A stretch of DNA of 64,000 bases, from positions 404 to 64,403 of the forward strand of contig JAFSAU010000004.1 in the NCBI GenBank assembly GCA_017442155.1, in the 5' to 3' direction. Position numbers and translations under genes: made by a program. The DNA is from Clostridia bacterium (GTDB lineage: Bacteria; Bacillota; Clostridia; UMGS1883; UMGS1540). Below are positions 1 to 64,000 of the stretch, one piece after another. The notes beneath the pieces are model-generated. The model was given only the letters and a program-made list of their open reading frames with translations, ran no database searches and was not told where the DNA came from. Each line of letters begins with the position of its first letter. Within the stretch, counting starts at the first letter, position 1.

Positions 1-125
1 TTGCGCCAACGGTAGATGTATTGGCGATTCGTTTTGTAACGGATAGCAGCTTTCGTTACGCCATATTTTAGAGAATATTCAATTAATGCTTGCCTAAACC
101 TCATATCTTGTGTTATAGTGTTCAT
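1..125 (-). mobile_element. 5' end of an IS transposase gene (HTH N-terminus of an rve/DDE-type, IS481/IS3-like transposase); continues beyond window start
   Basis: Reverse-strand ATG at 125-123 preceded by AAGGAGA (revcomp of 134-140). Translation MNTITQDMRFRQALIEYSLKYGVTKAAIRYKTNRQYIYRWR stays open to position 1. The KYGV-KAA...RQYIYRWR HTH is typical of single-ORF DDE transposases of Firmicutes. Family assigned from memory of the motif only. Confidence 0.55.
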
Positions 126-315
126 ATACGGAATCTCCTTTGTGTGTATTTTGGTTGTGGTGACTTAACTATAACACAAATTTAAGAGGTTCCGTATATT
201 TTTTTGTAGAACATGCAATTTCTGTTATGAGCTTTGCTCGTAACAAAATTGCGTGTAGTGTAACACATCTATTGTAAACCTACACCTTTTTTTCGTAAAA
301 ATTTACTGTATTTAA

Positions 316-344
316 TTGACAAGATTGCTAAAGTATTATATAAT
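316..344 (+). promoter_or_regulatory. sigma-A type promoter, perfect consensus
   Basis: TTGACA (316-321), 17-nt spacer, TATAAT (339-344), 60 nt upstream of ATG 405. Confidence 0.6.
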
Positions 345-404
345 AACTAAAGTCAGAATGCTTTTTAATCTGAACGAACATTAAATTTTCAAGGGGGCTA
401 TATT

Positions 405-1142
405 ATGCAACTGATTAATATGTTTCATGACCAAATTGAAGATGCTGTAGAAAGAAAGGTACCGTTTGTCATTCCTATAGGGACTATTGAATACCATGCA
501 CATCACGCATCTTGCGGAACAGATACCATGGTAGTAAACGGATGTCTTCGTGAACTTGAGAAAGAAAAAGAGATAGTAATTTGTCCACCCATCTGGTATG
601 GGGTTGCTTCTTACGCCGTATGTGCGCCGAAACCGGACCATATACATGTTGATGAGGATACATATGCACAGTATTTATATTGCATTCTGAAATCCATGAT
701 TGCCGGCGGTATCAAAAACATCTATCTTGTTCCGCATCATCAGACAGAAGGCGCAGGTCTTATGCCAATGACGATTGCATGCCATAAGGCGGCAAAAAAA
801 GTTACAATGGAATATATGGAAGAAACCCTTGGTCAGGGTTGGTGGGGCAGCGATTCTTATGCTGACTATTATGAAAATCTCGGCGGCGGAGAAGACCCAT
901 TCTCATATATCAAGGTAATTCCTCTCATCGGTGCTGATGCACAGATAAAATGCGGTGGTTTCGACCATGCCGGCAAATGGGAGACAAGTCTCATGATGGG
1001 TACTTATCCTGAAAATGTTGATTTAAGCCGCTGCACCCAAAATACCGAATGGTTTGCAGAAAGTGCCAAAGAAGCATCTGAGGAAACCGGGAAACACATG
1101 GTTGCCTGTACGCTTGAATGGCTTCGTGATGCAATAAAATAA
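405..1142 (+). CDS. creatininase (creatinine amidohydrolase) family protein
   Basis: 245-aa ORF with a G-rich RBS (AAGGGGG) upstream of the ATG. N-terminal PFVIPIGTIEYHAHHASCGTDT resembles the E-x-H...GTD metal-site block of the creatininase family. Motif-level call. Confidence 0.55.
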   Translation: MQLINMFHDQIEDAVERKVPFVIPIGTIEYHAHHASCGTDTMVVNGCLRELEKEKEIVICPPIWYGVASYAVCAPKPDHIHVDEDTYAQYLYCILKSMIAGGIKNIYLVPHHQTEGAGLMPMTIACHKAAKKVTMEYMEETLGQGWWGSDSYADYYENLGGGEDPFSYIKVIPLIGADAQIKCGGFDHAGKWETSLMMGTYPENVDLSRCTQNTEWFAESAKEASEETGKHMVACTLEWLRDAIK

Positions 1143-1251
1143 TAGAACAAATCTATCTGCTTAGAAAGTTCCGGGGATGTGCCTGTTTCTGTGCGTTTCT
1201 CAAGAGGTTATAACAAGAGAAAATGTGCAATAACAGACACGTCCCCGAATC

Positions 1252-3474
1252 TCACTGCTTATTTTTTGCCCAATCGGAGGGCTTATCGCCCATAACAAAA
1301 TGAAGCTCGCCGCCTTCAAGGATCTGACTGTGGGTCATTTTGCAGGAATTGTATGCTTTTCCTTGCCATGTGGCGGATTGCACATAGATATTTTTGCCGC
1401 CCACATTCTCGCCTGTGATGGTAAGCTTTCTGCCGTTACCGAGACGGAAAACGATTTTTTCAAGTCTTGTACCGTGGAGATAATAATTTTCAGTTGTGGC
1501 AAAGGGGAACAGACCGCACATCAGGAAAATATAATAAGAGGACATGCCGCCGTTATCTTCATCACCCGGATAATCATCTTTTTGCGAAAAACGGGCAATC
1601 ACGCTGTCGATAACCTTTGCCGCAAGGTCGGGACGTCTGATTTCGTCAACGCAGAACAGCCACGGAATCTGGAAAGACGGTTCGTTTGTGAAATTCAGGT
1701 AGCCTTCTGCACCATGGTCATCATTATAATAGTTCTTGCTATGTTCACATGCCCAGAGAAGACGTTTTTCAAAAATTTCTGCACCACCCATTGTTTCAAT
1801 CAGACGCGGCACGTCGTTATAATTGATATAGGATGCATCCCAAGCCGTTGCTTCATAAAAATGAACATTATAACCGCCGTGGGCGTCGAAGTTTGCATCA
1901 AATGTACCGTCCTCATTCCGCCCCTGTGGAAATCCGGCAAAGCCTTCACTTTCCACATCGAAATTCCATACGTTTCGCCAGCTTGCGGCACGTTTTTCAT
2001 ATTTTTCATATTCTTCTTTTGTACCCAGTTCTTTGGCGACGGTCGCAATGGCTTTATCATTTACCGCAAACCCTAACGTGGAAGAGCCGGGTTTAAATCT
2101 TCTGGAATACGGCAAGCCTGTAACGGTTTTTGCATTTTTGGTGGCAAAACCTTTGGTGACATATTCTGCAGAACGCATTTTTTCCGCACTTGCCATAAGA
2201 ACCTTATAGGCTTCCTCCCAGGTATGCTTTTGGAGTACAATGCCTTTGAGGTAGGCATCCGCAATCACATTATCCACGTCATTGCCGCCCTGGCCGGGAA
2301 GAAATTCTGCCGCCGTCATATACTGGTCGCCTAATACGATGCCGTTATCTTTTTCTTCATTTTCCAAAGCTCTGTCAATAAATGAATCAATAATTGTGCC
2401 TGCTTTTTCGGGGTAAAGCAGGGAGTACATGGGGAATACGGTTTTCCATGTATCCCAAATGGTATGAAAATCATCCCATTTGCCGTGGTCCATTGTGCGG
2501 TCACGGGGCTGAATGTTCATATGATACATGGCGGTGTAAAAGCGGCGCAGCAGTGCCTTATCATCGGTTTGAAGGGCAATGGCGTTTAAAACATTTTCCC
2601 ATTTATCGCGTGCTTTTTCCATCACAGCACTGTAATCAAAGCCGGGGATTTCCTCGTGCAGATACTGTAAGGCCCTTTCGGCACTGACAAAAGAAATTGC
2701 AATTTTTACGTGCATGTTTAAAGTTTGGGAAGGTGTACCAAATTTAACGAACACACCAAAAGGGGTTAAATCCGTAATGGTGACGGTAGTAGCATCGGAA
2801 TGCACGCAAATGGCATTCCCTTTAAATGTGCCGATTTCCGTATAGTCTGTGTCAAACTCCAACGCAAAAAACATTTCCCAATCGGTTTCATTCCAGTTGC
2901 CGCAACATAAACCGCCGCCGTAAACCAATTTCTTTTCGGGCTGGACTGTAATATACCCTTTTTTCATGCAGGCTTCCATATCTAACTTTCTTGCCGCATC
3001 CAAAAGAAAAGAGGCTTCTTTGCCGGCAGGATAGGAAAAGCTATGGATAGCGGCATTGTGAGAAGGAGTGACACGTGCTTCGATTCCGTTTTGCAGTTTT
3101 ACAGAATATTCATAACATTTTGCCTTTTCGGTGCCTTCTACGGCAAATTCTGCACGTGCAGTATCCCGGAGTTTTACAGTGCCTGTCATGGGTGCAAGAA
3201 GAAAATTGCCGTAGCATTTTACACCGCCCGAACCGGACGTGTACGCATGGCCAAAACCTACAATGGGTTGATTTCTCGTGTATCCGCCGCAGTCCTTTTC
3301 CAGTGTTTCGGGGCTGGGATGAATAGAACCTGCGGGCAGGGTGGGGCCTGCCGAGGTGGCACTGCCGACACCGAACAGAGGGTCTGCATATTCGGCATAA
3401 TTCTGCGCCGGTTTTTCCTGCTCATTTTCGTTACTTTTCTCTACAAGATGCGCTAAACATTTCCGTACATTCAT
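1252..3474 (-). CDS. GH92 family alpha-mannosidase, no signal peptide
   Basis: 740-aa ORF, RBS AAGGAGA. GFGHAYTSGSGG, FYTAMYHMNIQP, FTNEPSFQIPWLF and PGDEDNGGMSSYYIF correspond to conserved GH92 blocks. The N-terminus is hydrophilic. Confidence 0.75.
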   Translation of the reverse strand: MNVRKCLAHLVEKSNENEQEKPAQNYAEYADPLFGVGSATSAGPTLPAGSIHPSPETLEKDCGGYTRNQPIVGFGHAYTSGSGGVKCYGNFLLAPMTGTVKLRDTARAEFAVEGTEKAKCYEYSVKLQNGIEARVTPSHNAAIHSFSYPAGKEASFLLDAARKLDMEACMKKGYITVQPEKKLVYGGGLCCGNWNETDWEMFFALEFDTDYTEIGTFKGNAICVHSDATTVTITDLTPFGVFVKFGTPSQTLNMHVKIAISFVSAERALQYLHEEIPGFDYSAVMEKARDKWENVLNAIALQTDDKALLRRFYTAMYHMNIQPRDRTMDHGKWDDFHTIWDTWKTVFPMYSLLYPEKAGTIIDSFIDRALENEEKDNGIVLGDQYMTAAEFLPGQGGNDVDNVIADAYLKGIVLQKHTWEEAYKVLMASAEKMRSAEYVTKGFATKNAKTVTGLPYSRRFKPGSSTLGFAVNDKAIATVAKELGTKEEYEKYEKRAASWRNVWNFDVESEGFAGFPQGRNEDGTFDANFDAHGGYNVHFYEATAWDASYINYNDVPRLIETMGGAEIFEKRLLWACEHSKNYYNDDHGAEGYLNFTNEPSFQIPWLFCVDEIRRPDLAAKVIDSVIARFSQKDDYPGDEDNGGMSSYYIFLMCGLFPFATTENYYLHGTRLEKIVFRLGNGRKLTITGENVGGKNIYVQSATWQGKAYNSCKMTHSQILEGGELHFVMGDKPSDWAKNKQ

Positions 3475-3580
3475 AATTTTCTCCTTACAGGATGAAACAG
3501 GGTGTTTCTTTTTTCTCTATAATATCATAAAGATGTGTGAAATGCAAGAATTTAATTCTTTGAATTTTGAAGCAAAAGTA

Positions 3581-3609
3581 TTGACAAAGTTTTTGCTGGA
3601 TGGTAGAAT
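3581..3609 (+). promoter_or_regulatory. sigma-A type promoter with extended -10
   Basis: TTGACA (3581-3586), 17 nt, TAGAAT (3604-3609), with TG at 3601-3602. It lies inside the 5' extension of the ORF-track call starting at 3533, which supports the 3662 start. Confidence 0.55.
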
Positions 3610-3661
3610 AAATTCACTTGGCGCAGCGACCGCAACAATGGTGATATCAGGCGAAAGGAAG

Positions 3662-4492
3662 ATGGGGAACATGGGAAGATTCGATGGAATGTTAATTTGT
3701 ACGGATCTTGACGGAACTTTGTTAAAAAATGATAAAACCATATCTTATGAGAATATGGAAGCGATAGAATATTTTAAACAAGAAGGCGGATATTTTACCT
3801 TTGTTACCGGAAGAATGCCATTCTTTGTTTCATATATTACAGATACCATAAAGCCAAACGCCCCCTTTGGATGTATCAATGGAGGCGGACTTTTTGATTG
3901 GGTTAAAGAAGAATATGTTTGGACAGCGGTTATGCCGGATACCGTAATTGAACTTGTTAAACATATTGACGATAACTTTCCGGATGTAGGCATCCAGGTT
4001 AATACCTTTTATAAAACCTATTTTTGCAAAGAAAATCAAACAATGAAAAATTTCAGAAAAAGAACAAAGCTTGAAAATATTGTTTGTCATTATAATGATG
4101 TGAAGGAACCAATCGCTAAAATTCTTTTCGGAAGTGAAAACGAGCAAGAAATTAAAAATATAGAGAAAATGTTGAAGTCTCACCCTTTAGCGAACGGGTT
4201 CGATTTTATACGTTCTGAAAAAACATTATATGAGATTTTGCCCAAAGGAATTGGAAAGGGAACGTCGGTCAAAAATCTTTGTCGTCACTTAAACATTGAT
4301 GTTAATAAAACCATTGCAATAGGTGATTACAACAATGATATTTCCATGTTTAAAGCGTCGGGGATCGGAATTGCAGTTTCCAATGCGTGCGATGAAGCTT
4401 TAGCAGAGGCTGATTTTATAACTGTAAGCAATGAAGAACATGCAATTGCCAGAGTGATTTATGATCTGGAATCCGGGAAATATGCTTTGTGA
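3662..4492 (+). CDS. Cof-type HAD-IIB phosphatase
   Basis: ATG 3662 is preceded by AAAGGAAG. MLICTDLDGTLL (DxDGT motif I) and IGDYNNDISMF (motif IV) are present. Confidence 0.8.
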   Translation: MGNMGRFDGMLICTDLDGTLLKNDKTISYENMEAIEYFKQEGGYFTFVTGRMPFFVSYITDTIKPNAPFGCINGGGLFDWVKEEYVWTAVMPDTVIELVKHIDDNFPDVGIQVNTFYKTYFCKENQTMKNFRKRTKLENIVCHYNDVKEPIAKILFGSENEQEIKNIEKMLKSHPLANGFDFIRSEKTLYEILPKGIGKGTSVKNLCRHLNIDVNKTIAIGDYNNDISMFKASGIGIAVSNACDEALAEADFITVSNEEHAIARVIYDLESGKYAL

Positions 4493-4557
4493 AAAATCGA
4501 CACACCTTGATTCGGAGCTGTAATGTATACGAAAGACAGATATGGGAGACAGGAACA

Positions 4558-5430
4558 ATGAAGAAAATGGGGTTACTTTATATAATATTGGCAAGCGTCC
4601 TGTGGGGGACGAGCGGAATTTTTGTGGACCGGCTGGCACCGTACGGAATCACTTCCCTCCAGATGACGTTTATCAGAGGTTTGATAGCTTTCGTTTGTAT
4701 GGGCGTGTATGTGCTGATAGTGGACAAAAGCATCGTCAGAACGAATTTTAAGGAAATTCTCTTGTTTATGGGAAGCGGAGTTTCCTTTTTTCTGACGGCA
4801 AGCTGTTACTACCAATCCATGCAGCTGACGTCTGTTTCAACAGCGGTTGTGCTCATGTATACGGCACCTATATTTGTAATGATCTATTCTGTGGCGTTTT
4901 TAGGGGAAAAGCTTAGTCCGCTCAAGCTGTTTGCAGTCATTGGTATGATTGTGGGGTGCGGACTTGTTTCGGGCATCATCGGCGGATTTAAAGTGCATCC
5001 GGTGGGAATTGCAATCGGGTTTTTGTCAGGAATATCCTATGCGGCGTATAATATATTTACAAAAATTGAAATGCAAAAGGGGATTAACCCTGTAAAGGCA
5101 AACTTCTACTGTTTTCTGTGCAGTATTCTTGTGGGAGCGGTGGCAGCAAGACCTGCAGGGATTGTTGATTGCATCGGACTGAATCCTCCGACGGTGATTT
5201 TCCTTTCTGTAGGTGTGGGTATAGTTGCCTGTATTCTTCCGTATTTCCTTTATACAAAGGCACTCCAGGTGATTCCGGCGGGGACAGCGACGTCCTTAGG
5301 AATTTTAGAGCCTATGGCAGCCACGATTTTCAGTGTGCTGATATTGGGTGAGAAGCTTTCGGCGTATTCTGTAGCCGGAATTGTTCTGATTTTAGGCATG
5401 GTCTTTCTTCTCAGCAGAGAAAAGCAATAA
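4558..5430 (+). CDS. EamA/DMT family transporter
   Basis: ATG 4558 gives MKKMGLLYIILASVLWGTSGIF. The protein is hydrophobic throughout, with two EamA-like halves. The 4489 start would add a non-hydrophobic leader overlapping the upstream gene. Confidence 0.8.
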   Translation: MKKMGLLYIILASVLWGTSGIFVDRLAPYGITSLQMTFIRGLIAFVCMGVYVLIVDKSIVRTNFKEILLFMGSGVSFFLTASCYYQSMQLTSVSTAVVLMYTAPIFVMIYSVAFLGEKLSPLKLFAVIGMIVGCGLVSGIIGGFKVHPVGIAIGFLSGISYAAYNIFTKIEMQKGINPVKANFYCFLCSILVGAVAARPAGIVDCIGLNPPTVIFLSVGVGIVACILPYFLYTKALQVIPAGTATSLGILEPMAATIFSVLILGEKLSAYSVAGIVLILGMVFLLSREKQ

Positions 5431-5446
5431 GATAGTGTAAAAATAT

Positions 5447-5480
5447 GGAGATGTAAAAAATTGAGTTTTTTTACATCTCC
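5447..5480. terminator. bidirectional hairpin between convergent genes
   Basis: GGAGATGTAAAAA / TTTTTACATCTCC, a 13-bp stem with a short loop, located between the EamA (+) and ADH (-) stop codons. Confidence 0.5.
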
Positions 5481-5534
5481 TGCTTTATGCACTGTTTTTT
5501 AGTCTTTTTGCGTTCCGGACTTTTTTACAGCCCG

Positions 5535-6578
5535 TCACCTATTTTTTATAATTACAAGTCCTTTTATCACGTCTCCCCGTTTGACGGCTTCATAGGCCTC
5601 CGGTACACAATCAAAATCCCATTTGTGCGTTAAAAACAAGTCGGTTTGTATTTTGTCCTCCCGCAAGAGTGTACACACAGTGTCCAGTGCACCTTTTACG
5701 TCCGGAGAAATTCGTTTACATACAAAGTTTTCGGGGAAGCCTCTGAGATGCATGGTATAGGGCTGATGCGGTACGGCATACACCGCAAGCATACCGCCCT
5801 CCCGCAGATAAGGTAATCCGTTTTCAAAAACCTGCCAGTTGCCGGAGCACTCGAATACAATGTCTGCACCGCCACTTTTCCGGAGATATTCACTGATACT
5901 GTCAGTGTCCGTGAAGCCTTTATCTGCACCACATTGCAGAGCTACATCCACCCTCGATTGCCGACGGCCGAGGCATATCACCTCATCCGCACCGAAGATT
6001 TTTGCAAAATATGTAAAGAAATAGCCCACAACGCCGGTCCCGATTACAACGATTCTTTTTCTTTGCAGATTGCCTGCCTGCCGAATGGCTCCGGCAGTTT
6101 CTGCAAGCGGAAAAACAAGTGCGGCCTTCTCTACTGAAAAATCCGCAGGAATAATCTGATTCGCTGCATATCTGCCACGATAGGCATTTCGGGCATCCAG
6201 CTTCCCGCCGTCTCCAAGGTATGCCTCCAGATCTCCGACAACGCCATGCGTGGCAAAACCGCCCCATGTGGAATAGTATGTACCGTTATATCCTTTCACA
6301 ACAGCATTTGAACAAATGACCCGGTCGCCGACTTTGTATTTTTTCACCCGGCTTCCTACCGCAATTATCTTTCCAAAGCTTTCATGGCCGAATAGGACGG
6401 GATAGTCCGGTGTGGCGAATAAGTTTTCTATAACCATTTTATCCGTTGTGTTGCAAAAAACACAGCCTTCGTTTTCTACCAAAGCCTCATATTCATTTAT
6501 TTCCGGAAACGGAAGTGTTATTTTTTCGATGACACCTTTTCGGGTTGCGGCGTATGCTTCTATTACTTTTTTATTCAT
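5535..6578 (-). CDS. zinc-dependent MDR alcohol/polyol dehydrogenase
   Basis: 347 aa, RBS AAGAGGTG. LFGHESFGKIIAVG (GHE zinc motif) and VVIGTGVVGYF (Rossmann glycine motif) are present. Confidence 0.75.
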   Translation of the reverse strand: MNKKVIEAYAATRKGVIEKITLPFPEINEYEALVENEGCVFCNTTDKMVIENLFATPDYPVLFGHESFGKIIAVGSRVKKYKVGDRVICSNAVVKGYNGTYYSTWGGFATHGVVGDLEAYLGDGGKLDARNAYRGRYAANQIIPADFSVEKAALVFPLAETAGAIRQAGNLQRKRIVVIGTGVVGYFFTYFAKIFGADEVICLGRRQSRVDVALQCGADKGFTDTDSISEYLRKSGGADIVFECSGNWQVFENGLPYLREGGMLAVYAVPHQPYTMHLRGFPENFVCKRISPDVKGALDTVCTLLREDKIQTDLFLTHKWDFDCVPEAYEAVKRGDVIKGLVIIKNR

Positions 6579-6691
6579 TTCTACACCTCTTTCTCTCTTA
6601 CGGAATGCTTTTTGTGACTATAGTATATATTCAAAGATAAGTAATTGTAAGAAAAAAGGGTTGGAGGCTTCAAAACTGCCATTTTTGTTGC

Positions 6692-6877
6692 TTATCTCTT
6701 AAAATCGGCAGGCGATACCCCCGTGATTTTTTTAAAGACATGACTGAAATAAAAGGCATTGTCAAAGCCGCACTTCTGTGCAATTTCCTGCATGGTAAAA
6801 ACGCCGGAAATCAAAAACGCATCTGTACGCCGACAAAGATAGGAAAACGGTTCTTCACCAACATCCCCTCCAAGTAA
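6692..6877 (-). pseudogene. C-terminal remnant of an AraC-family regulator (second HTH only)
   Basis: The reverse frame is open for 61 codons (6877-6695): LLGGDVGEEPFSYLCRRTDAFLISGVFTMQEIAQKCGFDNAFYFSHVFKKITGVSPADFKR, stop at 6694-6692. This is the canonical AraC C-terminal HTH. The frame is closed by TAA immediately upstream (6880-6878). There is no start codon or RBS apart from an internal ATG that would give 33 aa. Confidence 0.6.
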
Positions 6878-7086
6878 TTATAACACAAATTTGTTATTTT
6901 GTCTATTGAAAAACGAAAAATATAAAGAAAAAGTCGTTTGTACGTATGTCTGTGTTTTCGGATGAACATTTTCAACGGCGGATGAGGTGGAATCCAAGTG
7001 GGGAGATGGAATATCTTACTGCACTGTTCATATTGATTGCCTTTCGTACCTTTTTGCGCTCCGGATATTTTTAACACCTCTTTTGC

Positions 7087-7115
7087 TTGCAATTTATTCC
7101 CCGATGTGATATACT
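7087..7115 (+). promoter_or_regulatory. sigma-A type promoter with extended -10
   Basis: TTGCAA (7087-7092), 17 nt, TATACT (7110-7115), with TG at 7107-7108. It lies 30 nt upstream of ATG 7145. Confidence 0.55.
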
Positions 7116-7144
7116 CAAAGAAAACTTAAAAAGGGGAGAGGGCA

Positions 7145-7930
7145 ATGAATATGGAGCGGTACCGCCGGAAGGATGTAAAAGAGGAGACGAACAGGAAACC
7201 GTATCTCGGAAGAATAGAACCCTTTAAAATTGTGGGGAATGTCTACTTTGTAGGTACATATCAGGCGTCGGCACATCTGATTGATACCGGAGAGGGGTTA
7301 ATTCTCATTGATACGGGTTACGAAAACACCACATATCTTCTGGTGCAGTCCATCTGGGAGCTTGGATTCAGTACAAAAGATATAAAATATATTATCAATA
7401 CCCACTGGCATTGGGACCACACTGAGGGGTCCGAGGCACTGGCCTGGCTTTCGGGTGCAAAAAATCTCATCGGCGAGTTTGACAGGGACATGGTATTGGA
7501 AAAGGGATATTTTGTACCGGACGGCATAATCCGGGACGGAGATATCCTTTCGCTCGGCAACACCACGATTCGTTTTTTGCATACCCCGGGACATACGAAG
7601 GGAACAATTTCGCTGTTCTTTGAAACGGAGGAAAACGGAAAAACGTATTCGGTCGGTATGTTCGGCGGAGCCGGCGTGGCCACACTGGAGGTGGGGAATC
7701 ATACCTATTACGAGGGATGCCGGGAGGATTATTTTTCCAGTCTTGCACGGCTTGGGGAGGAGCATGTGGATGTATTCATTGGAAACCACTGCTGGAATAA
7801 TCTGACGAAGGAAAAGGGAGAAATTCTGCGCTGCGGCGGCGAAAACCCGTTTGTTGATGAAACGGGGTGGCCCGACTTTCTGGCCTTTTGCAGAGAGGCT
7901 GCGCTCGAAAAGACAGGAGGAGAAAAATGA
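7145..7930 (+). CDS. MBL-fold metallo-hydrolase
   Basis: 261 aa, RBS GGGGAGAGGG. INTHWHWDHTEG (HxHxDH) and HTPGHT motifs are present. Confidence 0.8.
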   Translation: MNMERYRRKDVKEETNRKPYLGRIEPFKIVGNVYFVGTYQASAHLIDTGEGLILIDTGYENTTYLLVQSIWELGFSTKDIKYIINTHWHWDHTEGSEALAWLSGAKNLIGEFDRDMVLEKGYFVPDGIIRDGDILSLGNTTIRFLHTPGHTKGTISLFFETEENGKTYSVGMFGGAGVATLEVGNHTYYEGCREDYFSSLARLGEEHVDVFIGNHCWNNLTKEKGEILRCGGENPFVDETGWPDFLAFCREAALEKTGGEK

Positions 7931-8568
7931 CAACGGTACTGCTTGTGCGCCACGGCGAAAGCCAGGCAAACCGACATGGCGTTTTTGCCGGGCAGATTGA
8001 TATAGATTTAGAGGAAAGAGGAGAGCTGCAGGCAGAAAAAACGGCCCGTTTTATAAAGGAAAACTACAAGGTGGACCGTGTGTATGCCAGCGATTTGATA
8101 CGGGCACACCGCACGGGTCAGGCTGTGGCAGATGCGGTGGGCCTGCCGTTGGAAACAGATGTCGCCTTACGGGAGATTTATGCCGGAGAATGGGAGAATG
8201 TTCCCTTTAAGACTTTGGAAGAAAATTTTGCGGAGGACTGGCACGTCTGGTGTACGGACCTTGGCCGCAGTCGCTGTACAGGCGGTGAATCAGTGGCAGA
8301 GCTGGGAGAACGGATCATGAAAGCGGTGAAGCGGCTTGCGGAGGAAAACGGGGGGAAAACCATCGTTATTGCCACCCATGCTACTCCTGTCCGCGCAATG
8401 CAGTGCCTGGTGGAAACCGGCGATATCACAAATATGAAGGAGTATGCCTGGGTTTCCAATGCCTCTGTTTCGGAATTTTTTTATGAAGCGGGGACATGGC
8501 GCATCGGCAGGGTGAGTCAGGACGAGCATCTGTCGGAGCTTGTCACCGGATTACCCCAAGGCGTATAA
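7927..8568 (+). CDS. histidine phosphatase (phosphoglycerate-mutase-like) family protein
   Basis: ATG 7927 overlaps the upstream stop (ATGA) and follows AGGAGGAG. It gives MTTVLLVRHGESQANR, containing the RHG catalytic motif. Confidence 0.8.
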   Translation: MTTVLLVRHGESQANRHGVFAGQIDIDLEERGELQAEKTARFIKENYKVDRVYASDLIRAHRTGQAVADAVGLPLETDVALREIYAGEWENVPFKTLEENFAEDWHVWCTDLGRSRCTGGESVAELGERIMKAVKRLAEENGGKTIVIATHATPVRAMQCLVETGDITNMKEYAWVSNASVSEFFYEAGTWRIGRVSQDEHLSELVTGLPQGV

Positions 8569-8664
8569 AGGTGTATTTTGTTATAGTTTTTGCCCCTATT
8601 GGCCGAGAAACCGTAGGGGCTTTAGTGTATACTGTTTTAAAAAACAGAAAAGGACGTGGTGACC

Positions 8665-9582
8665 ATGGAAAAATGGATGCAGCTCAGACCTGCAGTGCCC
8701 GGTACGGGCTTTGCGATGGAAGGCTACTTTGTGTGGTGCGGCTCTGTCATAAAAGAAAACGGAATCTATTATCTGTTCGCGGCACGCTGGCCGGAGGAGA
8801 AGGGGTTTCCCGGCGGGTATCTGACCGACTCGGAAATCGTGCTGGCAACTACCGATGACCTTGCAAAGCCGTTCCAGTTTGAAAAGGTCCTGCTTACAAA
8901 ACGGGATGGCGGCTACTGGGACAGTGCTATGCAGCATAACCCTTTTATTTTCAAAAAGGACGATACGTATATTTTATATTACATCGGCTCTCCGGACGGC
9001 GGCGTGGAGACACGTGCCATCGGGTATGCCTGGTCAAAAAGCCTGACAGACGGCTGGCAACGCTCCGATAAAGCACTTGCCCTTCCGCCGGATGCGAACA
9101 ATCCGGCAGTAGTGCAAGCAGAGGACGGTAGCTTTCTGCTCTATTTCCGGGATAATTTGTGCAGGATGAGCGTGGCACGCGCTTCCGCTTTTGACGGCCC
9201 GTACACGGTTGAAAAATTCAATCTTTTCCCGCGAGGAGCCGTGGAGGATATGTATGTGTACAAAACAGCGGATGGCTACGGCATGATTGCGGAGGACTGC
9301 AATGGCGTTTATACCGGTCTTGGAAAAGGTGGCGTACATTTTTCCTCCAGGGACGGCGTAAACTGGGACGAGGACAGAGCATCCCAGACCTATGATTTTA
9401 ATCTGGAATATACCGACGGCACAAGTCTCCTGCTCCAGCGGCGGGAACGGCCGGTCCTGTTCCGGGACGGGGAAAAGCTGTATCTTATTTCTACCGCCAA
9501 ATGTGGGGGACCGGACCAGTGGAGCGGCGGCCGGACGTGGAATATGGTGCAGGAAATTGAAAGTATCCGGGATGCATTCTGA
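8665..9582 (+). CDS. putative five-bladed beta-propeller glycoside-hydrolase-like protein (GH43/GH117-like)
   Basis: 305 aa. The pattern W-G-SVI-ENGIYYLF, HNPFIF-KDDTYILYY and ERPVLF-DGEKLYL looks like repeated propeller blades as in GH43-type enzymes. There is no signal peptide. Fold-level guess only. Confidence 0.4.
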   Translation: MEKWMQLRPAVPGTGFAMEGYFVWCGSVIKENGIYYLFAARWPEEKGFPGGYLTDSEIVLATTDDLAKPFQFEKVLLTKRDGGYWDSAMQHNPFIFKKDDTYILYYIGSPDGGVETRAIGYAWSKSLTDGWQRSDKALALPPDANNPAVVQAEDGSFLLYFRDNLCRMSVARASAFDGPYTVEKFNLFPRGAVEDMYVYKTADGYGMIAEDCNGVYTGLGKGGVHFSSRDGVNWDEDRASQTYDFNLEYTDGTSLLLQRRERPVLFRDGEKLYLISTAKCGGPDQWSGGRTWNMVQEIESIRDAF

Positions 9583-9619
9583 AAAATCGGAAAATTTTAA
9601 AAAAATATGAAAAATTATC

Positions 9620-9648
9620 TTGACCTTGGACGAGCATTATGATATAAT
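9620..9648 (+). promoter_or_regulatory. sigma-A type promoter with extended -10
   Basis: TTGACC (9620-9625), 17 nt, TATAAT (9643-9648), with TG at 9640-9641. Confidence 0.6.
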
Positions 9649-9684
9649 ATTTCGCAAAGCTAAAAGATAAAAGGAGAGATTCTA

Positions 9685-10620
9685 ATGCCACTCGTAACAA
9701 GCAAAGAAATGTTCAAGAAGGCCTATGACGGCGGTTATGCCATCGGTGCTTTCAACGTGAACAACATGGAAATCATCCAGGGTATCACCGAGGCTGCAAA
9801 GGAAGAAAATGCACCTCTGATTCTCCAGGTTTCCGCAGGCGCACGTAAGTACGCAAACCATACCTATCTCATGAAGCTTATCGAAGCTGCTCTTATTGAG
9901 ACAGACCTTCCGATATGTGTACACCTCGACCATGGTGACAGCTTTGAACTCTGTAAGTCCTGTATCGACGGCGGCTTCACCTCCGTTATGATTGACGGCT
10001 CCCACCTGAGCTTTGAAGACAACATTAAGCTGACAAAGCAGGTTGTGGAATACGCACACGACAAAGGCGTTGTGGTAGAAGGCGAGCTCGGCCGTCTGGC
10101 CGGTATCGAGGATGCAGTAAACGTATCCGCCGAAGATGCTGCCTACACCAATCCCGCTGAAGTTATTGAATTTGTAGAGCGCACAGGTGTTGATTCCCTG
10201 GCTATCGCCATCGGTACCAGCCACGGTGCATACAAGTTTAAGCCCGGCCAGAAGCCCCAGCTTCGTTTTGACATTCTGGAAAAGGTAAGCGAAAAGCTCC
10301 CCGGCTTCCCGATTGTTCTGCACGGTGCTTCTTCCGTTATTCCGGAATTCGTAGAAATGATTAACGCAAACGGCGGCCAGATGCCGGATGCCATCGGTAT
10401 TCCCGAAGATATGCTCAGAAAGGCTGCTTCCATGAGCGTTTGCAAAATCAACATTGACTCTGACCTGCGTCTGGCACTGACCGGTAGCATCCGCAAACAT
10501 TTTGCAGAGCATCCGGATCACTTTGACCCCCGTCAGTACCTCAAACCGGCAAGAGAAGCCATTAAGGGTCTCGTAAAGCATAAGCTGGTGAATGTTCTGG
10601 GCTGCAACGGCAAAGCGTGA
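9685..10620 (+). CDS. fba: class II fructose-1,6-bisphosphate aldolase
   Basis: 311 aa, RBS AAAGGAGAG. MPLVTSKEMFKKAYDGGYAIGAFNVNNMEIIQGI...LILQVS and VHLDHG are the conserved class II aldolase blocks. Confidence 0.9.
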   Translation: MPLVTSKEMFKKAYDGGYAIGAFNVNNMEIIQGITEAAKEENAPLILQVSAGARKYANHTYLMKLIEAALIETDLPICVHLDHGDSFELCKSCIDGGFTSVMIDGSHLSFEDNIKLTKQVVEYAHDKGVVVEGELGRLAGIEDAVNVSAEDAAYTNPAEVIEFVERTGVDSLAIAIGTSHGAYKFKPGQKPQLRFDILEKVSEKLPGFPIVLHGASSVIPEFVEMINANGGQMPDAIGIPEDMLRKAASMSVCKINIDSDLRLALTGSIRKHFAEHPDHFDPRQYLKPAREAIKGLVKHKLVNVLGCNGKA

Positions 10621-10640
10621 AACAGCATTTATAAATTTTG

Positions 10641-10680
10641 AAACAGCCTGTGCATCCATGGATGCACAGGCTGTTTTTTC
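10641..10680 (+). terminator. rho-independent terminator of fba
   Basis: AAACAGCCTGTGCATCC / GGATGCACAGGCTGTTT perfect palindromic stem followed by TTTTC. Confidence 0.8.
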
Positions 10681-10684
10681 GGTA

Positions 10685-10724
10685 TAAAAAACACCCCCCC
10701 GAGGCGTTGCGTACCTTGGGGGTG
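10685..10724 (-). terminator. rho-independent terminator of the PiT/DUF47 unit
   Basis: On the minus strand, CACCCCC...GGGGGGGTG stem followed by TTTTTTAT, directly downstream of the stop at 10741. Confidence 0.6.
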
Positions 10725-10740
10725 ATTTTATTTTAGAAAA

Positions 10741-11367
10741 TCAAGTATTTTTCATGATAACAGAACCAATGCATTCGCTTACGTTTTCGCAGGCGTCTGA
10801 GCAGGCTTCAAAACAATCGAATATCTCACGCCACGAAAGTGTTTCGAGAACATCCTGCGGGCTTTTCATAAGTGCCCGCATGGAGGTGAGATACAGCTTG
10901 TCGCAATCCTCTTCGATATCATTAAGCTTAATAATAAGAGCCTGAATTTTCTGAGATTTTTTAAAATTCTCAAATTCGTCCATAAGCGCACACAGTAGCT
11001 CACAGGACTTCACGATATTTTTGGCAAATACAATTGCAGAAGGATTTATAGAAGTAATGTTATTGATATAAAGCTTCTGCACTATGTCCTCAATTTTGTC
11101 GGTCACGTTATCGAGGTTGTGGCTTAAAAGATCCAGGTCCTCACGGTCGAGGGGGGTTACGAATGCCTTTGCAAGGGCGTCACCCATTTCGTGTCTCTTC
11201 GCATCGGCACTATGCTCAATTTCGTGTATTTCCTCAAGCATACATTCTATCTTGTCCGGATTGTAATTTTCCAGACAATTTACAAGATAGTCTGCCGCTT
11301 TTTTCGAGAGCGCAGTGCACTGCGAAAAATTATCAAAATAAAATTTATCACCTTTGGCCATTTTCAA
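10741..11367 (-). CDS. DUF47 (PhoU-like) protein, PiT partner
   Basis: 208-aa acidic helical protein directly downstream of the PiT gene. The N-terminus KGDKFYFDNF resembles DUF47 starts. The call rests partly on context. Confidence 0.7.
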   Translation of the reverse strand: MKMAKGDKFYFDNFSQCTALSKKAADYLVNCLENYNPDKIECMLEEIHEIEHSADAKRHEMGDALAKAFVTPLDREDLDLLSHNLDNVTDKIEDIVQKLYINNITSINPSAIVFAKNIVKSCELLCALMDEFENFKKSQKIQALIIKLNDIEEDCDKLYLTSMRALMKSPQDVLETLSWREIFDCFEACSDACENVSECIGSVIMKNT

Positions 11368-11379
11368 ACGTCCTTTCCA

Positions 11380-12432
11380 TCATGTAAATAGAAGCATAAA
11401 TAGTTTTGTCATGATAAAGCCTACAAGTCCGCAGCCCGGGAAAGTCAAAACCCACGTCAGCACCATTTCCTTTACCACACTGAAGTTGATTGCAGACACT
11501 CTTTTTACTGCGCCCACGCCCATAATGGAGGTGGTTTTTGCGTGTGTGGTGGATACGGGAAGACTGAATACAGAGCAGAACAAAAGAGACAAGGCCGCTG
11601 CTATATCTGCCGAAAATCCCTGGTATTTTTCCAGCTTTACCATATCCATGCCGACGGATTTTATAATCTTTTTACCGCCCATAGCAGTTCCGAGAGCCAT
11701 AACAACGGAACAGACTACCATCAGCCAGATGGGGATGCTTATGTCGGAGGGCAATGCTTGTCCTTTTGACATATACACACAAAGCAGGATAACGCCCATG
11801 AATTTCTGACCGTCCTGCGCACCGTGCATAAAGGCCATAGAAGCCGCGCCTGCTATTTGTGCACCTCTGAAGAACGGTTCGGTTTTCGGCCGGTTTGCCT
11901 TATAGAAAAGCTTTGTTACAAGCTTACAGACAAGCCAGCCCAACCCAAAACCGAGAGTGACAGAAATTCCGATGCCGTAAACAACTTTTATCCACTCTGC
12001 TCCGTTGACACCTTCCAGACTGTTATGAAGTGCAATGGCACTACCTGTAAGGCCTGCAATGAGCGCATGGCTTTCACTTGTGGGAATGCCAAATACCCAG
12101 GCAATTGTTGCCCACAGAACAATGGCAAACAAAGCAGCACTTAGCGAAATAATAGCCAAATCAGGGTCTGTGCCGAAATCCACCATTTTAGTAATGGTTT
12201 CGGCAACGGTTGCATTGATAAGCGTCATAACAAAGACACCGAGGAAATTAAACAGCGCGGCCATGAGAATTGCCGCTTTCGGTGGCATACACCTCGTTAC
12301 AACACATGTTGCAATCGCGTTTGGCGCATCTGTCCATCCGTTTACCAGGATAACCCCGAGCGTCAGCAGTACGGCGATGAATAACAACGGATTAGCCGTC
12401 ATTTGTTCCCAGAAAAGTAAAATTGAGTCCAT
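11380..12432 (-). CDS. pit: inorganic phosphate transporter, PiT family
   Basis: 350-aa membrane protein. NGWTDAPNAIATCV matches the PitA NGFHDTANAIAT block. Confidence 0.85.
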   Translation of the reverse strand: MDSILLFWEQMTANPLLFIAVLLTLGVILVNGWTDAPNAIATCVVTRCMPPKAAILMAALFNFLGVFVMTLINATVAETITKMVDFGTDPDLAIISLSAALFAIVLWATIAWVFGIPTSESHALIAGLTGSAIALHNSLEGVNGAEWIKVVYGIGISVTLGFGLGWLVCKLVTKLFYKANRPKTEPFFRGAQIAGAASMAFMHGAQDGQKFMGVILLCVYMSKGQALPSDISIPIWLMVVCSVVMALGTAMGGKKIIKSVGMDMVKLEKYQGFSADIAAALSLLFCSVFSLPVSTTHAKTTSIMGVGAVKRVSAINFSVVKEMVLTWVLTFPGCGLVGFIMTKLFMLLFT

Positions 12433-12450
12433 AAATACCGTACCTTTGCC

Positions 12451-14016
12451 TTACAGTTCTGTATTTGATTTCACGATTTCAAAATCTTCTTCAATTTCTT
12501 TTGCAGGGGGAGGCGTCAGTAAAGACACAGCTATAATGACGATGGACGAGAAAATGAAGGCGGGGAGCAGCTCGTATATAGCAAATGCACCACCGAGCTT
12601 GGAAATAAGAAGCTTCCAGATAAATACCATCGCTGCACCGCTCACCATACCTGCAACTGCGCCTTCCTTTGTGGTTCTCTTCCAGAAAAGCGAGAACAGC
12701 ATAATCGGACCGAAGGTGGCACCAAAACCAGCCCAGGCAAAGGAAACAATCTTAAAGATGATACTCTTTTCATTGAGCGCAATCACAGCAGCAATTACAG
12801 CAATCGTCAGAAGAGTAATTCGGGAGATTGTCATGACCTGCTTGTCGGTGGCTTTTTTGTTACATACGCCCTGGTAAATATTCTTTGCAAACGCAGATGC
12901 CGCAATCAGCAGATAGGAGTCAGAAGAACTGATGGTTGCCGCCAGTATTCCTGCCATTACAAAGCCTGCTAAAATTGCCGGAAGGGAGCTGGTTGCAAGC
13001 GTTATAAATATATTTTCTGCATCTGTTGCTGTCAGGTGTACCGTGGGATAAAGCTGTCTGCCGACAATACCGATAAATACGGCAACGGCGAGAGAAATCA
13101 CAACCCATATCATGGCAATCCGTCTGGACCGCTTCAGCTCGTCTTCCTTGCGGATAGCCATAAATCTGAGGAGAACCTGCGGCATACCGAAGTATCCGAG
13201 ACCCCATGCAAGCATCGAGCAGACCTTAAGCCAGCCATATTCAGTGGCCGCACCAAACAGGGGTTTTCCGGCTTCAACGAGCTGCTGTCCGTCGGCACCC
13301 AGTGACGGGGAGGCAAGCCCGAAAAATTCAAAAAAGCCGGGAATTGATTTTGCATTTTCGACTACAGTACCAATACCGCCTGCACTTATTGTGCTGATAA
13401 TTACGATTACTGCGAGAGCAATGATCATTACAATGCCCTGCATGAAGTCAGAAGCACTTTCGGCTAAGAATCCGCCGAGCAATGTATAAAGAAGCACAAA
13501 TACTGCCCCAATAAGCATCATCGATACATACGGTGCTCCGAAAAGGGTGGAAAAGAGCTTTCCACAGGTTACGAAACAGCTTGACGCGTACACTGTGAAG
13601 AAAATAAGAATAAATAAGGCAGACAGTGTCATGATTACCTTCTTATTTTCATGGAATCTGTTGGAGAAAAATTCGGGCAGAGTGATGGAGTTGTTGGCCC
13701 GTATACTGTACCGGCGAAGCCGCTTGGATACAAAGAGCCAGTTGAAATATGTACCGACGGCGAGACCGATTGCCGTCCATGCCGCATCGGCAAGACCGCA
13801 CCAATATGCAACGCCCGGAAGGCCCATAAGAAGCCACCCGCTCATATCAGATGCTTCCGCACTCATAGCCGTCACCCAAGGACCGAGTGAACGACCGCCC
13901 AGGAAATAATTTTCGGAGTTTTTGTTTGCACTTTTTGCAAAAACCACACCGATTGCGATTACAATAGCCATATATACGATCATAGCTATTAAAATCTGAG
14001 TTGTTTGACTGTTCAT
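12451..14016 (-). CDS. putP: sodium:proline symporter (SSF family)
   Basis: 521 aa, RBS AAGGAGGA. NYFLGGRSLGPWVTAMSAEASDMSGWLLMGLPG is the conserved PutP N-terminal block. Confidence 0.85.
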   Translation of the reverse strand: MNSQTTQILIAMIVYMAIVIAIGVVFAKSANKNSENYFLGGRSLGPWVTAMSAEASDMSGWLLMGLPGVAYWCGLADAAWTAIGLAVGTYFNWLFVSKRLRRYSIRANNSITLPEFFSNRFHENKKVIMTLSALFILIFFTVYASSCFVTCGKLFSTLFGAPYVSMMLIGAVFVLLYTLLGGFLAESASDFMQGIVMIIALAVIVIISTISAGGIGTVVENAKSIPGFFEFFGLASPSLGADGQQLVEAGKPLFGAATEYGWLKVCSMLAWGLGYFGMPQVLLRFMAIRKEDELKRSRRIAMIWVVISLAVAVFIGIVGRQLYPTVHLTATDAENIFITLATSSLPAILAGFVMAGILAATISSSDSYLLIAASAFAKNIYQGVCNKKATDKQVMTISRITLLTIAVIAAVIALNEKSIIFKIVSFAWAGFGATFGPIMLFSLFWKRTTKEGAVAGMVSGAAMVFIWKLLISKLGGAFAIYELLPAFIFSSIVIIAVSLLTPPPAKEIEEDFEIVKSNTEL

Positions 14017-14122
14017 AAATTTATCCTCCTTTAGTAAAATAATTAAATCTGCCTAAACTAACCCATTGTATACAGTATACCATTTAAGCGGTTAAGAATT
14101 GGTAAAGATTTCTTGCGGCATG

Positions 14123-14833
14123 TCAGAATAGCGTTTCACCGTTCATACGGTACCCAACGCCTGGCTCATTCACAATGTAATTTGCAGTGCCGGAGGCGGC
14201 GCGGAATTTTTTTCGGATGTTTGCCATATTCACCTGCAGCTTTTTGTTGCTGTTCGGATCGCTGTGTCCCCAGAGGGCTTTTATGATGGCGGTGTAGGGA
14301 AGCAGCTTGCCTGCATATTCGGAAAGCAGAGCCAGAATATTATATTCGGTCTGGGTCAGCCGGATTTCCGTCTCTGCGATAAAAACCCGCCGGGCATCAT
14401 AGTCAATAACAAGACCGTCTGCGGCATACCGGCCGCCGGGAAATCTGCCGGCATCCGCACTGTGCCTTGCATTCCGGAGCGCGGCACGGACCCTGGCAAC
14501 AAGCTCTTCGGAGCCAAAGGGTTTTGTGATATAATCGTTGGCACCGCTGTCCAGTGCCTGCACCTTACTTTTTTCATCACTGCGTGCAGACAGAATAATC
14601 ACCGGCGTCAGGGAATAGGAGCGGACTGCAGTCAGGAAGGTCATACCGTCAGCATCGGGGAGGCCAAGATTCAGTATAACAAGATCCGGTCGGTGCGAGG
14701 AAAATAAAAGCTGCCCGGTTCGACAGGACTTCGCGGAAATTGCCCGGTAACCGTTCGATTCAAGAAGTGCGGTGAGCAGGTTGTTTGTGGCAGCTTCATC
14801 TTCTATAACAAGAATTTTATATTTGTTGTTCAT
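14123..14833 (-). CDS. OmpR/KdpE-like response regulator, phospho-acceptor Asp replaced by Asn
   Basis: ATG 14833 follows GGAGGA and gives MNNKYKILVIEDE. The receiver domain aligns with E. coli KdpE (PDLIILDLGLPDGDG against PDLVILNLGLPDADG). A winged-helix C-terminus ends VGYRM. The ORF-track start at 14938 is rejected. Confidence 0.85.
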   Translation of the reverse strand: MNNKYKILVIEDEAATNNLLTALLESNGYRAISAKSCRTGQLLFSSHRPDLVILNLGLPDADGMTFLTAVRSYSLTPVIILSARSDEKSKVQALDSGANDYITKPFGSEELVARVRAALRNARHSADAGRFPGGRYAADGLVIDYDARRVFIAETEIRLTQTEYNILALLSEYAGKLLPYTAIIKALWGHSDPNSNKKLQVNMANIRKKFRAASGTANYIVNEPGVGYRMNGETLF

Positions 14834-15146
14834 CAGGAATCCTCCGTAGCTTAAAGTGTATCCGGTAGTGCAGTAAGACTTGAACCCGATATGGTTTAAA
14901 AACATAAATTCATCATAATATTGCAGAAAATCCTGCAAATATACGTCAGTATTATTCTTGAATTTTCTTTGTCTTATAGAAGAATTTATCGTTTTTAAAC
15001 TCTTCGACCAAAAACGAAGAAAAATTTATAATACTTTTGATGCGGAAGTCGCAGCAGGGCTGACGCCCTGCAAAACCGACAAATCAAAAGGATTGAAATT
15101 TGGCAAGTTTATGGCATATTGTGTTCGAGTCATACTGCACTACGCG

Positions 15147-16103
15147 TTAACGGTTAACAACGTTGATTGCATTCCCTTCAAGATATGCTCTCAGATTTTC
15201 TGTGGCAATATGGATAAGACGGGCACGGGCCTCAGGTGTAGCCCAGGCAATATGGGGCGTAATAAAGCAGTTCGGCGCGCCGAGGAGGGGACTGTCTGCC
15301 GGCATGGGCTCCTGTGCACATACATCGAGACCTGCACCCCTGATTTTTCCGCTTTCCAGTGCCGAACGTAAATCTGTCTCACACACGGCTGCCCCGCGGG
15401 AGGTATTGAGCAGAATTACACCGTCTTTCATTTTATCAATAGTTTCTTTTCGGATAAGGTTTTCAGTTTCAGCCGTCAACGGAGCGTGCAGGGAAATCAC
15501 GTCTGAGCGGCGAAACAGCGTTTCTAAATCCGTATAGGTATACCGCGATCCGGGGAGCGGGGCACAGCGGCGGTTGGTGTACAGCACCTGCATACCAAGT
15601 GCGGCAGCAATATCTGCCACAGCCTGGCCGATGGCACCGAAGCCAACAATGCCTATCGTTTTGCCGGCCAGTTCTAAAAGCGGCGTATTCCAATAGCAGA
15701 AGTCTTGGGAACGGACCCAGGCACCTTTTTGTACGCTTTGACTGTGGTCACCCACACGGAAGCAGATTTCAAGAAGCAAAGAAATTGTCATTTGCGCAAC
15801 AGAGGCAGTACTGTAGGCCGGAATGTTGCATACGGTAACCCCTTTTTTCTTTGCGTATTCCAGATTCACAAGATTATATCCCGTGGATAGAAGCCCCAGA
15901 AACCGCACAGAGGGACAGCGGTCAAAAATATCCGCCGGCAGCACAGTTTTGTTCATATATACAATTTCAGCATTTCCGATGCGCTCTGTCACATCCTCAG
16001 TGGACGTGCGGTCATAAACAGTCAACTCTCCGAAAGCGCGGAGGGCATCCCAGGAAAGGTCTCCGGGATTTGTGGTGTATCCGTCTAAAATTACAATTTT
16101 CAT
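15147..16103 (-). CDS. D-isomer-specific 2-hydroxyacid dehydrogenase (glycerate dehydrogenase-like)
   Basis: 318 aa, RBS AAGGAGGAAG. GIVGFGAIGQAVA (NAD motif), NTSRGAAV and FITPHIAWAT (catalytic His region) are present. Confidence 0.8.
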   Translation of the reverse strand: MKIVILDGYTTNPGDLSWDALRAFGELTVYDRTSTEDVTERIGNAEIVYMNKTVLPADIFDRCPSVRFLGLLSTGYNLVNLEYAKKKGVTVCNIPAYSTASVAQMTISLLLEICFRVGDHSQSVQKGAWVRSQDFCYWNTPLLELAGKTIGIVGFGAIGQAVADIAAALGMQVLYTNRRCAPLPGSRYTYTDLETLFRRSDVISLHAPLTAETENLIRKETIDKMKDGVILLNTSRGAAVCETDLRSALESGKIRGAGLDVCAQEPMPADSPLLGAPNCFITPHIAWATPEARARLIHIATENLRAYLEGNAINVVNR

Positions 16104-16228
16104 TCATCTTCCTCCTTGTCTATTATATTGTAGCAGAAAAACACAAGTACGTCAAAACAATTTTAAAATAAATCAGTGCTTACTTCGGAGGAGGCGGCAA
16201 CGAACTGATTTTATGTAAAATCGTAAAA

Positions 16229-16258
16229 TTGAGTGCAAAATTTGCAAAAATACATAAT
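16229..16258 (+). promoter_or_regulatory. candidate promoter of the AraC gene
   Basis: TTGAGT (16229-16234), 18-nt spacer, CATAAT (16253-16258). The spacing is suboptimal. Confidence 0.3.
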
Positions 16259-16308
16259 ATTGAGACTTTACGGAAAAACAAATTTGTTTTATAATTGAAT
16301 TGTACACA

Positions 16309-17211
16309 ATGAACAAAGGAAAGGCGAGGGCAGACGTGACAAAACTGGAATATATTTATGGAGACACCCCGGCTTTTATCGTGAAATATGAAGAAGCAAC
16401 CTATGAAAAATGGCACTTTCATGATTTCTGGGAAATTCAGTATGTATCGCAGGGACACGGCTTTCATCTGATTGGGGATGAAAAAATTGAGGTGAAGGCG
16501 GGTGACGTGTTCCTGACAAGCTTTGGCGTGAATCACTGTTTTGTTTCATGCGATGCCAGGGAACCGCTTGTGCTGACGAACTGCGTGTTTCGCCGGGAGA
16601 CGTTTGAAGAGCTTCCGCTGAATCTGGAGGATTTCACAGAGCTTGGAAGTGACATTCTGTATACCTTTGCATTCAAGGATGATACAGAGGTATCGTCATA
16701 CATTCGTGTTTACGATAAGGATTTGCGGATACGAAAGCTTCTGGAGCTGATGGAAGCGGAAAATGCGATGCAGGATTCCGGCTTCCAGGATATGCTCAGG
16801 CTTTACCTTTCGGAACTGATTATTCTGTTTTTGCGTTTGCATAAGGAACAGTCGAAGGAAAATGCGTCGATTGACGCACAGCGGGAGTACATCGGGGAGG
16901 TGCTTGAATATATCAAATACAATTATACGCAGAAAATTTCCTTAAAACAGCTGGCGGCCATTGCAACAATCAGCCCGAATCATCTTTGCTCCGTTTTTAA
17001 AAATATGACGGGGAAAACCGTTTCGGAATACATTCAGGAGATGCGGCTGCAGAATATCTGCCGGATGCTTCGGGAAACGGATGTGTCTTTTGAAAAAATT
17101 GCAAATGAAAATGGATATGAAGGGCGTAATTTCCTGCAGAAACTGTTTATAAAAACGTATGGAATGACGCCGGGCGAGTACCGGAAAAACGTCCGGGAAA
17201 AACAGGATTGA
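16309..17211 (+). CDS. AraC-family transcriptional regulator (cupin sensor + HTH), module A
   Basis: N-terminal cupin-like region (HFHDFWEIQYVSQGHG), C-terminal dual HTH (LKQLAAIATISPNHLCSVFK...GMTPGEYR). The start is uncertain. ATG 16309 lacks an RBS, whereas GTG 16336 follows GAGGG with a 5-nt spacer. Confidence 0.8.
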   Translation: MNKGKARADVTKLEYIYGDTPAFIVKYEEATYEKWHFHDFWEIQYVSQGHGFHLIGDEKIEVKAGDVFLTSFGVNHCFVSCDAREPLVLTNCVFRRETFEELPLNLEDFTELGSDILYTFAFKDDTEVSSYIRVYDKDLRIRKLLELMEAENAMQDSGFQDMLRLYLSELIILFLRLHKEQSKENASIDAQREYIGEVLEYIKYNYTQKISLKQLAAIATISPNHLCSVFKNMTGKTVSEYIQEMRLQNICRMLRETDVSFEKIANENGYEGRNFLQKLFIKTYGMTPGEYRKNVREKQD

Positions 17212-17231
17212 GAAGCACCGCGTGCTTTTTA
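17212..17231 (+). terminator. weak hairpin between the AraC gene and the module A operon
   Basis: GAAGCAC-CGC-GTGCTT stem of 6-7 bp followed by TTTTTAAT. This may be a leaky terminator or attenuator. Confidence 0.3.
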
Positions 17232-17258
17232 ATAAAAAATTTAGGAGGAAGAACAACA

Positions 17259-18356
17259 ATGAAACACACAAAAAGGAATCTGGCACTTGGGCTATGTATG
17301 CTGCTTTTATGCATGGCTTTCGCACCCCTGGGTGTCGCGGCAGAAAGCACAAATCTTATTGAAAACGGTAGTATGGATGAAGAAGACTGGTATTACACGC
17401 AGGGGCCGGCTGGATGGAGCCTGAACAAAACGGCGGATGTCTGGAGCAAAACGGTGGAAGAACATGGGAAATATCTTGAAAACGGTGGCACACAGAAAAC
17501 GGCTTACATTTACCATCAGACCGGCGGTATCAATAACAGCCCCTATGTGGAAATTGATGCAGTAACGTATGCAAGCGGCGATGGAGATCCGAAAATCAAG
17601 CTTCCCTGGATTGAGGATATAGAAGGGGATACATGGTATACTCTCACATTCTATTCTCAGAGACTGGATAATACACTTGCACCTAAGGTGGCGATGACTT
17701 TTGCAAGTGATGATGCACTAACTGTCGGAAGCTTGAATACTAGTAGCGGTGCGATTGGAACAGGACTTCTGGGGTATAATTACAAACCAAACACCTGGCT
17801 GAAATATCAGATTCGTTTTAAGGCACCCTCCTGGGCCTGGAAGGTACAGATGACTTTTGGCGGGATTATGAAAACAAGCGGAACCAAGGTGAAGATTGCA
17901 TACGATAATTTTTCATTATGCAAAGATGAAAGCGGTATAGAATATATGGAACCGGCAATCAGCGGTGTTGGTGGTGCATCTGCCTGGCCGTACACTTCTT
18001 TGACTCTTACTGATGATAACACAACGGTTATGCCAATTGCTGTTTTATACGGACGGATTCCGTATACCGTGCGTCCGGCTGACGGTAAGGTGATGGCAGC
18101 ATTTTACTACAATGCAGGCGCGAGTACAGAAAATGTGACTTGTATTTCTGCGGTGTATAAGAAAACGGCCGAAGGGACTACGCTGGTAAACTGTTATATA
18201 GACGAAATGGTCCGTGCGGCCGAAATCAACCGCCTGGAGCAGGAAATCACGTTGCCCGAAGCGGCAGAAGGCGTGGAATACACGGTGAAGTCCTACATCT
18301 GGAGCAGTATGACGGGACTTGCACCCTTAGGGGTTTCAAACAGCTTCACCTATTAA
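17259..18356 (+). CDS. secreted CBM-only protein (module A, gene 1)
   Basis: ATG 17259 follows AGGAGGA. Sec signal peptide MKHTKRNLALGLCMLLLCMAFAPLGVAAES, then NLIENGSMD, the entry motif of CBM4/9/22-like jelly rolls. The C-terminal roughly 110 aa end VKSYIWSSMTGLAPL. No barrel domain. 365 aa. Confidence 0.7.
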   Translation: MKHTKRNLALGLCMLLLCMAFAPLGVAAESTNLIENGSMDEEDWYYTQGPAGWSLNKTADVWSKTVEEHGKYLENGGTQKTAYIYHQTGGINNSPYVEIDAVTYASGDGDPKIKLPWIEDIEGDTWYTLTFYSQRLDNTLAPKVAMTFASDDALTVGSLNTSSGAIGTGLLGYNYKPNTWLKYQIRFKAPSWAWKVQMTFGGIMKTSGTKVKIAYDNFSLCKDESGIEYMEPAISGVGGASAWPYTSLTLTDDNTTVMPIAVLYGRIPYTVRPADGKVMAAFYYNAGASTENVTCISAVYKKTAEGTTLVNCYIDEMVRAAEINRLEQEITLPEAAEGVEYTVKSYIWSSMTGLAPLGVSNSFTY

Positions 18357-18378
18357 GCCTGTGAAAAAAGAGGGAACA

Positions 18379-21300
18379 ATGAGACGAAAGAAATGCTGTG
18401 CGGTACTTCTGGTGCTTTTGTGTATCGCACTTTGCCTGCCGGGACTGCCGGCAGGCGCGGCAGACAAGACGGAGCTTCTGGATAACGGCGGCTTTGAACG
18501 CACCTTTTCCGACGGCACGCCCGGCGCATGGATTTTTTCGGACAAAGAGAACACCGGCGTACAAAGTACGGGCGGATATGAAAATTCGGCATATCTTCAG
18601 CTTGGCGGCACTTCTTCAAATTACGCCCTGCAGAGTATTGCCGGCATCCGGGGTGGAGGGGCTTACACCTTTTCAGCCTATATCCGCACAGCATCACCGG
18701 CAAAGGCAATTTTGAAAATTGAGTGGTATGCACGAGAAAACGGAGCCTTGTCGGCTATTTCTCCGACAGAGTATGTTTTTTCGGATGCATCATCCGCATG
18801 GAAAACACTTTCCATACAGGTGACCGCGCCGGACGGTGCGGTATATGCCCGCTTGCTTATCCGGAAAATGGGAAGCGGTGCTGTTTGCTGGGATGCAGTC
18901 AGCCTTGTGGGAGCCTATGAAAAACAGATGGTAGCTTCCACTGATTTTAAGCCTCCGGTCCAGGGGGCAGTAGAAGCCTTTCGCAACGGCGGTTTCGAGG
19001 AAATAAAGGATGGTGAGGCACTGCGCTGGGATAAAAGCAGCGGATTAAATTTTTCTCTCGAAACCGTCCGTCCCTTTAGCGGGACCACAAGCTTCCTGAT
19101 TGAGGGGAATGATACGAATGAAAAGCCATGGATACGGCAGGTATATACCGGGGCCGAGGGCGGGAGTATGTATCAGCTTTCCTGCTGGGTGGCTTCCTAC
19201 ATAAAAGAAGGGTATTTTTCCTTTAAATTGGAGTTTTATAACAGTACTGCCTGCTCTGCGGCAACGGCCATTTCCAACGTAGTCAGCGGTGGATGTCTGA
19301 ATACCGACGGTGTATGGAAGCAGGTAGTAATTCCTATCCGCACGCCGGACACCTGTAAATCCATTGCAGTATACCCCCGGTTTTACGGCGGTGTGGGGAG
19401 GGTGTATATCGACGAGCTTTCCCTGTATCAGACAGAGAAAAACAGTCCCCTTTCTTTAAACACAGATGCTATATTTTATTACAGTGACCGCACGGAGGAT
19501 GGCGTGGCCACTGTGGAAAGTACGCCCTTTTATACAGATGAAAACATTACAGAAGTTGCGTTTTCACTCCTCGATGCGACCGGAATAGCAAAAAAGACGG
19601 AAACAGTTTCCTATACGAATCAAAAAGCAAATTTTTCATTTCCCCTTTCTCTCCTGGAAACGGAAAAGGTGGAATATGCGGTGCACGCAAAGGCAATGAA
19701 TTCGGGGGGGAGTGTGGTCTGGGAAAAGAGGGCACCTGTGTACAAATATCCAAGACCGGGTATGCTGGATAAGCAGGGAAACTGCTATGTAGACGGAGAA
19801 ATTTTCACGCCTGTCATTTCCTACCATCATCACCCGCGGGACTACGATAAAGCCGCGGCCATGGGCGTGAATGTGGTCCAGTCCTACGGAATGACAGGAA
19901 CAGCTATCCTGGATGAAGCGGCGAAATATAATATTAAGGTCTTAATGATTTTATATGAGGGAATGAAGCCGGCAGGACATCCGGAAAATATAGAAAAGAC
20001 CCGGGCACTTGTCAGTGAGGTCAAGGACCATCCGGCACTATTCGGCTATGCAGTGATGGATGAGCCGTATTATAACTATACGGCCCCGGAGGATTGGCTT
20101 TTTTCTTCGTATAAAACGATTCGCGATATTGATTCTTACCATCCCGTGTATGTATGCGAAAACACCCGGGAGCATCTGGCACAGTCGCAGAAATATGTGG
20201 ATGTGCTTGGCATTGACCCCTATATTGCTGATAAAAGTGACGAGGTCTTGACATTGGTATATGATGAAACGGTGTTTGCTGTAGAAAATACCGAGCCGGG
20301 TAAGCCAGTGTATGCGCTGCTACAGGCCTTTGACTTTAAAGGCTATTTCCCCACGGGGGAAGAACTTCGCCATCAGATGTATCAGGCATTTATGGGTGGC
20401 GCAAAGGGCGTAGGATACTTTGCTTTTAATGACAGTAAGGACGGAAAAAAACTGAGCGAGACAGAGCTTTGGAATAGCATTTGTGATTTTACAGCCAATG
20501 AATTGGAACCGGCTATATACGGGTTTGCGCAGGATACGGCTTGTACGAAACAATTGGGGACAAACGTAGATGCGGCCTGGTGGAACAAAGGAGAGGAAAC
20601 GACGCTGCTTCTTCTCAATCACACAGACAGTACGCAAACGGGTACACTGTCACTTGCGGGACTTACGGAAGGGGCCGACGTGGCAGAGATTCTGGGCGAT
20701 GGAATCGGAACACTCAACGGTACGTCCTTTACATATCACATCGGAGGAAGTGCGGCGGTACGGGTTACCCTTTGTAAAACCGATACGCCCTGGAACGGAA
20801 ATCTGTTTACCGGCAGTAGTGATGCCGAGCTTTCAATCATAGAGAAAACAGTTTATAATCTTCGGGAGGGCGAACGGTATTCCCTGCATTTTCAGGCAAA
20901 GTGCAGTGACCCGACAAAGGCACCGCGGCTTCGTTTGACCTTTTCAAATACGGCAAACACGGCATCTTCTACGGCATTTTCTTCCCAGGCAATTCTGAGC
21001 GGGGCTGATGCAGTTCCGTCTTTTGGGACTACGGACTGGCAGTCGTATGAAATCACCTTCCGGGTGCCGGAGGGTGCCGACACGGTAACGCTTCTTCTGG
21101 GAAGTGTGTCCGGCGGCACATATAAAATGGCAAAGCTTTTTCGGGAGACAAAGGCTATGACCTTCTATACCGGTGCAGAAGTAATGGAAACGAAAGCTTC
21201 GGTGACGGAAACCGTCAACAATACCGGTAGAACAAAAACCTATTATCTTGCGGCTGTCCGTGGAGAACAGACGGACAAGGCGGCAGAAGCGACACAAATA

Positions 21301-21540
21301 CTTTACCGAAAGCACGAGGCCGAGGAAAATATGCTTATTTCTGTCCCGCTCTATAAAAGTGTGGTTTCGGAAAGGGCAGAGCTTCTTTCCGTAGAACTCC
21401 GTCAGCTTGAAAAGGGAGCATATGCCTGTATTTTGCAGCCTGTGCCGACAGGTGTGGAATCTTTCCTGCAAAAAATATTTTTGTTTTCAATGACGGGCCT
21501 ACGACCGCTTTCGGATGCAAAAACATATGAATTCAACTGA
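18379..21540 (+). CDS. secreted CBM-CBM-sandwich-(beta/alpha)8-like-barrel protein without SLH (module A, gene 2)
   Basis: ATG 18379 follows AGAGGGA. Signal peptide MRRKKCCAVLLVLLCIALCLPGLPAGAAD. It has LLDNGGFE and FRNGGFEE CBM-like modules. Barrel motifs are PVISYHH, GVNVVQ, MDEPYYN, IDPYIA, LLQAFDF and GYFAF. An extra C-terminal CBM-like module is present, and the protein ends QKIFLFSMTGLRPL. 1053 aa. Confidence 0.75.
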   Translation: MRRKKCCAVLLVLLCIALCLPGLPAGAADKTELLDNGGFERTFSDGTPGAWIFSDKENTGVQSTGGYENSAYLQLGGTSSNYALQSIAGIRGGGAYTFSAYIRTASPAKAILKIEWYARENGALSAISPTEYVFSDASSAWKTLSIQVTAPDGAVYARLLIRKMGSGAVCWDAVSLVGAYEKQMVASTDFKPPVQGAVEAFRNGGFEEIKDGEALRWDKSSGLNFSLETVRPFSGTTSFLIEGNDTNEKPWIRQVYTGAEGGSMYQLSCWVASYIKEGYFSFKLEFYNSTACSAATAISNVVSGGCLNTDGVWKQVVIPIRTPDTCKSIAVYPRFYGGVGRVYIDELSLYQTEKNSPLSLNTDAIFYYSDRTEDGVATVESTPFYTDENITEVAFSLLDATGIAKKTETVSYTNQKANFSFPLSLLETEKVEYAVHAKAMNSGGSVVWEKRAPVYKYPRPGMLDKQGNCYVDGEIFTPVISYHHHPRDYDKAAAMGVNVVQSYGMTGTAILDEAAKYNIKVLMILYEGMKPAGHPENIEKTRALVSEVKDHPALFGYAVMDEPYYNYTAPEDWLFSSYKTIRDIDSYHPVYVCENTREHLAQSQKYVDVLGIDPYIADKSDEVLTLVYDETVFAVENTEPGKPVYALLQAFDFKGYFPTGEELRHQMYQAFMGGAKGVGYFAFNDSKDGKKLSETELWNSICDFTANELEPAIYGFAQDTACTKQLGTNVDAAWWNKGEETTLLLLNHTDSTQTGTLSLAGLTEGADVAEILGDGIGTLNGTSFTYHIGGSAAVRVTLCKTDTPWNGNLFTGSSDAELSIIEKTVYNLREGERYSLHFQAKCSDPTKAPRLRLTFSNTANTASSTAFSSQAILSGADAVPSFGTTDWQSYEITFRVPEGADTVTLLLGSVSGGTYKMAKLFRETKAMTFYTGAEVMETKASVTETVNNTGRTKTYYLAAVRGEQTDKAAEATQILYRKHEAEENMLISVPLYKSVVSERAELLSVELRQLEKGAYACILQPVPTGVESFLQKIFLFSMTGLRPLSDAKTYEFN

Positions 21541-21562
21541 AAACGATAGGATGGAGAGGATT

Positions 21563-24500
21563 ATGATGAATAAAAGAATTACTGCGATATGTTTATTATG
21601 TGTGCTTCTTTTGGGCTGTATCGGTCTCTCGGCAGGTGCGGAGGAAGCAAAAGAAAATCTTTTGCGAAACGGTGATATGGAAAAGGTCAGCACCAACGGA
21701 CACCCCCTAATCTGGACTGAGGTGGAAGAGATTAAGTCTACCACGGAGTATCACCGCTCCGGCAACTACGCCATGAAAATTGAGAAGGAATACACACAGC
21801 AGAGTGTTTACGGTATTATCCCCGGAGAAGAATATCAGCTGGAAGTCTGGTATCTTGCCGCCGGTGGCGTACCTCGCATCAAGGGCTCCTGGTGGATTGA
21901 CCACGAGGATGGAACACGGGATGCGGCCGGAGGCGACTATCTTCCGGTGGCGGAGAACAGCGGCCGTCCGCAAGGAAAGTGGACAAAGTTTTCCTATACA
22001 CTTACGGCGCCGGAGAACGTAACACGGTTAACCATTATGCTGCGGTTTGCCCTTGGCGAGGCTGTCGCAATTGTGGATGACGTTTCGGTAACGGGTCACA
22101 CGGAAGGTGCGGGGGATGCAGCACTTTCCGAAGACCAGATTTTTCCGACCGTTGAGGACACAGGGGAGATTATTGAAAACGGAAGTTTTGAAAAGCTTAC
22201 GGATGGAAAGCCGGAAGGTGCCTGGGGTGCCTATAAGAAAAACTTTGTCGGGAATGAGTATGTATCCATTGAAAATTTCGGGCATACCGGAGACAAATCT
22301 GCGAGGCTTACGGCGGCGAAAACCGGGACAAATCCCTGGATAAATTATGCGATTCCTGTAGAGGAGGGAGCCAGATACCAGGTTACGCTGTGGATTTTCA
22401 CAGAAATAAAATCCGGTTATTATTCCATGAAGCTGGAGTTTTATAACAGTGAGGAATGTACAGCGGAAACGAGTGTGGGCTATTCCCAGTCCTGGCAACA
22501 TAAGAAATCCGGCGGACGTTGGAAGCAGGTCAGTGTAGAGTTTATTGCACCGGCCACAACGAAAACGACGAAAATTTACCCGCGTCTGTACGGAGCAGGA
22601 TATGTATATATAGACGACGTATCCTGTCGGCAGATTGTCGAACAGCCGATATTTGATATGGATACCGACCAGGTATTCTACTATTCCGATTATAAGCCGA
22701 AGGGCGTTGCTACCCTGACGAAGAAATATTACAGCGGCGAAGAAATCGGGGATGCAAAATTTTATTTTCTGGACGGAGAGACCGTATTGGCAGAGGAAAC
22801 CATGCCATTTGCCGGTGAGAGTGTGGAATTTCAATATTCCATGAAGCTGTTTGAAGAAAAACAGAAGGAGTATACAATTCGTGCAGAGGTATTAAAGCCG
22901 GACGGAACCGTCTACCGGCAGTATAATCAGCCGGTATATAAATACGACCGACCGTCCAATATCAACGAAAAAGGTGAAATTATTGTAGATGGCGAGGTGT
23001 TCCATCCCATCTTTTCCTACCATCATCCGGAGGCAAATTTTGAAGAGGCCAAGGAAATGGGCGTAAACACCATTCAGCAGTATGCTCTGGAATATCTGGG
23101 CAAGGAATATCTGGATTACTGCCACGAGCACGGTCTCAAGGTACTCGTGATGATGTATGCGGATATGCGCCCGCCGGCACATCCGGAGGTAAAGCAGGCA
23201 CGTCTTGACAAGCTGGCGTATTGTAAGGGACACCCGGCTGTTCTGGGCTATGCACTGATGGATGAACCCTACTATAATATTAACGACCCCGAGGATTTAC
23301 TTCGTGAGTCGTATAAAATGCTTCGCGACTATGACATGGAAAAACCTGTGTTTATGGTGGATGAAGCTTCCGAGAACCAGGATATTATCGGTAAATACTG
23401 CGACATTGTGGCCGTTGACCCATATATTGCAAGCCGCGGAAAGGATGCTGTAGGCACACAGCCTACCTATGGTGTATCTCTGGCAGACAAAGGCGGAGAT
23501 TATAATAAGCCCGTATTTTCACTTCTGCAGGCCTTCGATTTCCAGGAATATTGGCCAACGGACATGGAACTGAAGAACATGGTGTACCAGAACTTCTTAG
23601 CCGGTGCATATTCTACGGGATACTTTGCTTTTGACAGGGCGAAGGACGGAAAACCGCTGGATGAAACAGAAATCTGGGATATTATTGTTGAAATGGGTGA
23701 AAAGGATATCCCTGAGCTGTTTGATGTTTTTGTTGACCATGCGTATCCGGTTGTCTTTGAACAGCGAACAGATGTAGCCTGGATTTACGGATATTTTAAG
23801 GAAGGAAACATTCACATTATCTGCCTCAATAAGACCCAGAAGGACCAGGTGGTTTCCATTCCCCTTGTAAGCTTTGACGAAAAGGTACATGTAAACGGGT
23901 TTACGGCACAAATTCATAGAGAAAAGACTACCTCTGTTACCGAGGAAGGCGATACACTTACAGTAAGCATGGGTCCGGTTGAAGTCGTAAATTGCGTGGT
24001 GACGCCAAAGGAAGCAATAGATGAAAGTCTTCTGACTACCATGCGGTTTGTGGATTTGTATGACTATGCCTGGGCAAGAAATCAGATTGAAATGCTGGCC
24101 GCAAAGGAGCTGGTTAATTACCCGACCTATAAGAGCTTCCAGCCGGGACGTAACATCACCCGCGGCGAGTTCGCACTCTTCCTGGTACGAACCTTAGGTC
24201 TTGAGGGTGAAACAGCAGAAAACTTTGTCGATGTGGAGCCGGATGCGGAATATGCGAAAGAGCTTGCCATCGGTCGTGCCGCAGGTATCTTAAACGGTAT
24301 TGGCGATAACAAGTATAATCCGGAGGCAGAAATTACAAGACAGGACATGATGACCATTATTGCCCGCGGCATGAAGCTTCTGGAAACAGAAGCGGATTTG
24401 ACCGGCTTCAGTGATACAGGCCTCATTGCCGACTATGCACTGGAAGGCGTTCGGGCAATGGTAGGCACAGGGCTTGTAAAGGGGAATGCAGACGGCACCT

Positions 24501-24568
24501 TAAATCCGCTCGGGAACACAACCCGTGCAGAGGCGGCCGTAATTATGAGCCGGATTCTTGCACAGTAA
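21563..24568 (+). CDS. secreted CBM-CBM-barrel protein with 3 C-terminal SLH repeats (module A, gene 3)
   Basis: ATG 21563/21566 follows GGAGAGG. Signal peptide MMNKRITAICLLCVLLLGCIGLSAGA. It has LLRNGDME and IIENGSFE modules. Barrel motifs are PIFSYHH, GVNTIQ, MDEPYYN, VDPYIA, LLQAFDF and GYFAF. 1001 aa. Confidence 0.8.
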   Translation: MMNKRITAICLLCVLLLGCIGLSAGAEEAKENLLRNGDMEKVSTNGHPLIWTEVEEIKSTTEYHRSGNYAMKIEKEYTQQSVYGIIPGEEYQLEVWYLAAGGVPRIKGSWWIDHEDGTRDAAGGDYLPVAENSGRPQGKWTKFSYTLTAPENVTRLTIMLRFALGEAVAIVDDVSVTGHTEGAGDAALSEDQIFPTVEDTGEIIENGSFEKLTDGKPEGAWGAYKKNFVGNEYVSIENFGHTGDKSARLTAAKTGTNPWINYAIPVEEGARYQVTLWIFTEIKSGYYSMKLEFYNSEECTAETSVGYSQSWQHKKSGGRWKQVSVEFIAPATTKTTKIYPRLYGAGYVYIDDVSCRQIVEQPIFDMDTDQVFYYSDYKPKGVATLTKKYYSGEEIGDAKFYFLDGETVLAEETMPFAGESVEFQYSMKLFEEKQKEYTIRAEVLKPDGTVYRQYNQPVYKYDRPSNINEKGEIIVDGEVFHPIFSYHHPEANFEEAKEMGVNTIQQYALEYLGKEYLDYCHEHGLKVLVMMYADMRPPAHPEVKQARLDKLAYCKGHPAVLGYALMDEPYYNINDPEDLLRESYKMLRDYDMEKPVFMVDEASENQDIIGKYCDIVAVDPYIASRGKDAVGTQPTYGVSLADKGGDYNKPVFSLLQAFDFQEYWPTDMELKNMVYQNFLAGAYSTGYFAFDRAKDGKPLDETEIWDIIVEMGEKDIPELFDVFVDHAYPVVFEQRTDVAWIYGYFKEGNIHIICLNKTQKDQVVSIPLVSFDEKVHVNGFTAQIHREKTTSVTEEGDTLTVSMGPVEVVNCVVTPKEAIDESLLTTMRFVDLYDYAWARNQIEMLAAKELVNYPTYKSFQPGRNITRGEFALFLVRTLGLEGETAENFVDVEPDAEYAKELAIGRAAGILNGIGDNKYNPEAEITRQDMMTIIARGMKLLETEADLTGFSDTGLIADYALEGVRAMVGTGLVKGNADGTLNPLGNTTRAEAAVIMSRILAQ
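24041..24565 (+). other. three SLH (S-layer homology) repeats
   Basis: FVDLYDYAWARNQIEML..., FVDVEPDAEYAKELAIGRAAGILNG... and FSDTGLIADYALEGVRAMVGTGLVKG...TRAEAAVIMSRIL each fit the SLH pattern F-D...A...I......G-(I/L/V)-x-G. Confidence 0.85.
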
Positions 24569-24589
24569 TGTAAACGGAGGAAACCAAAA

Positions 24590-27500
24590 TTGAAATTTAA
24601 AAAACTGATTGCAATGCTTCTGACTTGCGTTTTGTTCGTGCCGATGATAGGCATGGCAGAAGAAACAAAGGTCGGTGAATTGCTTATCAACGGTGATTTT
24701 GAAACGTTGACTTCAAACGGAGGCTTTTTGGTATGGGGCCAAAAGGAAGGGATTTCACCAAGCAGTGATATTAAATACGACGGCGAATACTCCATGATGA
24801 TCAGCAAAGACTATTTGTCCCAGCGCGTATACGGTGTTTTGGGCGGAGGAACGTACACACTGTCGGGCTACTATATGGGAAATGTGCCGCGTGTGAAGGT
24901 TGACTGCTATAAAAATGACGAGAACGGCTCCAGGGTTCATCTCGGAGGAGAATATCTGGATGTGGCTTCTGCAACTGAAAAGCGTGCCGTGCGGAATTTC
25001 AGAAAATTTTCTCTGGAATATACACTTCCGGCAGATACTCTTTTTGTAGATGTGATGCTTCGTAACAGTCTGGAGGAAAGTCCTACCACGTATATAGATA
25101 ATGTTTCCCTGGTCGGACCGAAAACGGCAACGAATGAGTCTGCCTTGCCGTCGGAAGCAATCTATCCGCCCGTGGAGGGGGCGACGAATCTGATTGAGAA
25201 CGGTAGCTTTGAGATGCTCACAAACGGCGTGCCGGAGCCTTTTGGCTGTTACAAGGGCTGGGAAAACAATCAGAGAATCCAGGTGCTCAAAAGCGAAGCA
25301 ATGGCACATGACGGCAAAAACTGTATGCTTATCACAGCAGAAAAGACCGGCATAAACCCTTGGATAAACTATAAAATACCGGTGGAGGGCGGAGCACGGT
25401 ATCAGATTCTAATGTGGATTTGCTCCAGCATATCCAGCGGATACAGTGGGATGAAGCTGGAGTTTTACGACCATCCCGAAGTGAAAGCAGAATATGATGC
25501 AGGCTACAGCCAGTCCTGGAGCCATAAAAGCACCAATAATGTTTGGAAACAGACGGCTGTGGAATTTGTTGCACCCGATGATGCAGTTCTGGTAGCCATT
25601 TATCCCCGCCTTTTTGGCAGTGGCAGTCTGTATATCGACGATTTGCAGTGCTATAAAATTGGGAACACACCGCAGATGAAGCTGAATACAGACCAGGTTT
25701 TCTATTATGATGACTGGAAGCATGATGGGATTGTAACCGTATCCAAAACCGTTCATTTCGCAGGTCCTACCCTTGATAAGGTAGAAATGTCGTTTGTCGA
25801 TGGAGAAGAAGTGCTGTATGAAGATAGCTGTGCATTTGTGGGCGATAGTGTAAGCCTTACGTTTCCTATGAAGACATTCAAGGAAAAACAGAAGGAATAC
25901 AAAATTAAGGTGCAGGTGCTGGATACTGACGGCAATGTTTTTGACCGGCAGGAACAGAGAGTGTACATGTATCCCCGTCCGAGTTACCTGAATGAAAACG
26001 GCGATTTTATCATCGACGGCGAAATCTTTAATCCCGTATTTTCTTATCACCATTCTATTAAATATTGGGATCAGGCGATTGAAATGGGTGTAAATACGGT
26101 ACAACAGTATAATGACGGCGTGGAACAAGGCAAAGCAATCCTGGATGCCGCGGCAGAAAAGGGGCTTAAAGTACTGGCCAATCTTTACGGTAACATGCGT
26201 CCGCCGTCCCATCCCGATGTAATTGAATCGCGCAAGGCGTATATTGAGTCCATTAAAGACCATCCGGCACTTTTAGGGTATCTTCTGTTTGATGAACCGT
26301 TCTATAATATCAATGACCCGGAGCCGTATCTACATGATTCCTATAAGCTCATTCGTGATATTGACCCGGACCATCCCGTCTTGATTATGGACGAGGGCGG
26401 TGGTCATGACGGCACAACACAGAAATACTGTGACGTTCTTTCCATAGACCCCTATATTGCCAATCTTTACTTTTTAGGAGAAGATGCGGTAGGTACACAT
26501 CCGGCAGAAACGGTTATGGAGGCAGATGCACAGGCATATTATAACAAACCTATTTATTCCCTTTTACAGGCCTTTGAGTTCAAGGAATATATGCCTACAT
26601 CGGATGAACTGCGGAACATGGTGTACCAGAATTTCCTGGCAGGGGCACATGCCACAGGCTATTATTGCTTTGAAGAATCGCAGCCCGGAAAAAACCTGGA
26701 CGAAACCGAGCTATGGGATGGCATTAAAGCCATGGCAGGAGACGAACTGGACGAGCTTTTTGATGTTTTTATTGAGAAGAAATACCCGGTATTTAACGAG
26801 CTTCGCTCGGATGATGCATGGATTTTTGCCTATGAAAAAGAAGGAAAGATTCATTACATCGTGCAAAATAAGAGACAGAGCGAGGTAATGGTAACGTTAC
26901 CGACCACCTCCTTCGACGGCTCGGTAAATCTTGGCAATTATACAGTACAACTGACAGACAAAAAAGGCGTTAAGATGGAAACCGGGGAAAGCCTGCAGCT
27001 TACCATGGATGCCGTTGCGGTCGTTCGCCTTGTTGTTACTCCCGAGACAGGAACGGATTTATCAGGTCTTACCACGATGCAGTTTTATGATTTATATAAT
27101 TATGCCTGGGCGAGAACGGAAATTGAAAAGCTCAATGCAAAAGGCCTTGTGAATGATTACACGCCGAAGAGTTTTGCACCGGGCAAAAACATCACCCGTG
27201 GTGACTTTGCACTCTTCCTGGTACGCACATTGGGACTTGAAGGCGAAGATGCAGAAAACTTTGCAGACGTAGATCCCGATGCAGAATACGCAAAGGAAAT
27301 CGCCATCGGACGTGCCGCCGGCATTTTAAACGGAATCGGTGACAATAAATATAATCCCGAGGCTGAAATTTCCCGTCAGGATATGATGACGATTATTGCA
27401 CGCGGTATGAAGCTTTTGGGAACGGAAGCGGATTTATCCGGCTTCAGCGATACAGGTCTCATTGCCGATTATGCACTGGAAGGCGTTCGTGCTATGGTAG

Positions 27501-27604
27501 GAACCGGGCTTGTAAAGGGGAATGCAGACGGCACCTTAAATCCGCTGGGGAACACAACCCGTGCTGAAGCGGCGGTCATTATGAGCCGGATTCTTGCACA
27601 GTAA
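24590..27604 (+). CDS. secreted CBM-CBM-barrel protein with 3 C-terminal SLH repeats (module A, gene 4)
   Basis: TTG start at 24590, 9 nt after ACGGAGG, is the only in-frame start giving the signal peptide MKFKKLIAMLLTCVLFVPMIGMA. It has LLINGDFE and LIENGSFE modules. Barrel motifs are PVFSYHH, GVNTVQ, FDEPFYN, IDPYIA, LLQAFEF and GYYCF. 1004 aa. Confidence 0.8.
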   Translation: MKFKKLIAMLLTCVLFVPMIGMAEETKVGELLINGDFETLTSNGGFLVWGQKEGISPSSDIKYDGEYSMMISKDYLSQRVYGVLGGGTYTLSGYYMGNVPRVKVDCYKNDENGSRVHLGGEYLDVASATEKRAVRNFRKFSLEYTLPADTLFVDVMLRNSLEESPTTYIDNVSLVGPKTATNESALPSEAIYPPVEGATNLIENGSFEMLTNGVPEPFGCYKGWENNQRIQVLKSEAMAHDGKNCMLITAEKTGINPWINYKIPVEGGARYQILMWICSSISSGYSGMKLEFYDHPEVKAEYDAGYSQSWSHKSTNNVWKQTAVEFVAPDDAVLVAIYPRLFGSGSLYIDDLQCYKIGNTPQMKLNTDQVFYYDDWKHDGIVTVSKTVHFAGPTLDKVEMSFVDGEEVLYEDSCAFVGDSVSLTFPMKTFKEKQKEYKIKVQVLDTDGNVFDRQEQRVYMYPRPSYLNENGDFIIDGEIFNPVFSYHHSIKYWDQAIEMGVNTVQQYNDGVEQGKAILDAAAEKGLKVLANLYGNMRPPSHPDVIESRKAYIESIKDHPALLGYLLFDEPFYNINDPEPYLHDSYKLIRDIDPDHPVLIMDEGGGHDGTTQKYCDVLSIDPYIANLYFLGEDAVGTHPAETVMEADAQAYYNKPIYSLLQAFEFKEYMPTSDELRNMVYQNFLAGAHATGYYCFEESQPGKNLDETELWDGIKAMAGDELDELFDVFIEKKYPVFNELRSDDAWIFAYEKEGKIHYIVQNKRQSEVMVTLPTTSFDGSVNLGNYTVQLTDKKGVKMETGESLQLTMDAVAVVRLVVTPETGTDLSGLTTMQFYDLYNYAWARTEIEKLNAKGLVNDYTPKSFAPGKNITRGDFALFLVRTLGLEGEDAENFADVDPDAEYAKEIAIGRAAGILNGIGDNKYNPEAEISRQDMMTIIARGMKLLGTEADLSGFSDTGLIADYALEGVRAMVGTGLVKGNADGTLNPLGNTTRAEAAVIMSRILAQ
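27077..27601 (+). other. three SLH repeats
   Basis: 175 codons collinear with 24041-24565. The last 54 residues are identical to those of the preceding paralog. Confidence 0.85.
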
Positions 27605-27634
27605 ATATTTTTGACACTAAAGTGGGAATGCTCT

Positions 27635-30600
27635 ATGTTTTATGAAAAGAGACAGGAAAAAGAACTGTCAAAGGAACTATTTAAAAATCCTACAGCGGAG
27701 TACAGAGATGCCCCTTTCTGGGCATGGAATACGAAGCTTGACGAGGAAATACTGCTTTCACAGGTCGAAATGTTCCGGGATATGGGCTGCGGCGGGTTCC
27801 ATATGCACCCGCGGTGCGGCCTTGACACAGAATACCTGAGCGATGCGTTTATGCAGTCGGTCCGCACGTGCGTGGATAAAGCAAAGACGGAGGGAATGCA
27901 GGCATATCTCTATGATGAGGACCGGTATCCCTCCGGCACAGCCGGGGGCAGAGTGCCCCAGGAACCCGAATTCGGAGGCGTCTATCTTTTGATGACGCCT
28001 TTTCGTCGTGAAGCCGAGAATAAGCGCACATACGGAAAGGAATATCTTATTGCGGCGTATAAAATTGAGCTCGACGATGATAACGATTTGCTCTTCTATG
28101 AACAGACAGAAGAAGAAAAGGCCGATTTTTTTGCATACTGCATACCATATGTGCATAACACATTTTACAACGGAAGCCCGTACGTGGATATGTTTAATCC
28201 CAAGGCTACGGAGCGGTTTATCGAGTTGACGTATTCCCGGTATAAGGAGACGGTGGGGGACGAGTATGGCAAAACTGTGAAAACCATCTTCACGGATGAG
28301 CCTTGTACGTCAATCCCCGGTTGGTTTTTCTATGCGTACCCCTTTTCCGGCGACCATAAAACGGACATAACCCTGCACTGGACCCATGATTTTCCGGTTT
28401 TGTACGAAAAGCTGTACGGCGAGGACCTTCTGGCCCTTTTACCGGAGCTGATATGGAGCCGTGCAGACGGCGCGCCGTCTCCTGTTCGGCATCGCTTTTT
28501 CGATATGGCGGCAGAACGCTTTGCAAGCTCCTTTCATGATGCCTGCGGAAAACGATGCAAGGAAGACGGGCTTCTCCTAACGGGACATCAGAACCGGGAA
28601 AATACCCTTTCCCAGCAAACCGGCATTATTATCGAAATGATGCGCGGTCTCCGTGCTTTCGGGCTTCCGGGCTTCGATATTCTGTATAACAGTGTGGAGC
28701 TTAATACCGCAAAACAAGCCCAGTCGGTAGCCCATCAGTACGGCAGAGAGGGTGTGATGACGGAGCTGTACGGTATCTCCAGCTGGGACTTTGATTTCCG
28801 CGGCTACAAATACCAGGGAGACTGGCAGGCGGCACTGGGGGCAACCCTTCGCGTACCGCATGTTTCCCTGATGAGCCTCAGTGGAGAGGCGAAACGGGAC
28901 TATCCGGCCTCCATTGCATATCAGTCGCCCTGGTATAAGGAATTCCGGTATATTACTGACCATTTTGCACGGCTTAACACGGCACTTGTGCGCGGAACGC
29001 CCGTTGTACACGTGGCGGTGGTGCACCCTGTAGAAACCTTCTGGATGCATGTCGGCACGGGAAAGAAAGAGGAAAATGCCCGTGCAAGAATAGAAAAGCT
29101 TTTCGGCGACGTTACGGAGTGGCTTTTGTACGGCCTTATGGATTTTGATTTTATCGCGGAATCTCTTCTCCCTTCCTTGTGGGATGGGGAAAAGGTCGGC
29201 AGTATGCAGTACGATGCTATTTTGGTTGCAGGCTGTGAAACACTGCGGCAAACGACAAGAGATATGCTGGAGAGCTTCAGCCATAGCGGCGGCAAGGTGA
29301 TTGTGGCGGGGGAGATGCCCCGGTATACGGACGGATATAAAGCGGCTGATGCGATTCCTTTCGCAGAAATGGTGGAGCTGTCCCGCGAGGGAATTCTTTC
29401 TGCGTTGGAACCGTACCGTGAGGTGGATATCCGCACCGATATCCGCGCCCGGATGCATAGTGGTAAGCGGACGGAAAAACTTTTGTATACGCTTCGTGCA
29501 GACGGGGAAGCGCGGTGGCTGTTTTTTGCGGGCACTGAGAAAATGAATTGTGTAGATTGCGACAGTGCGGCAGACTATACCGTGATGATAAAAGGGGAAT
29601 ATTTACCTGTACTTTATGATACGCTGACCGGGGAGACACATTGTGCTGCCTTTGAGTGGAAAAATGGAGAAACGCATATTCCTCTCTCTCTGTATAGCCT
29701 TGACAGCGTGCTTCTGAAGCTGGAAAAGGGCGGCACTCTGCCTGCAGAGGTACGAGAAGAACCTCGCAGACCTGTAGGAGAGACCGTATTTAAAAATGCG
29801 GTGCAGTACCGGCGGACAGAGCCAAATGTGTTACTTCTGGATATGTGCCCGTTCCGCCTGGACGGCGGCGAGATAGAACCCATGGAGGAAATTCTCCGCA
29901 TGAACAACCGGTGCAGAGAACGGATTGGCTGGCCGTTGCAAACCATGACGCAGGTACAGCCCTGGACAATCCGGGAAACGCACACACATTCTCTGGAGCT
30001 GTTCTTTACGGTGCGCAGTGCTGTCACCCTTGCAGGAACAAAGCTTTGTTTTGAAAATGCAGATAAAATAGTTCTGAATGGTGCAGAAGTGCCGCTTAAA
30101 GCAGATGGCTGGTATATGGATAAGGCAATACAAACGGTGCCGCTTCCTGCGCTGCACGCAGGGGAAAACACAATTACCGTCCATGTACCAATCAGCGAAA
30201 AAATAAACGCAGAAGCGATATATCTGATTGGAGAGTTCGATGTGCAGCTGCGTGGCAGTGAAACTCTGCTGTTGCCTAAGGAAGAAACGATAGGCTTTGG
30301 AGATGCCGCGGTGCAGGGGCTACCGTTTTACGGTGGGTCTCTGCAGTATATACTTCCGTTTTCGATGGAAAAGGACGGCAGCGCGGAAATTCTGTGCAGT
30401 GCGTACCGCGGCGCGGCAATAAAGGTATATATTGACGGAGAAGAAAAAGGACTGATTGTCAAGGCACCCTACACGCTGTCGGCTGATGGACTTACAAAAG
30501 GGGAGCACATCTGTACGCTGGAAGTGTTGGGGAACCGGCATAACACGCTGGGTGCACTGCATACTATCAATACATCGGTCCCATGGTGCACGCCTTACAA

Positions 30601-30688
30601 ATGGCGGCCTGAGCCGGAAGAGTTCAGCTACAGCTATCATACACATCCCTTCGGGATTCTGAAAACACCGGTAATACGGCTTTTTTAG
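27635..30688 (+). CDS. large signal-less glycoside-hydrolase-like protein, family unassigned (possibly GH106-like)
   Basis: 1017 aa from ATG 27635, with a weak RBS. N-terminus YRDAPFWAWNTKLDEEILLSQVEMFRDMGCGGFHMHPRCGLDTEYL...YLYDEDRYPSGTAGG. From memory this resembles proteins annotated as glycosylhydrolase-like jelly-roll proteins; this is unverified. No signal peptide. Confidence 0.4.
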   Translation: MFYEKRQEKELSKELFKNPTAEYRDAPFWAWNTKLDEEILLSQVEMFRDMGCGGFHMHPRCGLDTEYLSDAFMQSVRTCVDKAKTEGMQAYLYDEDRYPSGTAGGRVPQEPEFGGVYLLMTPFRREAENKRTYGKEYLIAAYKIELDDDNDLLFYEQTEEEKADFFAYCIPYVHNTFYNGSPYVDMFNPKATERFIELTYSRYKETVGDEYGKTVKTIFTDEPCTSIPGWFFYAYPFSGDHKTDITLHWTHDFPVLYEKLYGEDLLALLPELIWSRADGAPSPVRHRFFDMAAERFASSFHDACGKRCKEDGLLLTGHQNRENTLSQQTGIIIEMMRGLRAFGLPGFDILYNSVELNTAKQAQSVAHQYGREGVMTELYGISSWDFDFRGYKYQGDWQAALGATLRVPHVSLMSLSGEAKRDYPASIAYQSPWYKEFRYITDHFARLNTALVRGTPVVHVAVVHPVETFWMHVGTGKKEENARARIEKLFGDVTEWLLYGLMDFDFIAESLLPSLWDGEKVGSMQYDAILVAGCETLRQTTRDMLESFSHSGGKVIVAGEMPRYTDGYKAADAIPFAEMVELSREGILSALEPYREVDIRTDIRARMHSGKRTEKLLYTLRADGEARWLFFAGTEKMNCVDCDSAADYTVMIKGEYLPVLYDTLTGETHCAAFEWKNGETHIPLSLYSLDSVLLKLEKGGTLPAEVREEPRRPVGETVFKNAVQYRRTEPNVLLLDMCPFRLDGGEIEPMEEILRMNNRCRERIGWPLQTMTQVQPWTIRETHTHSLELFFTVRSAVTLAGTKLCFENADKIVLNGAEVPLKADGWYMDKAIQTVPLPALHAGENTITVHVPISEKINAEAIYLIGEFDVQLRGSETLLLPKEETIGFGDAAVQGLPFYGGSLQYILPFSMEKDGSAEILCSAYRGAAIKVYIDGEEKGLIVKAPYTLSADGLTKGEHICTLEVLGNRHNTLGALHTINTSVPWCTPYKWRPEPEEFSYSYHTHPFGILKTPVIRLF

Positions 30689-30740
30689 ATAAGAAACGGA
30701 CACTTTAAAAGTATTTTTGCTTTTGAAGTGTTCTTTTTTT

Positions 30741-30769
30741 TTGCAAAAATACCTGAAATATGTTATACT
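30741..30769 (+). promoter_or_regulatory. sigma-A type promoter with extended -10, upstream of the AraR-like gene
   Basis: TTGCAA (30741-30746), 17 nt, TATACT (30764-30769), with TG at 30761-30762. A second candidate, TTGTGC-17-TATAAT, lies at 30821-30849. Confidence 0.5.
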
Positions 30770-30801
30770 TATCCCGTATAACATACAGGATAATGTTATA
30801 C
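30760..30801 (+). promoter_or_regulatory. candidate operator: three exact copies of the 9-mer ATGTTATAC
   Basis: ATGTTATAC at 30760-30768, its exact reverse complement GTATAACAT at 30776-30784 (7-nt spacer), and ATGTTATAC again at 30793-30801. The first copy overlaps the -10 hexamer. Confidence 0.5.
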
Positions 30802-30870
30802 AGGAATTTGAGAAACTGTATTGTGCTCTGCTTTGAAACTATGTATAATGAAATCACGGGAGGAACAAGG

Positions 30871-32010
30871 ATGAAACAAAAGAGTCCGACGGCCGAAAAA
30901 CTTGCGGAAATAATCAAAGAGGAAATTGAAAAAGGAATTTTCGGAGAACCCGGCCGGCAATTTCTTTCTACGCGGCATCTGGGGGAAAAATACAGCTGTT
31001 CGCTGGTCACGGCACAGAAGGTGATGGTCCGCCTTCGGGAGGAAGGGATTATCACCCTTTCCGGAAAAAAGTACTATATGACGCATGGAAAAATCGGCAG
31101 GAAAACACCGTTTGCCAAGGTAAGGGGTGAAGCAAAGAAGCTGATCGGTTTTCATGTAACGAATATTGAAAGCCCGTTCTTTGCCGCCTTGGTGAAGGAG
31201 GCAGAACGGGCGGCATCGAAGCGCGGATATCGTCTGATTACAGCCAGCAGCCGTTACCATATGCATGAGGAAACAGAAATTCTGCGGACCTTCTGTGAGG
31301 TGGGTGCAGCAGGAATTTTGTCGTGTCCCGGCACGGGGGAGGGAACAGCATCCCTCTACAAAAACTACATTTTGCCCTGTGTGTTTCTTTGCCGGAAGCC
31401 GAGAAACATTCGGGCCGATGTTGTGCTGGTGGATAACTACAGTGCCGGTAAAAATGTGGCACGGCATTTGTGCACGGAAGGATACCGATCCTTTGCCTAT
31501 ATCGGCTTTGACAATCTGCAAAAAGGGGAGGATGAACGGTTTGCCGGCTTTTGCGCGGGGCTGGCCGCGGCGGGATACCGGCTTCCGGAGTCGCACGTTC
31601 TTCGTATCGATGCGGAAAAACCGGAAACGGCGGAGCGGTCCGCGAAGCATTTTCTCCGCACGTTCCGCGAGCCGGTGGCAGTTTTTTGCTTTCAGGACCT
31701 TTTGGCAGTGGAAACCTTCAAGGCCTGTCGGAGTCTGAAAAAATCCGTGCCGGAGGAGGTGGCCATCTGCGGCTTCGATAATCTGGCAGTTTCGGAGGTG
31801 ACGGCAAAGCCGCTCACCACCGTGGGATATCCCATCCGCAACATGGCAGAGGCGGCGGTGGACATGCTCGTCCGCCGGATGGAGGGAAATGAAAAGGCGG
31901 CAGAAGAATGTGCCGTAACGCCCTCGCTGTTTATCCGGGAGAGCACCCGGAAGGACGCGAAAAAACCGGTCGGACCGCTTATTGATTACAATGTACTGTA
32001 CAAAATTTAA
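30871..32010 (+). CDS. AraR-type regulator (GntR winged-HTH fused to a LacI/PBP1-like sugar sensor)
   Basis: ATG 30871 follows GGGAGGA. LSTRHLGEKYSCSLVTAQKVMVRLREEGII is a GntR-type HTH. IGFHVTNIESPFFAALVKEAE...ICGFDN is a LacI-type periplasmic-binding-fold domain. 379 aa. Confidence 0.75.
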   Translation: MKQKSPTAEKLAEIIKEEIEKGIFGEPGRQFLSTRHLGEKYSCSLVTAQKVMVRLREEGIITLSGKKYYMTHGKIGRKTPFAKVRGEAKKLIGFHVTNIESPFFAALVKEAERAASKRGYRLITASSRYHMHEETEILRTFCEVGAAGILSCPGTGEGTASLYKNYILPCVFLCRKPRNIRADVVLVDNYSAGKNVARHLCTEGYRSFAYIGFDNLQKGEDERFAGFCAGLAAAGYRLPESHVLRIDAEKPETAERSAKHFLRTFREPVAVFCFQDLLAVETFKACRSLKKSVPEEVAICGFDNLAVSEVTAKPLTTVGYPIRNMAEAAVDMLVRRMEGNEKAAEECAVTPSLFIRESTRKDAKKPVGPLIDYNVLYKI

Positions 32011-32039
32011 GTACAGTATAAAATAAAAGGAGGATACAT

Positions 32040-33071
32040 ATGGCAATTAAACACACGGCGGTGAGCTACTACGGTATGAATTATACCGAGCATGCCCGCC
32101 AGGACTTTGAGGAAATGCGCGCACACGGCTGTGATACGGTGGTGCTGGCATTGACGGAATTTGATATTGATTTCTGGTTCCCGAATATCAATGCCATCGT
32201 CCGGACGGCACATGAGGCAGGGCTCCGCGTTTTAGCGGATACCTGGGGTATCGGCAAATACTTCGGTGGTGAAAATGTCAGCTTATTTTTGCAGAATAAC
32301 ATCCATCACCGGCAGGTTTCGGCCTATACCGGTGAGGTGCTGAATGCCGCTTGCTTTGTGACGAATTCCTTCCGGGATTACTTCCGGAATATCTGTGTAA
32401 AGCTGGCGAGAGAAACGGAAGTAGACGGATTTTTCTGGGATGAACCCCATTATGCTCTGCCCAAGTCTTACGCATCCATCACCGGCGGTGCCGGCGACGA
32501 TTGGGCTTGCCGCTGTCCGGAATGTATGCGGAAGTTTGAAGCTTACTATGGCTATGAAATGCCGCGCTTTATGAACGATGACGTCAAGCAGTTCCGCTGG
32601 AGAGAAGCACTTTTCACACTTTCTGATACTTCCCGCGTTTTGAAGGAAATCAATCCCAATCTGGAAATCACCTGCTGCGTGCACGCAACGATGCAGTCGT
32701 ATTACGTGACAGAGCTTCGCGGCTATGATAACTGGGAAATGGTAGCGGCCTGCCCCTATTTCGACGTATTTTCCAGCACCATTATTAAATGGGATTTGCC
32801 GGAGGATTTCTTCCGCGATATAACGGAGCGTACAGTACGGATTGCGAAGAAATACGGCAAGGAATCTGAACGCTGGCTCATGGGATATCATCAGCAGCCG
32901 AAGGACTGGAAGCAGATTGACCGGATTGTGGATATGTACGAGGAAATGGGCGTGGACCGCCTGGCAACATGGACCTATCGCGGCGGCTACGGCACGGTGG
33001 TTTCTGCAAAGGATCCGATAAAGCTTTGGGACTGCATCGGTGAGAATTATAAAAGAGTTTTGAAGAAATAA
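32040..33071 (+). CDS. short cytoplasmic GH42-like (beta/alpha)8-barrel protein
   Basis: 343 aa, RBS AAAGGAGGA. FFWDEPHY (DEP at 32439-32447) is followed 20 residues later by CRCPEC (32508-32525). This resembles the GH42 arrangement of an acid/base Glu followed by a Zn-binding CxCxxC cluster. It lacks the GH42 trimerisation and C-terminal domains. Confidence 0.45.
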   Translation: MAIKHTAVSYYGMNYTEHARQDFEEMRAHGCDTVVLALTEFDIDFWFPNINAIVRTAHEAGLRVLADTWGIGKYFGGENVSLFLQNNIHHRQVSAYTGEVLNAACFVTNSFRDYFRNICVKLARETEVDGFFWDEPHYALPKSYASITGGAGDDWACRCPECMRKFEAYYGYEMPRFMNDDVKQFRWREALFTLSDTSRVLKEINPNLEITCCVHATMQSYYVTELRGYDNWEMVAACPYFDVFSSTIIKWDLPEDFFRDITERTVRIAKKYGKESERWLMGYHQQPKDWKQIDRIVDMYEEMGVDRLATWTYRGGYGTVVSAKDPIKLWDCIGENYKRVLKK

Positions 33072-33083
33072 GGAGGAAGAAAA

Positions 33084-33833
33084 ATGCGTGATTTCGGGTA
33101 TTTTAAAGCAGTTGTAGAAAACATGGAAAAGGTAAATGAGACCCAGGGGGAAAACATAAAGGCGGCGGCCGCACTTATGTTTGAGGCCATAAAGAATGAC
33201 CGGCTTATCAGCGTATACGGCGGCGGCGGTCATACCACGCTTCCCGTAGGCGAAATGTTTTTCCGCGCAGGCGGTCTTGCTAATATTAACCCCGTTATGG
33301 AAACGGGACTTTCCGTTTTCAATCAGGCACTCAAATATCTGGAACTGGAACGGACTGTGAATTACGGCGGTGCCATTATGCGGTACTACGACCTGAAGGA
33401 GGGCGATGTACTGATTATCTTCCATAACATCGGCATAAACCCGGCAACGATTGATGCGGCAATGGAAGCGAAAAAGAACGGCGTGAAAATCATTGCTGTT
33501 TCCAGCTCCTTCTGGCAGGACGAAATGCCGGAGGATCATTTTATCCGTCATCCTAACAAAACAAATCTCTTTGATTACGCCGATGTTTGTATTGACGACT
33601 ATAATCCCGTAGGGGATGCGATGGTAGAAATTCCCGGCTTTGAAACGCCCATTGCTCCGGCCTCCAACATTGTGGACTTTTATATTGCCCACCTACTGGA
33701 GATTGAAACCGTGGCCATGTGTGTGGATGCCGGTATAGCCCCGCCGGTCTGGTCCAGTGCCAATACGCCCGGCGGTGACGAGAAGAATGCGGCACTCCTG
33801 GCAAAATACCGTCCGAGAGTGAAGATGCTGTAA
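33084..33833 (+). CDS. SIS (sugar isomerase) domain protein, UPF0309-like
   Basis: 249 aa, RBS AGGAGGAAG. KAAAALMFEAIKNDRLISVYGGGGHTTLP and VLIIFHNIGINPATIDAAMEAKKNGVKIIAVSS fit the SIS phosphosugar-binding fold. Confidence 0.65.
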   Translation: MRDFGYFKAVVENMEKVNETQGENIKAAAALMFEAIKNDRLISVYGGGGHTTLPVGEMFFRAGGLANINPVMETGLSVFNQALKYLELERTVNYGGAIMRYYDLKEGDVLIIFHNIGINPATIDAAMEAKKNGVKIIAVSSSFWQDEMPEDHFIRHPNKTNLFDYADVCIDDYNPVGDAMVEIPGFETPIAPASNIVDFYIAHLLEIETVAMCVDAGIAPPVWSSANTPGGDEKNAALLAKYRPRVKML

Positions 33834-33848
33834 GAAAGGGTGACAAAA

Positions 33849-34508
33849 ATGGAAAAACTGCAAAAGGGACTTACGTTTCTTTTGGAAAAATATGCCCCCG
33901 GCAAGAGCGCAGTGCTGAAAAGCCGGGAAGCCGTGGAATTAGACGGAGTGGAAATTCCCCTTCTGCCATGGCGGTGTCAGCGCCGTTTTACGGAGCTTCG
34001 GGATTTGGTGCGGCAGGGAAGACTTGAGGATGTCAGCGTAATCCGGGTAAGTCATATTGCCCATCGTAGCACCCCGGTGTCTGCTATATTGCGGCGGGAG
34101 CTGGATATCTGCGCCTTCCTCCTTGATAGCCCTGCAAAAGTTGAGTATAAGGCCTGGGGGGGAGATACCGTCTGCAATATGGTAGCCACACTGGAAAATG
34201 GTGTTGTCTGCACAATTGAGGCCGCGGCAACCCTGCCCCCTTCGGCTACAGTAATTGATAAGCATGAGATAATTGCGCGCCGGGGCGTGGCCTGTGACCG
34301 GGCAGTGGACACGCAGGTGCCGCTGCAGTCCGTATATGTTTTTACCGAGGATGGCGAGGAGGCTTATACGGACACGGATTATGAGCTGTACGGTTTATCC
34401 GAGGAAGATGCGGCTGTTGTACGGCAGGCATTTCTGGCTGCCGTGGATGCGGAGTATGCCAAAACACTTTGCACGGCGGCAGAAGCACTGGGGAGGGCAG
34501 ATATATGA
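33849..34508 (+). CDS. Gfo/Idh/MocA C-terminal-domain-only protein (no Rossmann domain)
   Basis: 219 aa from ATG 33849. ELRDLVRQGRLEDVSVIRV and ELDICAFLLDSPAKVEYKAW resemble the start of the C-terminal alpha/beta domain of Gfo/Idh/MocA oxidoreductases. No glycine-rich NAD motif. The stop overlaps the next start (ATGA at 34505-34508). Confidence 0.4.
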   Translation: MEKLQKGLTFLLEKYAPGKSAVLKSREAVELDGVEIPLLPWRCQRRFTELRDLVRQGRLEDVSVIRVSHIAHRSTPVSAILRRELDICAFLLDSPAKVEYKAWGGDTVCNMVATLENGVVCTIEAAATLPPSATVIDKHEIIARRGVACDRAVDTQVPLQSVYVFTEDGEEAYTDTDYELYGLSEEDAAVVRQAFLAAVDAEYAKTLCTAAEALGRADI

Positions 34509-35581
34509 AACCGATTAAAATCGCAATGATGAGTATGACCCATGGGCATACAAGAAAATATTATCAGGTACTCCGGGACAACCCGAAGCTGGACTGGGTG
34601 GCCGTTTCCACAGAAAATGAAACGGTAAAAAAGAACTTTTTGAATAGTGTCAGCGGCATTCCGTGCTACGATAGTCCCGAAGAAATGTTGACGGCGCATC
34701 CGGAAATTGAGGCGGTTGTTTTAGCCAGTGCCAACAGTGAGCATTTAAAACAGGTGCGGCTTTGTGCCGAGCGCGGCATTCACATTCTTTCCATGAAAAT
34801 TCCGACATTTGACATGGAAGAATATGATGAAATGATTGCAATCACCGAGAAAGCCGGTGTCGTTTGCCAGGTGGAGCTGGAAATGCATTATAACCCGGTC
34901 GTTATGCGTCTGTGGGAAGAATATGCCTCCGGCAAAATCGGAAAAATGAAAGCCTTTCAGGCAACGAATATCACACTGTCGCCGGTATGGGCCTTCCCGT
35001 GGCAGGGCGTACCGGAGGAAAGTTACGGAAAACGGATACCGCTTTCCGAAACGGATTCCCGCTTCCGCGGCGGTGCACTTTGCGACCATCCCCATATTTT
35101 CGACATGATTCGTCATATGACGGGGAGTGAGTTTGCCACAATTTATGCACGCGTAGCCCCGAATATCCGTCCGGACCTCGAAGTGGAGGATATGCTGACG
35201 GTGGTGGGTACAATGCAGGACGGCACGGCATTTTCCCTTGATCCGTCCTGGTCAAGAATGGAAGAACGGATTTCCGTTCCCGGCCCCGGATGGGAGGTAT
35301 TCCCGAAGCGCATGGAGGTAAACATTACGCTCCACGGCGAAAAGGGTTCTATCCTGTCTGATTGCTTCGGCCCCAATGTGTATCATAACGGCGGTCCCGA
35401 TGACCGCTATACGGTGCAGTACACCTATTTTGATGAATGGGTGGGACTGATAGATGAGTTTGTGGAGTGTATCAGAGAAGGAAAACAGCCGAAAATCAAC
35501 CTTCGCTGGCATAAAAAGACGGTGGAGGCCATGAATGCCTGCTATGAAAGCATTCGCACCGGAAAGGCAGTTACATTGTAA
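34505..35581 (+). CDS. Gfo/Idh/MocA family oxidoreductase
   Basis: 358 aa from ATG 34505 (MKPIKIAMMSMTHGHTRKY...). N-terminal Rossmann-like domain, EAVVLASANSEHLKQVRLCAERGIHIL, and a C-terminal dimerisation domain. Confidence 0.7.
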   Translation: MKPIKIAMMSMTHGHTRKYYQVLRDNPKLDWVAVSTENETVKKNFLNSVSGIPCYDSPEEMLTAHPEIEAVVLASANSEHLKQVRLCAERGIHILSMKIPTFDMEEYDEMIAITEKAGVVCQVELEMHYNPVVMRLWEEYASGKIGKMKAFQATNITLSPVWAFPWQGVPEESYGKRIPLSETDSRFRGGALCDHPHIFDMIRHMTGSEFATIYARVAPNIRPDLEVEDMLTVVGTMQDGTAFSLDPSWSRMEERISVPGPGWEVFPKRMEVNITLHGEKGSILSDCFGPNVYHNGGPDDRYTVQYTYFDEWVGLIDEFVECIREGKQPKINLRWHKKTVEAMNACYESIRTGKAVTL

Positions 35582-35600
35582 GGAATTATCAATAGGTGGC

Positions 35601-35634
35601 AAAGCTTTTCCGGGAAACCGGAGAAGCTTTTGTT
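35601..35634 (+). terminator. rho-independent terminator after the oxidoreductase gene
   Basis: AAAGCTTTTCCGG-GAAA-CCGGAGAAGCTTT stem (one mismatch) followed by TGTT. Confidence 0.55.
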
Positions 35635-35655
35635 ACCCGGAAATAGTCTTTCCTC

Positions 35656-35684
35656 TTGACTTCGGATAGCATCCGTAATATACT
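35656..35684 (+). promoter_or_regulatory. sigma-A type promoter
   Basis: TTGACT (35656-35661), 17 nt, TATACT (35679-35684), 21 nt upstream of ATG 35706. Confidence 0.55.
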
Positions 35685-35705
35685 GATGGGAAAGGGGAAA
35701 TCGGA

Positions 35706-36725
35706 ATGGAAAAGACAAAAACGTGTATTCAAAGCTACATGGAAACCGGTCATTTAAACAATGTAGCGATACGAATCGGAAAAAACAATAAGGTATTGTC
35801 TGAAATTTTTGTATCGAGAGAAAAAAAGCTTTCCGGCACCACACTTTTCGATATGGCTTCTGTTACCAAAGTAATGGTAACTGCCATACTTTGTTTGATA
35901 GCTATTGATGAAAAGAGGATTACGCTTGAGGATTCAGTAAGCAAGTTTTTTGATGCAGATGAAGAAAAACAAAAGATAACAATAAAGAATTTGCTCACGC
36001 ATACCATGGGTATCGGCTATAAATTGTTGCATTATGAAGGCTGCAATTATGAAAACGTTCAGGATTTTGTGCTCAAAATTCCTGCAGATGTGCCTATAGG
36101 AACTGAAACTTTATATAGTTGCCCCGGGTATATTCTTCTGGGGAAAATACTGGAAAAGGTATTTGGAAAAAGATTGGATATACTTTTTTTTGAAAAAATT
36201 TCAAAACCACTTGGAATGTGCCTTACGGGATTTTGTCCTACTAAGGGACATGATTTTGTAAATAGCAATCCTTTGCCGGAAGAAGCCGGAATCGTCAATG
36301 ATTATAACTGCAGATTTCTGGGGGGAGTAGCCGGAAATGCCGGGCTGTTTTCCTGCATGGATGATGTCGAAAAATACGCCAGAATGCTTTTGCGTTTTGG
36401 GTCTCCATTGCTGTACAAAGAAACATTTGAAATGGCAACGCGGAATTATACAGAGAATATGCAGGAATCGAGAACGCTGGGGTTTATTTATGTGGACGAG
36501 AAGTATGCACAGACAGGTAAACTTTTCTCAAAAGGCAGTATTGGACATTGCGGTCATACCGGGCAGTCGCTTTTTGTAGATCTGAAAAAAGGACTGTATG
36601 TTATTATTTTATCGGATGCCTCGGTTTCTGTTGGGAAAAAATATGGAGGCGGACACTACGATATCGTTAAGAAAATGAGAGAAAATATACATAACGCAAT
36701 ACAAAGCGATTTAGTATGCATGTGA
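35706..36725 (+). CDS. serine hydrolase (beta-lactamase / class C esterase fold)
   Basis: 339 aa. FDMASVTKVM contains the S-x-x-K nucleophile motif. HCGHTGQSLFV near the C-terminus matches the K/H-T-G box region. No signal peptide. Confidence 0.7.
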   Translation: MEKTKTCIQSYMETGHLNNVAIRIGKNNKVLSEIFVSREKKLSGTTLFDMASVTKVMVTAILCLIAIDEKRITLEDSVSKFFDADEEKQKITIKNLLTHTMGIGYKLLHYEGCNYENVQDFVLKIPADVPIGTETLYSCPGYILLGKILEKVFGKRLDILFFEKISKPLGMCLTGFCPTKGHDFVNSNPLPEEAGIVNDYNCRFLGGVAGNAGLFSCMDDVEKYARMLLRFGSPLLYKETFEMATRNYTENMQESRTLGFIYVDEKYAQTGKLFSKGSIGHCGHTGQSLFVDLKKGLYVIILSDASVSVGKKYGGGHYDIVKKMRENIHNAIQSDLVCM

Positions 36726-36764
36726 TTTTTTGCAGAGCAAAAGAAAGCAGAAGGAGATGTGGAT

Positions 36765-39017
36765 ATGAAAATTCTGAGACCGGCAGGCGGTCATGTGGCA
36801 TATCAGCGTGCCGCGGAGATTTTTCGGGATATTTATGCTGAAATTACAGGCAAAACGCCGGAAATTATCACGGAGGATGATGGCGGTGATGCCGTTATCA
36901 TCGGCAGCGATGCGGTAAACCGGCTGGCGGCAGATCTGTATCTGGAAGGGAAGATACACTTTTCCCTTCGTCAGGGCAGTGATGACTATGATATTTTCTC
37001 ACTGCAGGACGGAAAAAGAAGTCTCTTAGTTCTGGCCGGCGGGAGAGGCCGCTCCACCGTGTATGCCGTATACAGATATTTTGAGCTGTTCTGCGGCTGC
37101 AGATGGTTCTGGGACGGAGATATAGTACCGAAAGCGGACAAAGTTCCGATGGAGAACGTCGCCGTTTCGGAAAGTCCGCGGTTTGCCTACAGAGGCACCC
37201 GGTATTTTGCGCACAGAAGTCTGCATCGTTTTCAGGCAGAACACTGGGGACCCGAGGACTGGAAAACAGAAATAGATTGGCTGATGAAAAAACGGCTGAA
37301 TCTGTTCATGCTCCGTATCGGCGACGATGACCTGTATCAAAGGGCTTTCCCTGATGTGGTGGACTATCCCCCGGAGGAAGGAAAGCACCGCGGTGATGCA
37401 GATGGATATAACGACCGCACAACGGCATGGCCGCTCCGGTATCGCGGAGAGCTGCGGAAGAAGGTGCTGGAATACGCATTTTCCATGGATCTTATGCATC
37501 CGGAGGATTGCGGCACCATGACCCACTGGTATTCGAGAACGCCTCTTTCGTTTCTGGAAGCCAAAAAGCCGAAGCTTCTTTCCCAGGCAACACGGGGCTA
37601 CAGCGAGCAAAGCGGACTTGTTTGGGATGTGCGCGAGGATGAAAATCTGGATAATTACTTTAAGCTTACCGAAACCCATATCCGGGAATTCGGTAGGCCG
37701 GAGCTGTTTCATACCATCGGCCTTGCCGAACGAGCGTATTCCGATGACCCGGAAGCCAACTTCCGCATGAAACAGTATGTGTACCACCGGATTACAGAGC
37801 GGCTTGCCACCGAATATCCAAATGCACCGCTTCTGATTGCCAGTTGGGATTTGTGGGCGAAATATACGCCGGAGGAAGTGGCGGCTCTTTTAAAAACCTT
37901 TGACCCCGACCGGACAATTTTGCTGGACTATACCTCGGATGCCCTCCGGGATAATACGTTCCCGAGCTGGGATGTAATTGGAAAATTCCCCTGGATTTTC
38001 GGCATATTCCACGCGTATCAGGCCGATACGGAAATCCGGGGACACTATCCGTCCATTGAAGCGCGGATGAAGATGGCGGCAGAGGACGAAAAATGCTGTG
38101 GATTTATTCTGTGGCCCGAGCTTTCTCACGGCGACACCTTCATGACAGAGTACATGGCGGCAAACGCCTGGTCACCGCTGGAATATACGGCAGAAGAACG
38201 GCTGGAAAAATTCTGCGCAGACCGGTATGGCGAGAATAAAGCGGAAATGCACAGAATATGGAAGCAGTTCTGGCCCTTTATAACCATGGTGGGCTGGGAC
38301 ATGGGTGACCCTGAAGAAAAGAAAAGAGTATTTACCCATAAAGATATTTGCGGTGATATTCTGTTTTACATGAAGCTGCATCCGCAGACGGAAAGCATTG
38401 TGGATGCGGCGAAAAAGTGCAGGGCATGGGCGAAGGATGCGGCGGCGGTTGTCCGCGGTCTGCTAACTTTTGCAGATACGGAAAATGGCTTTTTGCGGCG
38501 TGATATTTTCGATATCGTCCGAACAATCGTGAAGCGGTATAAGCAGAATGGACTTCGCGAGGTGGAAAGGCTGTATCTGGCCGGAGAGGATTTTGAGGGA
38601 CAGGCACAGCGATGCCTCAGGCTTACGGACCTTCTGGCAGAGCTTCTTGGACAAAGCGAGGATTTCTCCCTTGCAAAGTCGTATGCGCGGCTACAGAAAA
38701 TACATCCGGTAAATCCGGCGTTTGAAAATACGCTGAAGGAAAATGCGTCTGCCCAGTATTGCCGTTCGCAGATTTATGAGAATATAAAGTATCTGTATCG
38801 GTACGAAGAGGAGCTTTGCTTTGAAATGCTTCGACGGAGCCGGGCAGAAGGCATTCATCCGGACGCTGTCCGGCAGGAGTATGTTGATAAAGCGCTGGAG
38901 AATCAGAAGCAGTTTGTTGCCGCACCCTTCGCCTCTATGGAGACGCCGGAATATCCGGCCGGGTCGCTGGCGGTAACCCTTGAGAAAATAGCACAATTTT
39001 TAGAAGAAGAAGCATAA
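36765..39017 (+). CDS. GH89 family alpha-N-acetylglucosaminidase-like protein, no signal peptide
   Basis: ATG 36765 lies 8 nt after AAGGAG. VYAVYRYFELFCGCRWFWDGD matches the NAGLU N-domain block (YLKYYC-C-SW-GD). WGPEDWKTEIDWLMKKRLNLFML matches the W-W-EIDWMA-GIN block at the barrel start. 750 aa. Confidence 0.65.
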   Translation: MKILRPAGGHVAYQRAAEIFRDIYAEITGKTPEIITEDDGGDAVIIGSDAVNRLAADLYLEGKIHFSLRQGSDDYDIFSLQDGKRSLLVLAGGRGRSTVYAVYRYFELFCGCRWFWDGDIVPKADKVPMENVAVSESPRFAYRGTRYFAHRSLHRFQAEHWGPEDWKTEIDWLMKKRLNLFMLRIGDDDLYQRAFPDVVDYPPEEGKHRGDADGYNDRTTAWPLRYRGELRKKVLEYAFSMDLMHPEDCGTMTHWYSRTPLSFLEAKKPKLLSQATRGYSEQSGLVWDVREDENLDNYFKLTETHIREFGRPELFHTIGLAERAYSDDPEANFRMKQYVYHRITERLATEYPNAPLLIASWDLWAKYTPEEVAALLKTFDPDRTILLDYTSDALRDNTFPSWDVIGKFPWIFGIFHAYQADTEIRGHYPSIEARMKMAAEDEKCCGFILWPELSHGDTFMTEYMAANAWSPLEYTAEERLEKFCADRYGENKAEMHRIWKQFWPFITMVGWDMGDPEEKKRVFTHKDICGDILFYMKLHPQTESIVDAAKKCRAWAKDAAAVVRGLLTFADTENGFLRRDIFDIVRTIVKRYKQNGLREVERLYLAGEDFEGQAQRCLRLTDLLAELLGQSEDFSLAKSYARLQKIHPVNPAFENTLKENASAQYCRSQIYENIKYLYRYEEELCFEMLRRSRAEGIHPDAVRQEYVDKALENQKQFVAAPFASMETPEYPAGSLAVTLEKIAQFLEEEA

Positions 39018-39063
39018 AAAGTATGGAGCTGTAAAATGATTTTTACAGCTCCATACTTTTTAT
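39017..39063 (+). terminator. rho-independent terminator
   Basis: AAAAGTATGGAGCTGTAAAA-TGA-TTTTACAGCTCCATACTTTT, a 20-bp stem, followed by TAT. Confidence 0.8.
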
Positions 39064-39156
39064 TACATAGGAAATTGCGTTAGCAATTGCTTGTAACAAG
39101 AAAATTCACCTTGAAAAAGTGAGCGAAGCGAACACTTATTGACGAAGTCAATTTTG

Positions 39157-40008
39157 TTATATCTCATTATTTTTCTGCTTCAGGGTTTCCCGGGGCGAAG
39201 TCCCCGTTTTATTGACGTACACACGGTAGAAATTGGAATAATTATCAAATCCGGCTCTTGAGGCGGCTTCGCCGATATCCATGCCGTCCCGACAGAATGT
39301 TTTTACTAAAATGAGCCGTTTGTTGGCTATGTAGTCTTTAATGGTAAAACCCGTGTTTTCCTTGAAAATACGGCACAAATGACATTTGGAAATATAAAAA
39401 GCACCTGCAATTTCATCAAGTGTTAGAGGCTCCGTCAGCCGTTCGTTGATATACAGGAGAATTTTCGTAATCGTTTCGTTGGATTTGGCCAGACGGCTGT
39501 CCGGACGAACGCGGCTTAAAACATAGAGAAGCTCCACCAAAACTGCCTCAATCACCGTGTCATTGGCAGGATTTTCCGAAATATATTGTTCCATGCGCCG
39601 CAGAATAGACGAAACACCTGCATTTTCAGCGGAATACGCCGGAATCAGGTTGTGGACGCCGGGGGCACGGTCCGTAAATGCCTTCTGACAGTCTGTAAGA
39701 CCGTACTTTTCAAAAAAAGAGTGCGAGACATGCAGAACAATCCGTTCGTATAGGGTTTCCTTCAGCGAGTGTAAATTATGCAGTTCGTTTTCGTTAATTA
39801 CCACAATATCATTCGGCGAGACACGGTAGGTGCTTTGTTCGATCAGAAATTCAATTTTTCCGCGCAATAAAAAGAAAATTTCGATACCATTGTGAGCCTG
39901 GGGTGTGAACTCGACTTCCCGTGCAGTGGAATTGACGGAATGGGCGTACCGGTAGGTCTGGTTAATTCCCTTTTTTTCAGTAAGAATTTTCAGAGTAGGC
40001 TGTGGCAT
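39157..40008 (-). CDS. AraC-family transcriptional regulator (cupin + HTH), module B, divergent
   Basis: ATG 40008 lies 6 nt after GAGGTG and gives MPQPTLKIL. It has a cupin-like N-terminal domain and a C-terminal HTH (LTLDEIAGAFYISKCHLCRIFK...GTSPRE). Confidence 0.8.
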   Translation of the reverse strand: MPQPTLKILTEKKGINQTYRYAHSVNSTAREVEFTPQAHNGIEIFFLLRGKIEFLIEQSTYRVSPNDIVVINENELHNLHSLKETLYERIVLHVSHSFFEKYGLTDCQKAFTDRAPGVHNLIPAYSAENAGVSSILRRMEQYISENPANDTVIEAVLVELLYVLSRVRPDSRLAKSNETITKILLYINERLTEPLTLDEIAGAFYISKCHLCRIFKENTGFTIKDYIANKRLILVKTFCRDGMDIGEAASRAGFDNYSNFYRVYVNKTGTSPRETLKQKNNEI

Positions 40009-40076
40009 ATGTATCACCTCAAATAGTAGTATACATCAAAATATCAATAAATGCAATGTTTTTGCAAAAAATGATG

Positions 40077-40105
40077 TAGAAGTTATGAAAGATTTATGTT
40101 ATACT
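40077..40105 (+). promoter_or_regulatory. candidate activator-dependent promoter of the module B operon
   Basis: Extended -10 TGTTATACT (40097-40105) with a poor -35 (TAGAAG, 40077-40082). The 11-mer TATGTTATACT (40095-40105) is identical to 30759-30769 in the AraR-like gene promoter. Confidence 0.35.
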
Positions 40106-40218
40106 GAATATTGTGATGGGAGAATTGTCGGATTTCCGACGGGCTTTCAAACCGATTTTGTGCAAATGCTTCAAAAGAAAGAAGCTTGCAAATAAAAAAC
40201 AGAAAAGGAGAATGACAC

Positions 40219-41766
40219 ATGAAAAACGCAAAGAAACTTATGGGATTGGTACTGACAGTAATGATGCTGGCCTCGCTGGCGGTTGTTCCGGCAGTACGGG
40301 CAGAAGAAGGAGAAACGGCGACAGGTACAGAATTGATTGTCAACGGCGGTTTTGAGCCGGAAGAGGGAACGGAAGTGACCTCTACCACCTGGTTTGAAAA
40401 CTGGGAGTATAATGCAAACGCATCAGCCACCACTTCTGGCAAAGCATATAACTGTAATAATACAGTGCTTGGAACGGATGTATTTCTGACCGGCAGTGAG
40501 AAGCATAGTGGTTCATATGCACTTGCAGCAAAATTCAGCGGAGGAGCAGACCATAGAAGAATCTGGACGCTGGTGCAAGGCCTTGAGGCAGGGAAATGGT
40601 ATCAGGCTTCTGCGTGGGTAAAAATCAGTGGAACAGAAATTGACAAAACAACGATTTCATCACCATATAAGGGTGTAGCACTTCGTGTCAACAAGGGAAA
40701 CATGGCAACAACAACGTATGGAAATACCAGCTATGTATTGGGACGAACTTCTGCATCATCTGCCTATAACAATATAATTTCCACAAAAGGAGAATGGGCC
40801 AGAATCGGCGTGAATTTCATGGCTGCGAGCGATAAAGCTACGGTGATGCTCAACATGGGTGATGGTGCGGAAGGCGCGGTTGCATACTGGGATGATGTTG
40901 CTGTTGTGGAATTAACGGACTTTAACGGCGATTTTGAGACAACGGAGGGTGCCGGTCTTTTAGGCTGGAACAGCGGATATTCCGATAATAATGCACTGGT
41001 GGGCTACGAAGCCGTTGCAGTGCAGGAAGACGGGTGCGGCGGAACGGCTGCTCTGAAGCTTGTGGGAGACAGCGAAACCGGTGATGTAAAGCGCGTTTAT
41101 ACAGTGCTTACGGGACTGGAAGCCGGAAAAAGATATGGTATTCGTATACGGCACAAGGCAACAAGCACAAGAATGACGGAAGGCGATGAACCGACCGCTG
41201 CTACGGCAATCGGAAGCAATCCGAAAATGCATGTGGTAGACAATAAAGAAACACCTGCTGACAGTACTGCCTGGCTTTGTATCTCCAATATGTCAAAGGC
41301 AGTAAATACATGGAAAACCAGTGAGGGAACATTTTTGGTTCCGGCAGTGGAAGAAGGCGAGGATACAACGGCGCATACGTTTATCACACTGAGCTGTAAG
41401 CTCCTGGCTGGTGAAGCAGTTTTCTTTGACGATATAGAAGTATTTGAAACAAATGTAAAATACTATAATAGTGATGACGAAGAACTGAAAAATGTAACAG
41501 CCGGTACCATTAAAGCGGTAGCTGAATTTGTTAACCCGAAAGCAGAAGCGACAGATGCTACATTGGTTGTGGCGGTATATAAATCGGTAAATGGTGCAAA
41601 GCAGCTGAAAAGCATTGACATTAAGGTTATGGAAGATGTGGCGGTAAAGGCAATAGGAACAGCTACGGGTACGGTGACAGCAGAAGCCGGCGATACGGTG
41701 AAAGCGATGCTTTTAGACAGCACTGCAGCACTGACACCGATAACAAGCCCGTTTATTCTGGAGTAA
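40219..41766 (+). CDS. secreted CBM-only protein (module B, gene 1)
   Basis: RBS AAAGGAGA. Signal peptide MKNAKKLMGLVLTVMMLASLAVVPAVRA. Two CBM4/9/22-like modules (LIVNGGFE...YWDDVAVVE; FNGDFE...FFDDIEVFE). The C-terminal roughly 85 aa end VKAMLLDSTAALTPI. 515 aa. Confidence 0.7.
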   Translation: MKNAKKLMGLVLTVMMLASLAVVPAVRAEEGETATGTELIVNGGFEPEEGTEVTSTTWFENWEYNANASATTSGKAYNCNNTVLGTDVFLTGSEKHSGSYALAAKFSGGADHRRIWTLVQGLEAGKWYQASAWVKISGTEIDKTTISSPYKGVALRVNKGNMATTTYGNTSYVLGRTSASSAYNNIISTKGEWARIGVNFMAASDKATVMLNMGDGAEGAVAYWDDVAVVELTDFNGDFETTEGAGLLGWNSGYSDNNALVGYEAVAVQEDGCGGTAALKLVGDSETGDVKRVYTVLTGLEAGKRYGIRIRHKATSTRMTEGDEPTAATAIGSNPKMHVVDNKETPADSTAWLCISNMSKAVNTWKTSEGTFLVPAVEEGEDTTAHTFITLSCKLLAGEAVFFDDIEVFETNVKYYNSDDEELKNVTAGTIKAVAEFVNPKAEATDATLVVAVYKSVNGAKQLKSIDIKVMEDVAVKAIGTATGTVTAEAGDTVKAMLLDSTAALTPITSPFILE

Positions 41767-41772
41767 CCGAAC

Positions 41773-44592
41773 ATGAAAATCGGGCGAAAAATAGGTAGCT
41801 TTTGCATGGCACTTTTGCTGCTGACGGGGGCAGGGCTTTCCCTGCCCGCACAGTCGGCAGAATCGGAGACCTACCTCTGGCCCCGGGGCATCGGGGCCGG
41901 AGGCAGTACGGAAGCGTACATCACCCGGAAGGGCGAACACGCGGAAGCCACCCGGGAGGAAGTGCACAGCGGCAATTACGCGGTTAAGGTATGGAACAAG
42001 AACACAAACCGTACCCGCATATGGGCCGAGGCAGAGGGACTGACAACGGGGAGGACGTATACGGCCACAGTATTTGTAAAGTTTGCGGCCGGTACCTTTA
42101 CGCAGAATCGCGGCGTATATTTATATGCGATGGCAGACCATACAAAGGGTGCATCCCTGTCAATAAAAAGCAAATTCTGCAAAAGTGCGGCAGACTGGAC
42201 ACAGCTTTCTGTCACGTTTACCCTGCCGGAAAACAGCGGCCGCGTAACCCTTTGCATGGATGCCCAGCCCATAGAAAACGGATATGCCGTATACTGGGAC
42301 GACCTGACGCTTTCTGGCTATAGCGGAGACTTAAATGGTGGATTTGAAACGGTGGACGAATGGGAGTATATCCGGGAGGACGAGACGGTTATGCCCGAGG
42401 ATGGAGAGAGTATACTCCCGAACGGAAATTTTGAGTCGGATTGTAAAACAGCGGGAACGGCTTCGCGTTGGACGGCCTATAAAGGCTGGTCGGATTCCAA
42501 TTCCTTTGTCACGATTTCCGATTCGGTTTTCCGCGCGGAAGATACCGGTTTGTCTACGGGACATTCCCTCCGGCTTTCCGCTAAGGAGGCGGACGGGGAT
42601 GCGAATCCCTGGTGCAGTAAGATGCTGTCGGTGACGCCGCTTACCGAATATGTGGTTTCTGCCTATGTACGCGCGGATGCTTTAGTAGGGGATGCGAGGG
42701 CAAGAATCAAGTTTGAATGTTACACGGAGCCGAGGGGCAGCAGTGCAAAGGCCGGCGCGGATTTTAATTCGGAGGAGATTGGCGCGGTAACAAACGGAGA
42801 ATGGGTACAGCTCATCCAGACCTTTTATACCCGTGAAAACTGCTACGGCGTAGCGGTAATGCCCCGGCTGTACGGTGCAGGGGAAGTGTACTTCGACGAT
42901 ATTGCGGTAAAGCAGAAGAGTGCGCGGGCACAGTTCCATTTTTCGACGGACGGGGTGTATTATTACACGGATATGTCCCGGGGCGTGGCTACTGCCACGG
43001 CACTGCGTGACCTTTCTTATGCGGGCAAAACCGTTTCCTTCAGTCTTTCTGCAAACGGTGAAATAGTGCAAAAAGCGGAAAACGTGCCCTTTACAGACGG
43101 AAAAGCAGAATTTACCTATTCGCTGACAGCACTCAGAAAGAACACGCCGTATACACTCACGGCAGTGCTTCTAAGCGGCACCGCAGAAGTAGACCGGCAG
43201 GAAACGGAAATTTACAGGATGGAACGCCCCGCCTATCTCCGGAAGGACGGGGTATATTTGAAAAACAGGGAGACACCGTTTTACCCCGTAATCGCATATC
43301 ACGTCTCCCGTGAGGATTACGGGAAAATGCCGGAAGCCGGTATCAATGTGGTGCAGGCCACCTTTACAGATTATACGGCCCTTCGGAATTCTCTGGATGC
43401 GGCGGAAAAAGAGGGAATCATGGTGCTGGCGGCACTGTATTCCGGGATGGAAATGCCAACCTCTCCCGGGAAATATGATATTTCCTATGAAGCCATTACC
43501 CGCCTCCGGAAGCATCCGGCACTGTATGGCTGGATGGTGATGGATGAGCCGTTTGCGAATTATCCGCACCACGAGGCGGAAAAGGGCCTTCGGGAAGCAT
43601 ATCTTTTCATACGCAGTCTTGACCCGGACCATCCGGTGTATGTGCTGGACAACCAGGCAATCACCTTTAGCGTTACGGCAAAATACGCGGATATACTGGC
43701 AACGGACCCGTATACGGCCGCAAAGCACGACCGTGCAAATTACGTATACAACCAGATGGCGGCGGCAAAAGAGGCGGCAGGCGATAAACCGACCTATGCG
43801 ATTTTGCAGGCGTTTCGCTACAGCGGTGTATTTCCTACCGGAGCGGAGCTTCGCTCGGCCATTTATCAGGCCTTTATGGCAGATGCATCGGCGGTAGGGT
43901 ATTACGCCATTGGGGATGCGGATGGAGCACTGGAGCTGTATGATACGCCGCTCTGGGAAAGCATGTGTTCTTATGTAGAACCCGATTTTAAGGTCCTCTA
44001 TGAAGGAACGGGCGGCGAGACGGAGAGCGGTACGGGGTACCGCATGAAACCGTACACGCTAAATGGTGTTACGTATCTTGCGGTACAGAATACAAAGAGT
44101 ACCGCGGCAGACGTGGGCTATACCTATGCGGAAACCGTGGCGGCACTTCCGGCTATGGGGGCATCGGAGGGAGAATGCATCCATACGGGAACGGTATATA
44201 CAGCGGACGAAGGGGCTCTTTCTGTACCGCTCCAGGCGTGCGGCACGGGTCTGTATGCATTGTATACGGGTGAGGAGGAAGCCGCTGTTTTGTGCAGACA
44301 AAACGGAAAGCTGACATTTTCACCGGGTACAGGCAGTATGGAACTGGAGTTCCGCTATAAAAACAGCGGAACGCAGCAGGAGGAATATGCCTTTTATCTT
44401 GCGACATATGCGGATGGAGAAAAAGGAAAAGAACTGATAGACCTTGCAAGCACAAAGCACACAGTTGCTTCCGGCGAAACCGTCCGGGAAAGGTTTCCGG
44501 CAGAATGCGGAAGCGGCCAGACGGTATGTGCTATGTTCTGGAAAGCAGGCCTTGTGCCGCAGATGAAGACATTTTATAATGGAGGTTTATGA
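41773..44592 (+). CDS. secreted CBM-CBM-barrel protein without SLH (module B, gene 2)
   Basis: Signal peptide MKIGRKIGSFCMALLLLTGAGLSLPAQSA. Barrel motifs are PVIAYH, GINVVQ, MDEPFAN, TDPYTA, ILQAFRY and GYYAI. The C-terminus ends VCAMFWKAGLVPQ. 939 aa. Confidence 0.75.
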   Translation: MKIGRKIGSFCMALLLLTGAGLSLPAQSAESETYLWPRGIGAGGSTEAYITRKGEHAEATREEVHSGNYAVKVWNKNTNRTRIWAEAEGLTTGRTYTATVFVKFAAGTFTQNRGVYLYAMADHTKGASLSIKSKFCKSAADWTQLSVTFTLPENSGRVTLCMDAQPIENGYAVYWDDLTLSGYSGDLNGGFETVDEWEYIREDETVMPEDGESILPNGNFESDCKTAGTASRWTAYKGWSDSNSFVTISDSVFRAEDTGLSTGHSLRLSAKEADGDANPWCSKMLSVTPLTEYVVSAYVRADALVGDARARIKFECYTEPRGSSAKAGADFNSEEIGAVTNGEWVQLIQTFYTRENCYGVAVMPRLYGAGEVYFDDIAVKQKSARAQFHFSTDGVYYYTDMSRGVATATALRDLSYAGKTVSFSLSANGEIVQKAENVPFTDGKAEFTYSLTALRKNTPYTLTAVLLSGTAEVDRQETEIYRMERPAYLRKDGVYLKNRETPFYPVIAYHVSREDYGKMPEAGINVVQATFTDYTALRNSLDAAEKEGIMVLAALYSGMEMPTSPGKYDISYEAITRLRKHPALYGWMVMDEPFANYPHHEAEKGLREAYLFIRSLDPDHPVYVLDNQAITFSVTAKYADILATDPYTAAKHDRANYVYNQMAAAKEAAGDKPTYAILQAFRYSGVFPTGAELRSAIYQAFMADASAVGYYAIGDADGALELYDTPLWESMCSYVEPDFKVLYEGTGGETESGTGYRMKPYTLNGVTYLAVQNTKSTAADVGYTYAETVAALPAMGASEGECIHTGTVYTADEGALSVPLQACGTGLYALYTGEEEAAVLCRQNGKLTFSPGTGSMELEFRYKNSGTQQEEYAFYLATYADGEKGKELIDLASTKHTVASGETVRERFPAECGSGQTVCAMFWKAGLVPQMKTFYNGGL

Positions 44593-47500
44593 TGAAACGT
44601 TTTGTTGCTTTGGGACTTATAATACTGCTGGTGATAACGGCCATACCGGTGCTGGCAGAAAATATGTATAATTATACCTGGGCGGAAGGCTGGGATGTGG
44701 GAACCTATTCGTATGTGACGGAAAAGGGTACCCATGCGTTCGTAACCACGGAGCAGGCGCATGAGGGAACATATTCCATGAAAATCCGGAACAAGGAAAA
44801 GGATCTGACACGTGTCTGGACGAAGATTACCGGTCTGGAACCCGGAAAAACCTATACGGCCAGCGTATATGTGAAAATTATAGGCGCACTGCCGGAGGGA
44901 GCGGGCGCACTGCTTCGCGTTACGGCAGATTATAAAGACGGCGCAGGGAAGGCATGGAAAGCGTCTGAACGCATTTCCGGTACGCAAAAACGCTGGAAGG
45001 AGCTTACGGCAAAGTTTACTGTGCCGGCAGGCATGACGGAAGCGGCAGTTTGTCTGGACACAGGCAATGTAACAGATGATAATTTTGTATATTGGGATTC
45101 TCTCACAGTAGAAGGTGTGGAGGTTACAAACGGCAGCTTTGAATCCATCATTGAAATTAAGCCCGAAGTAATTGAAGTTCCGGAAGGGGCAGAAAACCTG
45201 ATAGAAAACGGCGGCTTTGAGGCCGTGGACGGCGTAGCTGCCGTGGGATGGAATGCATATAAGGACTGGAAAGACAATCCTTACGTTTCCGTAACAACGG
45301 AAAAAGCCCATTCCGGTAGTCGCAGTATAAAACTTACCAATGACGGCACGGGAACAAACCCCTGGGTAAATATAAAGGTACAGGTAGAGCCCGGTGTGGA
45401 CTACCTGATTACCATGTGGGTATGGTGCGAAAAGCTTCCGTCGGGAAAGGATACCCGGATTAAGTTTGAGCCGTATTCCGACCCGGTGGAATTTACGGCT
45501 AAAACGGCACTGGACGGTTCCTTTAACTCGGCACCAGTAACCAATACCTTCGGAGAATGGATGAAGATTCAGCAGAAGTTTTCGTCCAGCGTAGAGTGTC
45601 AGGGTGTAGCAATTTATCCCCGTTTATACAGCGGCTCCGGTGCTTGCTATTACGATGATGTGGAAATGTATAAAATCACAGAGCCGAGAAAAATATTTGC
45701 CACAACAAACTGGGGCATTTACTATCCCGATTTTGAGGAAGGATATGCCACAGTAACACCCTATACCGGTTTTGAAACCGGGGAAACTACGGTCGGGTTT
45801 GAATTCTTAGACGGCGACAAGGTGCTTCTTTCCCAGGAAGCCCGCCCCTTCCAGGATGGACAGGTGCAGTTCTTTTACCCGGTATCGCTTCTTTCGGAGC
45901 TGACGAAAGAATACGTTGTCCGGGCAACGCTCTATGATATAGACGGAAACGTTCTGGAAAGTATGGATTGCCCTATCTATAAATACGAACGGTCTCCGTA
46001 TCTTAGGGAGGATGGCGTTTTCCTGAAAAATAAGACCGAACCTTTTTATCCGGTCCTTGCTTACCATGCTTATGGCAAGGAACATTTCCCCTATCTTGCA
46101 GAAGGCGGTATTAACGCGATTCAGGTGCATTTTACAAGCATAGGTGAACTTGACAGCATCATGAAAAATGTGGTAGAATATAATGTGATGGCCATGATTG
46201 CGCTGTACCGCGGCGGCGGTTTTGCAGGAGACCCGGAAAATCAGGAAATGAATGCGGAAGCGATTACAAAATATAAGGATCATCCAAACGTAATGGGCTG
46301 GATGATTCAGGATGAACCCTTTAATAAGGGCGAGTATTTTGACGTTTTAAAGCGTCTTCGTGAATCCTATACATTCATTAAAAGATATGATCCGGAACAT
46401 CCGGTGTACTGTCTGGATGCCTCTGTCGGCACGTTTGTGCAAACGGCAAAATGGGTGGATATCTTAACGACAGACCCCTATCCCACCTCAAAACGCGACC
46501 CGGCTACATTTGTCGCCACTCGCTGTGCGGCACTTCGGGAAGCAACCCAGGGCGAAAAGCCGGGCTGGTCTGTGGTGCAGGCTTATGAGGGCGGTATATG
46601 GCCTACAGGCGATCAGTACAGAAGCAGTCTCTATCAGTCGCTTTTCGGCGGCGCAAAGGGCCTGGGACTGTATGCGGTCAGCGATGCGCGGTATATTGAC
46701 GGCGTAAAGACGGAGCTTTACAAAACAGACCTTTGGCCGGCACTCAAGGAATTTGCCGAGGTGGATTTCCAGATGGCAAACGAGGTGTTTGTCAGTGCAG
46801 AGATTCCCACATTCAATGAAGTGCGGGGCGAAAAATACTGGTACAGAAGCTGGGAAAAGGATGGAAAGCTCTATCTGATTATTTTAAATCGGGATAACGA
46901 TAATGAAACAGAGGCAGAAATTCAGCTCACTTCCTTTGATGGTAGCGTAACTGTGGGTGGTTTCTCCGGCAAAATTATTGCAGGAGGAGAAGGAGAGGCC
47001 AGCGGAAACGGGGTTTTAAAAGCAAAACTCCAGCCCTGCGCGGCACAGCTCTGGGAACTGGAGCTTTCCACGCCCGTGGATTTCAGCGTAAGTGCACCGT
47101 ACACCTATTTTGATATGGATGCATACGGTTGGGCAAGAAGTGCGGCAGAGCTGATGAAGGAAAAGGGCATAACCTACGACCCGGTGTCCTATGCCTTCCG
47201 CCCCGGTGAGAAAATCACCCGCGGTGACCTGGCAATGTTCCTGGTCCGTTCTTTAGGTCTTACGGGCGAGGGCGGGGAAAACTTTGCCGACGTACCGGCA
47301 GAGGCCCACTATGCCAAAGAGCTTGCCATCGGAAAAGCGGCCGGCATCTTAAACGGCGTGGGCGACAATAAGTTTAATCCGGAAGCTGAAATCACACGCC
47401 AGGATATGATGACAATTATATCCCGCGGTATGGCTCTGCAAGGCGAAACAGATGTGATGGCCTTTTCTGACAGCGGTCTTATTGCAGACTATGCCCTGCC

Positions 47501-47624
47501 CCACGTAAAGGCTATGATTTCTTCGGGCCTTGTAAAAGGAAATGCAGACGGAACCCTAAATCCGCTGGGGAACACAACTCGTGCGGAAGCGGCTGTCATT
47601 ATGCAGCGGATACTAAAAAGGTAG
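44589..47624 (+). CDS. secreted CBM-CBM-barrel protein with 3 SLH repeats (module B, gene 3)
   Basis: The ATG overlaps the upstream stop (ATGA) and follows GGAGG. Signal peptide MMKRFVALGLIILLVITAIPVLA. Barrel motifs are PVLAYH, GINAIQ, QDEPFNK, TDPYPT, VVQAYEGGIWPT and GLYAV. 1011 aa. Confidence 0.8.
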   Translation: MMKRFVALGLIILLVITAIPVLAENMYNYTWAEGWDVGTYSYVTEKGTHAFVTTEQAHEGTYSMKIRNKEKDLTRVWTKITGLEPGKTYTASVYVKIIGALPEGAGALLRVTADYKDGAGKAWKASERISGTQKRWKELTAKFTVPAGMTEAAVCLDTGNVTDDNFVYWDSLTVEGVEVTNGSFESIIEIKPEVIEVPEGAENLIENGGFEAVDGVAAVGWNAYKDWKDNPYVSVTTEKAHSGSRSIKLTNDGTGTNPWVNIKVQVEPGVDYLITMWVWCEKLPSGKDTRIKFEPYSDPVEFTAKTALDGSFNSAPVTNTFGEWMKIQQKFSSSVECQGVAIYPRLYSGSGACYYDDVEMYKITEPRKIFATTNWGIYYPDFEEGYATVTPYTGFETGETTVGFEFLDGDKVLLSQEARPFQDGQVQFFYPVSLLSELTKEYVVRATLYDIDGNVLESMDCPIYKYERSPYLREDGVFLKNKTEPFYPVLAYHAYGKEHFPYLAEGGINAIQVHFTSIGELDSIMKNVVEYNVMAMIALYRGGGFAGDPENQEMNAEAITKYKDHPNVMGWMIQDEPFNKGEYFDVLKRLRESYTFIKRYDPEHPVYCLDASVGTFVQTAKWVDILTTDPYPTSKRDPATFVATRCAALREATQGEKPGWSVVQAYEGGIWPTGDQYRSSLYQSLFGGAKGLGLYAVSDARYIDGVKTELYKTDLWPALKEFAEVDFQMANEVFVSAEIPTFNEVRGEKYWYRSWEKDGKLYLIILNRDNDNETEAEIQLTSFDGSVTVGGFSGKIIAGGEGEASGNGVLKAKLQPCAAQLWELELSTPVDFSVSAPYTYFDMDAYGWARSAAELMKEKGITYDPVSYAFRPGEKITRGDLAMFLVRSLGLTGEGGENFADVPAEAHYAKELAIGKAAGILNGVGDNKFNPEAEITRQDMMTIISRGMALQGETDVMAFSDSGLIADYALPHVKAMISSGLVKGNADGTLNPLGNTTRAEAAVIMQRILKR
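47100..47621 (+). other. three SLH repeats
   Basis: YTYFDMDAYGWARSAAELM..., FADVPAEAHYAKELAIGKAAGILNG... and FSDSGLIADYALPHVKAMISSGLVKG...TRAEAAVIMQRIL. Confidence 0.85.
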
Positions 47625-47639
47625 GAAAGGAAGTTTGGG

Positions 47640-50600
47640 ATGAAAAAGATTGCATCGGTTGTAGTAACGGTATTTTTGCTGACAACACTTCTTATTCCGG
47701 CACAGGCAGACCAGTTTAACTACACCTGGGCGGAAGGCTGGGATGTGGGAACTTACAGCTATACTACGCAGAAAGGCGTGGAAGCAGAGGTGACAAAAGA
47801 GGAAGCCAAGGAGGGTGAATACTCTCTGAAAATCTGGAATAAGCTGGATAAAAACACACGGGTCTGGGCGCAGGCAACCGGCCTCGAGCCGGGAAAATCC
47901 TATACAGCCAGTGCGTTTATAAAAATCGCTGGAGAGCTCCCCGATAAAGCGGGTGCCATCCTGCGGGTTTCGCCGGCCTATACAGATGGTGCCGGAAAAG
48001 CAATCGGGTATTCCAGCCGTATTTCCACAACAATGAAACGCTGGACGGAGCTTACGGCCACCTTCACAGTGCCTGCGGACACTACAGAGCTGGCAATTTG
48101 CCTGGATACGGGCATTGTGGAGAAAGGAAATGCTGTATACTGGGACGAGGTAAAAATTAAAAATACAGAAGTCGATATAAACGGCAGCTTTGAAAAAATT
48201 ATTGAAATCAAACCGGAAGAGATCAATATTCCCGAGGGCAATGAAAATCTCATTATTGACAGTAGCTTCGAAGAGCATGACGGAACGGCCATGGAAAAAT
48301 GGAACGCCTATCAGGGTTGGAAAGCGGATAATCCCTTCGTATCCATTACAACAGAAAAAGTACGTACAGGCAAAGCCGCTATAAAAATTGAAAGTACGGA
48401 AAGCGGGAAAAATCCGTGGGTAAGCCAGGGGATTCCGGTACAGCCGGGTACAGAGTATCTGGTTTCGGTGTGGGCGTATGTAGAAATGCTGGATAAGAGC
48501 GTAACAGCATCCTGCGGCCCGCGCATGAAGATAGAGCAGTATTCCAGCAATGAGGAGCGTACTTCCAAGACAGCACTGGACGGTGCTGTTTCCTCCAGTC
48601 TGTATTCCCAGGAAACAGACGGCTGGGTACAGCTTACACAAAAGGTTTCCTCCGGTATTGAGTGCTACAGTCTTGCGATTTATTACCGGTTTTACGGGGC
48701 AGGCGTCGTGTATTTTGACGACGCGGAGGTATACCAGCTGACGGAACCGACTAAACTGAGCCTGGAAACGGATTGGGGCGTATATTATCCCGACTTTAAA
48801 ACGGGTGTTGCAAAGGCTTCGGCGAATCCCGGGCTTAAAGAAGAAAACACCAGCGTTTCCTTTGCATTTAAAGATGGCAGTACTGTTCTGAAGGAACAGG
48901 AAGCACGCCCGCTTGCGGAGGAAGGAGTAGAATTTGCGTTTGAAACTGCACTGATGGCAGAAATGGCAAAGAATTATACTGTTTCTGCGACACTTTATGA
49001 TACAAATGGGAATGTGCTGGAGGTGCAGGAAAAGAACGTGTTTATGTTCGACCGTTCTCCTTATATCCGTTCCGACGGTGTGTATCTGAAAAATAAAACA
49101 ACACCGTTTTATCCGGTATTTGCCTATCACGCACACGGCGAAAAACATGCACCGTATCTTGCCGAGGCAGGTATTAACACCATTCAGGTTACGTTTGCCG
49201 GTAATGTAGAAACGCTTGGGAATCTCCTGGATGTTTGTGCGGAATATGATATTATGGCACTGGTGGGACTGTATTCAGGCATGAAGTTCGCGGCAGACCC
49301 TGCGAATATCGCGGTAACAAAAGAAGCTGTGGAAAAATTCAAGGACCATCCCAATGTATTTGGATGGATGGTTATGGATGAGCCGTTTATTCATGGGGAG
49401 TATAATGAGGTTGTACGCCTCCTTTGCGAGTCCTATTCCTTAATCCGGAGCATTGATCCGGAGCATCCGGTGTATACACTGGATAATGCCCACGGCACCT
49501 TCTATGAAACGAGTAAGTATGTGGATATTCTGGCGACAGACCCGTATCCCACCTCAAAGCGCGACCCGGCTACCTGGATTGCCACACAAACGGTGCGTCT
49601 CCGTGATGCGGCACGCGGTCAGAAGCCGATTTATTCCCTGGTGCAGGCCTACGAAGGCGGCATCTGGCCCACAGCCGATCAGCTCCGGAGCAGCCTCTAT
49701 CAGTCCCTTTTTGAAGGTGCAGATGCCATCGGATATTACGCCGTCGGCGATGCGAGAAAAATTGACGGGGTAACGACGCAGCTGTATAACACGGACCTCT
49801 GGCCGGCCGTGAAAGAGTTTAAAGCTGTGGACCTCGCAGACGATATGGCCTTCAAAGTGTTTGCCGGAAATGAAATTCCCACCTTTAACGATGTTCGGAA
49901 TGAACAATACTGGTACAGAAGCTGGGAAAAGGACGGCAAGCTCTACGTTGTGATTTTAAATCGCAGCAACGAAGAAACACGGGAAGCAGAGATTAAGCTG
50001 ACATCCTTTGACGGAAGCGTAACGGTCGGCAGCTTCTCCGGCAAAATTATTGCAGGCGGTGAAGGGGAAGATAGCGGAAACGGCGTTTTAAAGGCAACGC
50101 TGCAGCCCTGCGCGGCACAGCTCTGGGAGCTGGAGCTGTCCACACCTGTGGATTTCAGTGTCTCCATGCCGTTCACCTATTTTGACTTAGGTGACTATGG
50201 CTGGGCACGAGATGCGGCAGAGCTGATGAAGGAAAAGGGTATCACCTATGACCCGAGTCAGTATTATTACAGACCCGGCGAGAAGATTACCCGCGGCGAT
50301 TTGGCTATGTTCCTGGTCCGTTCTTTAGGTCTTGCGGGCGCGGAAGCGGAAAACTTTGACGATGTACCGGCAGATGCACACTACGCGAAAGATATTGCCA
50401 TAGGGAAAGCGGCCGGCATCTTAAACGGCGTGGGGGACAATAAGTTTAATCCCCAGGCCGAAATTACGCGGCAGGATATGATGACCATTATATCCCGTGG
50501 TATGGCTCTGACGGGAGAGACAGATTTGGCAGCCTTTTCTGACAGCAGCCTTATTGCAGAGTATGCACTTTCGCATGTGAAAGCAATGATTTCTTCGGGA

Positions 50601-50696
50601 CTTGTAAAAGGAAATGCAGACGGGACCTTAAATCCGTTGGGGAACACAACCCGCGCGGAAGCGGCTGTCATTATGCAGCGCATATTAAATCAGTAA
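47640..50696 (+). CDS. secreted CBM-CBM-barrel protein with 3 SLH repeats (module B, gene 4)
   Basis: RBS AAAGGAAG. Signal peptide MKKIASVVVTVFLLTTLLIPAQA. Barrel motifs are PVFAYH, GINTIQ, MDEPFIH, TDPYPT, LVQAYEGGIWPT and GYYAV. 1018 aa. Confidence 0.8.
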   Translation: MKKIASVVVTVFLLTTLLIPAQADQFNYTWAEGWDVGTYSYTTQKGVEAEVTKEEAKEGEYSLKIWNKLDKNTRVWAQATGLEPGKSYTASAFIKIAGELPDKAGAILRVSPAYTDGAGKAIGYSSRISTTMKRWTELTATFTVPADTTELAICLDTGIVEKGNAVYWDEVKIKNTEVDINGSFEKIIEIKPEEINIPEGNENLIIDSSFEEHDGTAMEKWNAYQGWKADNPFVSITTEKVRTGKAAIKIESTESGKNPWVSQGIPVQPGTEYLVSVWAYVEMLDKSVTASCGPRMKIEQYSSNEERTSKTALDGAVSSSLYSQETDGWVQLTQKVSSGIECYSLAIYYRFYGAGVVYFDDAEVYQLTEPTKLSLETDWGVYYPDFKTGVAKASANPGLKEENTSVSFAFKDGSTVLKEQEARPLAEEGVEFAFETALMAEMAKNYTVSATLYDTNGNVLEVQEKNVFMFDRSPYIRSDGVYLKNKTTPFYPVFAYHAHGEKHAPYLAEAGINTIQVTFAGNVETLGNLLDVCAEYDIMALVGLYSGMKFAADPANIAVTKEAVEKFKDHPNVFGWMVMDEPFIHGEYNEVVRLLCESYSLIRSIDPEHPVYTLDNAHGTFYETSKYVDILATDPYPTSKRDPATWIATQTVRLRDAARGQKPIYSLVQAYEGGIWPTADQLRSSLYQSLFEGADAIGYYAVGDARKIDGVTTQLYNTDLWPAVKEFKAVDLADDMAFKVFAGNEIPTFNDVRNEQYWYRSWEKDGKLYVVILNRSNEETREAEIKLTSFDGSVTVGSFSGKIIAGGEGEDSGNGVLKATLQPCAAQLWELELSTPVDFSVSMPFTYFDLGDYGWARDAAELMKEKGITYDPSQYYYRPGEKITRGDLAMFLVRSLGLAGAEAENFDDVPADAHYAKDIAIGKAAGILNGVGDNKFNPQAEITRQDMMTIISRGMALTGETDLAAFSDSSLIAEYALSHVKAMISSGLVKGNADGTLNPLGNTTRAEAAVIMQRILNQ
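50172..50693 (+). other. three SLH repeats
   Basis: 174 codons collinear with 47100-47621. Confidence 0.85.
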
Positions 50697-50702
50697 AAAT
50701 AA

Positions 50703-50732
50703 CAGGACTGCGGCAAAGATGCTGCAGTCCTG
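50703..50732 (+). other. intra-operon hairpin without a T-tract
   Basis: CAGGACTGC (50703-50711) pairs with GCAGTCCTG (50724-50732) and is followed by AAAAAG. This may be a processing or stability element rather than a terminator. Confidence 0.35.
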
Positions 50733-50750
50733 AAAAAGTGGGAGGAAAAA

Positions 50751-51683
50751 ATGGAAAATTTATTCAGGCATCACATCCGCATTGAGCGGGACGGTGAATG
50801 GCTTCGTCCGGCGCGCCTCACTGCGAGGCAGGAGGAGGAAAGCCGGCGGCGGGAGCCGTTTTATCTCCGGGCGATTTGCGGTGGGGGGATTTCCATCGGC
50901 TTCTGTTCGGAGGCAAAGACCGTAACGCTGGCGTATAAAATCACTGAAAACGTGCGTGACTATGCGTATGTAGACATTGTGGTGGACGGTGTTCTTGCAA
51001 AAACAGTCAATCTGGAAGAAAAGGAAGGGGAGCTTACCCTCGAAATCCCCGGTGCCGGAATGCGGGAAACGGAGATTTTTCTGCCGCATCTGGCCCAGCT
51101 GTGGTTTCGGAAAATCCAACCGGATGCGCCTTATGCGCCCATCCCGGAAAAGGAAAAGCTGTGGGTATTTATCGGCGATTCCATTACCCACGGAATGCAG
51201 ACGGAGCATCCGTCCATGACGTACCCGGTGCTGTCCTCGCGGATTTTGGGCTGTGACTATGTGAATATGGGCGTTTGTGGCGGTACTTTCTATGCAGATG
51301 ATATTGATAGCTGCGGAAAAACGCCGGACATTCTTTCTGTTGCCTATGGTACCAATGACTGGAAACAGGCCAAGGATAAGGAAAGCTTCCGCAGACAGGC
51401 CGCAGACACGATTGCCCGCATTACGGAAACCTTTTCCTGTAAAAACATGTACGCCATTTTGCCCTTGTGGCGAAAGGATTCGGGTGAGGTGTACGGCGGC
51501 ATGACCTTTGCAGAAATGCACGCGGTACTTCGGGAAGAATACGAAAAATACCCGTTTATCACTGTGCTGGACGGCACTACGCTCGTACCGCCCATGCCGG
51601 ACTTTTTCCATGACGGAGTGCATCCTGTTACTGCGGGATTTCTGCACTTTGCTATGGAACTTACAAAACATATTAACAAATAA
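50751..51683 (+). CDS. SGNH/GDSL-family esterase, no signal peptide
   Basis: RBS GGGAGGAAAAA. FIGDSITHG (block I Ser), YGTNDW (block III) and HDGVHP (block V Asp/His) are present. 310 aa. Confidence 0.75.
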   Translation: MENLFRHHIRIERDGEWLRPARLTARQEEESRRREPFYLRAICGGGISIGFCSEAKTVTLAYKITENVRDYAYVDIVVDGVLAKTVNLEEKEGELTLEIPGAGMRETEIFLPHLAQLWFRKIQPDAPYAPIPEKEKLWVFIGDSITHGMQTEHPSMTYPVLSSRILGCDYVNMGVCGGTFYADDIDSCGKTPDILSVAYGTNDWKQAKDKESFRRQAADTIARITETFSCKNMYAILPLWRKDSGEVYGGMTFAEMHAVLREEYEKYPFITVLDGTTLVPPMPDFFHDGVHPVTAGFLHFAMELTKHINK

Positions 51684-51697
51684 AAAGGAGACGAATA

Positions 51698-52990
51698 ATG
51701 ATTAACATTTTAGATTTAGGCGCAGTAGGGGACGGTAAGACCGATAATACAGCACTTTTACAGAAAGCTCTGGATGACCTGCAGCCTGCAGGCGGGATGC
51801 TTTATTTCCCGGCAGGGGAGTATGTTACCGGGTCACTCTGGGTAAAAAGTAACACCACAATTTATCTGGAATCCGGGGCAATTTTGGCCGCCAGCGGCGA
51901 TTACAGTCTCTACCCCGTTATCGGGGAGGACCTGATTCCCGGCTTTACCCGCGGATCCCGGCGCGGTATACTTTTTTCGCTGAATGCGGAAAACATTACG
52001 GTAAAAGGGGAAGGCACCATAGACGGCCGCGGTTATAACTGGTGGGTCAACCGTTCAAACGGAGAAACCGATGAACGCCGTCCGCGCACAATCCAGTTTA
52101 TCAATACGGACAACGTCACCATTGAGGGCATCCGCATTATCAATTCCCCCTGCTGGACGGTACATCCCATCCACTGTAATAATGTAAATATCCACGGCAT
52201 TTCCATTGTTAATCCTTATGATTCTCCGAATACAGACGGTATAAACCCGGAAAGCTGTAAAAACGTGAAAATTTCGGATTGCTATGTTGACGTGGGCGAT
52301 GACTGTGTAACCATTAAATCCGGACTGGAACGGGACGCATTCCCGAAATGCTACCCCTGTGAGAATATCGTGGTTACGAATTGTACCTTTGTGCATGGTC
52401 ACGGCGGTATCGTTATCGGCAGTGAAATGAGCGGCGGCGTGCGGAATATGACAGTAACAAACTGTGTGTTCCGGGATACCGAGCGCGGTATCCGCGTGAA
52501 AACACGCCGGAGAAGAGGCGGCTATGTCGAGGATATCGTTATCAATAACGTCATTATGGACAATGTGATTGCCGGCATTACGATGAATGAATATTATAAA
52601 ATTGCGGCCAGCCCGGATAATATGGAGCTGTTCTCCTACGAGAAACGACCCATTGAGCCGACCACACCCTATTTTAAAAACATCATTATTTCCAATATTA
52701 TTATGAAGAATGTTCGGGCCGCCGGCATCTATTTTCTGGGTCTGCCGGAGCTGCCGATTTCCAAGGTCAAGATTCTGAACGCCGATATCCGCGTTACCGG
52801 CTGTGAGGAAGGGGAGGACAGCGTTTCCGTGCATAATATCCCCAAATCCTACGGCGACGGTATTTATCTGAAAAATGTGGAGGATGTGGTTATCAACAAC
52901 TGCAGTCTGTCGGCAAAGGAGAAGGAATATATCTTTGATAACGCGCAGGAAACCTACATAAACGGTAAAAAGGTACCGAGCACCCTGTGA
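51698..52990 (+). CDS. GH28 family glycoside hydrolase (polygalacturonase-like), no signal peptide
   Basis: RBS AAAGGAGA. The four GH28 signature blocks are present: SPNTDGINP, VGDDCVTIKSG, HGHGGIVIGSE and RGIRVKT. 430 aa. Confidence 0.8.
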   Translation: MINILDLGAVGDGKTDNTALLQKALDDLQPAGGMLYFPAGEYVTGSLWVKSNTTIYLESGAILAASGDYSLYPVIGEDLIPGFTRGSRRGILFSLNAENITVKGEGTIDGRGYNWWVNRSNGETDERRPRTIQFINTDNVTIEGIRIINSPCWTVHPIHCNNVNIHGISIVNPYDSPNTDGINPESCKNVKISDCYVDVGDDCVTIKSGLERDAFPKCYPCENIVVTNCTFVHGHGGIVIGSEMSGGVRNMTVTNCVFRDTERGIRVKTRRRRGGYVEDIVINNVIMDNVIAGITMNEYYKIAASPDNMELFSYEKRPIEPTTPYFKNIIISNIIMKNVRAAGIYFLGLPELPISKVKILNADIRVTGCEEGEDSVSVHNIPKSYGDGIYLKNVEDVVINNCSLSAKEKEYIFDNAQETYINGKKVPSTL

Positions 52991-53000
52991 GGAGAAAACT

Positions 53001-54068
53001 ATGACAGTGAAGGAACAGCTTAAAGCCAGACAATTACCGGATTTGTTTACGTTTGCGGACGGGACACCCGTTACAGCGGAAAATGCAGCGAGACGGCAGG
53101 CGGAGCTCATGGAAATCATGCGGCGGGAGGTGTATGGTCCGGCAGTGCCCGACCCGGACTATGTGTCCGGTGAAGTGGTTTCGGAGGGACGAAACGCGGA
53201 TTTCGCCGGAAAAGCATCGCGGAAACAAATCCGCATAACCTTCGGTATCGGAGAGAAAAGCTTTTCTTTCCCGATGGTGCTGGTAATGCCCCGGAATATT
53301 GAAAAACCACCCTTCGCAGTAATTATTAACTTCCGCCCGAATGTACCGGATGACTATATCCCCGCCGAGGAGCTGGTGGACAAAGGCATAGGCTTTGCCG
53401 CTTTCTGTTATGAGGATATCACAGCGGATAAGGATGATTTTGCCAACGGCTTTGCCGGCGTTTTGTCCGGCGAACGGGGGGAGTACGGAAAAATTACTCT
53501 GTGGGCATACTGTGCCTCCCGTGTGCTGGACTATGTGCTGGCAAGGATAAATGTGAATACGGAAAAAATCGCAGTATGCGGCCATTCGCGCCTCGGAAAA
53601 ACGGCACTTTTGGCCGGAGCATGCGACACGCGCTTCGGCTTTGTGTATTCCAATAACTCCGGTTGCGGTGGCGCGGCACTTTCCCACGGAAAAAACGGGG
53701 AGCATATTTCCGATATCACCACCCGGTATGGCTACTGGTTTACGCCGGGCTATGCGAAGTGGGCAGAAAGGGAGCAGGAGCTGCCCTTTGACCAGCATTT
53801 TCTGCTGGCGTCCATTGCACCCCGGAAGGTCTATGTGGCCAGTGCGCTGGAGGACAGATGGGCCGATCCGACATCGGAGTATCTTTCCTGCCATGCGGCG
53901 GGGGAATTTTTCCGTCTCTTTGAAAAGCCGGGCTTTGTCGCATCGGACTGTCTGCCCGACGTGGGCAATGTGTTCCATGCGGGGAGCATCGGCTACCATC
54001 TGCGTGCGGGAATGCATTACTGGAGCCGGGAGGACTGGAATCTCTTTTTGAAATTCTTCCTGCAATAA
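53001..54068 (+). CDS. CE15-like glucuronoyl esterase, no signal peptide
   Basis: RBS GAGGAG. VCGHSRLGKTALLAG corresponds to the CE15 nucleophile block G-(C/H)-S-R-x-G-K. 355 aa. Confidence 0.6.
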   Translation: MTVKEQLKARQLPDLFTFADGTPVTAENAARRQAELMEIMRREVYGPAVPDPDYVSGEVVSEGRNADFAGKASRKQIRITFGIGEKSFSFPMVLVMPRNIEKPPFAVIINFRPNVPDDYIPAEELVDKGIGFAAFCYEDITADKDDFANGFAGVLSGERGEYGKITLWAYCASRVLDYVLARINVNTEKIAVCGHSRLGKTALLAGACDTRFGFVYSNNSGCGGAALSHGKNGEHISDITTRYGYWFTPGYAKWAEREQELPFDQHFLLASIAPRKVYVASALEDRWADPTSEYLSCHAAGEFFRLFEKPGFVASDCLPDVGNVFHAGSIGYHLRAGMHYWSREDWNLFLKFFLQ

Positions 54069-54166
54069 AAACGGATTTTTGAAAATCTACGCAAAAAGCC
54101 GCACCTATTTGGAAGGGTTTCCATACTATGTATTGAAAACCCATATTTAAATAGGAGGTATAAAGC

Positions 54167-54973
54167 GTGGAAAACTGTAGTGAAGCGGTCTGCATCCAGA
54201 CCGAACAAATTTATGACTCCTGCAGAGACAAGGAATGTGTTGAAAATCTGCGGGTGTACCTGAGCGGCCCAGGGCAGAGCCTGGTGGACCGCGCAGTAAA
54301 TGTGAAATCCAGAGGCGCAGAGCTTATCTGGGTATTCCCGACTGTGGAGGCCGTACCGTTCAATCAGGGTTTTTATACGGTGGACATGAAGTTTTTCTTC
54401 AAGATAACGCTGGATGTTTACACCAACGTCTGCACACCGACGCGGGTATGCGGTCTTGCAACATACGACAAAAAGGTGGTTCTTTTCGGCTCGGAGGGTA
54501 GCTCCAAGGTGTTCACCTCGAACTCGACGGGTGAATGTGATTTCGACCCCTCGGAGTGGCAGCGCACGGCTTTGCCGAAGGCAGTGGTATCGGCTATCGA
54601 TCCCATGGTATTGTCTGCAAAGCTGGTGGAGGCCTGCGATGTGGCATCCTGTTCCTGCAACTGTGGCGACTGCGGTTGTGAGGTGGATATGGCAAATGTA
54701 CCGAAAAGCGTACAGCGGATTTTCGATGATGCGCTGGTGCTTTCCGGCGAACAGCAGCGGGTGTACGTTTCCTTAGGTCTGTTCTCTATCGTAAAGCTGA
54801 CCCGTGACGTCCAGCTTCTGATTCCGGCCTATGATTTCTGCATCCCGGATAAGGAATGCCAGACGACCACGGAATCTAACCCCTGCGAGCTGTTTGAAAA
54901 GCTGAACTTCCCGGTGGATGAGTTTTTCCCACCCACAAGAAGTGACGGCGATTCGGATAACTGTTGTAAATAG
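54167..54973 (+). CDS. Cys-rich protein of unknown function
   Basis: GTG start 7 nt after AGGAGG. 268 aa with an N-terminal CSEAVCIQTEQIYDSCRDKEC, a central CSCNCGDCGC cluster (54650-54679) and a C-terminal CCK. It has its own terminator. No signal peptide. Confidence 0.6.
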   Translation: MENCSEAVCIQTEQIYDSCRDKECVENLRVYLSGPGQSLVDRAVNVKSRGAELIWVFPTVEAVPFNQGFYTVDMKFFFKITLDVYTNVCTPTRVCGLATYDKKVVLFGSEGSSKVFTSNSTGECDFDPSEWQRTALPKAVVSAIDPMVLSAKLVEACDVASCSCNCGDCGCEVDMANVPKSVQRIFDDALVLSGEQQRVYVSLGLFSIVKLTRDVQLLIPAYDFCIPDKECQTTTESNPCELFEKLNFPVDEFFPPTRSDGDSDNCCK

Positions 54974-54980
54974 TTAGCGC

Positions 54981-55016
54981 AAGAAAGCACTCTCTCCGGA
55001 GGGTGCTTTCTTTGTA
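54981..55016 (+). terminator. terminator-like hairpin
   Basis: AAGAAAGCAC...GTGCTTTCTT stem followed by TGTATA. Confidence 0.45.
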
Positions 55017-55050
55017 TACGGACAAATTTTGTGACAAGGCAGCAGAGATG

Positions 55051-57075
55051 CTACTGCCTTGTAATTTTTATACCATACTTCCCATTAAAATCATCATACA
55101 GAAGCATAATGGGTGACGCACCCCAGGCATGGCACAGACTCACGCTTTTCCCGGTCTGCTCTTTTCCCCAGGCCTCAAAGGTGGCGGTGGCACCTTCGCG
55201 GAGCATATTCACCCAGCCACATTCGCCCTCATTCATGAGAAGGCGGAAGGCTTCATCATGTGCGCCCATGCGAACCAGCGACTTGAGCAGATAGTACGCA
55301 AAACGCACACCGCACGCAATCCCTTTTTTATCAAGAAAATCAATCAGGGAGGCGGTAGCCTCCGATGGCTGGAAGCCAAAATATCCGGGAAGCACGTTTG
55401 CATGGAGCGAATAGTGGGAGGAACCCTCCGCGTCGCGGAACAGCTTTCTTTCCGGGTCATAAAAAACGTTTGTAAAGGACGCCTTTGCCGTTTCCACAGT
55501 CTGTGTATCCACGGGCATGGAAAGGGCTTCACAAAGCGTGTTGTAGCACATGAGTGCCCCGATATAAAGGGCATTGATGACATTGTGACAGCCTTTGTCT
55601 ACAGGCGGCTGTACAAGCGGAAAATCATAGTTATCCCGGTAATCTGACGGCCAATCCACAAGATTCCACTTGTCGGAAACCCCGTCGAGCAGACCGTCTG
55701 ACCGGACAAACTGCGAAAAGTGCGTCAGAACATTCTGACATGCCGGCATAAACTGTGCCGCACCTTCCTTGTCACCGGTATGGACAAAATAATTGTATAC
55801 GATAGCCGGAAATTCCAGTGATGTGTCTGCAATTTCCTGCATAAGACTGCCCGGCGCAATCGCCAGCATACCGGGGCAAACCTTGCAGGAATCAGCAAAG
55901 TCCTGCATAATTTCCCTGAAATAGTCCCGGTCGCCCGTCAGGTACAGATGCGCCATACCGCTCAGGGCGAAATCACCCACATACTGCCCCTTTTCGCGGG
56001 TGGGACAGTCCACAACGTGCTCCTGTGCACCGCAGATGACGGAGTGTTCAAATAATTTCCAGAGTTTTTGAAGCATTTCGTTATCCGTTTCCAGCCGGAG
56101 ACGGTTTTGAAAAGGATAATGGCGGAAGATGGCCGCAAAGGTTTCAGGAGAAAAATTGTCTTCTGCAGTGATGAGCTCCACATAACGGAATCCTTTATAT
56201 TCAAAGAAAAGAAATACGTCCTTTTTCCCCGAAAGTGTGCAGGTTTCTTCATATTTACAGCGAGCACGCATGTCGTAGCGAACGGAGCCGTCAGGATTCA
56301 GTTCTTCACCGCATAAAACAGTGACAATCTGACCTTCTTTTCCTGTCATTTCCATATAAAATTGTCCCGTGATTTCTTTGCCGAAATCTATGATATAGTG
56401 CCCTTTGCTCATCTTTTGCAGTGAGGAGGGTGCTACTCTCCCGACATAAAGAGGTTTTGTCGGTTTTTCACGGAAAATGTGGTCATCGTCGGCATTGATA
56501 ACGGCATATGGCCATGCACTGTCGTTAAAATTCTTTTCTCGCCAGCCCTTTTCTTCCAGACGGAAGTCTATATTTTCATAAAACCCGGTGGAGCTGCCCC
56601 AGACATCGCCGTCGACATACTCCAGCGGTCGAGCATACTTCCATTCGGCATCTGTACCGCACAAATAGGCACCATTTTCCAGAATGTCTGCCACAATCCC
56701 AAAGCGGTTGTCCCCGGTCTGATAGGCACGGGTGATACGGCCGGAATAATAGGCGTGAACCACAATGACATTCTCGCTGTCCTCTATATAAGGCGTAATG
56801 TCAAAGACATTGTAAGAATAGCTGTCGGCATAGCCCTGCTTTACGCCCTGTCCCACAAACTGTCCATTTATGTACAGCTTGTAGGCATCGTCAGCAGAAA
56901 TCCGGAGCGTATATGTTTTTTTGTGTTTTGCCGAAAAATGACGCCGGAAAGCGGCGTGGTAATTCTGAAAGGCAGAAGGGGGAATTTCCACCGAATCGTA
57001 TTGTCTGCGAAAAACGTTGAGTATCGGAAGGGATAAAAAATCCGGCGTTGTAATCCAGGGAGAAATAAAACGCAT
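55051..57075 (-). CDS. GH78-like alpha-L-rhamnosidase family protein, no signal peptide
   Basis: ATG 57075 follows AAAGGAG (MRFISPWITTPDF). FRRHFSAKHKKTYTLRISADDAYKLYINGQFVGQG matches the GH78 N-terminal block. The six-hairpin region ends SLCHAWGASPI. 674 aa. Confidence 0.65.
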   Translation of the reverse strand: MRFISPWITTPDFLSLPILNVFRRQYDSVEIPPSAFQNYHAAFRRHFSAKHKKTYTLRISADDAYKLYINGQFVGQGVKQGYADSYSYNVFDITPYIEDSENVIVVHAYYSGRITRAYQTGDNRFGIVADILENGAYLCGTDAEWKYARPLEYVDGDVWGSSTGFYENIDFRLEEKGWREKNFNDSAWPYAVINADDDHIFREKPTKPLYVGRVAPSSLQKMSKGHYIIDFGKEITGQFYMEMTGKEGQIVTVLCGEELNPDGSVRYDMRARCKYEETCTLSGKKDVFLFFEYKGFRYVELITAEDNFSPETFAAIFRHYPFQNRLRLETDNEMLQKLWKLFEHSVICGAQEHVVDCPTREKGQYVGDFALSGMAHLYLTGDRDYFREIMQDFADSCKVCPGMLAIAPGSLMQEIADTSLEFPAIVYNYFVHTGDKEGAAQFMPACQNVLTHFSQFVRSDGLLDGVSDKWNLVDWPSDYRDNYDFPLVQPPVDKGCHNVINALYIGALMCYNTLCEALSMPVDTQTVETAKASFTNVFYDPERKLFRDAEGSSHYSLHANVLPGYFGFQPSEATASLIDFLDKKGIACGVRFAYYLLKSLVRMGAHDEAFRLLMNEGECGWVNMLREGATATFEAWGKEQTGKSVSLCHAWGASPIMLLYDDFNGKYGIKITRQ

Positions 57076-57319
57076 ACTACACACTCCTTTTAGCGTAAAA
57101 TACACTATTATTGTATCAGGTTAAACATCGGCTGCTCTCGTCTTTATGTGATTTGGATTCGGGTTTATTGTGACGGAAGCAAAAGATAGCACAAGGGCTT
57201 ATCCGCCTTTGTTTTAGAACGGAGAGGGTGACGGCGGTGACTGCAGGTCGGTACAAGTATGATGCCCGTGGCAAAAGGTATTGAAATGAACTATTAGAAA
57301 TTACACCATATTACTGAAC

Positions 57320-57350
57320 AAACGCCGCTATGAACTGCATGGCGGCGTTT
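57320..57350. terminator. hairpin, second of two tandem terminators after the dehydrogenase operon
   Basis: AAACGCCGC (57320-57328) pairs with GCGGCGTTT (57342-57350). A/T runs lie on both sides. Confidence 0.5.
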
Positions 57351-57360
57351 ATTATATAAC

Positions 57361-57394
57361 AAACCGGTCTCCGACGAATCGGAGACCGGTTTTG
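57361..57394. terminator. bidirectional rho-independent terminator
   Basis: CCGGTCTCCGA-CGAA-TCGGAGACCGG, an 11-bp stem with a tetraloop, flanked by AAA (57361-57363) and TTTTG (57390-57394). Confidence 0.75.
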
Positions 57395-57505
57395 TGACAT
57401 ATTTACTTTGTAAATACGATATATCCTCTCATAGCGAAAGGGATATAGCTTCTCTACGATATGTCATAAAATCGCTGATTTTATGACGCTATGATAGCTT
57501 CGCAA

Positions 57506-59980
57506 TCAAACACCTTCGCGGCTTCTGCGTGCCTTTTCACCATCAGTGAAGTTCTGACCTGCAACATAGCCGGGGATAGGCAGAACCTTTTCATGGATAG
57601 CATCGATAATCCAGCTCGGCTGCGGGAAGAATGCATCTTCCAGCTCATGAGACGGTGTGATCCAGTTGCGTGCGCCGACAACAACGGGAGGTGCATCGAG
57701 GTAATCGAATGCCATTTCGCTGATGTTCTGTGCGATATCCTTAAGGTAAGAACCACGTTCGCAAGCATCACTTGCAAGAATGATTCTGCCTGTCTTCTTA
57801 ACGGATTCCAGAACCTTTTCATAGTTGAAAGGTACGAGGGAACGAGCGTCAATAACTTCAGCGGAAATGCCGTATTTTTCTTCGAGTTCCTTCGCTGCAT
57901 CCAGTGCGCGGTACAGGGTTGCACCAACGGTGAGGATGGTGATGTCGCTACCTACGCGCTTAACATCGGGTTCGCCGATGGGAATTTCGTAGTATTCTTC
58001 CGGTACGCCGCCCTCATGGAACTGTTCGCCGATGTCGTAAATTCTCTGGCTTTCAAAGAATACAACCGGGTCTGTGCCGGACAGTGCGCTTGCCATAAGA
58101 CCCTTTGCATCGTAAGGTGTTACAGGGAAGCAAACCTTAAGACCGGGGATATGGGAAACGATTGCGGTCCAGTCCTGAGAGTGCTGTGCACCGTACTTGG
58201 AACCTACGGAAACACGCAGTACTACGGGCATCTTAATGATACCTGCGCTCATGGACTGCCATTTTGCCAGCTGATTGAGTACTTCGTCGCCTGCACGGCC
58301 GAGGAAGTCACAGTACATAAGCTCTGCAATAACTCTACCGCCGCTCATAGCGTAACCAACTGCGCTACCTACGATAGCAGCTTCGGAGATGGGAGAGTTA
58401 AAGAAGCGATGATAGGGAAGTGCTTCTGTAAGACCACGGTATACTGCGAATGCGCCGCCCCAGTCACGGTTGTCTTCACCGTAGGCAATGAGGGTCGGAT
58501 CCTTGTAGAAGCGGTCAATGATAGCTTCAAAGATACCGTCACGCAGCTGATATACCTGATTCTTTGTATAGGGCTTGCCGTTTTCGTCGAAAGCGAAACG
58601 CTTGCGGCGTGCAATCTGCTGTACACGGGGATTTTCTTCCATGGGCATGAGAACATCGGGCTCTCTGTCGTCCATCTTTTCTACCTTCTGGTTGGAGAAC
58701 ATAATGCCTTCCAGATCCTTCGGGTTTGCATGGAGGTTCATGCGGGGAGAGGTTTCCTCGTCAATCGCCAGCTTGTAAATCTTAGTCATGCGCTCAATGA
58801 TTTCGGATTCGATTGCATCGAATTCATCCTTCTTAGCAACCTTAGCTTTGATGAGCTTATCCTTGTAAGCATCGAGTACGTCATGCTTTGCCCAAGCTTC
58901 TTTTTCTTCCTTGGTTCTGTAGCTGTCGGAGTCGGACGGGGAGTGACCTGCCATACGATAGGTCAGTGTATCCATGAGAACCGGACCATCGCCCTTCTTA
59001 ATAATATCAATCTTACGACGCATTGCATCGATAACAGCAAGGGGATCGTAGCCGTCAACACGTTCTGCATGCATCTGGTTCGGTGTAACACCGGCCCCGA
59101 CTCTTGCGAGGGTGTTGTAAGCCATGGTTTCACCGATGGTCTGACCGCCCATGCCATAGAGGTTATTGAAGAAGTTGAAGATGATCGGGAGACCCTGGTT
59201 GAAGCCTTCTTCCCACAGCTGCTTAATCTGGTCCATTGCACCCATGTTCAGCGCTTCCCAAACAGGACCGCAACCCATGGAAGCGTCACCGATGTTGGAA
59301 ATTACGATGCCGTCTTTCTTGTTGATGCGCTTGTAGAGAGCACCACCCATTGCAACGGTAGCGGAGCCACCTACGATAGCGTTGTTCGGGTAGATACCGA
59401 AGGGAGTGAAGAAAGCATGCATGGAGCCGCCGAGACCTTTGTTAAAGCCGGTTTCTCTTGCAAAGATTTCAGCCAGTGCGCCGTAGAGAAGGAAGTCCAT
59501 AGCGGTTTCCTTAACATTGGACTTATCTTTCTGCTTGCCTTCGATTACGCGGTATGTACGGCCATCGAAGAAGCCTGTCATGTCATCCATCAGTTCCTTG
59601 TCATCCAGCTTGTGGATTGCGGAAAGACCTTTTGCAAGGATTTCGCCGTGGCTACGGTGAGAACCGAAGATGCAGTCTTCCTTATTCAGAAGGTATGCCT
59701 GACCAACTGCGGAAGCTTCCTGACCCATGGAAAGATGGGCAGGGCCGGGGTTGTTATATGCGATTTCGTTGTATGCGCCAGTGGTTTTAACGAGGTAAAG
59801 CATCGTTTCAAACTCACGAATGATGCGCATATCACGGAAGATACGCATAAAATCTTCTTTTGTGTAGTTTTCCTTTTCGTCTTTGATAGACTTGTTGTAC
59901 TGGTTTACCGGAATATCGGTAAAGGTTACTTTACCCGGCTTACGCAGTTCGTTCGGGTCCATAAACAGGGACTTTGTCAT
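57506..59980 (-). CDS. 2-oxoacid (acetoin/pyruvate-type) dehydrogenase E1 component, fused alpha-beta
   Basis: 824 aa, RBS GAGGAGGAA. The N-terminal half has the TPP motif ([17 protein letters not shown]...NNLYGMGG). The C-terminal half is E1-beta-like ([33 protein letters not shown]). Confidence 0.8.
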
Positions 59981-59995
59981 TGTAAATTCCTCCTC

Positions 59996-61366
59996 TTAAG
60001 CTTTTACTTGAAAAAGTGCTTCCCGGATGATTTCGCAAACGGTGGGGTGCGGGAACACAAATTCTTTAATATCATCTATTTTCCACTGGGATTCAATCAT
60101 CATTACGGCTGCAATGATAAACTCAGAAGCGTAATTTGAAAGCACATGACAGCCAAGCAGACGGCGGTATTTCTTATCCACAACGAGCTTAATAATACCA
60201 TTGCCGCCTTCGTTTTCTGCAACGTAACGGCCGCTGTAGGCCATGGGAAGCTTTACAACTTCGATATCATAGCCCTTTTCTTTCGCGGTGCGTTCGGTTT
60301 CGCCGCAGCTGCCCACTTCGGGGTTTGTGTAGATAACGGCAGGGATTGCATCGTAACGCATGATATCCTTTTTACCGATAATGTTGTTTACAGCAACTTC
60401 AGCTTCGCGGTAAGCGGTATGTGCCAGCATGGACTTACCGTTTACGTCGCCTGCGGCATAAACGCCGGGAACGTTTGTTTTCATATAACGGTCGGTAACA
60501 ATAGCGCCGCGGTTTACTTCAACGCCGATTGTTTCCAGACCGATGTCAGCGGAAACAGCACGTCTGCCGATAGACAGGAGAACCTTGTCTGCCGGAACGC
60601 TTTCTGTTTTGCCGTCCTTTTCAAATACAACGGCATCCTTTTTCACTTCGGTTACCTTTGCGCCGAGGTGGAAGGTGATGCCCTTCGCCTTGTAGTTCTT
60701 CAGAAGAATATCGCTGATATCCTCATCTGTGGGGCCGGCAATCTTCGGGAGCATTTCCACAACTGTTACGTTTGCGCCAACGGAATTATAGTAGGAAGCC
60801 ATCTCTAAACCGATTACGCCGCCGCCGATAACAACGAGGTTTTTCGGAATTTCGGTAAGGTCTAAAACTTCGCGGTTTGTCATTACCATACCGCTCTCCA
60901 CGCCTTCCTTCACGCCCGGAATCGGGGGAACAACGGCAGAGGAACCGGTTGCAATGATGAGGTGCTTTGCAGTGTAAACCTGGCCGTCAGCCTCCACAGT
61001 GTAGCCCTCGGCACTTCTGCCGGTGATTTTACCGACAGCCTTTACCATGTCTACCTTGTGGGATTTAAGGGTCATTTCAATGCCGGAAACCAGCGTGTTT
61101 ACAACCTTGTTTTTTCTTTCGATGACTTTTTTCTGGTCAATGGAAGCACCGGAAACCGATACGCCGTACTTGTCGCCGTGGTTTGCATAGTCGAAAACCT
61201 TAGCGGAGTAGAGAAGAGATTTTGACGGGACACAGCCTTCGTTAAGACATACGCCGCCGTAGGCTCTCTTTTCGATAACAAGAGCTTTCAGACCTGCCTG
61301 ACCGGCACGTTCGCCGGCAAGATATCCTGCCGGGCCGCCGCCGAGAACAATCAAATCATAAACCAT
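59996..61366 (-). CDS. lpdA: dihydrolipoyl dehydrogenase (E3)
   Basis: 456 aa. VLGGGPAGY FAD motif and the redox disulfide GGVCLNEGCVPSK are present. Confidence 0.9.
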   Translation of the reverse strand: MVYDLIVLGGGPAGYLAGERAGQAGLKALVIEKRAYGGVCLNEGCVPSKSLLYSAKVFDYANHGDKYGVSVSGASIDQKKVIERKNKVVNTLVSGIEMTLKSHKVDMVKAVGKITGRSAEGYTVEADGQVYTAKHLIIATGSSAVVPPIPGVKEGVESGMVMTNREVLDLTEIPKNLVVIGGGVIGLEMASYYNSVGANVTVVEMLPKIAGPTDEDISDILLKNYKAKGITFHLGAKVTEVKKDAVVFEKDGKTESVPADKVLLSIGRRAVSADIGLETIGVEVNRGAIVTDRYMKTNVPGVYAAGDVNGKSMLAHTAYREAEVAVNNIIGKKDIMRYDAIPAVIYTNPEVGSCGETERTAKEKGYDIEVVKLPMAYSGRYVAENEGGNGIIKLVVDKKYRRLLGCHVLSNYASEFIIAAVMMIESQWKIDDIKEFVFPHPTVCEIIREALFQVKA

Positions 61367-61379
61367 TTTTTAAATCCTC

Positions 61380-63080
61380 CTATTTCGCAAGCAAAATGCT
61401 GAAGTTTTCGAGTACCTTTGTCAGTTCCTGCAGGAAGCGGGCGGCCGGTGCGCCGTCGACTGCGCGGTGGTCAAAGGTGAGGGAGAGACCCATCTTCTTG
61501 TAGGGCTTCAGCTCGCCGCCAACCTCACGGACGCCGGTGGTGATGGTGTCAACACCAAGAATACCGGTCTGGGGCGGATTGATAACAGGTGTGAAGGATT
61601 CAATGCCCATAGAGCCGAGATTTGTAACCGTGAAGCTGCCGCCGGAGAGAAGGTCAGGACTGATGGTGCCTGCCTGGCAAGCCTTTGCAAGTTCCTTGCT
61701 CTTGACGGAAATTTCGTTGAGGCTCATCTTGTCTGCACCAAACAGAGTGGGGACCATGAGTCCTCTGGGTGTGTCAACAGCCATACCCAGGTTTACAACA
61801 TTGAAGTACTTCATGGTTTCACCGGTGAAGTGGGCATTCAAATCCTTGTGATTCTTCAGCACGCGGGAAACAGCGTACAGAATAATATCGTTCAGTGTGA
61901 TGTTTGCAAGACCCAGCGTCTCCATATTATTCTTGACTTTGGCACGGTAAGCCATGATTTCAGCAGCATCGAAGGAACTGTTGAGCGTAAGCTGTGCCAT
62001 TTCGGAGAGAGAAGCATGCATAGACCGGGCGATAACCTTGCGGATATTCGGGATCTTGACTTCTTCAAATTCTGCGACTGCAGCTGCGGGTGCCGCGGCT
62101 GTTTCTGCGGCCTTTGCAGGTGCGGCTTCCGGAGCGGCCGTCAGGTCCTCCACGCGAACTCTGCCGCCAATGCCTGTGCCGACCATGCCGGGTTTGAAGC
62201 CGTCAGCGGCGGCGGACAGGAAGCCTGTGCCGTTATCAATCAGAGTCTGTACATCGCGTTCAATAATGCGGCCGTTCGGGCCTGTGGGTGTTGCCATGGA
62301 AGCATCTACACCGCGCCGTGCGGCAAGACCGCGTGCACGGGGAGAAATTTTCGCACTGCTGCCTGCGGCTGCCGTGGCTGCCACGGGTGCTACAGGAGCG
62401 GCAGCTTTAGGAGCTTCGGCTACGGGTGCTGCTTCCAGGGGTGCACCGCCGGGACGAAGAGATGCTGTATCGTCGCCTTCCTTGCCGATTGCACATACGT
62501 TTGTCAGGCAGGGTACGTCGTCACCTTCCTCGAAGAATACATCCAGAAGAATACCTGCTACTTTGGCTTCTTCATCAAAAGTAGCCTTGTCTGTTTCATA
62601 GGTGAACAGAACGTCACCTTCGGCGACGGTGTCACCCTTCTGCTTGTGCCATTTTGCAATAATACAGCTTTCGACAGACTGGCCCTGCTTCGGCATGATA
62701 ACTACGTTTGCAACGGGACCGGTGGGTGCTGCAGGAGCCGGAGCGGCCGCTTTGGGTGCTTCTGCTACGGGAGCCGGAGCGGCGGGAGCTTCTGCCGGTG
62801 CAGCTGCGCCGCCATTGGGATTAAACTCTGCGGTGCTTTCGCCTGCGTTACCGATTACACATACATTTGTCAGGCAGGGGACATCATCACCTTCTTCAAA
62901 GAATACATCAAGAAGCGTTCCGGCTTCCTTGGCTTCCTCGTCAAAGGTGGCCTTATCGGTTTCGTAAGTGAACAAAAGGTCACCTACGGCCACGGCGTCG
63001 CTCTTTTGCTTGTGCCATTTTGCAATGATGCAGCTTTCAACAGACTGACCCTGCTTTGGCATAATAATTGGTGTTGCCAT
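61380..63080 (-). CDS. dihydrolipoamide acyltransferase (E2) with two lipoyl domains
   Basis: 566 aa. Two lipoyl domains, each with ETDKATF, Ala/Pro-rich linkers, a peripheral-subunit-binding domain (ISPRARGLAARRGVD) and the catalytic DHRAVDG motif. Confidence 0.9.
   Translation of the reverse strand: MATPIIMPKQGQSVESCIIAKWHKQKSDAVAVGDLLFTYETDKATFDEEAKEAGTLLDVFFEEGDDVPCLTNVCVIGNAGESTAEFNPNGGAAAPAEAPAAPAPVAEAPKAAAPAPAAPTGPVANVVIMPKQGQSVESCIIAKWHKQKGDTVAEGDVLFTYETDKATFDEEAKVAGILLDVFFEEGDDVPCLTNVCAIGKEGDDTASLRPGGAPLEAAPVAEAPKAAAPVAPVAATAAAGSSAKISPRARGLAARRGVDASMATPTGPNGRIIERDVQTLIDNGTGFLSAAADGFKPGMVGTGIGGRVRVEDLTAAPEAAPAKAAETAAAPAAAVAEFEEVKIPNIRKVIARSMHASLSEMAQLTLNSSFDAAEIMAYRAKVKNNMETLGLANITLNDIILYAVSRVLKNHKDLNAHFTGETMKYFNVVNLGMAVDTPRGLMVPTLFGADKMSLNEISVKSKELAKACQAGTISPDLLSGGSFTVTNLGSMGIESFTPVINPPQTGILGVDTITTGVREVGGELKPYKKMGLSLTFDHRAVDGAPAARFLQELTKVLENFSILLAK
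62484..63065 (-). repeat. tandem duplication of the lipoyl-domain coding unit (366-nt period)
   Basis: Residues 6-77 and 128-199 of E2 (nt 63065-62850 and 62699-62484) are near-identical: IMPKQGQSVESCIIAKWHKQK-D-V--GD-LFTYETDKATFDEEAK-AG-LLDVFFEEGDDVPCLTNVC-IG. The DNA copies are clearly alignable. Confidence 0.85.
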
Positions 63081-63184
63081 ATCGTTTTATCCTTTCTGCT
63101 TACAAAATAACTGTCCGTCGCCGTAAGCTGTGCGGCGGGCACAGCGGAATTTTTAGCCGACCGCCACGGCAGAGATAACTAAAT

Positions 63185-64000
63185 TCAGATTGCCTTTGCG
63201 TTTGCCAGGAGATACTTTTCAGCCTCGGCGTTCCAGAGACCGTTGTGCCGCTTGCAGATTTCATCCAGCTTTGCAAACATGGGGTTGGTTTCGCCCAGCT
63301 TTGCAAAATCGTCGATGGCGGCGAGGTCCATTTCAATTCCGGTATAAATCAACTTCTTGCCGCCCTTGATTTCCGGCAGATGCAGTGTGGTGGGAACCGC
63401 CGCATTCAGACCGCCGATATGGGTAATCATTGCGGCAGGGTTGATAAGACCCTGTTCCATCATTTTGAGGGATTCTTTCATGTCGTCTGTGTTACCGCCG
63501 CTGGTGCCCACAACGTGGGTGGAAGCGTAATGTACATTATAGAAGTTGAATTCTGCACTGAAGGCAGGATTTGTGGGACCGGCAAAGAAGTTGAGACAGC
63601 CGTCTTTAGCCAGGATGGCATCGGACATTTCCACAACGGGCTTTACAGGTGCATAGCAGAATACGTCGTTATAACCCTTGCCGTCTGTTAAAGCAAGCAG
63701 GTCTTCTGCGGTTTTGTCAGCGGTGTTGATATACAGGAGCTTTACACCGTTTTTGGCAGCTTCTTCCGGAGAAAGAATGCTTGCGGCACGGGCAAGACGT
63801 GCATCGTCAATATCGGTAACAATCAGCATGGCAGGCTTTCTGTCACAGTGAATTGCATAGTCAACTGCACCGAGACCCATGGGGCCTGCACCGGCCAGAA
63901 GTGCCATGTTGCCACCTTCTGTAATGCCCATGTCATGAATATAGCTACCGGGAGTGGTGTGGTAGTTTGCGTGGAAGCCGCCCACAATACAGCTCATGGG
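63185..64000 (-). CDS. zinc-type MDR dehydrogenase, C-terminal part (gene continues beyond window end)
   Basis: The reverse frame is open from the window edge to the stop at 63187-63185. LLAGAGPMGLGAVDYA is a Rossmann glycine motif. It lies immediately upstream of, and co-directional with, the E2 gene. Confidence 0.7.
   Translation of the reverse strand, partial: PMSCIVGGFHANYHTTPGSYIHDMGITEGGNMALLAGAGPMGLGAVDYAIHCDRKPAMLIVTDIDDARLARAASILSPEEAAKNGVKLLYINTADKTAEDLLALTDGKGYNDVFCYAPVKPVVEMSDAILAKDGCLNFFAGPTNPAFSAEFNFYNVHYASTHVVGTSGGNTDDMKESLKMMEQGLINPAAMITHIGGLNAAVPTTLHLPEIKGGKKLIYTGIEMDLAAIDDFAKLGETNPMFAKLDEICKRHNGLWNAEAEKYLLANAKAI

Follow-up and report, generated by a model that had tools for sequence, protein, structure and literature searches.

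In the substrate-assisted glycosidase families GH18, GH20, GH84, GH85, and GH123, a carboxylate pair (or Asn-Glu) ends strand β4, a Tyr is conserved, and there is no enzymic nucleophile. Asp-Glu on β4 together with Tyr are the residues of the neighboring-group enzymes of GH18, GH20, GH84, and GH85. Among the SLH-anchored polysaccharidases of Firmicutes, Caldicellulosiruptor Xyn10B is built as CBM22-GH10-CBM9-SLH (PMC6556019) and Paenibacillus ChiW as SLH-CBM-Ig-GH18x2 (PMC5132251). The Gram-positive polysaccharide utilization loci (gpPULs) require, by their published definition, a transport system (PMC5320581).

The window analyzed here, 64,000 nucleotides of a contig from a Clostridia bacterium, carries two gene modules, A and B. 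The best explanation, which we regard as likely when taken as a whole, is that they are two sugar-regulated operons for cell-surface glycan breakdown in an uncultured gut Clostridia bacterium of the Oscillospiraceae type, separately regulated by AraC proteins, encoding cell-surface enzymes, and each enlarged by separate tandem duplications.

Layout of the two modules

The features are listed in Table 1. The eight ORFs of modules A and B all lie on the + strand at the coordinates given in the first-pass annotation, and ribosome-binding sites are present. The gaps A1-A2, A2-A3, and A3-A4 are 22, 22, and 21 nt, while in module B the corresponding values are 6, -4, and 15 nt. Signal peptides, triple SLH repeats, narrow intergenic gaps, and AraC neighbors were likewise found where that annotation had placed them, as was every quoted motif (SYHH, DEP, LLQAF[D/E]F, VQAYEGGIWPT, and Y-x-W-[A/P]-x-G). 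Its reading of each module as one unit agrees with the gene layout of AraC-linked, co-directional, tightly spaced genes for secreted products.

Table 1. Features of modules A and B and their surroundings in the window
Feature	Position	Strand	Description and evidence
AraC gene of module A	16309-17211	+	AraC-type regulator of module A with HTH and a cupin domain for sugar binding; Pfam
Hairpin	~17214-17232		Small hairpin with T-run ahead of A1
A1	17259-18356	+	Secreted non-catalytic protein, 365 aa
A2	18379-21540	+	Secreted enzyme without SLH, 1053 aa; CBM_4_9 E = 5e-12
A3	21563-24568	+	CBM-CBM-Ig-barrel-β-sandwich-3xSLH, 1001 aa; Pfam
A3 barrel D115-E116	23261-23266		Codons
A3 barrel D167/Y169	23417-23425		Codons
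A3 barrel Q204	23528-23530		Codon
A4	24590-27604	+	Conserved SLH-anchored enzyme of module A, 1004 aa; SLH E = 6e-30
A5	27635-30688	+	Fifth gene of module A, cytoplasmic, ~1018 aa
Terminator-like hairpin	30698-30733	+	First strong intrinsic-terminator-like hairpin 3' of module A, 16 bp with T-run
Variable segment	30700-54100		~23.4 kb, carries module B; missing at the same position in L020
AraC_B	39157-40008	-	AraC-type regulator of module B; Pfam HTH_18, HTH_AraC, AraC_binding
B1	40219-41766	+	Secreted non-catalytic protein, 515 aa
B2	41773-44592	+	Secreted enzyme without SLH, 939 aa; CBM_4_9 E = 1e-11
B3	44589-47624	+	SLH-anchored enzyme, 1011 aa; start overlaps B2 stop (ATGA)
B4	47640-50696	+	SLH-anchored enzyme, 1018 aa
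Hairpin	~50704-50733		13-bp GC-rich hairpin without T-tract, 3' of B4 stop
GDSL esterase, GH28, CE15 genes	50751-54068	+	3' of B4; Pfam

The regulator of module A matched the Pfam families HTH_18, HTH_AraC, AraC_binding, and Cupin_2, and its orthologue occupies the same position in L020, L021, and L022. AraC_B reads away from B1, and the two are separated by 210 nt of AT-rich sequence (40009-40218); an AraC gene on the opposite strand and upstream of barrel genes was also present in L001, L002, L004, L005, L006, L010, L014, and L018.

Module A had been taken to end at 27604, but a fifth gene, A5, comes next, and the first strong + strand terminator follows only after it. The A5 ORF is already open from a TTG at 27611, and no signal peptide was found in its N-terminus. 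An orthologue with 75% identity lies at the same position in L020, and L021 has a 1018-aa gene there. A5 matched the NCBIfam alpha-L-rhamnosidase BT4145 model with E = 9.5e-7, far below the model cut-off, and had no sequence match in the PDB; it is possibly a distant GH106-like glycosidase.

On the module B side, the gaps B4-GDSL, GDSL-GH28, and GH28-CE15 are 54, 14, and 10 nt, and no + strand terminator was found between the GDSL, GH28, and CE15 genes, which may be co-transcribed with module B. A protein identical to B4 is encoded on 10 metagenome contigs, with GDSL and GH28 genes 3' of it on the two contigs shown. No transporter genes are encoded in 16.3-30.7 kb or 39.2-54.1 kb of the window.

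Export signals and domain architecture

Each of the eight N-termini combines 2-4 Lys/Arg with a hydrophobic core of 12 residues, whose mean Kyte-Doolittle hydropathy is 2.2-3.5, and with a cleavage site of the small-x-small type. SLH domains were confirmed in A3, A4, B3, and B4 (E = 1e-23 to 1e-30), and CBM_4_9 scored above the Pfam cut-off in A2, A3, B2, B3, and B4. In the enzymes, two CBM(4/9/22-like) domains precede an Ig-like domain, after which come a (β/α)8 barrel and a β-sandwich. Some would be tethered to the wall by three SLH repeats, and others would carry a different C-terminal β-sandwich tail in common with the CBM-only protein; A2 has the order CBM-CBM-Ig-barrel-β-sandwich followed by a tail of ~250 aa.

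The two proteins first described as CBM-only fared differently. B1 has a C-terminal β-sandwich tail behind two CBM-like modules; it fell just under the Pfam cut-off for CBM_4_9 (E = 1.8e-4; 22.3 versus 25.9 bits) and matched the CBM regions of B3 (E = 4e-13) and B4 (E = 4e-11) by BLAST. In A1, a CBM-like β-sandwich at the N-terminus is followed by a C-terminal one that is related to the A2 tail (residues 106-365 versus A2 813-1052: 25% identity, E = 5e-7, BLAST), and the protein had no Pfam match, CBM included. Its CBM nature is suggested by an hhalign probability of 81% against CBM1 of the paralogs and by a weak fold match to CBM4-2 (Foldseek, TMt 0.66) of its all-β AF2 model (pLDDT 64.5). 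The orthologues of A1 are 46-67% identical.

The barrel and its predicted catalytic site

No Pfam or NCBIfam model and no PDB member was found for the barrel, and the public names of proteins in the family are "hypothetical" or "SLH domain-containing", in keeping with the earlier remark that the combination of proteins was not recognized as any characterized system. The family is large, with 2,077 representatives (sequence clusters) at E < 1e-30. The AF2 model of A3 shows a TIM barrel and a β-sandwich (pLDDT 85.5, pTM 0.88), and all fold matches of the barrel model were glycosidases (GH13, GH39, GH51, and GH30), with TM-scores of just 0.5-0.6 to the solved structures. PDB profile matches were to GH158 (E = 1e-14) and GH2 β-glucuronidases (E = 1e-9), and hhalign gave a probability of 93% against E. 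coli GUS; Pfam GH2_C and GH42 matches (E = 1e-3 to 5e-3) were under thresholds. By these comparisons the barrel is assigned as a distant GH2/GH158-like TIM barrel of clan GH-A, representing a large uncharacterized family.

In the alignment with GUS, D115-E116 correspond to N412-E413 and D167/Y169 to N466/Y468. D115-E116 lie on β4, Y169 on β6, and D167 at the C-terminal end of β6. Across 174 family members, D115, E116, and Y169 are conserved in 100%, D167 in 99%, and Q204 in 94%. Q204 is inferred to correspond to GUS E504, since the Y-to-Q distance is 35 residues against 36 from Y468 to E504, and since Q204 shares the KP-strand motif and lies at the end of the predicted β7. As judged from the alignment, the acid/base Glu of β4 and the Tyr of β6 are both retained in the barrel, and Asp stands in for the Asn that precedes the acid/base; Gln takes the presumed position of the β7 nucleophile Glu. 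This Gln hints at substrate-assisted catalysis. No recognizable similarity to GH18, GH20, GH84, GH85, or GH123 appeared among the PDB sequence and profile matches, so the substrate-assisted reading stands on three residues.

Gene order in related genomes

The order AraC-A1-A2-one SLH paralog-A5 is kept in the related genomes L020, L021, and L022, with A5 seen where the contig reaches that far (L020 and L021). The copies from these three genomes clustered with A2 at 100% bootstrap, and the L020 orthologues of A2 and A4 are 77% and 80% identical. A3 is an extra paralog seen only in the present genome: it is missing from all three relatives (3/3) and is sister of all A4 orthologues (100% bootstrap). 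The surface genes share 76-85% nucleotide identity with L022, against 97% for the flanks. The order of module B is conserved in L004, whose orthologues of B2 (L004_6035-8746, 40% identity, clustering with B2 at 99-100% bootstrap) and B4 (L004_8584-11826, 65% identity) were identified.

In L001, L004, L005, L007, L010, L013, and L014, barrel genes are immediately preceded by a CBM-only gene, which is B1-like in L004, L001, L005, and L013. The core of AraC, a small secreted CBM-only protein, and at least one barrel enzyme, with or without SLH, was found in about ten Clostridia loci. For module A, the set of CBM-only, SLH, and non-SLH proteins recurs in L020-L022, and for module B in L004; L001, L005, L007, L010, L013, and L014 have a looser version of it. 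This recurrence upholds the proposal that the set is no random pile-up. As for the four-gene order, the core recurs among relatives, but A3 does not; the identity of order between the modules is real but partly accidental, A3 being a strain-level extra copy and module A having five structural genes.

Besides AraC_B, module B, and the GDSL, GH28, and CE15 genes, the variable segment holds LacI, SIS, GFO/IDH/MocA, β-lactamase-fold, and NAGLU-like genes. In L020, the only relative with sequence across the module A/B junction, modules A and B are not neighbors: the A5 orthologue and that of window 54167-54973 (88% amino acid identity) adjoin each other, and beyond them lie a short non-homologous stretch and then the E1 dehydrogenase (99% amino acid identity). 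The genomic context is mixed as to glycan type, with GH92, a NAGLU-like gene, and a heparinase II/III-like gene (the last in L020) pointing to host glycans, and GH28, CE15, GH78, and the GH106-like A5 pointing to pectin or gum-type substrates.

Proposed function and origin

The predicted exports of each operon are several multi-modular enzymes and one small CBM-only protein without a catalytic role, with A5 probably serving as a downstream cytoplasmic glycosidase. The enzymes would most likely cleave a polysaccharide at the cell surface, relying either on neighboring-group catalysis, with a 2-acetamido sugar as substrate, or on a nucleophile of a non-canonical kind. It is possible, if doubtful, that the enzymes are instead classical retaining or inverting glycosidases that use another carboxylate on ordinary non-acetamido plant or microbial polysaccharides, for example with D167 paired with E116 as in the α-glycosidases of clan GH-D. 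The near-invariance of D167 and its place on β6 would suit such a role, as would the GH28, CE15, GH78, and GH106-like neighbors and the action of the nearest relatives, GH158 and GH2, on β-glucans and uronides. D167, however, aligns with the non-catalytic N466 of GUS, and the strictly invariant D-E and Y are those of neighboring-group enzymes. An envelope function with no nutrient role, as adhesins or lectins whose barrel has lost its activity or as remodelers of the cell's own wall polymer, capsule, or S-layer glycan, appears improbable. The missing canonical nucleophile, the SLH anchoring without a transporter in either module, and the faster divergence of the surface genes than of their flanks, typical of exposed envelope proteins, are consistent with it, but a D-E-Y set that is invariant over 174 diverse members speaks for catalysis, catabolic operons are where AraC regulators with a sugar-binding cupin domain typically occur, and multiple CBMs with a cytoplasmic glycosidase-like A5 fit a degradative pathway.

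For the parallel order, the first-pass annotation had offered an old four-gene block duplication with later divergence and within-module homogenization, or parallel expansion, and the data favor the latter. In the barrel trees, A2 grouped with A3/A4 (82-88%) and B2 with B3/B4 (89-98%), so positional orthology is not seen; the trees are NJ, with weak deep nodes (11-49%). Within-module identities of 33-48% are far too low for active homogenization, and conserved residues in the SLH segments, where similarity is high, show a codon identity near background, so recent gene conversion is not seen either. Since A3 is missing in three relatives, module A would ancestrally have had one SLH gene plus A5. 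Compared with L020, module B sits in an indel. Its own orthologues occur in SIG447, and those of B2 and B4 come from an Oscillospiraceae MAG other than the present genome. A single duplication of an ancestral block (binder, free enzyme, and two anchored enzymes), followed by divergence and gene conversion, is therefore very improbable, even though the gene order is identical in both modules and, in the Ig, C-terminal sandwich, and SLH domains, A2 is farther from A3/A4 than B3/B4 are. The claim that paralogs are closer inside a module than across modules is borne out by the barrel and CBM1 but fails for those three parts, where the SLH paralogs of A and B are nearer to one another than to the non-SLH paralog of their own module. 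An older common SLH-type ancestor with domain shuffling may explain why they join the SLH paralogs across modules. On the favored history of parallel expansion, modules A and B would be different subfamilies, each grown by its own tandem duplications, and the common order would reflect a conserved core of regulator, binder, free enzyme, and anchored enzyme, with no copied block.

Comparison with known systems

The GH2 β-glucuronidases and GH158 endo-β-1,3-glucanases are the sole families with detectable sequence similarity to the barrel. They share with it the (β/α)8 fold and two motifs, HP...x(N/D)EP on β4, which carries the acid/base Glu, and (N/D)-x-Y on β6; the likeness ends before β7, with Gln in place of the nucleophile Glu, and Asp replaces Asn. 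The catalytic logic would resemble that of GH18, GH20, GH84, GH85, and GH123, whereas the scaffold is GH-A-like and these families are missing from the PDB matches and the best 50 fold matches.

With the SLH-anchored polysaccharidases of Firmicutes, the proteins have in common a Sec signal, β-sandwich CBMs in tandem, linkers of the Ig-like type, a catalytic barrel, and, for cell-wall display, three SLH repeats. Unlike Xyn10B and ChiW, their barrels fall outside assigned catalytic families, and their genes form paralog arrays that include a non-SLH sibling and come with a CBM-only partner of their own. Although, in contrast to gpPULs (PMC5320581), a transport system is encoded in neither module interval, modules A and B resemble gpPULs in the clustering of an AraC regulator with genes for secreted glycan-active enzymes, in forming what would be substrate-specific loci, and in varying from strain to strain.

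Gene layout and extent of the two modules

All genes that the first-pass annotation had placed in two parallel operons were recovered by ORF listing. Module A comprises a regulator gene (AraC_A), a CBM-only protein (A1), an enzyme without SLH repeats (A2), and two SLH enzymes (A3 and A4); the module B genes are named correspondingly. The AraC-type regulators were confirmed beside both modules by Pfam, and the Sec-type signal peptides ascribed to the eight proteins were borne out by the charged, hydrophobic, small-x-small layout of the N terminus in 8/8. Intergenic gaps were 22, 22, and 21 nt in module A and 6, -4, and 15 nt in module B, with a Shine-Dalgarno-like sequence ahead of most of the starts.

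Coordinates and description of features in and around modules A and B
Feature	Position	Strand	Description
GH92 α-mannosidase	1252-3474	-	
GH43-like ORF (weak)	8656-9582	+	
AraC_A	16309-17211	+	Pfam cupin/AraC_binding plus HTH
A1	17259-18356	+	365 aa, ORF listing
A2	18379-21540	+	1053 aa, ORF listing
A3	21563-24568	+	1001 aa, ORF listing
A4	24590-27604	+	1004 aa, ORF listing
A5	27611-30688	+	1025 aa from 27611; probable start 27635
Variable segment	30700-54100		LacI, SIS, GFO/IDH/MocA, β-lactamase-fold, NAGLU-like, AraC_B, module B, GDSL, GH28, CE15; missing in L020
AraC_B	39157-40008	-	Divergent from B1; Pfam cupin/AraC_binding plus HTH
B1	40219-41766	+	515 aa, ORF listing
B2	41773-44592	+	939 aa, ORF listing
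B3	44589-47624	+	1011 aa, ORF listing
B4	47640-50696	+	1018 aa, ORF listing
CE15 glucuronoyl esterase	53001-54068	+	
GH78 rhamnosidase	55051-57105	-	

The six large proteins aligned over their full length with the shared architecture CBM-CBM-Ig-barrel-β-sandwich; beyond the sandwich, they carry three SLH repeats or else a differing tail. The triple SLH ends of A3, A4, B3, and B4 were also recognized by Pfam (E = 2e-23 to 6e-30), which called three SLH stretches each in A3 and A4 and two each in B3 and B4; the third repeat of the latter pair was apparent in the alignment.

Module A had been thought to end at A4, but a fifth gene, A5, stands between A4 and the first strong terminator on the + strand past the module (30698-30733, 3' of A5). 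A5 begins at most 30 nt after A4 and is also the last module A gene in two further genomes with long enough contigs (loci L020 and L021; 1018 aa). It has no signal peptide and is thus presumably cytoplasmic, and Pfam and PDB searches returned no match; a weak match was obtained to the NCBIfam model of the GH106-type alpha-L-rhamnosidase BT4145 (E = 9.5e-7). A5 probably represents another glycosidase family without an assignment.

Downstream of B4, genes for a GDSL esterase, GH28, and CE15 come next, spaced by 54, 14, and 10 nt, and the order B3-B4-GDSL-GH28 is also found on two other metagenome contigs shown with an identical B4. A 13-bp GC-rich stem-loop lies directly 3' of the B4 stop (50704-50733), followed on the + strand by an A-run and no T-tract. 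It could stabilize the transcript or take part in its processing, or it could terminate weakly and part module B from the GDSL/GH28/CE15 genes.

CBMs and the CBM-only proteins

CBM_4_9 (PF02018) was detected above its gathering score in A2, A3, B2, B3, and B4, at 45.6 to 69.7 bits against a cut-off of 25.9. A4 had no PF02018 match at E <= 0.01, yet it shares 39 to 52% identity with the A3 CBMs. In A1 and B1, described as CBM-only proteins, the CBMs are putative: B1 scored 22.3 bits, just under the same cut-off, and matched the B3 CBMs by BLAST (E = 4e-13), while A1 had no Pfam match at all. A1 is labeled a CBM because of three lines of evidence, all weaker than a Pfam match, namely, profile-profile similarity to the CBM1 of the paralogs (hhalign probability of 81%), an all-β AF2 model of medium confidence (pLDDT 64.5), and a weak Foldseek match of that model to CBM4-2 (TMt 0.66, E = 1.7e-3). 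Over its last 260 residues, A1 is similar to the tail of A2 (25% identity, E = 5e-7), and a short C-terminal motif was common to A1, A2, B1, and B2 in the alignment; these four SLH-less proteins may therefore have a tail module in common.

Duplication history

The shared gene order had been attributed to an old duplication of a four-gene block followed by homogenization within each module, or else to parallel expansion. In neighbor-joining trees of the barrels with homologues from other genomes, A2 grouped with its own module as (A2,(A3,A4)) with 82% support, and the module B barrels formed a clade with 98% support. When the three loci with module A relatives (L020, L021, and L022) were added, the A and B clades received 88% and 89%; A2 joined its three orthologues, A3 was sister to all A4 orthologues, B2 joined L004_6035, and B3 and B4 formed a clade with L004_8584, each at 100%. 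The deep nodes of these trees were weak (11 to 49%), and short domains gave mixed signals. Given these groupings, A2 is not the positional orthologue of B2, and the block duplication was not supported, since A2 sides with A3/A4 and B2 with B3/B4. The SLH/non-SLH split, or the gain or loss of SLH, appears to have been separate in each lineage.

The expectation that paralogs resemble each other more within than between modules was met by the barrel and CBM1 but not by the Ig, C-terminal sandwich, and SLH segments, in which the SLH paralogs were nearer across modules. Within modules, the SLH segments share 85 to 88% protein identity. Homogenization found no support in the fraction of identical codons at conserved residues, which at 0.47 to 0.70 in SLH barely exceeded the background of 0.38 to 0.55. 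With synonymous codon identity this near to background, recent gene conversion was rejected as the source of the identity, which likely comes from purifying selection for binding one wall polymer.

Conservation and divergence in related genomes

The L020, L021, and L022 loci all have the order AraC, A1 (363 to 369 aa), A2 (1052 to 1053 aa), and a single SLH paralog; the L022 contig stops within the SLH gene, and the position of A5 is seen in the other two only. Orthologues in L020 share 84% (AraC), 66% (A1), 77% (A2), 80% (A4), and 75% (A5) protein identity with the window. An A3 orthologue is absent from L020, and the DNA of A3 is precisely missing in all three loci; compared with L022, this is an exact deletion or insertion. 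Over 15035-27217, nucleotide identity to L022 was 97% from the left flank through AraC_A into the beginning of A1, 85% in A2, and 76% in A4, with no long blastn alignment for the remainder of A1, while the E1 and E3 dehydrogenase genes of the L020 right flank were 98 to 99% identical to those of the window at the protein level. Based on these flank and module identities, the surface-protein genes diverge, or are exchanged, far faster than their surroundings, and they look like a between-strain hot spot of diversification or recombination.

A segment of ∼23.4 kb is absent at the matching position of L020 (16100-16200), where the orthologue of 54167-54973 directly follows A5. Because L020 lacks this segment, modules A and B were not ancestral neighbors in its lineage. 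The GH78 gene is swapped for unrelated genes in L020.

Module B has a counterpart in the Oscillospiraceae MAG SIG447 (L004). There, an opposite-strand AraC gene lies ∼2 kb upstream of a row of three genes, the first of them B1-like (27% identity), the second an SLH-less orthologue of B2 (40%), and the third an SLH-bearing orthologue of B4 (65%). A scan with an alignment of the six window barrels as the query found family members in 19 loci, from gut or rumen Clostridia MAGs and one Paenibacillus. Two paralogs, usually adjacent, were present in 7/19, AraC genes were near most loci, and a CBM-only gene stood immediately 5' of the barrel gene in L001, L004, L005, L007, L010, L013, and L014. The recurrent core is a regulator, a CBM-only protein, and an SLH-anchored enzyme, with or without a non-SLH enzyme. 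This recurrence supports the proposal of a functional unit, although the exact count of one binder, one non-SLH enzyme, and two SLH enzymes was not kept.

In one locus (L006, JAQXGO010000017.1), the ORFs at 5020-8307 and 8400-11687 are identical, a perfect inverted duplication mirrored at ∼8350 that is most likely an assembly artifact; the second copy was left out of the trees. Two unrelated loci from MAGs have, 3' of the barrel genes, a pair of genes for a GFO/IDH/MocA oxidoreductase and an AP_endonuc_2 (xylose-isomerase-like TIM barrel) protein (L011, 4488-6380; L014, 11651-13585). Such pairs occur in oxidative (3-keto) glycoside cleavage pathways.

Fold and family of the barrel

The AF2 model of the barrel (pLDDT 85.5, pTM 0.88) is a (β/α)8 fold of eight β/α units plus a C-terminal β-sandwich. 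Foldseek against the PDB matched only glycosidases of this two-domain layout (GH39, GH51, GH30, and GH13; E ∼1e-12), and since TM was only 0.5 to 0.6, the barrel has no close solved relative; an assignment to a specific family by structure was abandoned, these matches being generic barrel plus β-sandwich glycosidases. Sequence profiles matched GH158 (E = 1e-14) and GH2 β-glucuronidases (E = 1e-9), with GH5 and GH42 weaker. In Pfam, the best E values, reached by some members only, were 0.005 for Glyco_hydro_2_C, 0.0009 for GH42, and 0.009 for GH5, short of the thresholds, and none of the three appears at default settings. Direct family assignment by Pfam, NCBIfam, and PDB sequence searches likewise failed, giving weak clan GH-A matches only; no Pfam or NCBIfam model fits the window members or the four distant homologues tested, and no family member has a solved structure. 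Lacking the β7 nucleophile and scoring under the threshold of each family compared, the barrel was placed in neither GH2 nor GH158; a recent CAZy family number is possible.

A word-indexed search had returned 4 to 7 proteins, but this apparent rarity was exposed as a word-index artifact by an exhaustive search: cluster representatives numbered 12,612 at E <= 1e-3, and 2,077 of them reached E <= 1e-30. In public metagenomes, the family thus spans no fewer than 2,000 clusters of sequences (50% identity), most representatives being CBM-Ig-barrel proteins of ∼620 to 650 aa. The precomputed Pfam field of the homologues holds no catalytic-domain family, and their names, in Ruminococcaceae, Oscillospiraceae, and Clostridia MAGs, are only "hypothetical protein" or "S-layer homology domain-containing protein." Multicopy, fast-diverging arrays of the family are found in Clostridia of ruminant and other guts.

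Active site and possible catalytic mechanism

The barrel was aligned by hhalign with Escherichia coli β-glucuronidase (GUS, GH2) at 93% probability. The alignment pairs D115 (A3 barrel numbering) with N412, which precedes the acid/base in GUS, E116 with the acid/base E413, D167 with the noncatalytic N466, and Y169 with the conserved β6 Tyr, Y468, and then stops. From spacing and strand prediction, Q204 would take the place of the nucleophile E504: in GUS, E504 lies 36 residues past Y468 in the motif KPIIITE, and Q204 lies 35 residues past Y169 in the motif KPVFSLLQ, at the end of the predicted β7. Of the clan GH-A features, the acid/base Glu that closes β4 at its C-terminal end is present (E116), with an invariant Asp for the Asn before it. 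The corresponding nucleophile Glu of β7 is absent, and the position assigned to it holds Gln.

Neighboring-group catalysis (GH18, GH20, GH84, and GH85) has as its signature an Asp-Glu pair on β4 together with an invariant Tyr and a nucleophile slot that lacks a carboxylate. With D115-E116, the invariant Y169, and Q204 at the nucleophile slot, the barrel fits the residue pattern of substrate-assisted HexNAc-ases, a likeness of pattern only; GH18, GH20, GH84, GH85, and GH123 were not among its PDB sequence or profile matches. Position 204 is Gln in 164/174 diverse members (94%) and Glu in 3/174. On this analysis, neighboring-group catalysis is a plausible mechanism for the barrel, though one that we hold only tentatively. 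A noncanonical nucleophile such as D167 is judged slightly less probable; this residue is conserved, along with D139, D162, and P213, in 98 to 99% of the members, and its GUS counterpart is not catalytic. That the barrel is inactive or serves as a lectin is improbable; D115, E116, and Y169 are present in 100% of the members. Literature searches for a Gln nucleophile, or for substrate assistance, in any family of clan GH-A brought up nothing relevant. If neighboring-group participation by the Asp-Glu/Tyr/Gln site is true, it would be a clear change of mechanism within the clan GH-A fold.

A broader reading, doubtful when all of its parts are taken jointly, is that the barrel represents a new and very large GH family derived from a GH-A (GH2/GH158-like) scaffold, in which D-E...Y plus Gln replaces N-E...E and substrate-assisted catalysis was independently invented. 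On the same reading, uncultured gut Clostridia would carry a conserved surface system in which a dedicated CBM-only protein is combined with two kinds of enzyme, one released and one anchored by SLH. Its target would be a glycan, possibly host or microbe derived and HexNAc rich, with no degradative system yet known in Firmicutes.

Substrate context

Genes of host-glycan type (GH92, NAGLU-like, and, in L020, heparinase II/III-like) are mixed around the loci with genes of pectin/gum type (GH28, CE15, and GH78), and the region forms an island rich in CAZymes whose substrate signatures differ. As sources of substrate clues, the neighborhoods of three distant family members (P0003, P0005, and P0002) held mostly genes without a Pfam match. 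Between the modules (32040-39017), two ORFs had no family match (32040-33071 and 33840-34508). The other genes of this stretch encode a protein with a SIS domain, an oxidoreductase of the GFO/IDH/MocA type, a protein of β-lactamase fold, and a divergent NAGLU-like (GH89-like) protein with a partial Pfam model match only. A bidirectional terminator hairpin with 20 bp of perfect pairing is present at 39015-39062.

Long antisense ORFs of 416 to 882 aa at 47613-49148 (-), 30796-32046 (-), and 57491-60139 (+) were dismissed as spurious shadows of the coding strand; the last is a shadow because the E1 dehydrogenase on the - strand is 99% conserved in L020, against 85% for the + strand ORF. Such ORFs could mislead automated gene calling.

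With a substrate assigned to the barrel, thousands of surface proteins now called "hypothetical" would gain an annotation, and a glycan niche of Oscillospiraceae could come to light.

Proposed working and comparison with known systems

The loci encode secreted multi-CBM proteins, some with SLH repeats, whose GH-A-like barrel has an intact acid/base position, with genes for AraC sugar-sensor regulators adjoining. The SLH enzymes would be displayed on the wall, and the CBM-only protein and non-SLH enzyme would act on one polymer, either free or attached via the shared tail. Imported products would be processed by A5 and elsewhere by GFO/IDH/MocA plus AP_endonuc_2 enzymes. The conserved pairing of a barrel enzyme with a small CBM-only protein offers a testable model of Gram-positive substrate capture without Sus-like or cellulosomal scaffolds.

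A cellulosome-like assembly was rejected, as none of the eight proteins has a dockerin or cohesin Pfam match. The presence of an AraC regulator is a likeness to gpPULs (Sheridan et al. 2016), the enzyme role here being putative. However, the definition of a gpPUL requires a carbohydrate transport system in the locus (PMC5320581); this is missing from modules A and B, with no transporter domain in any gene at 16.3 to 30.7 kb or 39.2 to 54.1 kb. In function, the loci also resemble SLH-anchored multimodular polysaccharidases (PMC6556019, PMC5132251). The operon architecture is ordinary in kind, and it is the catalytic family, its odd active site, and the conserved CBM-only partner that merit experiments.

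Follow-up and report, generated by a model that had tools for sequence, protein, structure and literature searches.

Introduction

Among glycosidase scaffolds, that of clan GH-A has been studied best; its machinery, an Asn-Glu pair together with a strand-7 Glu, is treated as diagnostic. The Asn of this pair contacts the C2 substituent of the sugar, and the families GH158, GH157 and GH164 are described with two catalytic Glu residues. In GH2, the Asn-Glu motif is accompanied by an invariant loop-7 Glu nucleophile and a conserved Arg on strand 2 (PMC12243196). In GH20 and in GH123 with the DUF4091 beta-N-acetylgalactosaminidase groups, a barrel strand instead ends in neighboring Asp and Glu residues, accompanied by a conserved Tyr but by no enzymic nucleophile, which is the documented signature of substrate-assisted GH123-type enzymes; in GH123 a beta-sandwich lies ahead of the barrel (PMC11087588).

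Here, we analyzed a 64,000-nucleotide stretch of contig JAFSAU010000004.1 from a gut-type Clostridia bacterium (the window), in which an earlier note had singled out a barrel domain with an Asp-Glu-Pro motif and a Gln at the expected site of the nucleophile. Our results are best read as revealing a family of clan GH-A type that is new relative to Pfam, NCBIfam and PDB and whose mechanism would be non-canonical. In the literature, no clan GH-A family with an Asp-Glu pair was found described.

Results

Architecture of the six window paralogs

The window encodes six large paralogs, W1–W6 (Table 1), with a common layout of signal peptide, one or two CBM4_9 modules, Ig-like beta-sandwich, barrel and C-terminal beta-sandwich, to which SLH repeats are added in four of the six. 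They are predicted to be secreted multi-modular glycoside-hydrolase-like proteins, and the SLH domains of the four would anchor them to the cell wall. The barrels of the six ORFs are 26-66% identical in the alignment. A seventh large ORF (27611-30688) was not a paralog of W1–W6 according to Pfam and alignment, and an 882-aa forward-strand ORF (57491-60139), considered as a further enzyme, was rejected as the antisense shadow of an E1 dehydrogenase gene.

W2, which contains the region singled out by the earlier note, likely starts at 21563 and would then comprise 1001 aa. Translated from its first ATG, W2 had no exact-sequence match, a later start being used by the gene caller. P0003 is 1001 aa long, and its contig has the same gene order as the window, with all four compared neighbor genes 100% identical. 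The exact product of W6 is present on 10 metagenome contigs.

Table 1. Positions of the paralogs, their domains and their key residues in the window.
Feature	Coordinates	Strand	Description	Basis
W1, 1059 aa	18361..21540	+	signal peptide, CBM4_9 (CBM_4_9 4.8e-12), beta-sandwich, barrel, C-terminal beta-sandwich, non-SLH tail	ORF list, Pfam, alignment
W1 barrel and C-terminal sandwich	19735..20775	+	domain 459-805	hmmsearch
W2, 1017 aa as listed	21515..24568	+	signal peptide, two CBM4_9, beta-sandwich, barrel, beta-sandwich, three SLH	
W2 (beta/alpha)8 barrel	22928..23743	+	residues 472-743	AF2 model mbf2f8044bd33, pLDDT 94, pTM 0.91
W2 D583-E584-P585	23261..23269	+	end of strand 4; predicted acid/base Glu; Asp in place of clan GH-A Asn	aligned to N-E of GH158 and GH2
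W2 D635-P636-Y637	23417..23425	+	end of strand 6; Tyr corresponds to human GUS Y504, Asp to GUS N502	profile alignment
W2 Q672	23528..23530	+	end of strand 7; site of absent nucleophile	
W2 C-terminal beta-sandwich	23744..24004	+	packed after barrel; strands at 275-358	AF2 model mfd7f07800a37
W3, 1004 aa	24590..27604	+	three SLH	ORF list, Pfam, alignment
W3 barrel and C-terminal sandwich	25955..27040	+	domain 456-817	hmmsearch
515-aa protein	40219..41766	+	heads the second array; weak CBM4_9 match only	
W4, 939 aa	41773..44592	+	CBM4_9, without SLH	ORF list, Pfam, alignment
W4 barrel and C-terminal sandwich	43207..44262	+	domain 479-830	hmmsearch
W5, 1011 aa	44589..47624	+	two CBM4_9, SLH	ORF list, Pfam, alignment
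W5 barrel and C-terminal sandwich	45969..47060	+	domain 461-824	hmmsearch
W6, 1018 aa	47640..50696	+	two CBM4_9, SLH	ORF list, Pfam, alignment
W6 barrel and C-terminal sandwich	49032..50132	+	domain 465-831	hmmsearch
DEP codons, other paralogs	20059-20067, 26291-26299, 43543-43551, 46311-46319, 49377-49385			
DPY codon starts, other paralogs	20215, 26447, 43705, 46473, 49539			
Strand-7 Gln codons, other paralogs	20323-20325, 26567-26569, 43807-43809, 46578-46580, 49644-49646			

The catalytic module resembles clan GH-A barrels

In the AF2 model of W2, the eight barrel strands span residues 28-30, 48-50, 71-75, 105-112, 141-145, 160-163, 196-201 and 229-233 in domain numbering (adding 471 gives residue numbers in the W2 ORF that starts at 21515). 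The best 50 PDB matches of the barrel-only model in Foldseek all belonged to clan GH-A (GH2, GH164, GH157, GH158, GH42, GH5 and GH72). Profiles of the family matched the PDB sequences of GH158 (1.5e-12), human GUS (2e-11), other GH2 enzymes and GH5, and weak Pfam matches among 34 members were to GH2_C (18/34), GH42 (11/34) and GH140-like domains (5/34). Glyco_hydro_2_C gave no match at E<=0.01 in the six window proteins, and its best match among the 34 members (E 5.6e-07) was partial and far below family level. The C-terminal sandwich showed weak matches to Glyco_hydro_30C in six of the 34. Sequence profiles and the pLDDT-94 model therefore bear out the earlier proposal of a clan GH-A-type (beta/alpha)8 barrel, and the catalytic module is predicted to descend from this clan, its nearest relatives being GH2 beta-glucuronidases, GH158, GH157, GH164 and GH42.

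Several other assignments were considered and rejected. GH13 dominated a first Foldseek run on barrel plus C-terminal sandwich, an artefact of the two-domain layout common to GH13 amylases, as all matches of the barrel-only model were to GH-A. An assignment along the lines of GH13 or GH-D, with the nucleophile on strand 4 and the acid/base on strand 5 or 6, is contradicted by profile alignments in which single residues of strands 4 and 6 find their equivalents in GH2, and the strand-5 acid is only 81% conserved. GH185/GH163 (DUF4838) gave no Pfam signal. An hhalign comparison with a single GH35 sequence from L001 was negative but uninformative for that family.

The barrel defines a large, unnamed family

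An exhaustive profile search of library representatives yielded thousands of matches in all and 486 clusters at E<=1e-30. A word-indexed homolog search returned only one match from one protein and four from a 34-sequence profile, and a profile search of genome contigs with three close paralogs yielded no more than two loci, which belong to a single Clostridia MAG. Family members occur in Clostridia/Oscillospiraceae MAGs, where their annotation goes no further than hypothetical or SLH-domain protein. The barrel is matched by none of the families in Pfam or NCBIfam and by no close solved structure, so the suggestion of a possibly new family stands relative to Pfam-A, NCBIfam and PDB. Together, the profile searches indicate that the barrel forms a large family of its own, unnamed in the libraries searched.

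Conservation was evaluated in 157 barrel domains, namely those of the six window paralogs, a duplicate of W2 and 150 representatives from the library after clustering at 50% identity; most pairs among them are less than 50% identical. All eight codon positions quoted in the earlier note translate as it had stated, and the motif order that it gave recurs in the six ORFs: FxP(V/I)xxYH, G(V/I)NxxQ, HPxxxG(Y/W)xxxDEP(Y/F), HPV, K(Y/W)xD(I/V)xxxDPY, KPxxx(L/V/I)(L/V)QA(F/Y), PTxxx..YQ and Gx(Y/F)(A/C). This agreement among W1–W6 is far beyond chance.

Conserved residues point to the Asp-Glu pair

D112, E113, D159 and Y166 are invariant (157/157), and D164 is 98% conserved. Asp-Glu is thus found in every member, versus Asn-Glu in the relatives. 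The Glu of the DEP motif has its counterpart in the Glu of NE(P) in GH158 and GH2 and directly follows strand 4, placing it, as had been proposed, at the site of the GH-A acid/base. Y166 aligns to human GUS Y504, the catalytic-site Tyr of GH2 loop 6. The remaining invariant acids correspond to residues with a structural or binding role in GH2 (D136 to LDPxRP, D159 to the Asp of VDVICLN, and D164 to N502), leaving only the Asp-Glu pair as catalytic candidates.

The strand-7 nucleophile appears to be lost

At the end of strand 7, where clan GH-A places its Glu nucleophile, Gln is found in 129 of the 157 domains (82%) and Glu in nine (6%), with K, A, S, G, C, T, W, H, L and R also represented. 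The Gln described earlier as invariant is so within the six window copies and P0001, but not family-wide, and is therefore itself unlikely to be catalytic. The other part of that claim was confirmed, as positions 196-206 hold no conserved acid across the 157 domains. The canonical strand-7 Glu nucleophile thus appears to have been lost in this barrel family. The register is uncertain by one residue, since counting from the conserved K-P places the GUS nucleophile on L671 rather than Q672.

One subclade has Glu instead of Gln here, within an LLEA(Y/F) motif, and this identifies the position as the former nucleophile site. The same subclade keeps the Asp-Glu pair alongside its strand-7 Glu (E201), so that the Asp did not just take over from the nucleophile.

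Gene context is mixed

The loci of the family differ in their neighbors, which include GH20, GH35 and GH89-like genes in some and GH28 and CE15 genes in others. P0001 is immediately followed by GH35 and GH20 genes. The GH89 gene reported in the same island is real, but divergent, with only the NAGLU TIM-barrel match above the Pfam cut-off; a GH89-like gene lies beside family members both in the window and in L011, from another genome. The second array (W4–W6) is followed on the same strand, with gaps of 11-99 nt, by genes for a GDSL esterase, GH28, CE15 and one unnamed product, and GH28 recurs in L009 and is found near P0005. Such a GDSL esterase/GH28/CE15 setting would suit polysaccharides that are rich in uronic acids and lack HexNAc. 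GH31, ceramidase-like or oxidoreductase genes are present at other loci of the family, and with such variety the context gives no consistent indication of HexNAc; nagA and nagB were not seen. GFO/IDH/MocA oxidoreductases, a DegT aminotransferase, Amidohydro_2 and SIS proteins are frequent neighbors. Moreover, the 515-aa protein at the head of the second array has counterparts ahead of the family arrays of L007 and L009, to which it is 26-29% identical over its full length, making it a possible conserved partner.

Discussion

From the established fold, clan-level homology, residue equivalences and invariance, and the lack of a strand-7 carboxylate, we infer roles for D583 and E584, a mechanism and a HexNAc substrate. 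Our leading hypothesis, put forward with somewhat less than even confidence, is neighboring-group (substrate-assisted) catalysis on beta-linked 2-acetamido sugars. E584 on strand 4 would act as the general acid/base and protonate the leaving group, D583, which invariably replaces the Asn of clan GH-A, would polarise the N-acetyl group of the substrate, and the N-acetyl carbonyl oxygen would attack C1, with Y637 on strand 6 as the presumed conserved catalytic-site Tyr. The Asp-Glu pairs of GH20 and GH123 operate in this manner. Gene context supports the hypothesis in part, through the GH20 and GH35 genes after P0001 and the GH89-like genes in the window and L011. The GH28/CE15 context of the second array, the mixed loci, the lack of nagA and nagB among the genes seen, the one-residue doubt in register and the E201 subclade count against it.

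A further and more tentative proposal is that a GH-A barrel was independently converted from a two-carboxylate to a substrate-assisted enzyme, in that Asp-Glu took the place of Asn-Glu and the nucleophile of strand 7 disappeared, with the minority LLEA(Y/F) subclade as an evolutionary intermediate. The family would then be a new GH family of beta-N-acetylhexosaminidases or endo-HexNAc-ases, whose tandem arrays comprise enzymes of different specificities. On this reading, the large family consists of cell-surface enzymes of gut and rumen Clostridia.

The nearest competitor, which we consider possible though rather unlikely, is ordinary hydrolysis of substrates without HexNAc, for example uronic-acid-containing plant or bacterial polysaccharides, by a relocated catalytic residue. 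D583, or less likely D635, would serve as the nucleophile, or a D583-activated water in the strand-7 cavity would attack with inversion and E584 as the acid. The closest structural neighbors are GH2 beta-glucuronidases and beta-galacturonidases, W4–W6 adjoin GDSL esterase, GH28 and CE15 genes, GH28 also lies near P0005, and the Asp-Glu pair is retained even where a strand-7 Glu is present; in addition, small residues (A, G, S, C, T) are tolerated at the strand-7 position and could leave room for water. However, D635 aligns with a substrate-binding position, which is N502 in GUS and the His of H-x-Y in GH5. Furthermore, neither an adjacent Asp-Glu pair that serves as nucleophile and acid/base nor inversion by a clan GH-A enzyme has, to our knowledge, a precedent.

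That the barrel carries out carbohydrate chemistry other than hydrolysis, for instance transglycosylation or a lyase or dehydratase-type reaction, is improbable. Predicted GH families have proved to be non-hydrolases, as with the dehydratase GH154 (PMC12269599), and oxidoreductase, aminotransferase, Amidohydro_2 and SIS genes are frequent neighbors, but the barrel retains the GH-A scaffold together with its acid/base Glu and strand-6 Tyr, and the proteins are extracellular with CBM and SLH modules, as depolymerases should be. Slightly less probable still are catalytically dead pseudo-enzymes, displayed on the surface to capture polysaccharide. Several CBMs, SLH anchors, tandem arrays and the missing canonical nucleophile would fit such a role, but Asp-Glu, D-x-Y and several strand-end residues are invariant or nearly so in 157 sequences, which is unusual for a decayed site. 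Finally, the barrel could be a diverged form of GH123 (or of the DUF4091 proteins related to it) or of GH20, in line with its Asp-Glu pair, its Tyr and the N-terminal beta-sandwich ahead of it (PMC11087588). This is very improbable, as none of 34 members matched DUF4091 or Glyco_hydro_20 even at E<=1, the full proteins matched neither, no GH123 or GH20 chain appeared in the PDB-sequence profile search at E<=10, hhalign against the neighboring GH20 of L001 gave a probability of 0.07%, and neither fold was among the best 50 Foldseek matches.

At least 486 clusters keep the GH-A scaffold yet have replaced its Asn and dropped its nucleophile, and they are invisible to Pfam/NCBIfam annotation. Since these organisms carry three to six copies per locus, the family probably represents a major uncharted depolymerase activity of gut Clostridia/Oscillospiraceae. 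Should catalysis be substrate-assisted, the family would show a retaining glycosidase switching its nucleophile from enzyme to substrate, with natural intermediates at hand; otherwise, it would use a mechanism not yet described for this fold.

Comparison with known families

The closest match is to GH2 beta-glucuronidases and beta-galacturonidases (human GUS, 1BHG/3HN3), in which an Ig-like beta-sandwich likewise precedes the (beta/alpha)8 barrel. These enzymes ranked first in Foldseek (E 6e-11, TMq 0.68) and second in the profile search of PDB sequences. HPxxxxWxxxNEP of GH2 corresponds to HPxxxG(Y/W)xxxDEP, LDPxRPV to IDxxHPV and VDVICLNxY to xDILxxDPY, with DPY on NSY, and K-P lies ahead of strand 7 in both. 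In contrast to GH2, to which it is at most ~16% identical, the family has Asp-Glu for Asn-Glu, lacks the loop-7 Glu nucleophile and has no conserved strand-2 Arg, this strand carrying N47 and Q50.

GH158 was the best PDB sequence match, over strands 2-6, and has Asn-Glu versus Asp-Glu here. GH157 and GH164 are among the top structural matches of the barrel, and in GH157 and GH158 the barrel is followed by a C-terminal beta-sandwich, as in the family; the matches to GH158, GH157 and GH164 span only part of the barrel, and the second of their catalytic Glu residues is missing from the family. With GH20 and GH123, the resemblance suggested earlier survives as a mechanistic analogy in the invariant D112-E113 and Y166, but not as sequence or top-ranked structural likeness, and the DUF4091 module itself (PF13320) is absent from 34 family barrels at E<=1 and from the full proteins. 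The likeness to these substrate-assisted enzymes, in the Asp-Glu pair, the Tyr, the missing enzymic nucleophile and, for GH123, the beta-sandwich ahead of the barrel, would be convergent.

A clan GH-A barrel on a deep branch of its own

The approximately 360 residues that carry the conserved motifs in the six large paralogs of the window (W1–W6) were not covered by any Pfam-A or NCBIfam family. The six D-E-P triplets and two CAG codons cited in an earlier note on this DNA translate as claimed there, the motif order listed in it was reproduced in a MAFFT alignment, and further Gln codons were located in the other four copies (see table). Barrel identity among W1–W6 is 26%–66%. In an AlphaFold2 model (pLDDT 82.5), the motif stretch of W2 folds into a (beta/alpha)8 barrel with a beta-sandwich after it, and the barrel-only model, with a 44-sequence alignment as input, reached a pLDDT of 94 and a pTM of 0.91. 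In the latter, the conserved motifs are predicted at the C-terminal strand ends: Y31-H32 (strand 1), N47 and Q50 (strand 2), Y77 (strand 3), D112-E113 (strand 4), D164-P-Y166 (strand 6), Q201 (strand 7), and Y232-(Y/F)233 (strand 8), all in W2 barrel numbering. Residue numbers in the 21515 ORF are higher by 471, which turns D112, E113, D164, Y166, and Q201 into D583, E584, D635, Y637, and Q672, respectively.

A word-indexed homolog search was nearly blind to relatives (1 and 4 matches). When 1.84 billion cluster representatives were scanned exhaustively with HMMER, 5235 proteins passed E ≤ 1e-3, of which 2364 also passed 1e-10 and 486 passed 1e-30; the weaker tiers contain CBM-only matches, because the profile also spanned the N-terminal modules of one member, P0001. 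The named members come from Clostridia, Oscillospiraceae, and Ruminococcaceae MAGs and are called 'hypothetical protein' or 'S-layer homology domain-containing protein'. The conservation figures come from 157 barrel domains, comprising the 150 best representatives, all six window copies, and P0003 as a duplicate of W2: D112, E113, D159, and Y166 are invariant, Y129 reaches 99%, D136 and D164 reach 98%, and R8, P9, G16, Y77, K194, P195, P210, and G231 are each conserved in at least 93%.

Among PDB sequences, a 34-sequence family profile matched GH158 (1.5e-12) and human beta-glucuronidase (GUS; 2e-11), together with other GH2 glucuronidases and GH5 endoglucanases and mannanases; an earlier PDB profile comparison gave a weaker version of the same GH158/GH2/GH5 matches. 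In the GUS alignment, family kdHPavfgyavmDEPf lies on KNHPAVVMWSVANEPA, which equates E113 with GUS E451, and TKSLDPSRPVT lies under family IRdiDdehpVy. Furthermore, YVDVICLNSYY falls under YvDiLaiDpYp, with D159 at the conserved Asp, D164 at N502, and Y166 at Y504, and YQKPII falls under yeKPvy directly ahead of strand 7. GUS residues were counted along the printed alignment using the known 20-residue offset.

All 50 top Foldseek matches of the barrel-only model belong to clan GH-A (GH2 glucuronidases and galacturonidases, GH164, GH157, GH158, GH42, GH5, and GH72), with TMq ≤0.70 and identity ≤17%. GH13 amylases dominated the search with the two-domain model, which was attributed to the common barrel-plus-sandwich layout. 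In clan GH-A, the Asn of N-E-P forms a hydrogen bond to the C2 substituent of the −1 sugar; in the family it is replaced by an invariant Asp. The likeness to clan GH-A proposed in the earlier note, with D-E-P for N-E-P, is supported. GH123 and GH20, among the families that the same note named for checking, found no such backing: in a Pfam scan of 34 members at E ≤ 1, neither DUF4091 (GH123) nor GH20 was matched, and only sub-threshold matches to GH2_C (18 members), GH42 (11), GH140-like (5), and GH5 (1) were obtained, while hhalign against the GH20 encoded beside a family member gave a probability of 0.07%. Therefore, the barrel forms a deep branch of its own within clan GH-A and belongs to none of GH2, GH123, and GH20. 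The family, a clan GH-A-type barrel whose catalytic apparatus is altered, has no name and no solved structure in the sources searched, which were Pfam (2025), NCBIfam (2026), the PDB (sequences and structures to 2026), and the full-text literature.

Gene arrays and their neighbourhoods

Each of W1–W6 begins with a hydrophobic, signal-like segment as read from the sequence. Pfam detected CBM4_9 modules, one or two per protein, in all but W3, which gave no CBM match, and three or two C-terminal SLH repeats in W2, W3, W5, and W6. P0003 (1001 aa) is W2 itself and lies on a contig whose four adjacent genes compared show 100% identity to those of the window in the same order; its length makes 21563 the most likely W2 start, which abolishes the overlap with W1.

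Coordinates of the genes discussed (in the window unless a locus around another family member, L007–L013, is named; W1–W6 from the ORF list)
Feature	Coordinates	Strand	Remark
GH92 alpha-mannosidase	1252-3474	-	upstream of island
GH43-like fragment	8656-9582	+	short; under Pfam cut-off; upstream of island
Unannotated	17208-18356	+	
W1	18361-21540	+	array 1
W2	21515-24568	+	array 1; likely start 21563
W3	24590-27604	+	array 1; Gln codon 26567-26569
1025-aa protein	27611-30688	+	last gene of array 1
Unannotated	32040-33071	+	
Unannotated	33840-34508	+	
GH89-like	36759-39017	+	divergent
~515-aa protein	40219-41766	+	
W4	41773-44592	+	array 2; Gln codon 43807-43809
W5	44589-47624	+	array 2; Gln codon 46578-46580
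W6	47640-50696	+	array 2; Gln codon 49644-49646
Unannotated	54167-54973	+	
882-aa ORF	57491-60139	+	antisense shadow of E1 gene
E1 alpha/beta 2-oxoacid dehydrogenase, fused	57506-59980	-	
E3	59996-61366		
E2	61380-63080		
~515-aa counterpart, L007	19117-20709	-	
~515-aa counterpart, L009	8401-9963	+	
NAGLU-like, L011	586-2823		another Clostridia MAG
Ceramidase-like, L009	4802-6115, 6995-8341		
Ceramidase-like, L013	172-1662		faint

Members of the family are arranged in tandem, two to four genes per array, alongside AraC-type regulators, and a ~500-aa protein without known function often lies upstream. Array 1 is accompanied by the 1025-aa protein, a LacI-type regulator, SIS, GFO/IDH/MocA, a beta-lactamase-fold protein, and the GH89-like protein, and array 2 by GDSL esterase, GH28, CE15, and a 268-aa protein on the same strand (gaps of 11–99 nt) and a convergent GH78. 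Elsewhere, GH35 and GH20 lie directly downstream of P0001 (L001), GH28 occurs in L009, GH31 and esterases in L012, and GFO/IDH/MocA, DegT aminotransferase, and GDSL in L007 and L010, with Amidohydro_2 in L007 only. Some loci thus look like host-glycan/HexNAc loci and others like acidic plant-polysaccharide loci; this mixed context fits diversified specificities and does not decide the mechanism.

Of the NAGLU TIM-barrel model, the GH89-like gene matches the second half alone above the cut-off, the N- and C-terminal domains falling under it. Its pairing with the family may be functional, since L011 has a similar gene immediately upstream of family members. The ~515-aa protein, encoded immediately ahead of family arrays in each of three genomes (26–29% full-length identity), has a weak CBM4_9-like region and no match in PDB sequences, and may be a dedicated partner. 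Neutral/alkaline-ceramidase-like genes adjoin family members in two unrelated loci, in L009 alongside a GDPD phosphodiesterase; there are hints that some members act on glycolipid or teichoic-acid-type substrates.

The 1025-aa protein does not align with W1–W6 and was rejected as a seventh paralog. It gave sub-threshold matches to Pfam GLMA_2nd (20 bits) and an NCBIfam BT4145-type alpha-L-rhamnosidase (27 bits vs. a cut-off of 1300), none in PDB sequences, and is probably another unclassified glycosidase. The four unannotated genes matched no Pfam family at E ≤ 0.1 beyond noise level; the carbohydrate island is rich in such proteins. It ends near 57.2 kb, as indicated by the E1/E3/E2 genes. 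The upstream GH92 and GH43-like genes stand among housekeeping genes (class II aldolase, PHO4/PhoU, SSF symporter).

Catalytic residues and mechanism

The Gln noted earlier at the expected nucleophile position is present in all six window copies; family-wide, position 201 is Gln in only 129 of 157 barrels, Glu in nine, and K, A, S, G, C, T, W, H, L, or R in the remainder. The accompanying observation of no invariant Glu or Asp nearby was borne out, positions 196–206 reaching at most 32% D/E (at 204). A subclade reads KPVYxLLEA(Y/F) in place of KPVYxLLQA(F/Y), indicating that the nucleophile once sat at 201. When counted from the conserved K-P, the GUS nucleophile falls on L200, one residue earlier; neither position carries a conserved acid. 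As varied residues are tolerated at 201, Gln-201 is predicted not to be essential itself. Glu-201 members (e.g. P0022, P0029, P0074, P0085, P0090, P0096, P0125, P0138, and P0149) may still possess a classical nucleophile and offer natural controls for work on the mechanism; most read M-D-E-V or M-D-E-A, not M-D-E-P.

For D136 and D159 there are structural counterparts in GH2, and D164 aligns at a substrate-contacting Asn of GUS, a position filled in GH5 by the His of H-x-Y. With these three acids so matched, D112-E113 are left as the sole candidates for the chemistry. Substrate-assisted hydrolysis of beta-HexNAc linkages by the barrel is tentatively ranked first. The main rival, in which other sugars are hydrolysed and D112 serves either as a relocated nucleophile or as the base for a water in the vacated site, is possible but rather unlikely. 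Non-hydrolytic chemistry is improbable and a binding-only role slightly more so, both being at odds with how well the active site is conserved and with an extracellular architecture that includes CBM and SLH modules.

According to the GH2 literature (PMC12243196), enzymes of GH2 combine an N-E motif and an invariant Glu nucleophile on loop 7 with a Tyr on loop 6 and an Arg on strand 2; the family described here retains the Glu of the motif and the loop-6 Tyr, whereas the Asn has become an invariant Asp and both the strand-2 Arg and the nucleophile are gone. GH20 and GH123 rely on an Asp to position and polarise the 2-acetamido group for its attack on C1, with a conserved Tyr assisting (PMC11087588). 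Substrate-assisted hydrolysis is preferred because an Asp beside the acid/base without an enzymic nucleophile, the GH20/GH123 arrangement, is also seen in the family.
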